From Mytilus trossulus (lineage: Eukaryota), in contig NC_086386.1 of NCBI RefSeq assembly GCF_036588685.1, forward strand, positions 48,484,001-48,548,000: a DNA stretch of 64,000 nucleotides. Reading direction: 5' to 3'. Numbering within the stretch: position 1 is the first letter of the stretch; each line of letters opens with the position of its first letter. A model generated the notes under the pieces. The model was not told the origin of the DNA and did no database searches. It saw only the letters and a program-made list of their open reading frames with translations. The position numbers were made by a program, and so were the translations under genes. This document shows positions 1 to 64,000 of this stretch, one piece after another.

Positions 1-3000
1 TTTTTGTCGTTGAGATGCTATCTCGTTGAGTGAAAAAAAACTGAGTGAAAAACACCCGCATATATATCTGGCTTCCATTCAAACCAAACTAATAGCTTTT
101 GGTTATTTATGATGCTAGGTTGCTGTCTCATACACGTTTATCCCATATTTCATATTGATGCACAATTCACAAACATATATGTATATATATATTAAAACTT
201 TGAAGTTAAGGTGTTATGTCATGCGTAAATAAGTGAGAGAGAAAAAGCAAAAGAGAGACTCAAAGAACTAAATAGAAAAAGATGTTAAGGAATGACCTGT
301 TTGGTTGCTCGTAATCGGTTGTCTATGAATATCGTTCCTGTCATTTTTTATGTAAGTGAGCTATTTTTGCTGTGTTTTGTTTTTTGCATATAAAAATCTG
401 TAATGGCTAAAAGTTGTATTCATATTTTTTCTTTAATAGTGAGCTTTATGATATGTTATTATGATTTAGATCATTGAGCCATTGAGGGACTACGTGTCAA
501 AGTTGTACGAAGGGCAACTCTGCCTTTCAAGCAGCGACTTTTCGCATGTGTCTTGTGACTTCATTCCATATTTAACCAGTTCGGATTAAGTTAATTTTTG
601 AGTATACACCAAGACAAACATCATCGTCTCAACTCTTGTTTCATTCTACAGACTGTGTACCTCAAATGTTTTAACTTAAAAAAAAAACGTCTGCACTGGG
701 AACCCCAGAGCTGAAACATGCACAACTCAGTTTAGCGGGGACAATACTCTGTACCCCTTTTTGACATTTTTGCACATTGGATCTTTCAAGACACTGTCAG
801 TGGTTAACGATATTGATTGTCAAAGACATGTCTATTAAGTTCGTGAATGCTCCATTCAAATAGGGACTACTCGATTCATTCTCGAAAAATTTGCAATAAT
901 CAAAGAAAGAAAACACCATTTTCTATTCAAAAAGAATATTCTACATTATAAGTTGTCGACTTTAAGTTAGTACCGGAACTGAAATAATTTGAAATATTTA
1001 ACTTAGTTCAAGGCTTTCACAAAAGGTTGCCACATATGTAATATGATGGACACATCAACCTTCAAAAAAAGGTCCCTCCTATGATACTTGGCCCTTAAAA
1101 CCCTAAGGTATTTTTTAAATACTTAGCTTTCTTCTACAGTGGTAGATAAAAGTTGAAAGCTAAGTTGCTTTAACTTTCTCCCATCCTTTTAGGTTTTACA
1201 ATGATACAAAGATTAAGGTTCATGTCCAGTGGCACATATTACAGTCATATCGGGATTCATCATTATACGATGCTGGAAAATTACTATTGCCAAATTCAAT
1301 TTCAAATGCATATATTCTTGTTCAATAAGGATAACATCTGTGTGTAAAACGTCTGATATATACAATGATTGATTTATTCATTATTGGTCTTTAACGCCTC
1401 TTTTAGTTGCTATTTCATGGCGACCAGCTATATAATGGCGAAGAAAGCTGGTGCACCAGGAGAAAACTACTGACATTCGGCTGGAAAATGGTAAAACATA
1501 GTTTTGGAGTAGCCGAAAATTGTCAAACATAGTTTTAGAGTCGGACCAAGCTTCCAACTCTGAAATCAGCAATGAAGCAATAATTTGTACTAATGAAAGA
1601 AGCTTCTTTCTCACTTGATCCAGTTTTTGTTTGATAGATAGTTTTGTATTTTTTTGTCTGTCAAATCGAATAGAGCAAGACGTTTTAAAAAGAGTTTAAG
1701 AAAAAAATGAACAGTAGCCGAGTCATAGCACATTTGAATACATTTTTGTCGTTGAGATGCTATCTCGTTGAGTGAAAAAAAACTGAGTGAAAAACACCCG
1801 CATATATATCTGGCTTCCATTCAAACCAAACTAATAGCTTTTGGTTATTTATGATGCTAGGTTGCTGTCTCATACACGTTTATCCCATATTTCATATTGA
1901 TGCACAATTCACAAACATATATGTATATATATATTAAAACTTTGAAGTTAAGGTGTTATGTCATGCGTAAGTAAGTGAGAGAGAAAAAGCAAAAGAGAGA
2001 CTCAAAGAACTAAATAGAAAAAGATGTTAAGGAATGACCTGTTTGGTTGCTCGTAATCGGTTGTCTATGAATATAGTTCCTGTCATTTTTGATGTAAGTG
2101 AGCTATTTTTGCTGTGTTTTGTTTTTTGCATATAAAAATCTGTAATGGCTAAAAGTTTTATTCATATTTTTTCTTTAATAGTGAGCTTTATGATATGTTA
2201 TTATGCTTTAGATCATTGAGCCATTGAGGGACTACGTGTCAAAGTTGTACGAAGGGCAACTCTGCCTTTCAAGCAGCGACTTTTCGCATGTGTCTTGTGA
2301 CTTCATTCCATATTTAACCAGTTCGGATTAAGTTAATTTTTGAGTATACACCAAGACAAACATCATCGTCTCAACTCTTGTTTCATTCTACAGACTGTGT
2401 ACCTCAAATGTTTTAACTTAAAAAAAAATGTCTTCACTGGGAACCCCAGAGCTGAAACATGCACAACTCAGTTTAGCGGGGACAATACTCTGTACCCCCT
2501 TTTTTGACATTTTTGCACATTGGATCTTTCAAGACACTGTCAGTGGTTAACGATATTGATTGTCAAAGACATGTCTATTAAGTTAGTGAATGCTCCATTC
2601 AAATAGGGACTACTCGATTCATTCTCGAAAAATTTGCAATAATCAAAAAAAGAAAACACCATTTTCTATTCAAAAAGAATATTCTACATTATAAATTGTC
2701 GACTTTAAGTTAGTAACGGAACTTAAATAATTTAAATAATTAACTTAGTACAAGGCTTTCACAAAAGGTTGCCACATATGTAATATGATGGACACATCAA
2801 CCTTCAAAAATAGGTCCCTCCTATGATACTTGGCCCTTCAAACCCTAAGGTATTTTCTAAATACTTAGCTTTCTTCTACAGTGGTAGATAAAAGTTGAAA
2901 GCTAAGTAGATAAAAGTTGAAAGCTAAGTTGCTTTTACTTTTTCCCCATTCTTTTAGGTATTACAAGATACAAAGATTAAGACTCCTGTCCAGTGGCACA

Positions 3001-4826
3001 TATTACAGTCAACTCGGGATTCATCATTATACGATGCTGGAAAATTACTATTGTCAAATTCAATTTCAAATGCATAGATTCTTGTTCAATAAGGATAAGA
3101 TCTGTGTGTGAAACGTCTGATATATACCATGATTGATTTATTCATTATTGGTCTTTAACGCCACTTTTAGTTGCTATTTCATGGCGACCAGCTATATGAT
3201 GGCGAAGAAAGCTGGTGCACCAAGAGAAAACTACTGACATTCGGCTGGAAAATGGTAAAACATAGTTTTGGAGTAGCCAAAAATTGTCAAACATAGTTTT
3301 AGAGTCGGACCAAGCTTCCAACTCTGAAATCAGCAATGAAGCAATAATTTGTACTAATGAAAGAAGCTTCTTTATCACTTGATCCAGTTTTCGTTTGATA
3401 GATAGTTTTGTTTTTTATCTGTCAAATCGAATAGAGCAAGACGTTTTAAAAAGAGTTTAAGAAAAAAAAAGAACAGTAGCCGAGTCATAGCACATTTGAA
3501 TACTTTTTTGTTGTTGATATGCTAGCTCGTTGAGAGAAAAAAAACTGAGTGAAAAACACCCGCATATATATCTGGCTTCCATTCAAACCAAACTAATAGC
3601 TTTTGGTTATTTATGTTGCTAGGTTGCTGTCTCATTGACGTTTATCCCATATTTCATATTGATGCACAATTCACAAACATATATGTATATATATATTAAA
3701 ACTTTGAAGTTAAGGTATTATGTCATGCGTAAAAAAGTGAGAGAGAAAAAGCAAAAGAGAGACTCAAAGAACTAAATAGAAAAAGATGTTAAAGAATGAC
3801 CTGTTTGGTTGCTCGTAATCGGTTGTCTATGAATATAGTTCCTGTCATTTTTTATGTAAGTGAGCTATTTTTGCTGTGTTTTATGTTTTGCATATAAAAA
3901 TCTTTAATGGCTAAAAGTTTTATTCATATTATTTCTTTAATAGTGAGCTTTATGATATGTTTTTATGCTTTAGATCATTGAGCCATTGAGGGACTACGTG
4001 TCAAAGTTGTACGAAGGGCAACTCTGCCTTTTTAAGCAGCGAATTTTCGCATGTGACTTGTGACTTCATTTCATATCTAACCAGTTCGGATTAAGTTAAT
4101 TTTTAAGCATACACCAAGACAAACATCACCGTTTCAACTCTTGTTTCATTCTACAGACTGTGTACCTCAAATGTTTTATCTAAAAAAAAATGTCTTCACT
4201 GGGAACCCCAGAGCTGAAACATGCACAACTCAGTTTAGCAGGGACAATACTCTGTACCCCCTTTTTTCACATTTTTGCACATTGGATCTTTCAAGACACT
4301 GTCAGTGGTTCACGATATTGATTGTCAAAGACGTGTCTATTAAGTTAGTGAATGCTGCATTCGAATAGAGACTGCTCGATTCATTCTCGAAAAATTTGCA
4401 ATAGTCAAAAATAGAAAACACCCTTTTCTATTCAAAATAATATTCTACATTATAAGTTGTCGACTTTAAGTTAGTAACGGAACTTAAATAATTTGAAATA
4501 TTTAACATAGTACAAGACTTTTACAAAGGTATCTTCTAAAAACTTAGCGTTCTTCTACTGTGGTTGATAAAAGTTGAAAGCTAAGTTGCTTTAACTTTCT
4601 CCCATTCTTTTAGGGATTACAATGTTACAAAGATTAAGGTTCACGTCCAGTGGCACATATTACAGTCATATCGGGATTCATCATTATACGATGCTGGAAA
4701 ATTCCTATTGTCAAATTCAATTTCAAATGCATACATTCTTGTACAATAAGGATAAGATATGTATGTAAAACGCCTGATATATACAATGATTGAGTTATTC
4801 ATTATTGGTCTTTAACGCCACTTTAA
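1..4826. repeat. Large-unit tandem repeat (~1.74-1.76 kb unit, ~2.8 copies, runs off the window start)
   Basis: Sequence at 1 recurs at 1743 and ~3505. Copies 1 and 2 are nearly identical; copy 3 is more diverged, has a deletion near 4527 and ends at ~4826. Confidence 0.95.
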
Positions 4827-5062
4827 AATTGATGAAATTCACTTCATTTTCATCTGAAGACCATCAGTGAAGCTGTAAGTCCTGAAAACTGTCTTATCGT
4901 CTTTCCAGCCCGTAAGTGGTCTTTGTTTTGTTTTAGAACACCACAAAACCTCATTATAAAATTTCTAAGATATTTTGGCATATTGGAAAGGCAATTCAAA
5001 AAATTAAATATATCATATCATGAGCACCACATATGAAGTTATTCTGACTATAGAGAAAGACT

Positions 5063-5305
5063 ATGTAAAATTGAGAATGGAAATGGGGAATGTGTCAAAG
5101 AGACAACAACCCGACCAAACAAAAAAACAAACAAAAAACAACAGCAGAAGGTCACCAACAGGTCTTTAATGTAGCGAGAAATTCCTGCATCCGGAGGTGT
5201 CCTTCAGCTGGCCCCTAAATAAATATATACTAGTTCAGTGATAATGAACGCCATACTAATTTCCAAATTGCACACAAGAAACTAAAATTAAAATAATACA
5301 AGACA
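5063..5305 (+). repeat. Interspersed repeat of a common mussel-type family
   Basis: GTAAAATTGAGAATGGAAATGGGGAATGTGTCAAAGAGACAACAACCCGACC... recalled from Mytilus-type repeats; not checked against a library. Confidence 0.5.
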
Positions 5306-5494
5306 ACATAAGACCAAAATTCAATGAACCTTATAAACGCAACATGCTGGGAGAGAAGCTGAAATTACCAATTTTGTTAGTACTACATTCCTCTAGATTA
5401 TGGATTGAATTCACAATTTCTTACACAGAAGCTGAGCAAGATATCCAAAGACTTTTGTGAAAGGTGATGCCCTATGCCAGAGACCTCTGTGTGT

Positions 5495-6172
5495 AAAGGA
5501 GTAGGTCCGGTAAGGGCTGATTTTGGTCTCAAATTTCAGGTTTATCTAACGAAAAATTTTGATCACTTTTAAAACACTTAAGTGGCTATTTCATTTGATT
5601 CAATAAATTTTTGTGAAAGATTTCAACTGCTTATCTAACGAAAAATTTTGATCACTTTTAAAACACTTAAGTGGCTATTTCATTTGATTCAATAACTTTT
5701 TGTGAAAGATTTTAACTGCTTTAGTCATTTTAAAAAAACGATATGATTCAAGCTCAAATATGTAAAAACCTTCCAAATATGCCGAAAAATATCACTTTTC
5801 AGATGGTTTTTGTCAGAAATGAAAGTGGCCGCATCCGTGTTCATCCTCAACCTTTATATACGTTATGTATTACCATTAAATACAACTTACATTTCAATAT
5901 TAAGGATGAACACAAATGCAGCCACTTTTGTTTTACACGAAAACCGTCTAAAAATTAATTAAAATGCTAGAATTGTGAAGATTTCAGTTATTTAGCATGA
6001 CCTAATGGTGCTAGTACCTGATATATGTGCAGTGTATTGTCAAAAACAGGCCATATTTATGTAGCAGAAGCTTTATACTGTCAAATAAGTAACTAAAGGA
6101 TTACATTTTAACAATTTTGTAAAACTGCTATATTTTGGGGCCAAAAAGTGGTCTTACTGGACCTACTCCTTT
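5495..6172. mobile_element. Non-autonomous TIR element (MITE, Kolobok-like ends) with internal 89-bp duplication
   Basis: Inverted ends AAAGGAGTAGGTCC(G)GTAAG ... CTTAC(T)GGACCTACTCCTTT; direct duplication at 5542 and 5631. Confidence 0.75.
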
Positions 6173-6327
6173 CTCATTAAAGTTTGCCTGTTCTTTTGGC
6201 TTTAGCCTTTATAATGCCAAAAAAACTCTTTAAACTCAACTTAAGAGAAGAATGAAGTGAAACAAGTATTCTACTCTTAAGTTGACGGGAAAGAAACGCA
6301 GAAACAACTCTAAAATCAGTGACATTT

Positions 6328-6333
6328 TTTATT
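6328..6333 (-). promoter_or_regulatory. Probable polyadenylation signal (AATAAA) of the EGF-VWD gene
   Basis: AATAAA on the minus strand ~37 nt after the predicted TGA. Confidence 0.5.
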
Positions 6334-6369
6334 ATCACATTTGGTACAAAATATCCCTCGCCAGCAGAA

Positions 6370-6374
6370 TCAAC
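6370..6374 (-). CDS. Probable terminal coding exon (A|GT TGA = Ser-stop)
   Basis: Acceptor TTTTTCTCTCATTACAG, phase 1 matches the previous exon, immediate stop, AATAAA follows. Confidence 0.6.
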
Positions 6375-9300
6375 CTGTAATGAGAGAAAAAACAGTGTAT
6401 CAAATATAAAGAAAATATTTTAAAAATATCATTCAAGTTTTAAAACATTTATTTTATAAAATGTAACAGGTGCATAAATGATAATTTGATGATTTTATTG
6501 CATGTTTATACTAACCTCTAGCAATGAAAAATCTAATGGATGGGTGAAGCACAGATTAGAGAAAAAAAAGCCCCAAGTTTAGCAATAACATTAAATCCCA
6601 TTTGGAGGTACATTTATTCATTTTATCACATAGACCTCGAAATGAAATTCTTTGTCAACTCAGTTAAATAGACCAATTCTTTATTAAATTAATTTCTCAA
6701 CACTATACACTGCTTTAATCATGATTACTATAAATTAAATAAGAGAAATGACTGTTCTCCCCAATATTTCTTTTTTCCTTTCTTTCTTTTACCCCACTTA
6801 TAAATTACTGTGTAATTGTGTAATATATCATACACAAGGAACCTCAATGATGAAAACTTACCATAAAATACTTTGCTAAAAAATTTATGATTTACATCGT
6901 GTCCAATTAAATGGTTACTACTTGACCTTATTGAAGGCAATATTTCTGAAATAAATACAAAGGTCAAATATTAATTGTACTTCTAGTTTAAAATCATGTG
7001 CCAGTCTCAAGAGAAGGCTCAGAAAATAGACAAGATATATTGACAATTATTGAAATGCAGTGATGTTTATATACCACTAGGTATCACAACTCCTTCAATA
7101 TTTGAATTTCTTGTTTGTCTGTCACTATAAAAACACACTTATTATTTGATGGCATAGATCGAAATAGACTTATTTTCAATCTGTATGCCAATCAGAGAAA
7201 AATATCAATTTTCTGTGTATGTCAATTTGTGTATCTGAAGCACTGTGTAATTTGAAGTCTTCGTCTCAAATTTATTAGTAACAGTGTACTGTACACTACA
7301 ACCTGTGACTGCTAAGAATTATTCTAAAATTCAACCTATAAATTGCGATGTTTTTCATTTTTGGGTACAAACAATGAAATCCCCATAATTCAGATTATGA
7401 ATAAGGATTGATTGAAAAAAGATCTTTTGACAATTTTACTGGTCATAATGAATTGGTTTTTTTCATGTGTTTTGAATGTTCAAGTTCTATACCTTTATAC
7501 TTTCAACATTTTTATATTTTCAACTGCTGATTAATCATAAGTTACAGGTATGCATGTGTTATAAATGTTAATCATTTAAATTTTATGTGTATTGTATAAA
7601 CAAGTTATTCTATGGAGTATGCCATTATTAATTTTGAAATATTTATTTTTGTATATTGCTTATGAATCTTAGTCATCAATTAAAAGGATGCATGCTTTAA
7701 TCTTTAAATGTTTGCACATACAAATTTTATGAGTGCTGTCATTCTATAAACAAGTACTGTGGACCAACTTATTTTCGCGAGCGATTTATTTTGGCGACTT
7801 TCGCAAGTAGAAAATAACGCGAATATAAATTGTCGTGAATATGTAAACCTTGGTTTTTTCCTTATTAAACTTCATCAGGAAAATCAGAAAATCGCGAAAT
7901 TAAGTAACCGCAAAGTGGTCAAGAAAGGGTAAACGCGAAATAAAGTATCTGCGAAAATAAGTTGGTTTACAGTAATTCTATCTAACTTATCAGATGACTT
8001 GGTACCTACTCTGTTGGCAGACTTTGTACCCATCACCCACCAGCCCTCCTAAACACATACATGCAGGTATGCCATCCTTCAAACTACATGTAGCATTACG
8101 ATGGCATTGCACTCCTATCTGTGTATGTCTGAACTCTGGTCTCTCATGGACCATCTGACACTTCACTGTCTCAGAACAATCCTCTGTTGTATAGGACTTA
8201 GCCAGCTATCACATAAAAAAAGTTAAATTGTGGAATTACAAATGATAGTGATCTATATAGAATTGATTCATTCTTTGTCATTTACAATCTGGTAGATAGT
8301 CTGCTCATTGGCAATTATATCACTTCTCCTTATTTTCAAATAGGACAGGAACTTACATGGTTAAACTTAAACCATATACAAATCTATATTTAAAACTTTG
8401 ACTAAAAAATAAGCTTTAACTGTGAAAACGTTTATAACAAAGTCATCCTTAATCTATTTTTTTTCTTAATTTGTTTCTATGATTCTTAAAATTTATCAAA
8501 TTGAGCTTTGTTGAAAAAGTATTTTTTTTACTATTTGAAATATTTTTGGAAGTAACTTCTTGAATTCAAAATGTGATGGAAGGTAAATAAAGTTACCAGA
8601 GATTCAAATTCACTGGAAAGTTTGCTAACCAATTCCAATTAAAGTTCAAAACATGTCAAACAATTCAATATCAATATTCTGTATAATCTGTGAGATATTG
8701 TAGAAAACCTAATTTAAAAATCATTTTAATGATATGATGATGATGGAGGACTTTTAAATGTTCAGTGGCAAATAATATGCATATTCAGGATGAAAAACAT
8801 GTTTATGCTACAGAATTTGAATCATGATCTGTATAAGACCAACACACTAAGGGTGATTTTTTACAAGGTAACAGTCATCAGGACATTTTGAAGGTATGCA
8901 ATTTTTTTTATATTAAAACAAATATTCTGTGAACTTAAATATTCTGAACGAAATATTTACATCAATTATGAAGAATACATTATTAGCTGACTATAAAGTT
9001 TAAGTTCTTCTTGTTCTATGAGAATTTTTGTTAACAAAGATTGATCATAGCTGTTGATCATTCACAGCCAATATTTGATAAACACAAAGCCTACAAAATA
9101 TGAAAGCTTTTTGTCAAAAAACCTTATAAGGCATGCATTAATGTTTAATAAATAGACAGACAAATTCCTATGGTATGTTTGGTTTATGCAACTGGTGCCG
9201 TGACCAAGATATGGAAATATTTTGGCGAGGGTGTGTCATCCATGTACTTACAGGTATATAATGTCTGTCTGGACAATAACAACCACATTGACTAGCTGGT

Positions 9301-12300
9301 ACACACTCATGTCCACTCCTGTAGTATCCTGCCTTACAAGTACACCCTTCAGAGAATGGCAAGCCACTATCACATGTGGTGGGTGTTCTATCCATGCAGT
9401 CAGCAGGGCATGCTGTAACTTCTGAACTGTATACAGAGTTTAGAGGACACTTCATACCTGAAATAGTATTTAAAAAGTTAATACAGACATGGTTGACAGT
9501 CAATCCTGTACATAAAGGTTGCAGTGCACCGGGTGCATAAACATGATCATGCACAGCTCACTGTAAAATACAATGAAAGGATCCATCATTGAATCTATTT
9601 TAAAAAATAATCAGTGTGATTTTCATATCTTGTTGTCAATTTTAGTAACTTTTGAATAATTTACTGTGGAATCATTATTTTATTATTTATTTTTTTTAGG
9701 GGGGGGGACAAGCCTTTATTTAACTCCTTCTCCGTTGTTCATTTAAATTTGTGCCCAAAACATATAGTGAAAAGTAATATTGTGTATGGATTATGGATTG
9801 AGGGTACAGTGTTATAGATACATCTGATAATTTTTTTATCATTTTCTATCTCATTTCAGGCAGTATTAATCCCATATATGATTCTTGTATAATGTTAATG
9901 GTGACATAACAGTTCTGGATGATCTAAAGACAAATATGGAAAGAGCTCTGTCAAGTTAAAAATACCTAAATCTATATCAATATATATCTTTTTCACCTAT
10001 TTATGGAACAGAGCAAACAACATGTAATGTATGCATAGTACATGCAAACTTTTTTTTCCTATTATATATTGTAGATATTTCTATTTATATATTGTAGATA
10101 TTTCTNNNNNNNNNNNNNNNNNNNNNNNNNNNNNNNNNNNNNNNNNNNNNNNNNNNNNNNNNNNNNNNNNNNNNNNNNNNNNNNNNNNNNNNNNNNNNNN
10201 NNNNNNNNNNNNNNNNNNNNNNNNNNNNNNNNNNGAGATTTTCGATTGTGTAAATCTTGATAAAACAATATTCCTATGTTGTTAAATATTTGAAACCCTG
10301 TACAACCTTAGTCAGGTGGTGCTGTAAGGGTGATGTTAAATCCTGACTATTGAAAATAAAGAAAAAATAAAGAAAAAGAGTTAAAAATACTTACCACAGT
10401 GATATCTAAAATTCTTCACCAGTATACCTCTTTGTAGACATTCCATGGCCATCTGTTGGACATAAACACATGCCCTCTTTTGTACTAAAGCATCATTGCC
10501 AAAGTTCATACAAACGTCTCTACGACAGGCGTCATACATCATCCTGGCTAAGTTTGGATACAGATGGTTACACTTTCTGAATGGGGTATGCTCATTCTGT
10601 ACTTTCATGTAACCACATATTCTTGCATCAGCTACATAGGATTCCTGGGTCAAGGTACATTTGGCACTTTTCTTTAAGGTACCAATACACCTGAGAAAAA
10701 TATATAATTAATTGTGAAAATATTGTTTCTTAAGAGAAACAAAACAATTTTAAACTACAGTTCATTTTATTGGTTCTATTCAATGCAGGTAAAAAGTAAG
10801 TATGGATAACACAAGCTTCCTAAACTATAAATTTATTTATAGAAAGCTAATATGAGTGCTACCGTATAACCGGTTAATTTTACAGGTGTTAATTCAAAAT
10901 TTTCCATGAATAAAGTATATGTCGAGATTACCGCGGGATTACGACGTTCCTAAGTTTGTAGATCTTTTGTACATTACCATTGGCGACGTTGGCGACTTCA
11001 GTGACGTCGCCGTGGGCTCTTGGAGTTGTTATTAAAAGTTATGGCTGAACAGACGTATTTGTTTATATTAGGGAAAATATCCTACTTTTAACCTCCACAT
11101 TTATGGTGCCGTGACCAGGATTTAAGCAAGCTCAAAGCGATAAGATCCAGGAACAGAAGTGCTGTTACAAAACTTTTTCGGAAGATAGATGCAGCGAAGC
11201 AAGAAACAGATTTCGATCCAGAAGAGTTGACCGCAACATTTGAAAACCTTCTTCAGAAGCAAAAGATATTGAACAATTTGAACGAGCAGATACTCCAGCT
11301 AGCGGAAGCAGAAGATATTGAAAGTGAAATTCTAGATTCAGATGAGTATTGTATTACGTTAGAAACCAAAATCAGACACATAAGAAATTTTGTTAGAGAT
11401 ACTCATACCACACCTAAGACACGTCAGAGTGAAACTTCATCCCAAATATTAAATGTTGACTCTCAACCGTTTGTCTCAGCAAACCTCACAGAAAACTCAT
11501 GCACGCAGTCGTCACAAAATCCGTTCTCTCAAGCTAGCAACACAATGAGTACTAATTTAAATCCGTATACATCCGCAAGCAGTCAGAATCACTACTTACC
11601 CAAACTCTCACTTCCGATATTCACAGGGAATATATTAGAGTGGCAAACTTTCTGGGATTCGTATGAATGCGCCATACATTTAAACCCTTCATTGACAGGT
11701 GTCCAGAAATTTAATTACCTCAAAGCGCAGTTACAAAATGAAGCTTTACGCATCATAGCTGGTTTTGCGCTCACCAATGCAAACTATGCGGACGCCATTA
11801 TTTTATTGAAGGAAAGATTCGGACAAACACACAAAATCACGCAAGCATACATACAAGCATTATTAGACATTCCATCACCACGAAACCATCTTATTAGTTT
11901 GAGACAATTCTATGATCAAATGGAAACTTGCGTCAGAGGGCTAGAATCTTTGGGCCAGTCACAAGACTCGTATGGAACATTACTTGTACCAATTAGTTTG
12001 AAAAAATTACCGGGAGAAATTAAAAAAAACCTTTCCCGTGAACATGGAACAGAAAACTGGTTATTACGAGACCTCCGGAAAAGTATTTGCAATGAGATAA
12101 ACATAATTGACGTGGGACAAGACACTGAAACTTCTGACAATTTACCAAGTACATCATCTTTCTTTACTGGAACTAAATCAACAAAACCCCGCCAAAATCA
12201 AGCTCTAAATACAAGACATATACGCCAGAATTTAGATACCAAACCTTGTGTATTCTGCCGCGATGTACACACAACAGCGCATTACACGAACATATCGGAT

Positions 12301-15300
12301 CCAGCAGCACGTATGAACATTGTAAAACGGGAGAAATTGTGTTTCAACTGCCTTGGAACACATCGTATACATGAATGTAAGTCAAAACACTTATGCCGAA
12401 ATTGCAACAAAAGACATCACACAAGTCTGTGTACTGTACGCCAATTTAACAACAAGAACTACGATAATGACAGAAGTAGACAAAGCGTGCAAAATACAAA
12501 TTACAGCCAACAGCATATGAATTTTCATGGTAACAATGGACAAGCTAATCAGACATCTGTACATTTGGTAAATGACACGAATCAGAAGGAAGATGACACA
12601 TCAATTTTATACTCATCGTCAGTCGAGGTACGTACAAATGTTCTTTTAAAAACTGCAGTAGCACCACTCATGTAGAGATACCCATATACTTTTTGACGAG
12701 GGAGCACAGAGATCATTTGTGACCGAAGATTTAGCAAGAAAACTTAATTTACAGTCAGAGGGAACTGAAATTCTACAGTTATCATCATTTGGAGATAGAA
12801 AGAAAAACGTAAGACATTTAGATAAATCGACAGAGTTCGTAGAAACAGATGCAGGACAGAAAATACCGATAAACGTTCTAATTGTACCAATGATTGCCGT
12901 ACCTTTGCAGAACAATATTCGCCACATCAACAGAGGACTGAATTATTTACGGGGACTTAAGTTAGCACATCCGGTAACACAGGAAGAGTCTTTCGAAATA
13001 TCGTTATTGATCGGAGCTGACTACTACTGGGACTTAGTCGAGGATGAAGTCATACGGGGAAATGGTCCAACCGCCGTGAGGTCAAAGTTAGGTTTTTTAC
13101 TTTCCGGTCCAGTAAGCGACAAGAGGGATAACTCATTGATGGGTACTAGCATTTTTAATATTCTTATTTCTCATAAAACGGAAGAGCATGATATAGAAAC
13201 ATTTTGGAGATTGGAATCGATTGGTATTAACTCAAGGAAACAGACGAAGAGGATACAGATTTTTTGGAAACATATCAAGACACTTCGATTGAACTCAGAG
13301 GTAATAAATACTTTGCAAAGTTGCCATGGAAACAGGAACATGACAAACTACCATCAAACTATACAGTCACAAGAAGAAGAACAGAGAACGTTATTAAGAA
13401 ACTTAGTCGAGATCCTAAACTACTAAAGAAGTATGGAGATATAATCGCCGAACAGGAACGCAGAGGATTTGTTGAGACAGTAGATGAAAATGAACAAAAA
13501 GGCGGGAAAATTCATTACATTCCACACCACCCTATACACAAGGAATCTAGCACAACTCCTATGCGAATAGTATACGACTGCAGTTGTCGTCAATCACCAA
13601 GTCATCCAAGTCTAAATGATTGTCTTATGGACACACCACCAAAATTAAATGATTTGACAAAACTCCTAGTACAGTTTAGAGCCAACCAGTTTGCTACATG
13701 TACTGATATTGAGAAAGCTTTCTTACATGTTGGATTGAGCGAAGAAGATAGAGATGTTACCCGATTTTTATGGCTTAGTGACCCTACAAATCCAGGAAGT
13801 CAGCTGAAAACTTATAGGTTCAAAGCAGTGTTATTTGGAGCGACGTCTTCGCCCTTTATACTCAACGCCACAATACAGAAACATTTGAAACAATTCGGAA
13901 ACAGTGAAACAGCTAAAATTCTAGAAAGAGATATTTACGTTGATAACATATTGTCTAGTATGAACAAAGAGGAAGATTTACTTACGTATTTCAAAGAAGC
14001 AAGAAGCTTGATGGCTGGAGCTGGATTCAACTTGAGATCATGGAGTTCAAACAGTGCTAAATTACTAGAATTAGCTAAAGAAGAAAACGTCCTAGATACG
14101 GATAAGTATACCAAAATACTTGGAATGTTGTGGAACAGTCGTAGCAACGAGATTTTTTACCCTAAGCATGATATTCCTACACCGGAACTACTTCAACATG
14201 TAACTAAACGAGAAGTTTTGAAATATTCTTCAAAGATTTATGACCCACTAGGCTTACTTAGTCCGATTACAATTAGAGCAAAAATCCTGATACAAGAGTT
14301 ATGGAAATATGGATTAGATTGGGACGAACTTATACCAGATAATTTAAAGACTACGTGGATAGATTTGACCAAAGATTTGGAAAAGGCAATACAATTCACT
14401 ATTCCTCGATATTATTTTAGCAAGCCATCAACATCAACAGAATTAGTACTTCATGTATTTACAGACGCAAGTCCAAAGGCGTACGGCGCAGCAGCTTATT
14501 TGAGTAACGAAAACGAAACAACTTTAGTAATGGCGAAAACCAGAGTAGCACCAGTCAAATGCTTAACCCTCCCACAACTTGAACTTATGGCAGCAATCAT
14601 CGGCGCACGACTAGCTGCACATCTTCATTCAACACTTAATTATCCAAAAATTGTATTTTGGTCAGATAGCAGCATCGTTCTTCATTGGCTAACATCTACG
14701 AAGACTTTGAAACGTTTTATAGCTAATTGAGTGAAGGAAATAACAGAATTGGCGCATCCATACAAATGTCGATATTGCCCTACTGATAACAACCCGGCAG
14801 ATCTTCTAACAAGAGGACTTACAATTGAACAATTTGACCAGAGTATACTTTGGTGGAAAGGACCACATTGGTTAACAGATAGTACAAAATGGCCAGAACT
14901 AAACAGCTCAACAAACACCGTTTTGACGTCACTGGTAGATGACAGAGAAAATGAAGAGGAATTGGACAACTTGAATATGACGCACCAAAATAGTCTAAGC
15001 AGTATAAAAAACATATTGGATATTTCGAACTATGGATCTTACATGAAGTTATTACGTATTACCGCGTATGTCATCCGTTTTATACGCAACTGTAGACGGG
15101 ATAGGATTTCCAGAAAAAGCGGACCACAGGAGGTAAATGAAATTCAAACAGCAGTAAATACTTGGATTCTAGATTGTCAAGAGTCTACGTATACAGATGA
15201 AATGTCATATCTGAGAGGAGCACAACACAGAAACACAAATAAAGTACCCAGAGTCCGACAATTGGGACTTTTCTTAGACGAAACCGGTCTTATTAGATGT

Positions 15301-18300
15301 AACGGGAGAATACACAACGCACCAATACCAGAATCAGCGAAATTTCTGTACCTTATACCGTCAAATCATCCGTTAACTAGACTAATTGTATTGGACGCAC
15401 ACGAAAAGTTACTTCATAGTGGAATGAATGCTACAGTCACCTATATTAGACAAACGTTTTGGATACCAACTATTTGACAGTATGCAAAGAAATTACTCCG
15501 CAAATGCGTTATTTGCCGCAAATAACCTATTGGACAGTATGCAAAGAAATTACTCCACAAATGCGTTATTTGCCGCAAAGTGAATGGAAAATCGTACGTT
15601 GCACCAGACCCACCACCTTTACCAAAAATCAGATTACAGGAAGCACCCCCCTTTACAGTCACTGGAGTGGACTTTACAGGAGCATTACTTGTAAGAGACG
15701 AAAATAGAATTTTAACAAAAGCATATATATGCCTGTTTACCTGCGCTTCTACCAGAGCCGTTCATCTAGAGGTGGTACCAAACCTAACCGAACATTCGTT
15801 TGTTCAAGCTTTTAGGCGTTTCGTAAGCTGCAAATCAATACCTAAGACACTTATATTAGATAATGCAACTACTTTCATCGCAGGAGCAGAGGAACTAAAA
15901 AGATTATGTGAATAGGCAACACTAAAAGAAACGTTGTCTACACGAGGAATAGAATGGAAATTCATACCAAAATGCGCACCGTGGTATGGTGGATTCTGGG
16001 AGAGACTTATTGCGCTAACAAAGACAAGCTTGAAAAAGACACTTGGACGAACTCAAGTTAGTATGGAAACTCTACAGACTGTCGTGACAGAAATAGAAAG
16101 AATTTTAAATGACAAGCCACTTACATATTTTTCATCAGATATCAGAGATTGCGAGACGTTAACCCCAGCTCATCTTTTGTATGGTAGAAGAATATCAACA
16201 CTGCCATATCCGCAAATAGACATAGAGGAATTCAACGATCCAACCTATATGAACCACAAAGAACTCAACAAATGTGCACAAAGACAAACTTTATTAATAC
16301 AACACTTCTGGACCAGATGGAAGTCCGAATACTTAACTTCATTGCGTGAATTTCACAAAACTTAAGGAAAAAACGAACAATCTATTCAAATTGGAGACAT
16401 AGTTCAAATACATAATGAATCGCCTAGAGTCAATTGGAAACTAGGTATAGTTAATGAACTTATCAGAGGCAATGATGGACATGTGCGAGCAGCACGGATA
16501 CAGACAAGCAATGGTGAGACTTCCCGACCGATCGTTAAACTATTTCCGTTGGAAGTATTGGGGACACATTCCGATGTTACAAGCGATCACACTGACGAGC
16601 AACATCAAGACACAACGCAAAGAAGTACTAGACCGAAACGAAATGCGAGCATCAAGGCCCGGGAGAGGATATGAAAGTGGACAACCAATGTAGACGAAAA
16701 TGATGAAGAAGATTAACAATTTTCAAAAGGACTTTCAAAGTTAATTCAAATTTTTCATTTATGTGAACAAGAACTCAGTTAATTCAATTTAGTTCATTCA
16801 TGGAGATAGAGACTTTTTTAATTTGATTTATTTACAAATATGGACAGTTAATGTGAAATTTAAGATAATTTGCACTTTTTGCGGCCCCCAGGCAGTATGT
16901 CGAGATTACCGCGGGATTACGACGTTCCTAAGTTTGTAGATCTTTTGTACATTACCATTGGCAACGTTGGCGACTTCAGTGACGTCGCCGTGGGCTCTTG
17001 GAGTTGTTATTAAAAGTTATGGCTGAACAGACGTATTTGTTTATATTAGCGAAAATATCCTACTTTTAACCTCCACAGTATACAAAATATTTTGGTGGAT
17101 TCACAATTTTTATCAATACCTTGCGTGTTCACTTTTAATTTGGCGGAATTTATTTTGAAGATTTTTGTTCTATCGAAAATAATCGAAATTTACACCCCGC
17201 AAAAATAACCCACTAAATGTATGTATTGTTAAAAATAAAAAAACAAAAATTAAAGAAATTTCATCTAGATTTCAATGTCAATTTGAATTGACCTTCTAGT
17301 GACTGAAAAACTTATCAAAGTATGAAGTAAGAACTATCAAAGTATGAAGTAAGAAAAATATAGGACATTAACAAAACAATGAGAAAATGTAGTTAAAAAA
17401 TGAGAAGTGAATAAGTGATTGATACATTTGTTGAAATGGAATACTGTGTTTTTTATTAAATATTTTTATCATTTGTTAAATAACTTTCTTTCAATCTTTC
17501 CAAAGATAAGAATACATACTGCATATTGATTGGTTGTCCATTCATAGTGACGATATAACTCTTGATGATTTCTAGATCTCTCTTGACTGCTGGATACCCT
17601 GATACGTCACTTCCATGCCGTGTAATAAAATCATCAACATATTTCCCATTACAGTTGCCACATAGACCAGTCAGGTGACTACTACATGCATTAGAGGCTT
17701 GAACCATCACAGATGAGTCACCATTCCACCATACGTGTAACCCACAGGTCGTTGTCAAGAGTAACCAGTTACCCGTGTATCTTATATGTATCTGTTGACT
17801 GTGTAATGATAGCGGTAAATAATGTAGATAACCATTTTCCTGAAAGAGAAATGAACAAAAATTTGACATGGTACTTTTGAATAAACACAATGACATATAA
17901 AGGTTAGAAGGGAGAAGTTAATAAAAGTAATTATAAAATTTGTTGCAATGGAATACTGTATGTGTCCAGTATAATACAAAAGTCAAAAAGCTCTTATGTA
18001 GAATTATTGCATGAATATTGTAGTAGATTTAGGAGATAAATTTATTGTATTTTAACCTCCAACGGCATCAATTCGTGATTTGATTGTCGCAAATCCTTGC
18101 TTGATGCCGTTTGAGCTTGAAATACAATATTGTTATCTCTATTCTAATGAAACTATAATAAAACAATGTGAAAAAATACATTTAAAATCTGTAAAACATA
18201 GTTTGTGAATTGATGCCATGAAAACTTGTGACATTTATATCCAATCAAAATGAACGTCACAAAAGATGTTGCATCAAAGTGGTAGATTGCATGAGTCAGT

Positions 18301-21300
18301 AAAATCTCTAGCAGGTTTTATCGTGCCTTAATTTCTAAATATTGATCGTTGACAATGTAATTTGTTTGGGATATTTTTTTAGCAATATATTGATATGAAA
18401 CTTACATAAATATTGTAGCCAGGCCCAAGCTGTATTCTACGGTGAAATATTTCCACTACAACAGCCTTAATCTTAGATGCCCCATAGTCATCACTTCTCA
18501 TAGTGACATCAATGTGAAAGGCACAAGGATCAGGGAATCTTGTCGATTTAGTTAGAGTATATCTGCAGGCTCCATTGTGATAAATGAACTGTCCATCATA
18601 AGTCTTGATGTAGGCATTACTAAAGGCTGAGCAGATACATTTGCCTATTAATGAAAGAAACAATAAAGATAAATATACAAAATTGCCTTTTTTTCCTTAA
18701 GGGGTTCTTATAATTTAGAGTCAGTGTTCATTTATGGTTATGGTTAGGTAATGGTGTGGTTTTAGTGCTAGTGTTTGGATTGGATACGGAATGGGTTATG
18801 GTTAGGTTTAGGTTAAGAATAATTTAGTATTGCTAAGAAGACACTAGATCGGCTATGTCTCAAATTTTCTTTGTATCCTAGGTAGACATCTTATCAGATC
18901 ATAGAAATATTTCCTACATGTATAGATTATAAACATGTATATTATAATTCATATCTTCACAAATACAAAGTTTTTTGAGCAACATGGATATGATAAAAAT
19001 TATTAAGTATTCATAATTATTACTATTTATTGGATACTAATTTTTAACCGGTTTGTAAGCAAACTTTTTCAAGTCCACAAATTTCAAAGTATCCATGAAA
19101 AATATTTTATTTTGAACTTTCTAGACCAAGATTTTCATATGGCTTAAGCAGACCCATAACAAAGTGTAGACAATTTAAGTTCAAACTTTATACTCACGTT
19201 CACATTTTCTATGTCCGTCCCCTACAAATCCTCCTCTACACACACAGCGACCATCAACACATTCTGAGTTTTGAGCACATTTCACACCTTTACAGAACCC
19301 TTCAGCTGTAAAATAAAATATTCAGTAAAACACTTGAACTTCTTATTTCATATTTAATCAATTGAAAAATTCTTCAAATAACAAGAAAAAATCTTTGATA
19401 GATGAAAAATCATGACTTATTGACAATTTCATTTTTGTAAATAATTGTTTATTACTGCAAATTGATTGTTCCTGGAATAAGAGTACATGCAATCAATTTT
19501 CCAACAATTTTGTCTCAAAAGAGTATGTATCCAACAGGGCTTCCAAAACGGTCATATATTCCAGTCATTTGTATAATGTCCGGTAAATGACGGATGGGAA
19601 AAGCATGAAACGGTCATATACTTTTTATTTTTCAAGGCTTTTTCGGTCATTTTAATATAATTCACGATCTTTTTGCCCCAACATTTTGCCTTTAACAGCC
19701 ATATATTTCCGGTCATAAAAGTGACATGTTGATTAATTACTATCAAAACAACCCTTACTTCAATACTTTCTAATTTTAATCAAGGCTAATTAGTTGTTAC
19801 TTTCGAACATTTCAGCGGTTTGTATCAAATTGATTTAGTCCAAAAGATCAAATTCATAATAAATACATTTATAAACTTGATTTCTTGAAACATTTTAAAA
19901 AGGTTTAACATGAAAAAATCGTCAGAACTACGTTGTATGAACAAGAACACGTGTGCGCATGTGCAGAGGTGGGAAATTCAATTATGCATCCTACATTTCT
20001 TCAAAATTCTAAAACTATCATTGATACCTGTACCTAACGTTCATTTCAAGTATTTTGTTGAAGAAATAACGTGGAAAGAGCTTCTTCGCTCAGTCGTGCT
20101 ATGTAAACGTACACGGATTTTATGTATCCCTTTATGGTCCATGTTTTACCATTGTCAAGTCAACATCCGGTTTTGAAAAATGTGACTTTAAAAAACGAAA
20201 ATAAAGTTCTTGACAACGTCATTTTGCACAATTCAAGAGTCTAATGCAGATATGAGCACGCTGATGTGCACACTTTGAATGATGCAATCCCAATTTTAAC
20301 AGTTTATGTCAGAACATCAAATTCATATCAAAGTAAAGTTTAATATCGTTTTTAATCTAATGTCAATCATTGGGATGGCCATCTGATTACCATAATTGCC
20401 TTTTGTGACTTAGTCTTGGGGATTAAAATTCGGATCAGATATAAAATGTCCGGCTGGCTCAGAAAATTTTTGGAAGCCCTGGTATCAAATAAAAACACCA
20501 CTTGATATAACCTCATTTATAATCCTTGAAACAAATATTTATGTCACATGTGTTCTTTGTTTTCTAAATTCTAAAACATAGCATGATGGCAGTTAGCATT
20601 CTTAAATTAAGTCAAATATACATATGAACATATTTTAGATCAGATATCAATCTTATAGACACAATACTATAAAATTCAATATTAAAATGCATCAAACATG
20701 CTTTTTATCTCTTTTCTGTTTTGATAATTTTTAGTTGAATTTTTTGTACTTACGATCACAGAAATAATATCCATCTCCATGGTAACCTTTTCTACATTTA
20801 CATTTATAATCCTCACACATGGCGTTCATGTGACATCTCTTTCCTCCACAATAATCCAAAGCTGAAAAAATCAATAATTAAATTTAATTCCATTGAAGCC
20901 TGCAATTGCTTGGAATATTTGTGTAATATATTTTTTTTTGCCTCAATTGCATCAGGATAAATTCAACAAAATTTTAATATTCATAGCATTTAAAGTAATA
21001 AATACATGGCTCATCTTTGACAGAACTTGCTGTAATTGAACCAGTTCAATGAGGTTGTATCCAAAGACATTTTAGAATACTTATGTTTAAAAATTATAAC
21101 TCTGTAGTTCATAATATTTTCTAAATTTTACTTACGTTCACATTTAAAGAATGGGTTGCCATGAAAACCAGTATGACAACTGCACCTGCCTGCCACACAA
21201 TGAGCATTTTCTACACATAGTTTACCACCACAGAAAGCTGGAATTGAAGCATAAAAGAATATAAATTTTATGCATCAATCTCAATCAGTCATTTCACTAA

Positions 21301-24300
21301 GTACAAATTAAAAAAAAGGAAAGGTTGTGTGCAATGTTTTGTTTCTACAGAAAGGGTTTATTTTAGTTATTTATTAACACAGCATCTTTTTATACATATC
21401 TAACATTTCTTAAAAGATCTACTATACATCCAAATATTGTTGAAGAATTTGTACACAATTATCATCTGCAATTTCTTTCACAATGATGGTGTATTATTTC
21501 TTCCATATTACTTCTGTTTGTATATTTTCAAAGTGATTGTTAAAACAAATATATATCCTACGTAAGGTGAAAATAAATTTGTTTATATCAAGCATATGTT
21601 TTAAGGTATAAATTGTATACAAATTATCTCCCCATATGTTTTAAGGTAGTTCTATATAAATTATCTCCCCATATGTTTTAAGGTAATTCTATACAATATT
21701 TACATGTTCGTGGGTTTTTAAATTCGTGCATGTTTTAAGTTTTCTAAAAAAAAAAAAAATAGAAAAATTAAAGCATTAAGAAAGAAGGTTACAAATAGTC
21801 TGGATTGAAGGAAATTGCAATGTTAACATTGACCTGTGTAAATCGTAGTGACAACACTAATTAACCCAAGATAAAGTGATCAACAGATTAAGGACCATTT
21901 TTATGAGAATTAAAAGATCAAAAATTGTAGTTTAGGTTATTAAAGATTAAATGGGTATAATTCTGCATGCAGCTGTAGTTCTGTGACTGCTATTAAAGAA
22001 TTCTTAGATTCGAGGCTATTCAATATATTCTCTAGATCATATCATAAGTCAACCCTTCATCGGGATCTTTCCATGTCTTGATTTTGACAATGGTTGTTTT
22101 ATTTCCTTTGACACTTAACTTCGTGGATAAAGTCATCCACGAAAACCACGAAAATTGGTACCCCACGAATAAAGTATTTTCACAGTAATTTAATACCTCT
22201 CAAGGGGTGATTTTGTAAAATCGTCTCCTGTCATTAATCATTCAATACAAATATAATATACATTTTTTTCATAAAATATCCCCCTTTCACTTCATTATTT
22301 CAATTTCATCAAATCCATAATTTTTTCCAATTCCTAACACAAATAAGATGCTAGAATCATAAGGAAAAAAGTGATAATTCTACATATATATTTAGTACAT
22401 CAGTAAATGTAAACTAGCTTATACTTTTTTGGTGATAATTAAATTTAAGTAAATACATTATACATACGATCACATCTTGTATATCCATCACCATAGTAAC
22501 CCTTTTGACATTTACACAAGAAGTTGTCACACTGGGCATTCTTGGAACAAATATGACCATCACAAAATCCATCAGCTATTTTAAAATAAATCAAATTTCA
22601 ATATGTAGATTATTATCCCTTATTTTTATCAACTCTGTATTTACATTGTATCACAGATCAAATTTATTTGTTCATTATGTGTTTATTTGTGTCACTTCTT
22701 TTTTTGATTGAGTTGAGTCATTCCAATTGATATTTTATAGTTTGTCTTTCTATGTTGTGATGTTATACTACTGTTCAGAAAAGGGAGAAGGTTTGGTACC
22801 ATTAAAATTTTTTATCCCGCTGCAAATATTTGCACCTGTCCAAGTCAGGAATCTGATGTTCAGTGGTTGTCATCTGTTTAAGTGGTTCACAAGTCTCTCT
22901 TGTGTCTCGTTTTTTATATAAATTAGACTGTTGGTTTTCCCGTTTGAATGGTTTTAAACTAGTAATTTTTGGGAACCTTTAGAGCATGCTGTTCAGTGTA
23001 AGTCTAGGCTCTGTATTTAAGACAGTACCCTGACCTATAATGGTTTACTTTTATCAATTGTGACTTGAATGGAGAGTTGTCTCATTGGCACTCATACCAT
23101 ATCTATCTATATCTATATACATAAATGAATTTCATACTTTCATGAGTTATTATACAATAGTCCTTTCAAATCCTGACAAATTATGTGCTTTTGAATATAA
23201 TGGAAGAATGAATGTGGTGCTATATAAATCCCAGTTATGAAGATATTTAAACATAAAACACAACTCTAAAAAACAATTTAGGTATTAAGCAAAAGTATTT
23301 GAACTGCTACTGTAAGTCTAGCATGAATTCTTCCTCAATCATTGCTTATAACACAAAGAAACTGAAGTTCTTGAAGCAGTATTCCTCCTTTTTTTGTCTT
23401 AAGTTTCTAGTATACCAGTTCCAAAAATATTTAACAGCTTTTGGACAATAAAAGGACAATATGTTTACTGACCTTCACATCTGTAGTAACCATCACCATG
23501 GTAACCTTCATCACATACACACATGTTGTGTACACACTTGGCATTCCTTACACACTTCTTACCATTACACAAAGCTGAAATATAGTATGCATTGTATGAA
23601 ATTAAAGCAAAAAAACACTTCAACATACTTCATATACTGTGGATTCATTATTATTCGTGAGATGTTGGTACAGGTAAACCAGGAATTTAAATATTCAACA
23701 TAGCAAATATTTGTCATAGGGTTATTTGTAGCTTTGACAAAACAACGAAATCAAATATCAAGGAAAATGCAAGATTTTATCAATCCACTAAAATTGATAC
23801 CCAAAAAAATAAATGAATCCACAGTACTCCAAAATGTACTTCATATGTGGAAGACACAAGAACACCAGATAATGCTAATTGGTACCCAATAACTTCACCC
23901 TCGAACAAAAATCTAAAAAAAAATCTATAACCATAATATGTTCTAGGTATCAGTGGAAGGATAAAATTCTGACATAAATTTAGGTTTTAACAATTGTGGT
24001 GTTGCTGTTCAATTTAATAGTTTTCGTCACAAAAAAGATGAAATGCTGATCATATATCTGCTTTCAGTTTAGAGCATCACCTATAATGACATTCTCTGTA
24101 TTGTCATCTTAACATTGCGTCCTTATATCTATACTTACCGTCACATTTCCTGTATCCATTTCCCGTATATCCTTTACTACACTGACATTGATATTTCAAA
24201 CACTCTGAGTGTTCAGCACAGGTCTTGTTTCCACAAAACTTCTTCACTGTAAAAAAAATATAGCATATTTTGTGTTACTTATCTCTTTAAACTAAACAGA

Positions 24301-27300
24301 ACTTTTTTTTTAAATCTACAATTGATGACTGCAACTTGTCAACAACAGTACTGCTCATTCTATACTTTAAAAAAAAAAAAAAAAAAAAATATCACTTGAC
24401 AAAAAGATTAAATTCAAATAAAATAAGTTAGGGCCGTAGTTTTTTTATTTTTAGTTTTACAGACCCTCCTACCCTAATTTTTGCCAAACAGGAAAAAAAA
24501 TTAAATTAAAAATGTTGATTTTTATTTTTTTTTCTCCTCCGACCCTGTGTTTTTCATGCCAAAAAAATAAATTTTAGTTCATAACTGCATGAAAGAATCT
24601 AATTTATGCTCTTGGTGATTAAGTAAATTGTTGCACATTGATTTTCAATTCAAACCTTGTCAAGAAAGAAAAAAAATAGTTGTTACACTAGTAGAAATTC
24701 TCCTGGTGAAATAAAAAAAAAAAATTTTATATTGACGGTTGGTATAAAAAAAAAATCAGCAGCAGCATTTTTTTTTTTTTTTTTTTCGTCCTCCTACCCA
24801 TTGGTTTTGTCAAAAAATTTCGTAAAACTAAAAATATAATAACTATGGCCTAGGCTAAATTTCATGGATGATTCAGAGCAAAAACATCATGAAAAAACTT
24901 GTCATTCTAAAAAAATATTTTTTAACTGAAGGTTGATATTGGTTGTATGATACAAACTTGGATAATATCTCTTCAAAACAGTATTTTGAGGTATGTGTTC
25001 TTTTATCTTAAAGAAAATTGTATTGAATGAACAATGGTTAATTCAACCAATTTGATATGTTAGCTCTTTCCTTAGTCGTAAAATAGTCCTGAAAATGCAT
25101 GAAACATTTGCCACTAGATGTTAAGCATCCAACAATCAATCAATCAATCCTATTTTGTGTTAAGCATTGATCTGACAATAAATTGTAGCCACTTAAAAAG
25201 CTTAGTTTTAACCGTGAATTTTCTATATTCATACTGGTCATAAAAATCACCTGATGTAATACAATATATAGAAAGTGCTGACTGAGTGATTACTAAAGAT
25301 AATCTTATAAGTTATAACTTACATTCACACAGTACATAAGCATTTCCATGGTAACCTGGCTGACATGTACAACATCCATCTATACACAATCCATATTTAG
25401 CACAGATTTTACCACTGCAAAGGGCTAGAAATAAAATCAATAATAAAAACATATATTACAAGTTTTAATGAGGGAATAGTGAACATAAATGTATAACTTT
25501 AACTGTACCAGACATTTTTTTGTCTACAGAATTCAATTTGATATATTAGCTCCTTTCATTGCAATCAAGAACATTGCCCAATCTTCCCTTGGTTTATACA
25601 TACACTGTATCCCCCCCCCCCAAAAAAAAAAACACCCAAAAAAACCTTTTGAATTATTGTTTATATTTATGACTTATTCCTACTTTGGAACCTCATGACC
25701 TTGGCATAAAACCATGGCCTTCAAAATATATCAACATGACTGAGCAAATAACTCATATACAGTTCTTTTCTCAATATTAGAGGTTAACAAGAATGTGTCC
25801 AAAGTACACAGATGCACTGGCACTATCATTTTCCATGTTTAATGGACAGTGAACTGGGTAAAAAATTGAATTTGGCAACATAATAAGAAAGATCACACCA
25901 TAGGGAACATGTGTACTAAGTTTCAAGCTGATTGGACTTCAACTTCATCTTAAACAACCTTGACCAAAAACATTAACCTGAAGTGGGACGAACGGACAGA
26001 CAGACGAACAGATGGACGGACCCCTCTACTATCGTAGGTGGGGCATAAAAAAAAAAATTCTCCAAATGTAACTGATTTTTCTTGTTAAATGAAGACAATT
26101 GTGATTTTAAATATGTTCAATCTCCCTTTAAAAATCATCTCGTGTCCATCACATATAGAAAGTACAGTCAAGTCTTTTCATCAGGTGTTATTAATGCACA
26201 CCTATATAACCTGGAACATAAATTAACTTTTTTATTAAGATAATATGTTGTAGTCAGCTTTCTCTACTAATGTAAGAAACTGTATTTCTGGTGACTTGAA
26301 AAATGTTATTAAATGTTAAATGTTTATAAATCTGTTACTACATACGTTCACAGTAAGTATATCCATTTCCATGGAAACGTTCTTTACACTGGCATTTAAA
26401 GTCTATACAATCAGCATTGGCAGCACAGGTCTTACCATCACAGAATCTGTCATCTGAAAATCAGATCAAATTTGTTTATTTCAAAACTGACAGGTAATTA
26501 TAATACATGTATAACCTATTGTAATGAATAACGAATTTATTCCCAAAATAATTATAATACATGTATAACCTAATGTAATGAATAACGAATTTATTCCCAA
26601 AATAATTATAATACATGTATAACCTAATGTAATGAATAATGAATTTATTCCCAAAATAAATTTAAAATCAATTTCACATAGAATTTCTATAGCCTGTTGT
26701 CCCCAAAGATTGATACTCAAAAAGGAAACGATAACCTAATATGACAACTTTGGTTATACTTTTGAATTGTTTTTCCCCAACTATTTACCACAACGTTTTC
26801 TTTTCTTGTGAACTTGTAATCAGTAGCAATTTTTCATAGCACAGAATCTGCAAAATATTTAAGAGTAAAATTTCTCTTCGGTTCAAGGGAAGGTATTTTT
26901 TTTTGGTCACCACTGGTATACAAACCTTCACATCTATTTATTCCATCACCATGGTAACCAGTATTACATGTACATTGACCTCTGTAGCAGAATGCTTTGT
27001 CATGACATTTCTTGCCATTACACAATTCTGTTGAAATATAAAAAATAATAGTTTAATCTATTAAACTAACCAAGTAGAATTATCTAATGGTTAAACTATA
27101 GTTTAATCTATTAAACTAACCAAGTAGAATTATCTAATGGTTAAACTATAGTTTATTCTATTAAAATAACCAAGTAGAGAGAGCAGTGGTGTAGTGGTTA
27201 GTGCATCGGACTACTAACACAAAGGTCCCTGGTTCGATTCCCGTTTGGGATGAAAATTTCAGGAACTCAATTTTCGGCTCTCCCTTGATACCATTTGCGA

Positions 27301-30300
27301 GTATGGTCTTGAGGAAACGATGATAGTCCGTCGGAAGGGGACGATAAATAACTGACCCGTGTTAAGAAAGAGCCATATCTCTTGTAGATTTCGAAAAAGA
27401 GTAGGCTAATGCCGCAACAAGGCAACACCCGCAAAGTGGAAAAGGATTAATATAAGTTGTAAAACTTGTTTTCCAATCCACTATAAATAAATATGTTTAA
27501 ACTAAACCAAGTAGAATTATCTAATTGTTTAACCAGCATTTATTTGTATTTCATTGATGAAAGTCCTGAATAGATACCTTATATCTTACTTTTCACCTTT
27601 ATACAGTACTTTTTATGTGTTAGCGTGAAAATCATTGTTTCATGACTTCAATAGAAAACTGGTATGCTTGCCATGAGAAAACTATCCACTAAAACATCTA
27701 AGGAATGTGACAAGTTTAGCAAAATTCTAGATAGCATTTAGATCTTTTATTAATGGTCTCTTCAAATATCAGATGAATTCATTCTGTCTGAGGCAAAAGA
27801 AAGAATCATGAAATTTACCATACATATTAACTCCTTTAAACTAAAACACAGCAATACAGTTCACACAAAATGTTAAATCTTTGCAGCTTTTATTTTTCAT
27901 ACGGCAGTCTCAGAATATTTAGTTTCATTGATTGAAATTTTGTTTGAGACAATCTCGTGTTTAAATTCAAATTAAAAAATAAATCTGCTACTTAATATAT
28001 TTTTAATTTACCATCACATCTGTGAAATCCATCTCCAGTGTAGCCATTCATACAGACACATGTAAAGTTGTCACATCGAGCATTAGGGGCACAAATTTTC
28101 CCTCCACATATACCATCAGCTACAATAAATTACAATAAATGTAGATTTATCACAACAAGCATTTAGGTTGTCCCATCATTAGATTAAAAATGTTCCATCC
28201 ACACAAATACCATTTGCACAAAGTACTGTTCGCCATTAACTTTCAATGAAATGTAATCATTATATCAATGATGATGTTGATAGTTTGAAGCTATATTTCT
28301 AGTACCACAATATCATAGAATATATTACCCTTTGTTGGAAATATAACATTGCTATGCAATTCTATATACTGTGGATTCATTTATTTTCGTGGGTACCAAT
28401 TTTTCTGGATTGAGAAAAATTTACATGTTTGTGGATATTTAATTTCGTGGTTTTGCCAAAATCTGCATACAAGCCTATAGAAAATTAGGTTCACCTGTTC
28501 CCACGAAAATTGGTATCCAACAAATAATAATGAATCCGCAGTATATATAACATCTTATATCTATGTATGATTATAAACTAGGACACAAATATCTAAAACC
28601 ATTTTATTTTACAGTGTAGCCTGCCTAATTCAACACCTGAGTATTCCAACATCCTGCTTTAACACATTTTCCTGGTCCCATAGTATGCATATCATTGCAG
28701 AAAAAAACTTGAGTTTTCCGACACCAAGCTTAATCTGACATTTTTTTCTTGTACCTCTGTGTGTCGGATTAAGCAAGTTACAATGTAACTGCTTTCTCCA
28801 TTAAAGTTAATAACATTTCAAACATGCCATGCAATCAAAGTACTGACCTTCACATTTGTATGTACCATCTCCATGGTAACCAGTAACACATTCACAACGA
28901 TTCCTGACACATGTTGAATGTTCTACACATCGATGATTTCCACAGAGAGCTGAAATATACAATGTTAACTGCTAATTATAATTCAACAAGTAAATTTATA
29001 AGAATATATTGTTAAAACCCTTGGGGAAATTTAGATGTAAGTTTAGTGTCTCAGTCTGTTATAGTGATCCTTTTCAGTTTAAATTGAGGTTATAAATTCA
29101 AATTCAGCACATTGCAGGTGCATTCAACTCCAATCTGAATTGACTATGATTACCAATTTTCCTGTTGAAGATTAATGGTTCTCTCAGGGCATATGCCTTC
29201 TCCACCTTAAAATCTGGGAGTTTTCATATACAGTAGTGCTGAAATTGGCTTTAAACATCAACAATCAATCAATCAAAATCAATTTTGCTCATTGTTGAAG
29301 GCCGTACGGTAACCTATAGTTGTTAATGTCTGTGTCATTTTGGTCTTTTGTGGATAGTTGTCTCATTGGCATCTTCTTTTTTATATTTGCATTGGAAACT
29401 TAGTTTGAGCACAGATACCTTATTTCATGAATATGAAATTTAAAAACAAAATATATTGTTTGCCAATTTCTTTTGTCAATTTGTAGATGGATATTTCCCA
29501 TTAAACTATGCTTAGCTATAATTTTATAAAGTCTGAATAAGCTGGTCTTACCTACACAGTTTTGATAGCCATCTCCAGTATAGCCATATTTACAGTGACA
29601 TTTAAAATCCATACATTCTGCATTGAAATGACAAGTATGTCCTCCACACCGAGTCAGGGCTAACAAATAAAATGAAAATAAATATTTGCAAGCATGAATA
29701 CCATAAATGGGCTTTCTACAACTGTTGTTACAATTTATCAAATAAAATAGGCCAATTTTCAGGGAATGAGGAAAAGTAGTATTTTCTTGGATATGAAATT
29801 TTGTGGTTTTGCCAAAGACTACATATAAGCCCATAGAAAAATTGGAATTGAAAATTATGACTAAATTAGGAATAATGAATCTCACTCCTACAGTTTAAAA
29901 AAATTTACATATTCGTGGATATTTAATTTCGTGGTTTTGGCAAAGTCTACACTCATTCCTTAAGAAAATTTGTTATTCGTTGAACATTTGAATTCATGGT
30001 TCTCCTGTTCCCACGAAATCCACGAAAATTGGTATCCAACGAATATTAATGAATCCACAGTACCGCATCTGATTCATATAATTTTGAAAATACATTTATT
30101 CCTATTGTATCTTTAAATATTTCCTTTTCCCACAAAAATAAAGATATTTTTTTCAAAATTATGACAGAAAATCAACTACAAATGTAGTAATACTTTTGTC
30201 AACTTCTTCATTAACCAAATTAAAACAAGAGCAATGAATGAATTGAGCAATGTTGCTCATAATTTGTTCACACTATAAGATTATCTTAACAAGTGAAACT

Positions 30301-33300
30301 GCGAGCTACTGCTCACTGATGATACCCCCGCCGCAAGTGGATAATATTAATAGTGTAAAAATATGCAAGTGTTCGGTAAACAGGAAGTTGTCCAGTGATG
30401 AATCTGAAAACGCATCACACGGTATAGCTGACTTATATAAATCCTGAAACCAAATTTCAGAAATCCTTGTATTGTAGTTCCAGAGAAAAATGTGACGAAA
30501 ATTTTCAACTTGGCTATCATGTGTAAAATCATACAAGTGTTCGGTAAACAGGAAGTTGTCATGTGATCAATCTGAAAATGCATCACACAGTATATCTGAC
30601 TTAGATAAACCCTGAAACCAAATTTCAGAAATCCTTGTATTGTAGTTCCTGAGAAAAATGTGACGAAAATTTTCAACTTGGCTATCATGTGTAAAATCAT
30701 ACAAGTGTTCGGTAAACAGGAAGTTGTCAAGTGATCAATCTGAAAATGCATCACACGGTATAGCTGACTTAGATAAACCCTGAAACCAAATTTCAGAAAT
30801 CCTTGTATTGTAGTTCCTGAGAAAAATGTGACGAAAGTTTCATGGGACGGACTGACTGACGGACGGACTGACGGACGGACAGACAGAGGTAAAACAGTAT
30901 ACTCCCCCTTTTTTAAAGCGGGGGTATAATTAAAGAAAAATACTTACGCTCACAAAGTATGAATCCATTTCCATGGTAACCACCGATACATTGACAAGTT
31001 TCATTGCGACAGACAGAAAATGGCATGCAAGGTTTGCCTCCACACAGAGCTGCAAAAAAAATAAGAGTGTAATTTTACATAGAATTACACAGAGCAAATG
31101 CAAGGATCAATCAGTGCATACCACAGGTTCAAAGAATTTCATTTTGAAGAATAGATACATTTTCAGAATCACTATTGCTCTGATCATATCTGAGCTTTAA
31201 CATTATGAGTTTTTTCATGTATTCAATATACTAATAATTCATGATTTTATGGTTTAATCCTTTAATCAACAGGAAGTAATGACCACCATTATTCATAAAC
31301 ATGTTTAAAGGGGCACTAGCTACGAGATATTTAAGGTGGTACCCAACACCTTTACAAAAATTAATTTGGCTCGTTTAATTTTCATGAAGTTTCGACAAAG
31401 TATTTACTTTGACCCTCTGACAAAAATATGAAAGTTTTAAAACTTTTGAACAAACTGTTTTATCAGAAAAATTATACTGGTTATATAGCAGTTTGACAAA
31501 CAGTAATTTGATCATTAAGAAGCTTAATAATATTGCCTTCATAACACAACGTAATTAAAGCGTTTAGTTGATTTTACAGAGTTATCTCCCTGTAGTGTTA
31601 GGTACCACCTTAAAAAATCTGAAGTGTGATTTTTTTCTGTTCAGTCAATAATGAAAGTGAAATAGTGAAATAACAATTCCCTTATTGCAGCCAAAAAGGT
31701 TCAATTTTGTCAAATTACGCTAAGAAACATTAATAATTTGTTATTCATTTGCAAGTGAATGAGTCGATCCCTTTAAATCCGTATTCATGTGAACTTCAAT
31801 TTAACCCCTAGCTAGAGATTGACAACGCATGCATTGAATGTGTACTGCCTATTCAAAGAAAAAGAATGTCTACAATGAAAATGAAACTACAGTAAATCAT
31901 TTGATTACTAATTCGATTCACATAAAATCATTCTTATACAGTTAAAAACAATGAGAAACATCTATTTTTAATCTATAAAATAAAATCAAACAGACCTATG
32001 AAAATCCATCACGTGTTGGTTTCATCTATTCATATCTTTATTTATGTTTTTATCGCTTATATGGTCATATGAGGTCACATCAATAGTTTATTAGATGGCC
32101 TCTAGACTAAAATACACACGAAACGAACCTAAATATTATCTACCCCTTGCTCTGTAAACTGTTTATTTTAGACTTTTGATAGTTTGGAAAAATGTTTCAC
32201 ATTGTTATCAATCAATTATGAGAATTTAAGTCAAATTGGTGACCATGGATTTGACAGCTAGTGCCCCTTTAAATTCATCATATGCAAAAACTCACACTTC
32301 ATTTTCCTACCTCTAAAGTAAAATAGCTATCCCCATAGTAATAATGATTTCCTTTTCACTTTAAATTAGCAGCCTCTGCAGGTTTTAAATTTTAAATAAT
32401 CAGTAACCATCACCATAGTAACTGTGTACTACAGCACTTTAAATCAACAGGGTCTGCAGGTTCTTACTTTTATATTACAATAACAATCACCATAATTACC
32501 GTCTGTGAATTCAAATTTTTAATCAACACACAAAATACATGTTTTTATCTTTACACCGGCTGTAACTATCACTATAGTAACCATGTTTCAATCCACATTA
32601 ATAATTTACACACTTACCCTCACATTGACTGTAACCATCACCATAGTAACCATGTTTACATCCACATTTGTAATTCACACACTCAGAATGTTCAGCACAT
32701 CTCTCTCCATTACATATCCCCAACACTAAAAAAAAACAAAAAAAAACATGAGCTCAAACATTGAGATGTCCCTCCTGCTGCAAATAATCTATTCTAAAGT
32801 TCTATACACTCCAAGGTCAAGGTTATATAAAGCTTGTCAGTAGCTCATGTATAGTTAACAAATTAATTTACAAAATATTTTACAGGTCAATGTTTAAAGC
32901 CGGCTGGATTTTTCCAACCATTTCCGAGAAAATCATACCTGATCATATGCATGAAGCACAAAAATAAGGTCAAATTTAAAATGAGGAAATGTGGTGTGAT
33001 ACTATTGAGATAATTACCCATAAAAAACAATTTGATGCAGATGTAGAGAAGTATATTTTATATTCACTGTAATTATATTTAGAGCTAAATGTCTTACAGC
33101 AAATGGATAGATATACCTGTCAAAACAAATTATTTACAAAATATTGTTGTCCTGTCATTTCTTTATGTATTAATGATGTTTCAAATTTACCAATTGTAAA
33201 CTTTGACATAAAATTGTACAGTGATAACAGTTCAGGAAAAGTAGGGAAAAACGTTATCTGGGGTGTTTATTGTCCTACACAACAAATTTATGGTCAAAGT

Positions 33301-36300
33301 TGAACAGAACTTTTAAGAAAAATCAGACTTACATTCACACTTATAGTATCCATCTCCATGGTAACCTTGTTTACACAAACATTTACCATCCACACAGTTG
33401 GCACTGTGTACACACTTCCTGTTATTGCAGTATGCTATAAAATAATTTAAAAAAACTTGCATAAAATGGAGATTTTTTAACATGAATTTGTGTCCATTGC
33501 CGTAATTGGTATTCTGAATTTTGCAATTTTACATTTACAACCTTTAGTTTTAAAAATGAATAGAGGAAAAATGATGTTGAAGGGCTGTTTACCTCCAATA
33601 ATTAATTCATATATTCAGGAAAACCTATTTCTTTCTCCTATCCTATTCTATTATGTGATATGATATTAACCCTGCTTAATTTGTACTAGACCAACCCACT
33701 GAAACCACTATTTTTTTATGCTTTTTCACAAGGTAACCATCCATAAAATAAGATGTCATCTTACCATGCAGGACACATTTATGTACTCCTAGTCAACCAG
33801 TCATTGGACTTACTCCTATATATGAGGGGGAGGACAGGGGAGTACCCTTCTCCCTTCTCCCATCCCTCTTCTCCTTTCTCCTACGACCTCTTCTCCTTAT
33901 TTTTTTTTTTTAATTTACCGGAAAAATGAGAGATATTTTATTTTTTCATATTTTATTTTTTTCTCCAACTTTTTCTCCTTTCTCCCAACCTTCCTCTCCT
34001 TTCTCCTACACCCTTTCTCCCACCCCTTTCTCCCTATCTCCCTTACCCCTGTCCTCCCCCTATATATAACATGGAGACGCAGCAAATACCCATGTTCAAG
34101 TAAATGGTTGGACACTACTGAGGATAAATCACATGACCTCTCCTGCTTGAGGTTGGCATGCTACAAGATGGATGTGGAGCAATTGAATCACAAAAATAAA
34201 AGCGAGCTCTAGTTTATATCTTCATACTCACGTAAACACATATCATTTCCTATTCCATAGAAACCCTTTTTACAAACACAATGGTAGTTAAGGCATTCTG
34301 CATTTTTACAACAAACTTTCCCTCCACAAGTTCCAACATCTGAAATTAAATCATAAGGAAGCATACATATTATTTTACATGTTCAGTTTATATCATTTTC
34401 ATTACATGCACACAATATTAATCTAATTACAGTATTAGTAGATTCATATTCAAGTTGACCATGTATTGGTATAAAGGCTGTTCCAAATTTTGTGTTTTTG
34501 TTTGTGTGGGGGGAGGGGGGATATAAGGCATTTATACTAAATATTCAGTAAGAAAATGAAAATAACACATAAAGCGTGGTTGGGGTCCAAAAAAGTGTCC
34601 CACTGTCCCCAATGCTTTTAATTAAAGGAACCACCTTTAAATGATAAGGTAAATGAACATTACTGTTAACCAACTTATTTTCGTGAGCGATTTATTTTCG
34701 TGACTTTCGCGAGTAGAAAAATAACGTGAATATAAATCGTCGCAAATGTGTAAACCTTGGATCTTTCCTTATTAAACTTCATCAAGTAAATCAGAAAATC
34801 GTGAAATTAAATAACCGCGAAGTGGTCAAGAAAGGGTATAACGCAAATTAAAGTATCTGCGAAAAATAAGTTGGTTTACAGTATTTAGTGTTGCTACCAC
34901 TATTTCTACATTTGTTTTTAGGTGTTTAACAATCTTTGCAAACATAGACAGCTTGAAATCTTTGGTGAGGATTATTTTCAATTTCACATTTTTTGTTATT
35001 TATATAGTTTAATCCTAGGTTTACTTAACATGTGACCCTGAACGAGACAATTTAGTTTTATTGTTTGGTCTGGTTATGCTAGCTGCTGTGGATTCCTCTA
35101 TATACGTGGGTACCAATTTTTCGTTGCTTGAGGAAAACTTGCATTTTCGTGGGTATTTGATTTTGTAATTTTGTCAAAGTCAGAAGAAGGATATACATTA
35201 CGAAGAAAATTTTGGATCAATATGTATATACATGTATTTAAATTAAGTCGTTCCTTGCTCTAAAATTAGTTCTTACATACCTTCACATTTAACTTTTCCG
35301 TCACCATGGTAACCTATTTCACATTTACATTCCTCCCCGATACAACTGGAATGTTCTTTACACTTGTGGCCACCACAATATGCTGTTTCAAAACAAAGTA
35401 AAAAAAAATTAAAATTAACAATATAATTTGTAGTTTCTGTGTGTCGACACTGATTATATGGTGATTGCTGCTGTCAGGGTAAAAGAGTAATGTTGATTGC
35501 AGAATAATCCAAAATACAGAACAACATTTGATATGGTTATATTTATAAATTTACTGTTCACATAATTAAATTTTTGAAATACTAAGGCTTTTCTACCTCA
35601 GGCATAGATTACCTTAGCTGTATTTGGCAAAACTTTTAGGAATTTTGGTCCTCAATGCTCTTCAACTTCGTACTTTATTTGGCCTTTTGAACTTTTTTGG
35701 ATTCAAGTGTCACTGATGAGTCTTTTATAGACGAAATGCTTGTCTGGCGTTTAAACAAAATTTAGTACTGGTATCTATGATGAGTTTATTTGTCTTAAAG
35801 ATGCAAGTACTTTTCTTGCAAAAATAAATTATGACCAATCTGTTTCATTATGCACAAACATATTGACTTGTTTTTTTCCTGTATTTTTGCACATATTCAT
35901 ATGGTTATTATGGTAATAAATATGTCATTTACAGCCAGGGTTTCCCCTGGGTCAATTATTTTTTTCGCCACCTCTTTCGCCAAAACAATATATTTTTCGC
36001 CACTTTTTTTTTTTTTTCGCCAAATAACATAACTATATTTTTCGTTTAAAATTTACATTTTTTTCTACCCCCCCCCTCCCCCTTAAATAAGATGATTTTG
36101 CCCATTGCGTCTATGATTATACTCTCAAACTTATTTTAGAGTTTACATGTTAATGAATAAACACTAAAAATTTACTTTAAAACAGCAGATTTTTTTTAAC
36201 TTAAAAGGGAAAACTATTCATTGTATTTTAAACAACTTTTCTAAAGCCATTGATTGGGCCACTATACTTTACATAATCAAGAAGATATATGTCCTGGAAT

Positions 36301-39300
36301 ATAACAAAATTAATGGACATGTTTTGATTATATAATACCAGTATAGTTCGTAGTGAAAATTTCTTTAAAAGAAAAATACTAATGTTCCCTTCAGTACTAA
36401 GAATTTTGTTTTACTACAAAACAAAAGCTTTTATCACATGAAATTGATCCCTCGTTTCATGTGTAGTCATTACATTGAAGGGCTACTCTCATTCGAGCCA
36501 ACCTTTTGGATAGATTTCTTCATAACGACAGTTTTCTTTTCTTGACCATCGTAAATGAAAAAGTTGAGACGTAAAACTAGGCTTAAAACACGTGAATCAC
36601 TCAAACGACTTTAAAAACGTCTTCCTAATCAATTACCGATATTTAAGTCAAAGGATAATTAAAGTTTTAAATCCGAGATTTTTCTTGCTTTTGGACATTT
36701 TTCGTCACAACAACAGCTTTCTTTTCTAAACTATCTTTAAAAGCGGAGGAGACGTCAAAAGTTTGCTTCAAACACGTGCGTCGCAAAGTGGTAAATAAAT
36801 TCTGTATGTGACATTTAGCAGAAGCCATTTAACCATATCATTTTGTCAAACAATTCAATCAACACCTTTATTAATATAGTCCTTTGTTGTCGATAGCTAT
36901 AAAATGCAATCAGCTGATTATTGATTTTCTGTCCAAACCTTAATGAGGTCAAGGTGAATTCCGAGTATTGTCTGATCGGGTAAAGTCCGAGAAACTCGAA
37001 AAAAGTAAATAAACAAGATGGAGGAAAATAAATCGTTCTATATATTTCTTTCGCCAAATTCTTTCGCAAATGACGAATTTTTATCGCCACAATTATTATT
37101 TTTTCGCAAATTGCGAAAATGGCGACCGCCAGCGGAAACCCTGTTTACAGCAGATTCCATTGAGTGTGTAGCGAAAGATTGTATCTTTGGTTAGCTTGCT
37201 TGTTAGCTGAACTGTATAGTCTTTATTAGGTAAGGTATACTACCCTCCTTTCAAAGTAGCATAGTCCAACAGACAAATAGATTGGTTTTCTGTCGTACTA
37301 GTCTATTCTTAAAGTAGGGTAATTTACTTAACCTAACAATGACTCCACTGTTCAGCTAACAAGCAAGCTAACCAAAGATATTACCTTTGGCTACACACTC
37401 AATGGAATCTGCTGTAACTATAGAACCAATATTTCTTTGTTGGGAACCACAATTTTTTCTTCTTTTAAGTTATGTCCTTTCTATTGACAGAATTGGAACA
37501 TACCTGTACATGTGATGCCATCTCCATAGTAACCAAATTTACATTTACACTGGTAATCTTCACAGACAGCATACTGATGACAAACTCGACCTCCACATAA
37601 AGATAGAACTAAAAATATAAGTTATATAAAAACTGTTAATATATTAGAGCAGGCTTGTCACAAATCTTTATCTCGTGCCTGCTTTTTAGTGCTTTAGGTC
37701 ATCAAAATAATTAAAGTGTTCCGATTTTCCAGCTTTCATCTTCCCAGTGGGTTTGGGTAAAACAATATATCTTGTGCTTATCTATTTTTAATTTACAAAA
37801 AAATAAAAAAAAGAAGATGTCCTTGGTACAGTTGAATGCATTGATGTAATCACTGAAGTGTTGATACTAAGTCACAGTAATAGTTCTATGCTGGATTTAA
37901 ATGTTTGTTGTAGTGAAACAGCACACAGATTTAGAACTAAATATATCTTAAAACAACAATGAATATTTAACATTTCAAAGTTTTCATTGATAAAGTAGCA
38001 ATTTTCATACATATATAGTAAGCGTATTATTCCTTATCAAAACATTGCTTTCTTATACAACTATTTAATATACCTTCACATTTTCTAAGTCCATCACCAT
38101 GGTAACCTGGACCACACACACAATGTTCATGTGGACTACACACAGCACTAGCCACACATATTTTCCCATTACACAGTTCTAGAAATGACAAATAATGTTA
38201 CATATAAACATTAGAGTTTCATTGTTTATACTAAGATCTTTTCCAAAGAATAATAATTTTCAAGTATGATTAGCCACACATATTTTCCCATTGCACAGTT
38301 CTAACAAGAGGCTGTCACAACGACAGCAAACCGGATTTATTAGCATTTATTTGTGTCCTGGCAATATCACAAAAACCATTACTGATGATTGGTGAAAGTG
38401 AAAATCGTCAATATCAAATTCAACCTCTATTTTGTCATCAGTATCAACATATTAAAATTTGAAAAGCTTAGATTGAATGGTTCGTGAGTAAATGCAACAA
38501 CGTGAATGGAAACACCATTTTACGATCTTTCAAGAACCATAACTCCTGAACGGTAAAAGTTAAAATCGTAATTATTGAACTTGACCTCTATTTTGTCATC
38601 AGTAACAACATAATAAAATTTGAAAAGCTTTTGTTGAATGGTTCATGAGAAAATGCACGGACACTACTGGAAACACCATTTTTCAATCTTTCAAGAACCA
38701 TAACTCCTGAACGGTAAAAGTCAAAATCGTCAATATTAAACTTGACCTCCATTTAGTCATCAGTAACAACATATTAAAATTTGGGAAGCTTTGGTAGAAC
38801 AGTTCATGCGTAAATGCACGGACACGACTGGAAACGCAATTTTACTATCTTTCAAGAAACATAACTCCTGAACAGTAAAAGTCAAAATCATCATTATTGA
38901 ACTTGACCTCTATTTTGTCATCAGTAACAACATATTAGAATTTGAAAAGCTTTGGTTGAATGGTTCATGAGAAAATGCACGGACACGACTGGAAACACCA
39001 TTTTTCAATCTTTCAAGAACCATAACTCCTGAACGGTAAAAGTCAAAATCGTCATTATTGAACTTGACCTCCATTTTGTCACCAGTAACAACTTATAAAA
39101 AATTGGGAAGCTTTGGTAGAACAGTTCACTGGTAAATGCACGGACACGACTGGAAACGCCATTTTTCAATCTTTCAAGAACCATAACTCCTGAACGGTAA
39201 AAGTCAAAATCGCCATTATTGAACTTGACCTTCATTTAGTTGTCAGTAACAACATATTAAAATTTTAAAAGCTTTGGTTGAACGGTTCATGAATTAATGC

Positions 39301-42300
39301 ACGGACAACATTTGATTGCTGCCCGCCCGCCGAGCATCCCCAAATCAATAACCGACATTTTTGTCACAAAAATCCAGTTAAAAATGACATATAAACATTA
39401 GAGTTTCATAGTTTTGACAACTAGCAGACATAACAGAAAGAGGGACACAAGGACTAGAAACAATCATGCCCCTCTATTTATGTAAATTGGGCAAAAAAAT
39501 ATATACAGCTTTAAAATTCTAGAAACAGTATGTCAGAATCTAATACAGTATTTTGTTTTATCTACTAACTTTTTTTCAAAAGAAATGGTGTATCTTTTAT
39601 TACTGTATGAAATCGATGTTAAAACAAGAACCTGTCCAAAGTACATAGATGCACTGCACTATCATTTTCCATGTTCAATGGACCGTGAAATTGGGTAAAA
39701 ATCTAGTTTGTCATTAAAATTAGAAAGATCATACCATAGGGAACATGTGTACTAAGTTTCAAGTTGATTGGACTTCAACTTCATCAAAAACTACCTTGAC
39801 AAAAAACTTTAACCTGAAACTCACACTTTTATTTTCTATGTTCAGTGTACCATAACATTGGGGTCAAAAGTCTAATTTGGCTTTAAAATTAGACAGATCA
39901 TATCATAAGCAACAAGTGAACTAAGTTTCAAGTTGATTGGACTTCAGCTTCATCAAACACTACCTTGACCAAAAACTTTAACCTGAAGCGGGACAGACGG
40001 AAAGACCAGATTACATAATGCCCCTCTACTGGGGCATACAAATTATAATGACTTCTTCTTAATTGGAAATAACTTCAAATATATTTTGTAAACTTACTGG
40101 TGCAAGATTTATATCCATCACCACGGTAACCATGCCTACAATGGCACTTGTAGTTGTCACACACTGCATTGGCTGTGCATACTTTACCATCACACAGTCC
40201 TTCCTCTATAAAATAAAAATACACAAAAAAATCTTTTTTATTATTCATGACACCATTTTATTCAAGTATTTGAAAAGAAGTATGTTTTCAAGCAGTATAG
40301 TTTTTGCTGTCATATAAAAATTATAAATATTGAACTTGAACTACCAACTTTTTATTCTATGTTTATCTTTATTTCTTAACCATTACCATTTTTCAAATTT
40401 ATGACATTTATCATAACTTTTTACTATTTGATTTCTAACATCTCTCATGTTTCCAAGTGTAGAGTCCATCAAAACCTTTTGTAAATTTCCTTTTTAAACT
40501 GATTTGTACAATGTATCAATATTCACTTACGTTCACACTTCAGAAAAGGATTTCCATGGTAACCATTTTGACAGATACATTCATTTGCATCACAAAAAGC
40601 ATACGCTGCACATTTTCTATTTTTACAAAGTTCTATAAACATAAAATTGCATATTATTATCTATAGGTTACTTTATCGTTTCCTAAAAAAAACCTGCTTT
40701 AAATCATTGAATCCTATAAAGTTTAATATTCTATGTTATAAATGGTATGAATGTGTGAGTAACATCTTTATAATTATATTTTTTGAAATTTTTGTTTGAT
40801 CATACATTATGTATGTGCCTGTTCCAAGCCAGGAGCCTGTAATTCAGTGGTTGTTTTTTGTTTCTGTGTTACACATTTGTTCTCAGTTCATTATTTTGTA
40901 CATTAATAAGACTGTTAGTTTTCCTGTTCAATGTCTTTTACATTGATCATTTCAGGACCTTTTATAGCTGATGATGCAGTATGGGTTTAGCTCATTGTTG
41001 AAGGCTGTAGTGACCTATAGATTTTCTGTGTCATTTGTTCTCTTGTGAAGATTTGTCTCGTTGGCAATCCCACCACATCTTCTTTTTAAAAAGTATAACT
41101 AAAACTCTTACTTTCACATTTTGAATATCCGCTTCCTACATAGCCTGTGTCACATACACACTTGTAATCAAAACAGTGGGCGTTGGCTACACATGATTTC
41201 CCTCCACAAACACTTAATGCTGAAATGTAAACATACAATTGTAAATAATAAAGTCTGCATATTGAAATTGATGCAAGAAAACATTGGAATGCTCAAAGGG
41301 TTATTAATCAGAAGTCAGTTAAATGACCCTGTTGTATAAGTGTATTTGGATATTCTCAGGAGTATTAATATTGCCAAAAATATGACTCTTAAATTTACAA
41401 TAACTCTGAAAAAAAGTGCTGATATACAGACAAACTTATTGGCAGACAAACACATAAAGGGACAGACAGAATGGCAAACTTTTACATGGAGCAGCGACAG
41501 ACAAACAGAAATAAACTAGTATACCCTCTTCTTTCATAGTGTGGATATAGTTATTGCGAATCTCATATATAAAGTAAATAGTAATCTAAACTTACGTTCA
41601 CAAAGCTTTGTTCCACAACCATGGTAACCTGGTTTGCACAAACATCCCCCTACATCAGAACAAAAGGCATTTTCCTTGCAGATTTTCCCATTGCATAATT
41701 CTAAAAAACATTTTATATTTTATCAAACAAAACAAAATTTCAAGTTCTTTTAATACAGAAACCCATTGGGAAATAAATCTTAAAATAGCCCTTCTGGTTT
41801 TCTTCTTTTAATGGTATTGTAAAGTAAGAATGTGTTCTATGCATCTCTACCCTAGGATAAGAAAACTTTGGCTCAGTATTTGACACTACATCTAAGGAAT
41901 ATATGACTGTGGCTGTACTAAACTGTATTTACACTAACTCTAGGAAATTAAAGTCCTCAATACTCTTCAACTGCCTATTTCATTTGGCCTTTTTATTTAT
42001 TTTTTAAATCAAGCATCACTCAGTCTTTTGCAACAGTAAAAACATTCAAATAATTACTGAATTTTTATTGGCTGATAAAAAATTTCCCCAATATCAAACA
42101 TTCTTAACTTGAAAAATACAAATAAGGATATTTAATATTCATGGTTTCATTTTTAACAAAAAAAATACTTTCTCAAATAAAAAGAATAACAAACAAAAAA
42201 AAAACAAAAAAAAAATAGAAAGATCACATCCTCAGCAAACCTAATTAAACCATATGATATTTTTTTCTTACTATCATAGCATATACAAACTGTGTTCTGG

Positions 42301-45300
42301 ACAAAAAAATTTAAACGGGTTTGATTTTGACTTCAATTTCAATTTTAAATAATCATGCTATACATTATTCTTGTTTTTAAATACTTACTTTGACATTGAT
42401 TGTAACCATTGCCAAGGTAACCATGTAAGCATTGACACTGATAGTCTATACAAGCAGCATTAGTGGTACATTTTTTACCTCCACACAATGACAATACTGT
42501 AAGAAAATCATACACGAGTCAAAAAATAATCAAAACTTTAGAAAAACCTCGAGCTCCATTCTCAATTAAAATAATATGATTTTTTTTAAATATTTTCTAT
42601 TATTGTAAAAAAAATGTTTTATAATATAAGATAAAACTATTCTTTTGTTTTGACTTCATTTTAATGAAGTTTCATTAATAACGTACATTTCAGCATCAAA
42701 TTTGCTAATGTATGAAAATATAAACAGATCATTTGTAGCTTTCTGAAAATTAAACTACATTCACAAAAAACTGACATCTGTGATCAGACATTTAAATCTA
42801 TATGGTCATTTTGTTTATTTTTAATATTTCTTACCTTCACATTTTTTTGTTCCATCACCATGGTAACCCTCTTTACACATACACTGACCATTCTGACATT
42901 CAGAATATTCCACACATCGTACATTGTTGCATAAAGCTAATGACGAAAATAAAATTGTTTCTTACATACTTGATTATTATCATTTTTCAATACACTCTTA
43001 CAGTTGGAAACTATGGAACAGTTTTTGTGTGATTTATTTTCTTGCTTTTATACTGAATTATGCATGTCTTTCATTTTTTTCTTTTGATAATCATTCCTCC
43101 ATATTATATATTAACAAAAGTTATAGTTTACTCTTTCTTTATAAATGACTTGAGTTTTGGTTTTTATCTTTCCAAAATCCATGTAAAATGTATTCTGTAA
43201 TTGTATTTGATTTCAATAGTATAAAATGTTTTTTAAATATGATACAATTTGAGTGAGTTATTTCCCTTGGTCACAATTAAGATTTTGGTATTTGACTAAT
43301 TTAAATTTAATTTCAAACAAATCTAAAAAGATATAATTTAACCGTATTAATAAATAAAGCAAGGCTAAATGAAATTAAAACTTTTCAGAAAATAACTTAT
43401 TCAGAATAAAGAAATTTTAAATTTTCACAAATATCGGTGTAAGGGAAATACAAAGGGAATACTTACGTGTACACACATAATATCCATTGCCATAGTAACC
43501 ATAATCACATACACACTGGAAGTTATTACACTTTGCGTTTAATGCACACTGTCTGCCATCACAATATTCAATAGCTAAAATGAAAATTAATTAAATGCCC
43601 TTTTATATCCATGAAAATGTATAAATATCTTTTAATTAATATCAAGAAAATTAGTAATCTGATTTAAATAATTGACATATATTTTTTGCCAAAGCTAATA
43701 AAACTACAAGCAGGATACCAAATATAACAGACCTTATCACAATACACCTTATCGCTATTTGTCCGCCATTACTGGATATCACACAGGTTCCCTTAAAATT
43801 TTGACGTCATAAAACAAAATATCTGATGCCATAATGGAAAAGTGATTGTTGTATGCGTCAAAAGGTCAAGCAGCCGGGTCGGCTGGCCGAGTAGGCTAAT
43901 AGTGATAAGATGTATATAATACATGGTTCAGAAAGCCCAACAGAAAGCCCCTTGCCTTTGCCACTTCATCAAAGGAAAACAAAAACTTGTCAAATGTATT
44001 TAAATATTTGTCCATTTTCAGCTCAATATAAATAGCAGCTGAGAATTGTTTGTGAAAAATGAAGCAATGGTAACCACTTATATTATCTGAGTGTTTATAA
44101 ATTGATCTACCTATCTCAGTTTTCCCAATACTTGTATAAATTTGAATTTTTAGATTATAAATGAAATCAGTACGAGTATGTCAAAACACAAACTATACAG
44201 CAATCAATTATTAAATATCATGTATAAAGTGTCCAACATTTCCATGTGGAAACAACTATAATACAAGTTAGATGACAATAGGTTACAATTCCTCTTTTTA
44301 GTGTGCAGTCATGTATATATAGGATCGTGTTTAAGATTGGATGGCTGGGTAATAACCTTTTTTCTTAAGGATATCTTGTGACATGGACTATAAATATGAG
44401 CTTAAAATTTCTTGTCATGACCTTTTGTTGTACCTGAAATGAGTTCATAAAAAATACACACTGAAGGAGGCAAATTTATGTATTCCTCATGCTACTTTTG
44501 ATTTATGGGAGATGAAAATATCTTTTCATCTAAATTGTACTCATCTGTATTATTCTAAATTAACAAATCTCCACTATATATAAGATACCTGCATATTTTT
44601 TGTAAATTTGTCACTGATCAATATCAAGCATGTGCAGATATCCTAATCAAGTCAATTTTAACCCATAAAATTTTGTTACTAAAAATAGCATAGGTAATTT
44701 CCTATTTTACTGTTCACAAATAGTCAATGTGATTCCCCTTAGAAATCTGAAAGTTATTCTTACCTAATCTAAAATACTATATGTGTAGTAGTACCAACCA
44801 AGTAAGTGGAATTTACTGCAATTGCTTAAACTAATAACTGTTCATTATGTTACAACTCTTCAGTCTTGTAATGTTGTTTAATTTCTAGTTGTAGCAGAAA
44901 AATTCAGTCTTGGATATTGAATTGTTTTATTTTTAAATTCTATGAAGTTTTATTTACAAAAGGTTTGCATCATCTTATATTAACTTTTATTTTATTGGAT
45001 AAAAATATCTAACATTATGTTGTATTGTTTAGGTAGCAGTATATCTTCCTTATTATATCAAATCCCAAATAATCATGTGACTTGTTTCTTTAAATAGAAC
45101 AAAAACTTCCCAGGTTTGTAGGGAACTCCCAAATTCTTAGTCATCAGTTTTATCTGGAAAAGTCGAAATCTGTTCATATGAGCATAATTTTAGCAGGTAA
45201 GAAGATTGTCTAATGAAAATCATAACTTAGTATCATTATTTGTAAGAAAAAAGAAGTAAATTTTCTGTATTTAACTATTCCAGGCAAAATTATAAATTAA

Positions 45301-48300
45301 CTTTCATTTTGAAAATTTCATAGTTAGAACTTTACTCCCTTTCATTTATGAATTCAAAAGTCAGTACATGAAGATACAAATCAAACAAATATGACCCCAT
45401 TCTATGTCCTGCAATGATGTGTAAGCAAGTCCTGGAAACAATGTTTCCATAATTTATTAAATAGTTGGAAGCTGGCCACCTTTTTCTTACTTTTACTTTG
45501 ATCTTCCAATATCAAATATAAAGACAAAATTGTTGTATCCATTAAAATCTTTAAATCTCTGTTTTGCCTTTATATTGTGCTCTGTTCTTTCTAAATTTAA
45601 AATAAATTTGGAATGACTTGTACAAAGGCTGATCCAAATCATTGTGGACAAAAAAGCTCTGAAAAGCAATTTAACTAGAAATAAGAACTTATAATAATAT
45701 TAATAAAATGTATATATTATCTTATTATTTCTAATTATTCCTATCAAATATAAATGATATATACAAAAACATTTTCAAATCAATTGTTTTAATGAATTAT
45801 TTCAGTTGGTACTGATAATTGGATTGTGTACCACCATTTACCCAACATGCTCTACATGTATATATCTTCATCATTTTCTTTATACCTTTAAAAATTACTC
45901 CTTTCCAATACACTTTTGATTTTGGAACCCAAAAGAACAGAGGTGTATTCCAAATCAATATTTAAAAGAGAAAGTAGAAGATAAATTGTAAGCTCTCCAA
46001 ATTTGTAATAATAATAATGTTCTCTCTACACTTCAGCATTATTTATAATCACATCATGGATCGAGAAGATAAGAGACGCTATTTTATTGTTGGATCAGTA
46101 ATATTAGAGATAGTCACACCTATGTTCCACCAGCGAGTGGAAAAAGAGTACAAGAAAAGAGGCTTTCCTACATTTCAGGCTTTCCTCAACAGTGAATCTG
46201 TGATACATATCTTATTTCACCTACGACATAGAAATGTATGGTGCTGTGTCGACAAAAAGTCTTGTTCAAACCATGATGAACTGCCACTGGTCTATGACGA
46301 GTGGGATCTTCTATACACGCCAAAGAAAGATATAGGTAGTAATCACAGCTGTCATTGTCAATACACGGCTAATTCTGTCCAACTAGAAGAACTAGACATA
46401 TCATTGGCTGGCCTGATCTTGTTGAACTGTTTTGCTCTCGGAAAGGACAAAAATGCCATCAGTTCCCTCAGACAATTTAAGAGTGATTATTTATGTCATA
46501 ATACATGTGGCTCCATGGATAAGGAAGAGTTTGATGCATTGTGGGACGATTTACAGGATGACGTCCTACATCTTGACCCCAGCAAACAAGATGAACTGAT
46601 GCAGATACAGGAGAGACCCCTGGATGACCGTCTTAGAGTGAGATACTGCAAGATCCTACTGGGCATTATCAAACCTAATGAGGTATGTAATATTATATAA
46701 CCAAAAATATTGGATAGCAAATTGACCATACCAATCTCCATTAAAATAATTGACAAAGAATCAAAAATAAACAAGAACTATTAACTCATGGTCCAGATAG
46801 GGGTTCCACCAGGGTACCTCCAAATATCACTAAGTCTAGCTTAAACATTGCTGCAGGTCAACAAGTCACTTTAAAGCAACCTGAACAGGTTTCTGTTCAA
46901 CCATATTATGGTTTGACCAACATGACCAAGAGGGACCAAAAACCTGTAAAAAGAATAGCTGAAATCCATCTATGCCATATACAGATATAGGAAGATGTGG
47001 TGTGAGTGCCAATGAGAATGATGAGACAACTCTCCATCCAAATAACAATTTAAAAAAAAAAAAAAAAGTAAACCATTATAGGTCAATGAACAGCCTTCAA
47101 CACGGAGCCTTGGCTCACACCGAACAACAAGCTATAAAGGGCCCCAAAATTACTAGTGTAAAACCATTCAAACAGGAAAACCAACGGTCTCATCTACATA
47201 AATTTAAAAAAAACGAGAAACGAGAAACACGTAGATATTACATAAACAAACGACAACTACTGTACATCAGATTCCTGACTTAGGACAGGTACAAACATTT
47301 GCAGCAGGATTAAAGGTTTAAATGGATCCAAACCTTCTCCCTTTTTCTGAAACAATAGCATAACATCACAACCTAGAAAAACACACGATAAAATATCAAT
47401 TGGCAGACGTAACTCAATCAAAAAACGTAAATTAATACAAATGAATGCTTGATGTTGCTTTTTCTTCTTCTTGAAAAAATATCCTTTCTACTACACTAAT
47501 CCACATTATCAACAATAATAACAACAGTACTATGAATTTTAATAATCAATTAATTCAATTCTTCCACATTTTTAATTCTAATTTGATATTTCATTAGGTT
47601 GACAACAGAGAACCAGAGAGATGTCCAATTCAAGATTTGTGTTCCACTTTGCTTGAATTAAGAAATCTGATAGTCTCAATGGACACAAGATTGAGATCTT
47701 CTACATCTACTACTAATGAGCCAAATAAGGTACTAAATTACTTATAGTTCTATATATATATAAGACACATAAATGTAAATAGGGATATGTATAATGTATT
47801 AATATATTTGGAAAAAAAATCCTCAGCTACCATGTATATATATGGCACAATATTTTTTCTAGAATCAAACTTTTTTAAATAAATAACATATACATTGTAT
47901 ATATATGAATGTGGTCAGGAATATAACACTACACACAGGTTATTACAAATAATTACCAATATTGGCTATGTGTAATTCTTGCATTGACACTTTTGACATA
48001 ACATTTTTGTATAATAATTTCAGGCACTTGGAGGTGTTCGATGTCAGTCTCACACAGATAGCTCTTTAAGTAAGTATGATTAACTGGGAATATTTTAAAA
48101 TGTTTGTCAAGTTCTGATATTAGAGTTTTGATGATACAAGACATTTGTTCTATGGTGATACACCTACATGCCACATATCATAACACTTTGTTATCTATGG
48201 TGATACACCTACATGCCACATATCATAACACTTTGTTATCTATGGTGATACACCTACATGCCACATATCATAACACTTTGTCATCTATGGTGATACACCT

Positions 48301-51300
48301 ACATGCCACATATCATAACACTTTGTTATCTATGGTGATATACCTACATGCCACATATCATAACACTTTGTCATCTATGGTGATACACCTACATGCCACA
48401 TATCATAACACTTTGTCAAACAATAACTAAGGTCTGTCCTAGTTCAGCTGAGTTTCATACAATGTGTGAACAATTCTGGGTAAATTAGTTTTCCTCCTTT
48501 CAATTTCTTATAGTGGAGACTTAACAATGCTGATACCAATTGAAAATTGATGCAACTAAGATCAAACCCATGTACAAGAATATGTTTTCATATGACACCA
48601 TGTCCACACTTTCATGGTCATGTTTCCATGTTCAGTGAACAAGGAAATCTGGTAAAAAACAAGTGACAACAACTTCATTCACCAAAAACATTAACAAACA
48701 GACACACAACACAGAAAAAAATGTACAGATTATTAAAACAAGGGCATGATTTAACAAGTACATAAATGTCAGTTAAGATCTGCTAAAATAAATCACAAAC
48801 TCAAGGGATACTTATTTCTCTGCAATTCTCTTTTTAAACAGGAAAACAGTATCAGCTAGGACAAGATATATTCTGTCAACATAGTGAACTTGACCTAACA
48901 AAAATACTCAATGAAGAACACACAGATGATATATCTGATGCAGTGATCATGGATGATGGAAAACTTGTCATCTGCTTGTGGAACACTAAAAAACTATTGA
49001 TTTGTAATGCAGATGGATCCCAACCAGAGATAATACAGTGCTTGGGACAACCAGTGAAAATAACAGCCGTCAATGACTCAACAGTAGCAGTTATATTCAT
49101 GGAAATGCCACTTGTAGTTTATACTTATGACATAAATGCTAGACAATTATTGAGAACGATAACAGTACCTGACATGCATCATATGAGTTCCGTCACAACA
49201 ATAGAGAACAAGCTTCTGATTGGTGGAGATCAAGGACTATGGACTACTGACCCTGACACTGGAAAAACTCCACAGAAACTTCCAATAGAGTGTCAACCCG
49301 TCACAGTACATGCTTGTGGTGACAGAATATTCTACAATGAAACTTCAAACGAAAATATTCTAAACTGTTACACAACAGCTGGTCATGAAATCTTCACGAC
49401 TGCGTTACAATCTTCGGCTACGAGTGTATTTACACTACAAGATGGTAGTCTTTATGTATCCTGTCGTGATGGAACAATACAACATGTGTCGTCTGACGGA
49501 GAGTGGTATACGACTGTTACCACGGAGGAACTGACATCAATGAAAGGTCTAAACGATCCCAGATACAATCAAAAACAAAAGAAACTTATAACCTTTAATG
49601 AACCAACTGGATTTGTGCACATTTTCAACCAGATGTAAATTCTTTGTTCCTTTATTTTTGCATTGTATTCTTGAACTTATTGTAAAGGAATTATTGTTAA
49701 ACATTTTTGATAATTAGACAGTATATAAAAGAATTTTTTTTAGAAGTTATATTTATTTCCTTAAACATGTTAAAGGAAGGGTTCGATAAAACAAACAATT
49801 TCAAAATATTAGAAGACCAGTGTTGTACTGTTTTGATTTGCATTAAATTACAAATTGTTCATTCAACAATTTTCAAATTCTATATTTTGATTATTGGTTC
49901 TGTACTCCAAATCGAGATGAGGACCAATTTTTCATTATATATATATATATAAAAAAATAAGAATATGAAGTATTTTTGCTAAACTGTTTTTTTTTCCATT
50001 ATACTTTTCTGAACAAATGCTGAAAATTATGAAATTCAAGAGACAAAAAAAATTAGCTACACATATTAGCAAAGTCCATATTACATGTATTAGCTTCTAT
50101 ATATAAAAATATGTTTATACTTAAAAATGTACTTCTAGGAATTTAACAAGTTACTAAATTATATTTTGACAATAATCTGCTTATCTGTATAACATGTATA
50201 ATATTCTTTTTTTTTTATAAAAATAAGGCCGTTTGTTTTCTCGTTTGAATTGTTTTACATTGTCTTATCGGGGCCTTTTAAAGCTGACTATGCGGTATGG
50301 GCTTTGCTCATTGTTGAAGGCCATACGGTGACCTATATTTGTTAATGTCTGTTTCATTTTGGTCTCTTGTGGAGAGTTGGTTTCATGGGCAATCATACCA
50401 CATCTTCTTTTTTATATTTTCCTTTTGAGTAAATCAAAATAATTCTATCTGTGGCACTATGTCCAAATGGTTATTGAAAAATTCAAACAGAACTACTTTA
50501 ATGTTTTAAAATCTAACTTATCTGAACCAACAGGTTTAGTCAAATGACATAATCTAATGGAGATTTCCTTTTTTTTTTTATTTAACATGTGAATTTTTAC
50601 AAGCATTTGTATGTTTAATAAATATTTATATATATGTAAAATGTATTACAAATAAATATAAATGTAATTGTGAGTTTAATAACATTTTATAGTAAAAAAA
50701 AAAATGTTGAACTGTATTTCAATGGATCTGTTTAAGAAATAATGTTTATCCAAATTTTCATTTTCTGAAAAACATGGTGATTTTTTTAAATTTAACAGCA
50801 TGCTTTAAAAATAAATCTTATTTCCTGTGCGCACATAAATATTATTTTGTATCAAGTTTTCTTAAAGTTAATGACAATAGTAAAATCAGAATGGACAGAG
50901 ATCTAATTAAGCAGTAGTTGTCACATTTTTACACCATCTTTGAAGTTATGAATGAAATTGAACTTGGTTACCAATCAGGAGATTTACCCTTACATCAAAG
51001 AAGATGTCAAATTTGATGTACCAATCTTTGTTTGTCTGTTCTTAATTTCTGTATGTATGTCTTTAAAAGATGGTACCCAACACTTTCACTAAAATTAACT
51101 TGGCTCGTTTAATTTTCAAAGTATCTACTTTGACACTTTAACAAAAATATCAAAATTTGAAAAAATTTGAACCAACGGTTTTGTCAGAAAAATTACACTG
51201 GTTATATAGCAATTTGACAAACACCAATTTTGATCATTGAGAAGCTTAAAATTCCCTTTACAGAGTTATCTCCCTGTGGTGTAAGGTACCACCTTAAAAC

Positions 51301-53996
51301 GCCTGTATAGCAGTCAACCATAATTCTATTAAAATTGCAGTCTTATGGAGTGTTGTTGTGGAACTGATATGCATCTTTATTGTCTAACAGAATTTTATTG
51401 AGAATTTTATTGAGAAAAAATTGTATTGACTATAAATTATAACTACTCAAGTTGAGAATTTAAAAAAGTTTTGAATTGAAAATTGTATCTTTTTAAAATT
51501 AACATACAAAGTTAAAATAAGAAGGGTGATGTTTGTATGATATTTCTTTTTGTTTTTGATAGTAAAACATAATATTAGAAACATGAATATCTATATGATT
51601 TCTTTAAATTGTATGGGTTATGTTAATTGTTCAGTGTTCTTTGAAATAAAATTTTCAATGAAATCAAGAGGCTTGCTCTTGTTTTTTTTATTTTTTGATG
51701 AAACAATGAAATTTACAGACTTTACTTACGTGTACACCTTGTCAGTGGGTTCCCATGGAAACCATCTCTACACTGACACTGTCCATGTACACACACAGCA
51801 TACTTAGCACATTTTCTGTTGTTACAGAGTTCTGAAAGATTGAAAGAAAATCTGAAGAAATATAAACTGGTGTATTTCATACATTAATAAGTTAAGAATA
51901 TAGTCAAATGAAACCCTGGCTTTTTCACCAAGATGAATTTCAATAAGTCTAGTTTAGTTTAAACATATATTTGTTTATAGTGGATTGGGAAACAAGTTAA
52001 TATTTATGGCAACTTATATTAATCCCTTTCTACTTCGCAGGTGCGAGTGCTGCTTTGTAGCGGCATTAGCCTGCTCTTTTCAAAATCTACAAGGGTTTCT
52101 TTTACGTGCAACAGATATGGCTCTCTCTTAACAGGGGTCAGCCATTTATTGTCCCCTTCCGACGTACTATCATCATTTCTCAAGACCATACTCCGAATGG
52201 TGTCAAGAGAGAGCCAAAAATTCAGTTCCTTAACCAGGAACCTTTGTGTTAGTAGTCCATTAATATGCTAACAACTACACGTCAGCTTTTTTCTAGTGTG
52301 GTACATATACATGTACAAAAATCACATTTGCTGCTTCATTTATTAATAAATTAATGATTCAGTTGATTAAAAACACTGGCTATTTCACCATGATGCATTT
52401 TAACTTTCACCAAAATGACATTTCCAGGTTGAAGAATAATTCTGTAGATCTAAAGTAACAAAATTTATGATTTTGTTCATCAACATTTCAAATGCATATA
52501 GGTATAAAAATAAGACAACATACAAACCTTCACATTCTATGTAACCACTTCCAACATAGCCATCCTTACATACACAGTGGTAATTAATACACTTGGCATT
52601 TGGTGCACACTGTTTTCCGCCACATAAATCTTTAGCTGGAAAATCAAAATGATAGTTTAATGAAAAAATTGGTTTATCTATTTATATCAATTTAAGTTGT
52701 AAAAGTTGATGACATGCACCTTTTCAGACCCCACATTAAAATCCAGACTTGCAGACAGATCTTGAACTTTTAGGTAGTAATCTGCTCCTATGCATATAAT
52801 GTTGATAGGACAAAAAACCACCAGTGTACTAGACCAAAATATCGATTAGAGTTTTATAATAAATATGAAAATAAGGAGATGTGATATGATTGGACTGCTA
52901 AAGGCATCAAATACTATTTACTACATCAGAAATGCAACAGAAAGAGGTATAAAGACTAGCAGAATTGTTATTGGGAAAATTATTTGGAAAATTTACCAGC
53001 CCTAAAATTGGTCCAACATCTATTTGTGAGAGTCATTAGTGATATCAATTATATTTTCAAGCTTGCTCAATAGTTTTTGCATTTCAAAACTATTCACAAC
53101 ATTCAGAAGTGTCAAACCATTATGAAAATACAATATTTCAACGGCTAAAGTAAATCTGGTTCAACTCTTTTCATCCCAGTTGTGATTTTTTTGTTGTTGT
53201 GTTTGGCTGCTTATGGCTAAAATAACATGTCAATATTTCCTGTAGTTCTAAAAAAAAATATAGAGAAAAAATCACTCAGCATGAAAATATTTTGGTTTTA
53301 TTCAATTCTAAAACAATGTTCAAAAGGAAGATTGACAAGACTTACTTTCACATTTAATGTACCCATTTCCATGAAATCCATCATTACACTGGCACGTGTC
53401 TTTATAACAGTATGCATTCTCTTCACACTTTCTACCATTACATAGTGCTTAAAAGAGTGAAGAAATAATTCATTCTTAAACTACTATTTAAATAACTTAA
53501 AGAAAAGGTAAGGTTTTGTTGTTGATTATTTTAAATGTTACTTCAATGCCATACTTATTTGTCTTTAAAAATTGTTTACAATTGGAGATTTATATAGAAA
53601 CTTGGGGAAATAGTTTAGCTGTTGAGACTTTGACCTTTGACACAGTAACCTCAAATTCAAATAGGTTTTTGAGGGTTGTTTTTCTCAGCAAGAGGAATTA
53701 ATCTCCATTTGATAAAAAAAAAATATATATAAAAAGGTAAATAAAATTATAAAGCTTCAGCTGTTAATTCAAAATCTATAGAAAAAATAATGACAAATAA
53801 AGTTACACAAATAATAAGTAACAAATAAACAGAACAAAATGTATGTTCCAATATAACATATTAAACCTAGCTACTCTTCAAAACTTACAATCACATTTGA
53901 CATATCCATCTCCAAAGTACCCAGGTCTACATGTACATTGGTAGTTCATACAGATGGCTTTAGGTGCACAGTGTTTACCATTACATACATCCACAG
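6370..53996 (-). CDS. Multi-exon gene, 5' incomplete: at least 30 EGF-like repeats + VWD + C8 + TIL + TILa/EGF (zonadhesin/FCGBP/tectorin-like extracellular protein)
   Basis: 36 coding exons with canonical GT-AG boundaries and compatible phases, joined by hand into one open frame (4421 coding nt). The first exon seen has a good acceptor, so an upstream exon lies above 53998. Confidence 0.9.
7757..7972. mobile_element. MITE, Tc1/mariner-type (TA flanks); second copy at 34663-34881
   Basis: TA-CTGT..ACCAACTTATTTTCGC ... GCGAAAATAAGTTGGTTTACAG-TA. Confidence 0.8.
8010..8205 (-). CDS. Exon: TILa/VWC-like + EGF-like
   Basis: LAKSYTTEDCSETVKCQMVHERPEFRHTQIGVQCHRNATCSLKDGIPACMCLGGLVGDGYKVCQQ; phase 0 to 1. 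Confidence 0.85.
9252..9457 (-). CDS. Exon: TIL domain
   Basis: MKCPLNSVYSSEVTACPADCMDRTPTTCDSGLPFSEGCTCKAGYYRSGHECVPASQCGCYCPDRHYIP; phase 1 to 0. Confidence 0.92.
10106..10234. other. Assembly gap (N run) in an intron
   Basis: Run of n; flanking exon phases are compatible without an extra exon. Confidence 0.99.
10395..10690 (-). CDS. Exon: C8 domain
   Basis: CIGTLKKSAKCTLTQ...ICGYM...PFRKC...MYDACRRDVC...ACVYVQQMAMECLQRG...FRYHC; phase 2 to 1. Confidence 0.9.
10920..11099 (+). repeat. 5' LTR (180 bp)
   Basis: TGTCGAG...CTCCACA; 2 mismatches to the 3' LTR. Confidence 0.97.
11104..11121 (+). promoter_or_regulatory. Primer-binding site complementary to the tRNA-His 3' end
   Basis: TGGTGCCGTGACCAGGAT, 4 nt after the LTR. 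Confidence 0.85.
11122..16674 (+). pseudogene. Disrupted gag-pol polyprotein of the Bel/Pao element
   Basis: Broken by frameshifts near 12675 and 13230, stops at 14728, 15475, 15913 and 16363, and a 57-bp duplication. Confidence 0.93.
16898..17077 (+). repeat. 3' LTR (180 bp)
   Basis: Direct repeat of 10920-11099, followed by GTATA. Confidence 0.97.
17520..17839 (-). CDS. Exon: VWD domain, C-terminal part
   Basis: ENGYLHYLPLSL...CGLHVWWNG...LTGLCGNCNGKYVDDF (VWD GLCGN motif); phase 0 to 2. Confidence 0.92.
18034..18140. repeat. Small fold-back (inverted repeat) element
   Basis: AGATAA..TATTGTATTT.AA.CTC.AACGGCATCAA pairs with TTGATGCCGTT.GAG.TT.AAATACAATA..TTATCT. Confidence 0.6.
18406..18644 (-). 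CDS. Exon: VWD domain, N-terminal part
   Basis: KCICSAFSNAYIKTYDGQFIYHNGACRYTLTKS...; phase 1 to 0. Confidence 0.92.
19198..19305 (-). CDS. EGF exon 30 (108 bp, atypical)
   Basis: EGFCKGVKCAQNSECVDGRCVCRGGFVGDGHRKCE. Confidence 0.9.
19535..20481. mobile_element. Non-autonomous hAT-type element
   Basis: TIR CAGGGCTTCCAAAA / TTTTGGAAGCCCTG; 8-bp TSD GTATCCAA / GTATCAAA. Confidence 0.85.
20754..20861 (-). CDS. EGF exon 29 (type A)
   Basis: LDYCGGKRCHMNAMCEDYKCKCRKGYHGDGYYFCD. Confidence 0.9.
21136..21237 (-). CDS. EGF exon 28 (type B)
   Basis: FCGGKLCVENAHCVAGRCSCHTGFHGNPFFKCE. Confidence 0.9.
22468..22575 (-). CDS. EGF exon 27 (type A)
   Basis: DGFCDGHICSKNAQCDNFLCKCQKGYYGDGYTRCD. Confidence 0.9.
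22700..23105 (-). repeat. Mussel-type interspersed repeat; related copies at ~29285-29385, 40815-41085, 46990-47440 and 50225-50417
   Basis: Shared motif GAGAGTTGTCTCATTGGCA.TCATACCA.ATCT / AGATGTGGT..GA.TGCCAATGAGA. Confidence 0.65.
23473..23574 (-). CDS. EGF exon 26 (type B)
   Basis: LCNGKKCVRNAKCVHNMCVCDEGYHGDGYYRCE. Confidence 0.9.
23637..23824. mobile_element. MITE (TA-CTGTGGATTCAT...ATGAATCCACAG-TA family); other copies at 28369-28541 and ~29890-30060
   Basis: Terminal inverted repeats with TA flanks; several copies in the window. Confidence 0.75.
24139..24246 (-). CDS. EGF exon 25 (type A)
   Basis: KKFCGNKTCAEHSECLKYQCQCSKGYTGNGYRKCD. Confidence 0.9.
24429..24852. mobile_element. 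Probable MITE
   Basis: Ends TAGGGCCGTAGTT..TTTTAGTTTTAC / GTAAAACTAAAA..AACTATGGCCTA. Confidence 0.6.
25323..25424 (-). CDS. EGF exon 24 (type B, extra Cys)
   Basis: LCSGKICAKYGLCIDGCCTCQPGYHGNAYVLCE. Confidence 0.9.
25786..26048 (+). mobile_element. Non-autonomous Helentron/pearl-like element; longer copy at 39623-40040
   Basis: AACAAGA start, core repeat, GGAC/AGAC microsatellite, terminal hairpin CCC.CTA...TAGGTGGG. Confidence 0.7.
26346..26453 (-). CDS. EGF exon 23 (type A)
   Basis: DRFCDGKTCAANADCIDFKCQCKERFHGNGYTYCE. Confidence 0.9.
26494..26659. repeat. Minisatellite, ~54-bp unit, ~3 copies
   Basis: AATTATAATACATGTATAACCTA.TGTAATGAATAACGAATTTATTCCCAAAAT repeated. Confidence 0.85.
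26926..27027 (-). CDS. EGF exon 22 (type B)
   Basis: LCNGKKCHDKAFCYRGQCTCNTGYHGDGINRCE. Confidence 0.9.
27048..27178. repeat. 50-bp minisatellite interrupted by a SINE
   Basis: ATAGTTTAATCTATTAAACTAACCAAGTAGAATTATCTAATGGTTAAACT repeated; resumes at ~27505. Confidence 0.85.
27179..27504 (+). mobile_element. tRNA-derived SINE
   Basis: A box TGGTGTAGTGG, B box GGTTCGATTCC, AAACT tail, TSD AACCAAGTAGA. Confidence 0.88.
28012..28119 (-). CDS. EGF exon 21 (type A)
   Basis: DGICGGKICAPNARCDNFTCVCMNGYTGDGFHRCD. Confidence 0.9.
28612..28785. mobile_element. Probable Tc1/mariner-type MITE
   Basis: TA-CAGTGTAGCCTGCCTAAT..ACAC ... GTGTCGGATTAAGCAAGTTACAATG-TA, imperfect TIR. Confidence 0.55.
28848..28949 (-). 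CDS. EGF exon 20 (type B)
   Basis: LCGNHRCVEHSTCVRNRCECVTGYHGDGTYKCE. Confidence 0.9.
29552..29659 (-). CDS. EGF exon 19 (type A)
   Basis: LTRCGGHTCHFNAECMDFKCHCKYGYTGDGYQNCV. Confidence 0.9.
30288..30931 (+). mobile_element. Non-autonomous Helentron-like element with three ~168-bp internal repeats
   Basis: AACAAG start, repeats at ~30353, 30521 and 30689, (GGAC/TGAC)n microsatellite, terminal CCCC...GCGGGG hairpin. Confidence 0.8.
30948..31049 (-). CDS. EGF exon 18 (type B)
   Basis: LCGGKPCMPFSVCRNETCQCIGGYHGNGFILCE. Confidence 0.9.
31309..32268. mobile_element. TTAA-flanked non-autonomous TIR element (Kolobok-like)
   Basis: TTAA-AGGGGCACTAGCT ... AGCTAGTGCCCCT-TTAA. Confidence 0.85.
31335..31609. 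mobile_element. Nested TTAA-flanked MITE; second copy at ~51068-51293
   Basis: TTAA-GGTGGTACC.AACAC ... GTGTTAGGTACCACC-TTAA. Confidence 0.85.
32618..32725 (-). CDS. EGF exon 17 (type A)
   Basis: LGICNGERCAEHSECVNYKCGCKHGYYGDGYSQCE. Confidence 0.9.
33333..33434 (-). CDS. EGF exon 16 (type B)
   Basis: YCNNRKCVHSANCVDGKCLCKQGYHGDGYYKCE. Confidence 0.9.
33823..34061. mobile_element. Probable MITE with CT-rich interior
   Basis: AGGGGGAGGACAGGG ... CCCTGTCCTCCCCCT inverted ends within TA runs. Confidence 0.65.
34232..34339 (-). CDS. EGF exon 15 (type A, extra Cys)
   Basis: VGTCGGKVCCKNAECLNYHCVCKKGFYGIGNDMCL. Confidence 0.9.
35281..35382 (-). CDS. EGF exon 14 (type B)
   Basis: YCGGHKCKEHSSCIGEECKCEIGYHGDGKVKCE. 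Confidence 0.9.
35530..35791 (+). mobile_element. Retrozyme-type (hammerhead-containing) interspersed repeat, partial monomer
   Basis: Contains a hammerhead core and resembles the mussel hammerhead repeat as I recall it; a more decayed copy lies at ~41845-42035. Confidence 0.7.
35707..35750 (+). ncRNA. Minimal type I hammerhead ribozyme, decayed stem III
   Basis: Stem I GTGTCA/TGGCGT, CTGATGA, stem II GTCT-TTTAT-AGAC, GAAA, TGCTTG, TC cleavage site. Confidence 0.75.
35936..37143. mobile_element. Non-autonomous hAT-type element
   Basis: TIR CAGGGTTTCC.CTGG / CCAG.GGAAACCCTG; perfect 8-bp TSD TTTACAGC; subterminal TTCGCC repeats. Confidence 0.92.
37148..37414. mobile_element. Long-TIR (~65 bp) MITE with TA flanks
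   Basis: CAGCAGATTCCATTGAGTGTGTAGC..TCTTTGGTTAGCTTGCTTGTTAGCTGAAC mirrored at ~37350-37414. Confidence 0.85.
37504..37608 (-). CDS. EGF exon 13 (type A, 105 bp)
   Basis: LSLCGGRVCHQYAVCEDYQCKCKFGYYGDGITCT. Confidence 0.9.
38074..38178 (-). CDS. EGF exon 12 (type B, 105 bp)
   Basis: LCNGKICVASAVCSPHEHCVCGPGYHGDGLRKCE. Confidence 0.9.
38303..39383 (+). mobile_element. Non-autonomous Helentron-like element carrying ~5.6 copies of a ~161-bp satellite
   Basis: AACAAGAG start, tandem monomers at 38400-39300, (GCCC)n microsatellite, terminal hairpin ATTTTTGT-C-ACAAAAAT. Confidence 0.85.
39623..40040 (+). mobile_element. Non-autonomous Helentron/pearl-like element with two internal repeats
   Basis: Same family as 25786-26048; ends ATGCCCC...GGGGCAT. 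Confidence 0.75.
40098..40205 (-). CDS. EGF exon 11 (type A)
   Basis: EGLCDGKVCTANAVCDNYKCHCRHGYRGDGYKSCT. Confidence 0.9.
40531..40632 (-). CDS. EGF exon 10 (type B)
   Basis: LCKNRKCAAYAFCDANECICQNGYHGNPFLKCE. Confidence 0.9.
41112..41219 (-). CDS. EGF exon 9 (type A)
   Basis: LSVCGGKSCVANAHCFDYKCVCDTGYVGSGYSKCE. Confidence 0.9.
41596..41700 (-). CDS. EGF exon 8 (type B, 105 bp, extra Cys)
   Basis: LCNGKICKENAFCSDVGGCLCKPGYHGCGTKLCE. Confidence 0.9.
42389..42496 (-). CDS. EGF exon 7 (type A)
   Basis: LSLCGGKKCTTNAACIDYQCQCLHGYLGNGYNQCQ. Confidence 0.9.
42835..42936 (-). CDS. EGF exon 6 (type B)
   Basis: LCNNVRCVEYSECQNGQCMCKEGYHGDGTKKCE. Confidence 0.9.
43467..43574 (-). CDS. EGF exon 5 (type A)
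   Basis: IEYCDGRQCALNAKCNNFQCVCDYGYYGNGYYVCT. Confidence 0.9.
46056..46682 (+). CDS. Nested gene coding exon 1: DZIP3/hRUL138-like HEPN domain
   Basis: EWDLLY...LDISLAGLILLNC...ISSLRQFKSDYLCH...EEFDALWDDL matches the family pattern as I recall it; donor GTATGT. Confidence 0.8.
46056..49638 (+). CDS. Nested gene: DZIP3-like HEPN domain + linker + beta-propeller, 533 aa; join(46056..46682,47598..47729,48024..48069,48842..49638)
   Basis: Four exons with GT-AG sites and phases 0,0,1 join into 1602 nt with no internal stop. An acceptor at 46035-46036 implies a 5' non-coding exon. Confidence 0.8.
47598..47729 (+). CDS. Nested gene coding exon 2 (helical linker)
   Basis: VDNREPERCPIQDLCSTLLELRNLIVSMDTRLRSSTSTTNEPNK; acceptor TTTCATTAG, weak donor GTACTA. 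Confidence 0.6.
48024..48069 (+). CDS. Nested gene coding exon 3 (46 bp)
   Basis: TTTCAG / ALGGVRCQSHTDSSL / GTAAGT; supplies the phase 0 to 1 shift the last exon needs. Confidence 0.65.
48149..48417. repeat. 45-bp minisatellite, 6 copies, intronic
   Basis: TCTATGGTGATACACCTACATGCCACATATCATAACACTTTGT(T/C)A x6. Confidence 0.95.
48842..49638 (+). CDS. Nested gene last coding exon: NHL-like beta-propeller
   Basis: ISDAVIMDDGKLVIC...PVKITAVNDSTVAV...LQDGSLYVSC...IQHVSSDG; repeated beta-blade pattern like bivalve TRIM/B-box C-termini. Confidence 0.8.
51730..51831 (-). CDS. EGF exon 4 (type B)
   Basis: LCNNRKCAKYAVCVHGQCQCRDGFHGNPLTRCT. Confidence 0.9.
51950..52281 (-). mobile_element. tRNA-derived SINE, same family as 27179-27504, more decayed
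   Basis: Reverse-complement similarity along its length; (AAACT)n tail. Confidence 0.82.
52528..52635 (-). CDS. EGF exon 3 (type A)
   Basis: KDLCGGKQCAPNAKCINYHCVCKDGYVGSGYIECE. Confidence 0.9.
53346..53447 (-). CDS. EGF exon 2 (type B)
   Basis: LCNGRKCEENAYCYKDTCQCNDGFHGNGYIKCE. Confidence 0.9.
53889..53996 (-). CDS. EGF exon 1 in window (type A)
   Basis: VDVCNGKHCAPKAICMNYQCTCRPGYFGDGYVKCD. Confidence 0.9.
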
Positions 53997-54269
53997 CTAT
54001 AAAAAAAAAAATGAAATAATTAACACTCCAAAATCAATAAAGAGATAGTTATCTCCCCTCCTAAAAACAAAACAAAAATAAATTTCAAATGTAAAAGAAC
54101 ATTTTCATTTATGAATCTGTAGCTAAAAATTTTACATTTTAATAAGACTTTTTTTTATCCATATATATGAAACACATCTCATTAAAAAGGATAGTTATAT
54201 TTAAGTGCAATATATATATTGTACTGATATAAACTTTGAACTTTGGTATTCACTGTATAACTAATTCAT

Positions 54270-54925
54270 TTTTGTCTAGCCTTCGACCTTAGTAAAAAAA
54301 GCGAGACTAAGCGATCCTACATTTTGCCGGCGTCGCTGGCGTCGGCATCCACAAATATTCACTCTGTGGTTAAAGTTTTTGAAATTTTAATAACTTTCTT
54401 AAACTATACTGGATTTCTACCAAGCTTGGAAAGAAGTTTGTTTATGATCATAAGATAGTATCCAGAAGTAAATTTTGTAAAAATAAAATTTCATTTTTTC
54501 TGTATTTTACTTATAAATGGACTTAGTTTTTTTGCGGGGAAACATTACATTCCCTGATCTGTGGTTAAAGTTTTTAAAATTGTAATAACTTTCTTAAACT
54601 ATCCTGGGTTTGTACCAAAAGAAAGTATCCAGAAGTAAATTTTTAAAAAAAATAAATCCATTTTTTCTGTATTTTACTTTTAAATAGACTTAGATTTTCT
54701 TCCAGTTAAAATTACATACAGTCTGCAGTTAAAGTTTTTAAAACATTTATTAGATTCAAAAACTATCCTGGATTTTTACCAAACTTGGACAGAAGCTTCT
54801 TACAATCAAGAGAAAGTATCAAGAGGAATATTTTTATTGATTTTTTTCCTCATTTTTGTTGAGCCTGTGATTTACAGCAAAAGTAGGCAGGACACCAGGT
54901 TCTGTGGAACCCTTACAAATGTTTT
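54270..54925 (-). mobile_element. Helentron-like non-autonomous element with internal tandem repeats
   Basis: GGCGTC microsatellite followed by ~2.7 related monomers (TCTGTGGTTAAAGTTTTT...). Confidence 0.6.
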
Positions 54926-56192
54926 TGTGTAAAGGGTAAATTACATATGAAAAGTTGGTTTACTTTTTTATATTATATATTTTCCTTTTTTCTATGTATA
55001 TGAAAAGTTGTTGGTCTATATGAAAATGGGATGTTTATACTTTAGGAAAGTCATTTTCTTATTAACTGTATGGTTATATGCCTTTAATTCAGAATTCTGT
55101 CCAAAGCATCAGAGATATAGAACCAAATTAACTGGCTTAACTCACTATTTATATTTTATTTACTCTACATTTTGGTATAAAGTAACCATGATATCAAACT
55201 TTGCTATTGAAATCCTAGAATCTGAATTAAAGATTGAAAAAATATAATGAATCAATTGTAAAATCAAAGAGCAGAATGCTCTGAGGGATACGATTGCCAT
55301 AGTTTTCATTGACACATGTATAGCAGTTCTGCCAAATTTTCATTAAACAAATGCATGAGATTTGGCCAAAATTGAGAGATCAAAGAGGAAAAAAATAGAT
55401 CCAAGAATACTGTTGCAAAAAAAGCATGAACATGCGTGAGTCTCAAGCATTTTTGGCCAGTAACCCTGGTACAGCTGGATAGTATTATTCTCTAAACTAA
55501 TTCAACTGCACATGCAAAATGTAACAATCTGTATAGTCACTCAACTTAAAGAATAGCCAATCCCCGTTACAAGTGTATGAGCCATGTACTTATTGTGTTT
55601 TATCGAATTAAAGTTATCCTGTACCATTGTAAACTTGTACCACTAAAAAAAAACTTGTACCAATGCAAACTCGTACCATTGCTAACTCATACCAACTTAT
55701 TTAAATGCATTCAAATGGTATTAAATGATGAATATACATGATATACGTTACTTTGACCCAATACCTCTTAAGTCTGTAAAATGTATATAATTTGAAAGTA
55801 CAATGACCAATTTGTAGCTTATGTTCCTTGAATATTGGATAGAAAATACTGTGGCAGATGTAGATAATTAAGGTATATACAGTTTCACCTGAAGAAAATT
55901 TTTCATGAATAATTAAATCTTAGCAGTTAGTCAAAATGATTGCCAAAATTATTTTTACTGTCTATAAATAAATCATGTAACAATGAAATTTAACTGATTC
56001 CTATTAAGGGGGTCCGCATTTTCACCGCAAAAAAAGCACATGCCTTTCCACAATTGTAAACATAGCATTCAATTTGTGATCATGGATTACAGCTTTAATT
56101 AACTTAAATTGGATATATACATATTCAACATGTTCAATTTTAATAAGGTACAGTTAAAGCAATGTTTTAACTTTCCTCTGGATTAAGTTCTA

Positions 56193-56333
56193 CAGTGGCG
56201 GATCCAGAACTTTTCTTAAGGGGGAGCCCGCTGACTGACCTAAGAGGGGGCCCGCTCCAGTCATGCTTCAATGATTCCCTTTATAATCAACCAAATTTTT
56301 TCCACAAAAAAAGGGGGGCTGGATCCGCCTATG
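56193..56333. mobile_element. Short MITE (Harbinger-like ends)
   Basis: GGCGGATCCAG ... CTGGATCCGCC inverted ends. Confidence 0.65.
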
Positions 56334-58486
56334 TTCTAGTTTGAAAGATCAGTTAAAACATTAATGTCTTTAGTCTTATAGTCATTAATGCTTTAAAACA
56401 TTCTTTATTTTTGTCTAAGTTTTCTTTTAACTCCTGTGTAAAATTCAAGTAATTCAACTTTATTTCTATTATTAGTTAAATTAGTTATTAGTCTATTATT
56501 ATTACAAACAGAAACCCATAAAACATCATATTTTTTATATATTTTTCTGAATGTTACGACTTCCCAGTAGTACAAGTTAACTTTTTTGGTTCCAATGCCG
56601 ATGTACGAGTTAACTTGCTTCCGTATCTTATCACCGTAACTCTAGGAAGAACCCTAAACTGGACCCCTGTTGTGTTCACTTATCGCTACACTGACCTTCG
56701 GTGCGAAGCTATATATAGAACGGCGGACCAGTTTAGGAGGAACCACATTTCTTACTCTTTAATTATTGAAGTTCCTTTGGGTCAGAGGGCATGACTCCTT
56801 TCCGTATTCACTCCTCGGTTTACATTGAGATCGTTCTTAATATAATACGACGTTTATCGGCATTAACGAGTTAATTCTTCTTGACGAATACTTCGAAAAG
56901 GGAGACAACTCGAAACGATAACATGTACTGAAGGGGTGTTATAGGTAATTTTTAAGATGAAACATTTATTTTAATTTGAATTATGCATGTGATTTAAAAT
57001 TATGCAACAACAATAGCCCTCCATATGCAGACAGACATAGAAAGAATCCCATGAGTTTCAAATTAATCAATGAAGCGGGGAATCACTCAATCTGATACCC
57101 CTTGAAATCAGGAAAACTACATGCATGTGGGGTCTCACTAATTATCTCACTAATCAGTGGGAAAGCCACGGATCGATTCTGCGCCTCCTTCCATATGACG
57201 TAAAGTCCAAAATATAAAGGGCGACAATCGCGATTTTTTATAGAGGGCGACAGTATCGCGCCATCGCGGCAATTTGTTTACATCGTGTACGTGTGATTTT
57301 TCGAGAAATTTATCATTAAAGACAATTAAACTTGTGTCATTTCATCATCAATTAGTTATATAGGTAAGTTTTACAGGTGACCATGCTATTTTTTCTTCTT
57401 AGGAGATTTTATTTTACAAGAAACGAGCTTCTGAAAATGACAAGTGACTACGTTGTTTTGGAAGATAAAAATATGGCGGGTGTTTTCCCCTTCTGAAAAT
57501 AACTGACACATTTGCATCCTAATCTATATTTAAATATAAAATGACCAAAAATAGCATCAATGATGATGGATGTCCCCAATTATTTGCATAATTACCCATC
57601 ACTCCTTGTCGAACTGCAACTGAGGCTTTGAAAAGGAAGCGCATCATTCAGCGCCATTTTCAACAGACATTCATAAAAAGCAGGTTTCTAAGCTCACAAA
57701 ATCCCATTATTTTTTTATCATAATTATTAATTCAAATGTAGAAAGGTTCGCACAATATTCCTTACACCATTTCCATAGATCCGATCGGTATACAGTGAGA
57801 TATTGACCCTTTTCGAAGCTAAAACCCAAGCTTTTTATAGACCACATGGTAATTCACTGCATGGAATTTTAATTTTGTCAACACAAACTTTTGCTTCGTC
57901 ATAATTTCATCTACATTCATTGAGGTCGTGTGGTGATAGTGTTTAGTTTTCTTGCATAGAAAAAAGTTCAACCTTTGCTAAAACAGGATTTTTTCTTTTA
58001 AAAACTGAAATAGTTATGTGAAACCGAACCCAAACAACTGCCCATTGTTTGTCAACAGCATTGCAATTTTGTTAAATATTGGTCCATTCTGATAAAATAA
58101 GTTAAACATATTTCAGGTTTTCCAGATTATTGACATCCTTATTGTATTCTTTGTTTTGTTTTTTATTTGTGTTGTTTGTTAATATGTTTGCAATTTTTGC
58201 ATTTTAGTTACCATACTTGCATATATACATGAATTTAGGGCTACATGAGAAAGTTCTTTAGGTACATCATGTTCTAGCATTACATTTTAGAATCAAGTAC
58301 CCTTTTCAGTATTTAAAAGACTTATTTCATCGTTTATATAAAATGTTGTGTATTCATTTTCAGCATATATGTCACATAGCTTATTTGTGGTTTTTATATG
58401 GCTTGGTATAATTTTAAAAATATCTAGTACCAATATAAAATAAAATGTGAATACACATGTAGCAAACGCAAAATTTTTGTTTATAT

Positions 58487-58672
58487 TTAGGTCCTTCATC
58501 AGGAACGCTTACAACTGTAGGTCCTTCTTTAGATACGCTCAGGTCCTTTATCAGACAAGCTTACAATTATGTAGGTCCTTCATTAGGTACGCTCGGGTCT
58601 TTCGTCAGAAAAGCTTACAATTATGTAGGTCCTTCATCAGGTATGCTCAAGTCCTTCATCAGGAACGCTCAA
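58487..58672 (+). repeat. Short tandem repeats upstream of the transposase ATG
   Basis: AGGTCCTTCATCAGG.ACGCT variants alternating with AAGCTTACAATTATGT. Confidence 0.75.
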
Positions 58673-58717
58673 ACTTAAACCTTTAAATACTGAGATTATT
58701 TTGACAAATTAAAAAAT

Positions 58718-61700
58718 ATGTCTAAAAAGACCAACTGTTTTAAGGTACATCCTGAAAGAGAGCCTGGACCTTGCATTCACTGTGAACGTCACAATGATAG
58801 GTATATTCATCTTATCCAGAAAAAAACTGATAATTATGATTTTTTTCAGTTTATTGTTCAAATGTATAATTATTCTGAAAGTGCTTGTATTTGCAGAACA
58901 TGCGAAATGAAATTTAAACGTGCATTTGCAAAAGTTACTGAGGAAAATGAAATTGGAGTTTCATCATCAAAAAAACCTTGTTCAAATGTAGATGGAGCAA
59001 ATGAAAGTAAAAGTACATGTTTTCTCCATAATTTTAATTTATGCTCAGAAAAAGGTGATCACTTAACATCTATTGATCCAAATTTACTAGAAAGAAAATT
59101 TGATATAAACTTTTTAGATAAATTTTCAGACAAATGTAATGTAAATGGTATTTTATGTCATATTCATTATAATGCTTTAAGTAATTTTAAAAGAGAAATA
59201 TCTCAGCATGTTGAGTGTGTCATATGTGAAAAGTCCTCCAGTAAGAGGTTTATTTCTATAGTTAAAGAGAATGTTGATATTTTCACAAAATATTTAACAT
59301 TAGAATTACAACATGACACTGATGTAGATACTAAAGAAAAAATATTTTGCTGTTCACTATGTTACAAAAATTTCAATGCATTTTGTAGGTCTGATGCTGG
59401 GGAAGATTTGAAATATCAAACTTCCCAATATATGTGTGAACAAGTTCAAAAATTTAAGTTTGACGAGTCTGTTAGCCAAGAAAATATTGATCTTTATACT
59501 TTTGAGCAAATTAAAGATATTGTTTTAGAATCCTTTTTGAAGGAAGAATCTTTGTTGCTTCCAAATATATATGAAAAGTTCAAACAGTATTTATATATTA
59601 ATATAGCAAAATTTGAATATGTTATATCTGAAACTGATCTAAAAAAATTACAGCACAGCAATAAATGGATTTTTAAAATGTTGAAAATTAGATTCAGTAA
59701 GTGTTTGCAGGTTTTTGTGCCTAAAAGAAAACAGGATGGACGTTTAATATATAGAACCGGGATAAATTTTATAAACTGTTTACATAGTCTTACTGTTAAA
59801 AATAACCAGCTTACATCTGAGAAAAATGATATCAGTGAACAGTTGATAGAAAAAAATTCTACCATTATAGCTATGAAAAATAAAATTACACCAAAACATG
59901 AAATTTTGAGTGAAGCACTACAAATATTGAGGTCTTTTGTTAAATCATATACCACAGGTAAGACTGCAAACTCATGTTTGCCTGATATACATGCTTTTGA
60001 TGCTAAGCATGAAATAAATCAGATTCCCCCAGTTCTGTGGAACTTTTTATATAGGTTGAGTGCAACTGACAAAGAGGACAAAGAATTTGTAAAAACTGTT
60101 GCATCATGGGATCATCATTATATTGAGACCCCATTTAATGTAAATAGAGCATTTCCAAGATTGTATATGTGTAGCTGTATATTTAATTGTCAAAATGCTC
60201 AGTGTGTACAACCTTTACATCTTCTAGTGACTGATATTTGTGACAAGTTCTCTAATGCCTCGTCTACATTTCTATCAATAAATGCTAGACTAGGTCTTGG
60301 AGTGTCAAAAGATTCCTTAAGAAGGTACATTACCAACAGATGTAGGCAGTTAGAACAGCAGCAAAGGTTTCTTACTTCAAACAGTTTTGTTGTAGCTAGT
60401 TTTGATAACTTAGATAAAAATCAGTCTTATTCTGTTGTTGGTGTAGGTAAAGATAAGAGTGGTTTTCATGGAACAACCATACAGGCAGTAACTCCTTGTC
60501 CTTCTTTATTTACTAGTATCAGCAGTTCTGAGTCTTGTGGTACTGATTTAGATGATAGTGCTGTTCCTTTGCTTGTTAATGGTATTTCATCTGAAGCTAA
60601 TATTATTACTTCAGACATTAAAAGCAGTTCATGTGAGGTAGACTTAATTTCAAGTGCTGTTGCTATTGTTGATAAAGTTTCAACTTGCACAGCGTTATCT
60701 AGAGATCGTTCCCTAACATGCGACTTTATTCAGTCTATTGTAAATCCAGATGATAAAATTGGACCCTCCCGATCGGGCCAGGGGAATCAATTTGAAAACT
60801 TGACTGCTTCATTTTTGGATGTTACACCTAGAGAAGCTGCATCTTTTACTGAATTCACTGACTTGGTACATAGGTATGGGTTTACCAAATGTTTGTTACA
60901 TGACAAACAGATACAGATACCTGGAATTAAAACTTTTCTTTCCATTCCGTCAGAAAAAACTGAGAAGTCTGATTTTACTTCTGTTGCTGTTCTAGATGAT
61001 GCTGCCGACAAAAAGGAAACAGTTTTAAAGGTTCTTAACATTTTGCACGATAAATTTGAAATTGGTAAATCGTGCAAATATATTGTTGTAGTAGGGGATG
61101 GCAAAAGTTATGACCATTTGATTAAGTTAAAGAGTGAGTATGGTGCAAACTTGTCCTGGGTTCTTCCATACCCAGGGGATTGGCACATACTCAAAAATCT
61201 ATTGCCAATATTTATGAAGGTGTATTTGGATGCTGGTCTGAAACAACTTGCATCCAAATTACATCATGGCTCTACATACAGAATTTTAACTGATTGTACT
61301 AAATTTGCTGTTACCCATAGATTTTTATTACAAGTATGGGAAGCTATGTTGAGGTACCAGGTTAGTTCTTTTCTTTCAGTTTCAGATAAAATCATAGAAT
61401 GTAAAACCTCTTTTGAACACATAATAGAGGATATTTTTTCGTCTATGAATATAAATTCTGTTGATGAGAAAAATAATTGTGATATTGATTCTTTGTGGAT
61501 CCAAATATGTTCTCAGAAAATAGAGATTTTTTCTGCATTTTCAAATGATCTCCTATCAGAATTTACAAATTGGAGATATGACCAGAGTTCCAAAAGTGAC
61601 ACGTTCTCTTTTTGGGATTCTTTTATTCATACTGATTTTTTGAATTATCTTGGTTTTTATATGGCTATTAGAACCAGAAACTGGGAACTGAGAAATGCAT

Positions 61701-64000
61701 GCTTGAAACAATTGGCTTGCTTGTTTCATGCCTTTGACAAGCATAACTATTTAAGGATGATACCTTATCACCTTGCAGATTTACAAAACTTCCCGCCTGA
61801 TGTTTTGGACTTTTTTCAAAAAGGGTGTTTCTCAGTTTCCATTTCTGGGGAAAATTATTTCTCTGTAGCTCTTGATGAAGCTCATGAGATGCAAATTAAT
61901 TTGAAAACAAAGAATGCTTTAAATTCATTCAGCCAGTCTTCACTGGCAACATTAACCTATTATCTGCCATACAGAGCAGAAACACTTGATAATTTAAAAA
62001 CCCAATTAGGGTTTAACAGAGATTCTCCCCATCATACTGAAATGACTGTCCCATATGTACAATTACAAGAGAGAAATATAAATGAATACTTTTCTCAGTT
62101 GGAGCAGTCCACATTATTTATTTCAGATGATAAAAAAACTCTACACCACATTTTTTTGGACATTAATGCAACAGACGAACAGTCAGACAGCCTATTGAAT
62201 TACAGACGGTATGGACATGACGACCTTATAAATTATGTACAGTGTTTTTTGGTAGCTTCTTCTTCTAAAAAAGCCCCCCCAAGAAGAAGAAGAAACCTTA
62301 TTACATTTTCTGCTCCCAAGGTCACTGTTACTAAACAGAAGAAGGAAATAAAAGATCACAAGACAGTTATTTCCTGCCTGAGAAAAAAAATAGCTTTTTC
62401 CAAATTTTCGAACAAAGCTGTTTCAGATTTAGACCAGTTTCTGCAATTACCCAGGGCAATATGTGATGCAGATGGAATACCAGAAAAAGGTCAAAAATCT
62501 TGGGCTACTTCTGTATTTAAGAAGATGTATCCAGTATCCTTTATTTCAAGTTTACCCCCACCCCCACTTAATACTGATATAGCCTATGTAATAGATGGAA
62601 TGTTTATTATAAACACCATCCCCCTGTCTGTGCATAAAACATTTTTAGATTATGCACGGTTTCTGTTTGATAAGTGGGTTGTACGACCCCACTTTCAGTT
62701 TAAGGCAACTGAGGTTCATTTGGTATTTGATCACCCAAACAGACAGGGTACCAGTCCTAAAGACATTGAAAGATCCAGAAGAGATATATCTGATCAAACT
62801 GTTGAATTTGATCAATTATCTCCTGCTACTGATTTACCCTCTAACTGGAGATCCTTTCTGTCAGTCCGTAAACAGAAAAGGCTTCTAGTAAATTTTATTT
62901 CAGAGCACTTCCTTACATTTGCAAATCAGAAATTTTTAAATTCTGAATGCTCATTCATAACTGGTGGTGGATTTGATAACCAGTATAAAGATCAGGCTAG
63001 ACTTGCTATTTCTAATACATCAATAGAATACATGATAGCATCAGGTGACCATGAAGAGGCTGACACTAGAGTGTGGCTTCATGCAGTTAATTCCACTGCT
63101 CAAACAGTTATCATTTATAGTCCAGACACTGATGTTTATTTCATAGGTCTCTCTCTTGTAAAAAACAGTGATAAGTCACTGTATGTACAGTTAAAAGATT
63201 CCCCATATGAAAAACTTTTTATTAATATGAATGAATTTTCTGTAGCCTTACAGAATGATATTTGTTTTCAGGGTATTCAAGATATTGAGTCATGTATACA
63301 ATTGCTGTATATATACAGTGGTTGTGACTACGTCTCATATTTTAAAGGTTTTGGAAAGAAAACCTTTTTTGATGTATTTAGGAAGAATGCTACATTTATC
63401 ACTGGTACAGAAACTGCATGTTTGTTAGATTTTGATTCAGAAGGTGCACTGTTTGCATTTTATAGATTGATATCAGCAGTGTATTTTTCTAAATATTCCA
63501 CTGCATTTTTGCCACTGACTTCTGTGAAATCCTTATATGACAGTCTTCATGGTCAAAATATTCATGATAAACATGTATTATTAATATCTCAAATTAGGGA
63601 AAAAATGTGGGAAAGAGTCCTTTCAGAACAGGAAATCATGCCTAATTCTGAGGCATTGAAATTTCATTGGCTAAGATCAAGCTGGGTATTTCAGTTTTGG
63701 GCACAAGCTTCTGAAAATTTCCTTCAGCTCTCCCCTCTTTCAGATTTTGGATGGAAGGTAAGTAATAATTTACTTGAATGTATATGGGACACTGAAGGAA
63801 ATTTTCAGAAAGTAGAGCAGACAGTTCAGTGGTACACAAAGGGATGTTCTTGTAAGACAGGTTGTTCCACTAATCGCTGCAAATGCAGAAAATCTAAGTC
63901 TGATTCTAAGGATGGTTTTTGTGGTCCTGGATGTAAATGCATTAATTGTGTAAATCTGCCAGATAAGTCGGACACCTTAGATATTTCTCTCTCTGATATG
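58718..64000 (+). CDS. Academ-type transposase + XPG/FEN-like nuclease + CXC domain, at least 1761 aa, 3' incomplete
   Basis: One frame holds MSKKTNC..., SFDNLD (60398), VGDGKSY (~61090), PGDWH, DEAHE (61874), VIDGM, VHLVFD, HEEADTR (63050), SPDTDV, SGCDYVSYFKGFGK and CSCKTGCSTNRCKC...CGPGCKCINC. Frame spot-checked; the ORF track shows no stop-terminated piece in this frame. Confidence 0.88.
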   Translation, partial: MSKKTNCFKVHPEREPGPCIHCERHNDRYIHLIQKKTDNYDFFQFIVQMYNYSESACICRTCEMKFKRAFAKVTEENEIGVSSSKKPCSNVDGANESKSTCFLHNFNLCSEKGDHLTSIDPNLLERKFDINFLDKFSDKCNVNGILCHIHYNALSNFKREISQHVECVICEKSSSKRFISIVKENVDIFTKYLTLELQHDTDVDTKEKIFCCSLCYKNFNAFCRSDAGEDLKYQTSQYMCEQVQKFKFDESVSQENIDLYTFEQIKDIVLESFLKEESLLLPNIYEKFKQYLYINIAKFEYVISETDLKKLQHSNKWIFKMLKIRFSKCLQVFVPKRKQDGRLIYRTGINFINCLHSLTVKNNQLTSEKNDISEQLIEKNSTIIAMKNKITPKHEILSEALQILRSFVKSYTTGKTANSCLPDIHAFDAKHEINQIPPVLWNFLYRLSATDKEDKEFVKTVASWDHHYIETPFNVNRAFPRLYMCSCIFNCQNAQCVQPLHLLVTDICDKFSNASSTFLSINARLGLGVSKDSLRRYITNRCRQLEQQQRFLTSNSFVVASFDNLDKNQSYSVVGVGKDKSGFHGTTIQAVTPCPSLFTSISSSESCGTDLDDSAVPLLVNGISSEANIITSDIKSSSCEVDLISSAVAIVDKVSTCTALSRDRSLTCDFIQSIVNPDDKIGPSRSGQGNQFENLTASFLDVTPREAASFTEFTDLVHRYGFTKCLLHDKQIQIPGIKTFLSIPSEKTEKSDFTSVAVLDDAADKKETVLKVLNILHDKFEIGKSCKYIVVVGDGKSYDHLIKLKSEYGANLSWVLPYPGDWHILKNLLPIFMKVYLDAGLKQLASKLHHGSTYRILTDCTKFAVTHRFLLQVWEAMLRYQVSSFLSVSDKIIECKTSFEHIIEDIFSSMNINSVDEKNNCDIDSLWIQICSQKIEIFSAFSNDLLSEFTNWRYDQSSKSDTFSFWDSFIHTDFLNYLGFYMAIRTRNWELRNACLKQLACLFHAFDKHNYLRMIPYHLADLQNFPPDVLDFFQKGCFSVSISGENYFSVALDEAHEMQINLKTKNALNSFSQSSLATLTYYLPYRAETLDNLKTQLGFNRDSPHHTEMTVPYVQLQERNINEYFSQLEQSTLFISDDKKTLHHIFLDINATDEQSDSLLNYRRYGHDDLINYVQCFLVASSSKKAPPRRRRNLITFSAPKVTVTKQKKEIKDHKTVISCLRKKIAFSKFSNKAVSDLDQFLQLPRAICDADGIPEKGQKSWATSVFKKMYPVSFISSLPPPPLNTDIAYVIDGMFIINTIPLSVHKTFLDYARFLFDKWVVRPHFQFKATEVHLVFDHPNRQGTSPKDIERSRRDISDQTVEFDQLSPATDLPSNWRSFLSVRKQKRLLVNFISEHFLTFANQKFLNSECSFITGGGFDNQYKDQARLAISNTSIEYMIASGDHEEADTRVWLHAVNSTAQTVIIYSPDTDVYFIGLSLVKNSDKSLYVQLKDSPYEKLFINMNEFSVALQNDICFQGIQDIESCIQLLYIYSGCDYVSYFKGFGKKTFFDVFRKNATFITGTETACLLDFDSEGALFAFYRLISAVYFSKYSTAFLPLTSVKSLYDSLHGQNIHDKHVLLISQIREKMWERVLSEQEIMPNSEALKFHWLRSSWVFQFWAQASENFLQLSPLSDFGWKVSNNLLECIWDTEGNFQKVEQTVQWYTKGCSCKTGCSTNRCKCRKSKSDSKDGFCGPGCKCINCVNLPDKSDTLDISLSDM

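Follow-up and report, generated by a model that had tools for sequence, protein, structure and literature searches.

Introduction

In Drosophila dumpy, EGF modules are arranged in EGF-DPY-EGF units, in which the EGFs form part of a multi-module unit, and calcium-binding EGF modules are recognised by the hydroxylation and calcium motif C-x-D/N-x4-Y/F-x-C. In the EGF pairs of Notch and fibrillin, an aromatic residue from the first domain is packed against the second domain, and the twist depends on the length of the linker (PMC3415683). The survey by Bjorklund et al. (2006; PMC1553488) found that EGF arrays grow mostly by single domains, which fits domains that are bordered by exons.

Here, we describe a long array of EGF exons in the mussel Mytilus trossulus, first met in a stretch of 64,000 nucleotides (hereafter, the window; contig NC_086386.1, positions 48,484,001 to 48,548,000). 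Unlike the surveyed EGF arrays, this exon-per-domain array has a clean period of two and a weaker period of six.

A 36-module array of single-EGF exons

In all, a six-frame scan for six-cysteine modules identified 30 single-EGF exons (e1 to e30) on the minus strand of the window (53996..19198), each bounded by AG and GT and each in phase 1 at both ends (30/30). The first-pass annotation had described strict alternation of two module types, A and B, over e1 to e29, with exon lengths of 108 and 102 bp in turn and three 105-bp variants, linkers of three residues from A to B and of five residues from B to A, and introns unrelated to one another. These claims hold within the window: the 105-bp variants are e8, e12 and e13, and the introns have only dispersed repeats in common. 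The same annotation had every intron in phase 1, so that gain or loss of one exon is frame-neutral, and this phase extends to all exons. The probability of perfect alternation by chance is 1.3e-8.

The array is, in fact, longer than described. When 100 kb on each side of the window were taken in, seven further array exons were found upstream (83716..76270 in window-scale coordinates), of 102, 108, 105, 108, 102, 108 and 102 bp, typed B A B A B A B. The full array reads (BA)18 and then e30, and its typed junctions alternate in 35 out of 35 cases. It starts with B and ends with A, so that the two-module unit that had been proposed has the register BA rather than AB. The array features in the window are as follows.

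19198..53996, minus strand: e1 to e30, where e1 to e29 are the last 29 modules of the 36-module (BA)18 array
53889..53996, minus strand: e1 (108 bp, type A), with which the array enters the window; a 22-kb intron lies between it and the upstream B exon, to which it is predicted to be spliced
41112..43574, minus strand: e5 to e9 (A B A B A), with RNA contigs
38271..38303, minus strand: 33-bp intronic copy (97%) of the start of e12, from the intron repeat comparison
32403..32609, minus strand: decayed copies (two to three) of the 3′ half of e17 within an intron, from the intron scan
20754..20861, minus strand: e29, the last A module, whose counterparts close the scallop array and both pearl-oyster arrays

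The six invariant cysteines are present in all 30 window modules. Six cysteines in EGF spacing, a C-x-C and a Gly-aromatic C5-C6 loop place the modules in the EGF-like class, and EGF-like strands are present in predicted AlphaFold models of module pairs. Pfam assigned the five modules scanned to EGF_3 or EGF_MSP1_1 with E of 9e-5 to 2e-3, none of them reaching the curated cut-offs, and the solved sequences nearest to the module profile are the EGFs of NELL1, Notch and uromodulin. Neither a protein HMM nor nhmmer turned up further exons, intact or decayed, in the long introns of 8 kb and 22 kb. A one-exon query against the mussel's own genome gave 30 matches, 26 at this locus and four to lone modules elsewhere; no second array was seen with this query.

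Three modules have a seventh cysteine (e8 at 41700, e15 at 34339 and e24 at 25424), which could be free for cross-linking, and the CC of e15 recurs in the scallop modules P0009_68 and P0032_587. Furthermore, in e3 (52635), e11 (40205) and e30 (19305), another AG lies in frame six bases into the exon, a potential acceptor that would convert the five-residue linker into one of three residues. Partial intronic copies also occur outside the window: three in tandem at L005:3087-3258, taken from the lead-in EGF exon (acceptor and 5′ part), and one at L002:8616-8670, taken from the second array exon (5′ half).

Two module types

The odd- and even-numbered modules separate even when linkers and invariant cysteines are excluded: over the 26 variable core columns, none of 20,000 permutations reached the observed value. 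The split is independent of both linker length and exon length. Identity over the variable columns is 40% for A-A, 33% for B-B and 30% for A-B comparisons. In the protein tree of the window modules, the odd/even split falls on one branch (one change; modest support, 71/78), giving the A and B clades that the first-pass annotation had expected, and the DNA tree needs three changes as compared to 10 after shuffling. As in a domain repeat of period two, the peaks of the autocorrelation fall at multiples of two and the modules cluster by type. The earlier claim that the true repeat is an EGF pair is upheld by the two clades, by the similarity peaks at even spacing and by the occurrence of both types in scallop and pearl oyster.

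Each type has its own marker. The motif [NDK][YF] before Cys4, given as exclusive to A, occurs in 15/15 odd and 0/15 even modules inside the window; over the whole gene, it is carried by 16/18 A modules, since two of the three upstream A modules are without the aromatic residue. The motif G[YF]H, which follows Cys5, is a further marker and is found in 14/15 even and 2/15 odd window modules. Over this gene and four related proteins, leaving out two partial and two terminal modules, the His marker is present in 41/41 B and 3/42 A modules, and the hairpin aromatic in 40/42 A and 0/41 B modules. These type markers persist where other positions are 30-40% identical. With a classifier trained on the mussel gene, linker length agrees with the assigned type of the relatives' modules in all but one borderline case.

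The calcium and hydroxylation motif is absent from the modules (0/37), as are those for O-glucose and O-GlcNAc (0/37), while the O-fucose motif occurs in 2/37.

The terminal exon

19198..19305, minus strand: e30, terminal EGF, 108 bp; the AG six bases downstream would give 102 bp

The last exon before the VWD domain had been described as the only one to break the pattern. It does depart from it, with the five-residue linker typical of A and neither type marker, but it is likely a different module rather than a break in the alternation. In a joint tree, e30, the terminal module of the scallop array and two EGFs that precede VWD1 group together (85/88), and e30 is the best match of the scallop array's closing module. 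The pearl-oyster arrays are without an e30-like terminal module. We tentatively regard e30 as the probable lead-in EGF of the second VWD-C8-TIL block and not as a slipped member of the array; the assignment is tentative because its mean similarity is nearly equal to A (90), B (87) and pre-VWD (90) modules. A plain B module is not favoured, as e30 is without the His and groups with the pre-VWD EGFs.

Flanking domains and the complete gene

Upstream of the array, the gene comprises a DUF3011-like exon (just under the Pfam cut-off), which we take to be lectin-like, an EGF, VWD, C8 and TIL domains and an EGF-bearing exon. Downstream, VWD, C8 and TIL domains are followed by a last EGF. The two VWD-C8-TIL assemblies have every domain above the Pfam cut-off, and the GDPH motif is confined to VWD1. 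The downstream exons are located as follows.

18406..18644, minus strand: first exon of VWD domain 2, without the GDPH motif (Pfam VWD, E 5e-8; RNA contigs)
17520..17839, minus strand: second exon of VWD domain 2 (Pfam VWD, E 4e-11; RNA contigs)
10395..10690, minus strand: C8 domain exon (Pfam C8, E 2e-6)
9252..9457, minus strand: TIL domain exon (Pfam TIL, E 1e-7)
7993..8205, minus strand: last coding exon found, a Cys-rich segment and a final EGF_3-like module with an in-frame stop (provisional 3′ end)

The predicted product would have an estimated ~2,200 residues and is likely secreted. By eye, the N-terminus of scallop P0032 has a hydrophobic stretch; a candidate exon in the mussel gene is mismatched in phase. 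No MAM domain, mucin repeats or membrane anchor were found in the 22 ORFs scanned, with both the 5′ and 3′ ends of the gene provisional, nor are MAM domains, mucin repeats or a transmembrane anchor listed for the orthologous proteins. With no MAM domain or membrane anchor in the exons scanned, the gene product is probably not a mammalian-type zonadhesin.

The introns and surroundings of the gene harbour other elements. Two plus-strand ORFs that resemble a nested gene (45978-49638) lie between e4 and e5, in an intron of 8.2 kb; they give a HEPN_DZIP3 match (above cut-off) and then a weak beta-propeller match, and RNA contigs join e4 to e5 across this pair. The VWD2-C8 intron contains plus-strand ORFs that resemble a retrotransposon (11092-16674; gag, protease, reverse transcriptase and integrase, by eye), presumably of Bel/Pao type, interrupted by stops and frameshifts. 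A likely mobile element sits in the array's 22-kb intron: a plus-strand reading frame (58694-64000+) that stays open for 1,769 codons or more and has a DUF6589 match. An intron of the first VWD block holds a DDE transposase ORF of 690 residues (L004:481-2550, minus strand). Directly 3′ of the gene, a 1,740-bp unit without an obvious coding exon is repeated in ~50 near-identical head-to-tail copies (window 1-4800 and L011-L019, to ~83 kb downstream). Across these repeats, a related EGF-VWD-C8-TIL-EGF gene on the plus strand faces the array gene (L020, window-scale -96700 to -91700).

Transcripts and constraint

RNA contigs from three of four runs, belonging to two studies, contain e5 to e9 in order, joined at the predicted sites and with no intron between them; at their loose ends, they run into e4 and e10 with exact or near-exact matches. 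The fourth run, X2, gave no match to e5 to e9, which carries no weight. The spliced joints mark the three runs as transcripts. Each of the three yields one unbranched contig with joints between neighbours only, and no skip joints are listed in e4 to e10; contigs drop rare forms and 5 of the 37 exons are cleanly covered, and this is a statement on the main form only. RNA contigs also cover the exons of VWD domain 2, in a stretch of ~20 kb where the other matches are to intron repeats.

All 16 listed RNA differences are synonymous, while 19% are expected from the share of possible changes. On our own reading, there are two further differences at exon joints, one silent and one that changes a linker Pro to Ser (run X13). 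The modules are under strong purifying selection.

Relatives in bivalves and other taxa

A profile search found Pinctada P0006 and P0008 as well as Mizuhopecten P0032 and P0009 (a split gene model), and the B-to-A signature is limited to four of 314 collected proteins. The scallop array alternates in 13/13 typed junctions. Amongst the Pinctada gene models, P0008 has two AA neighbours in 11 junctions, and P0006 has two AA and two BB in 21, where one AA involves a half module that looks mis-spliced. Same-type neighbours, which the first-pass annotation had named as the case against its reading, are thus absent here (0/35) and from scallop (0/13) but present at 6/32 junctions of the combined pearl-oyster models, which are predicted proteins and may have dropped exons. 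Random loss of exons by the gene predictor from a 36-module gene would yield such counts with P of 0.12 and 0.26; true exon losses would yield them equally.

All arrays with a visible start begin with B and all those with a visible end finish with A. In a joint tree of 97 modules (bootstrap not settled), four changes per type are needed as compared to 31 after shuffling, and several modules pair across species, e.g., e9, e18, e28 and e29. To judge from these protein sequences, the alternating array is old and well conserved, being common to the mussel, scallop and pearl-oyster lineages. The homologue searches returned no mussel protein with an alternating array, and a search with the VWD2 exon gave only five fish zonadhesins.

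Oyster paralogues have four similar modules in a chain with three-residue linkers only, and the arrays of Hydra are homopolymers; the length differences between their isoforms are multiples of 33 residues, one of them a single module. These two cases imply that the fold itself needs no partner. In the oyster paralogues, the His also occurs in lone pre-VWD EGFs and, therefore, may act within the module.

Among 298 collected proteins, 42 have at least eight modules in runs, and in eight of these 42 the excess at lag 2 is above 10 score units. The bivalve alternating-array family accounts for three of the eight, and isoforms of two Hydra genes for many of the others. EGF arrays of period two thus recur. 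One unrelated protein of 1,345 residues, P0007, consists of EGF pairs with a two-residue inner linker and variable outer linkers; on this organisation, the case for an obligate EGF pair is stronger for P0007 than for the mussel gene.

Origin and maintenance of the alternation

Along the 36 modules, similarity has a peak at each even lag, the highest at six; the lag-6 peak was reached in 10/5000 shuffles within type, or in 136/5000 when allowing for the best even lag. It follows that blocks of two and probably of six exons were copied. Growth from one pair to 18 pairs needs at least five duplications, all of them even. In a simulation of size-blind duplication with geometric block sizes (p = 0.5), alternation was kept in 4% of the runs after four events; with longer blocks, it was kept in ~10% (p = 0.25) and 35% (p = 0.1), partly since the arrays shrink. 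The introns contain four sub-exon tandem duplications, alongside which there is no whole extra or decayed exon. Short duplications do occur, and their being partial in every case argues weakly against the retention of single-exon additions.

For the reading that we favour, the chances stand about even: the 36-module (BA)18 chain would result from repeated copying of two exons and be kept in register by two differently built junctions. Every exon brings along its linker and its hairpin tip as a set. In analogy to EGF pairs of known structure, the N-terminal linker and the hairpin tip would face the C5-C6 loop of the preceding module, such that A, with its five-residue linker and Tyr/Phe tip, may fit after the G[YF]HG loop of B, and B, with its three-residue linker and frequent Gly/Asn tip, may fit after the loop of A. 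Two fitted junction types are favoured because linker and tip are co-inherited and because the markers, by this analogy, lie at the ends that face a neighbour. Same-type neighbours are then likely to be disfavoured rather than impossible. The chain may constitute a spacer of roughly 100 nm, stiffened by disulfides and independent of calcium, between the two D-domain assemblies, possibly set in mucus or an adhesive matrix, with a lectin-like N-terminus. Such a spacer-bearing role in mucus or adhesion is suggested by the architecture and by reports on the oyster relatives.

A serious rival, to which we give somewhat less credence, requires no selection on neighbours: one two-exon duplication would have been followed by unequal crossing-over of like with like, and the pattern would have been frozen as exons and introns diverged, with selection keeping each module and perhaps the total length but not the type of the neighbour. 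Unequal crossing-over between like exons would yield even steps without selection. The argument for an obligate pair in the first-pass annotation, that the register never slips in frame-neutral exons, falls short because homology-guided crossing-over alone would move in even steps. Module order is partly shared with the mussel gene across orders, as shuffles did as well in 0/300 cases for P0006, 8/300 for P0008 and 5/300 for scallop; therefore, a large part of the array is old, and the alternation may have been put to the test by few events since the split. The same-type neighbours of the pearl-oyster models also agree with this history, as do the recurrence of period-2 EGF arrays in the unrelated P0007, P0141 and P0158 and the two-domain unit being the commonest unit of repeat expansion overall (PMC1553488). 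However, the type residues and linker lengths are fixed over three bivalve lineages while neighbouring positions drift, and short duplications strike these exons, yet no single-exon copy survives. The shared order is itself less firm for scallop: the best ungapped diagonal is with e18 to e30 (111 versus 104 for the next), but without the last three modules it scores 107.8 against 108.7 at another offset and becomes ambiguous. If the AA and BB neighbours of the pearl oyster are true, the finding is an ordinary relic of pair duplication.

The favoured reading of two fitted junctions has a bolder form, which we consider unlikely, where the junction fits are mutually exclusive, the chain is a calcium-free molecular ruler with a fixed register, and any odd-sized change in exon number, although frame-neutral, is removed by selection. 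Equally doubtful is that the junctions of such a ruler would be a His loop against an aromatic hairpin over a five-residue linker and an aromatic loop against a short hairpin over a three-residue linker.

Less probable still is an obligate unit of two domains, for which selection had originally been proposed, where A and B would fold or function only as a rigid pair, comparable to the compact EGF pair of Plasmodium MSP1, and a same-type neighbour would break the protein. The alternation here and in scallop (35/35 and 13/13), the complete arrays that all start with B and end with A and the lack of skipping in the e4 to e10 contigs are what one would expect of it. The six same-type junctions in the pearl-oyster models speak against it, and similar compact EGFs occur alone or in homopolymer runs elsewhere. 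Predicted structures of AB and BA, a comparison that had been proposed at first pass, give confident domains but a low pTM, and no preferred pair: pLDDT 85.6 and pTM 0.55 for BA, 88.0 and 0.54 for AB, from one construct each and with no paired rows. In the AB model, the strand appears continuous over the three-residue linker, and in the BA model it appears broken, with one model each as a thin basis. With the BA model as query, fold searches found nothing at E 0.001 (best Z 2.7) and are uninformative.

That exons are skipped in pairs by regulated splicing to tune spacer length, which phase 1 throughout would allow as any skip stays in frame, is very improbable, given the unbranched e5 to e9 contigs of three runs with joints between neighbours only, themselves a weak objection at 5/37 exons and with rare forms dropped.

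Comparison with known systems

The same VWD-C8-TIL-EGF blocks are found in bivalve proteins that are zonadhesin-like or IgGFc-binding-protein-like. Our comparison set consisted of Pinctada KAK3100182 and KAK3099984, Mizuhopecten OWF54870 and OWF54868 and a Magallana 'zonadhesin'; the database names of these relatives are automatic. KAK3100182 is alike in its whole architecture (lectin-like start, EGF, VWD, array, VWD), with VWD1 exons that are 59-62% identical. PMC6337334 places oyster zonadhesin-like members at the settling larval stage and in mucus.

The calcium-binding EGF pairs of Notch and fibrillin are likewise tandem and likewise conserve an aromatic residue in the C5-C6 loop, but here the C3-C4 hairpin is four residues shorter, no module has the calcium motif and there are two junction types instead of one. 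The C-terminal EGF pair of Plasmodium MSP1 is likewise a multi-module unit of EGFs; the BA model found no compact-pair match, which is uninformative. In contrast to Drosophila dumpy, all modules here have six cysteines and there is no DPY-type module.

Byssal EGF proteins (mussel Mfp-2 and scallop Sbp9; PMC6244088 and PMC9168380) are secreted bivalve proteins with long tandem EGF arrays as well, and the cores of the array are rich in Gly, Lys, Tyr and His, as theirs are. Unlike the byssal Sbp9/EC family, the array has no PCGGPC (0/37 modules), the ORFs scanned have no Calx-beta and VWD blocks flank the array. No literature on this gene or on alternating EGF exons was found, subscription journals being mostly outside the coverage of the search. 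The gene draws attention to a bivalve matrix protein that seems to be unstudied, with a calcium-free EGF spacer that is long and rich in His and Tyr.

Exon-bordered EGF arrays are the standard case of growth by one domain at a time, to which the mussel gene is a clean counter-example. As each module sits on its own frame-neutral exon, the gene can separate selection on junctions from a bias of crossing-over in domain super-repeats, and bivalve genomes and population assemblies make the comparison of odd and even copy numbers direct. The higher-order repeats of nebulin (seven domains) and of Ig and LRR proteins (two domains) likewise show peaks at multiples of the unit and duplication of blocks of several domains. 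The array is best read as a variant of these known higher-order domain repeats, unusual for EGF arrays with one exon per domain.
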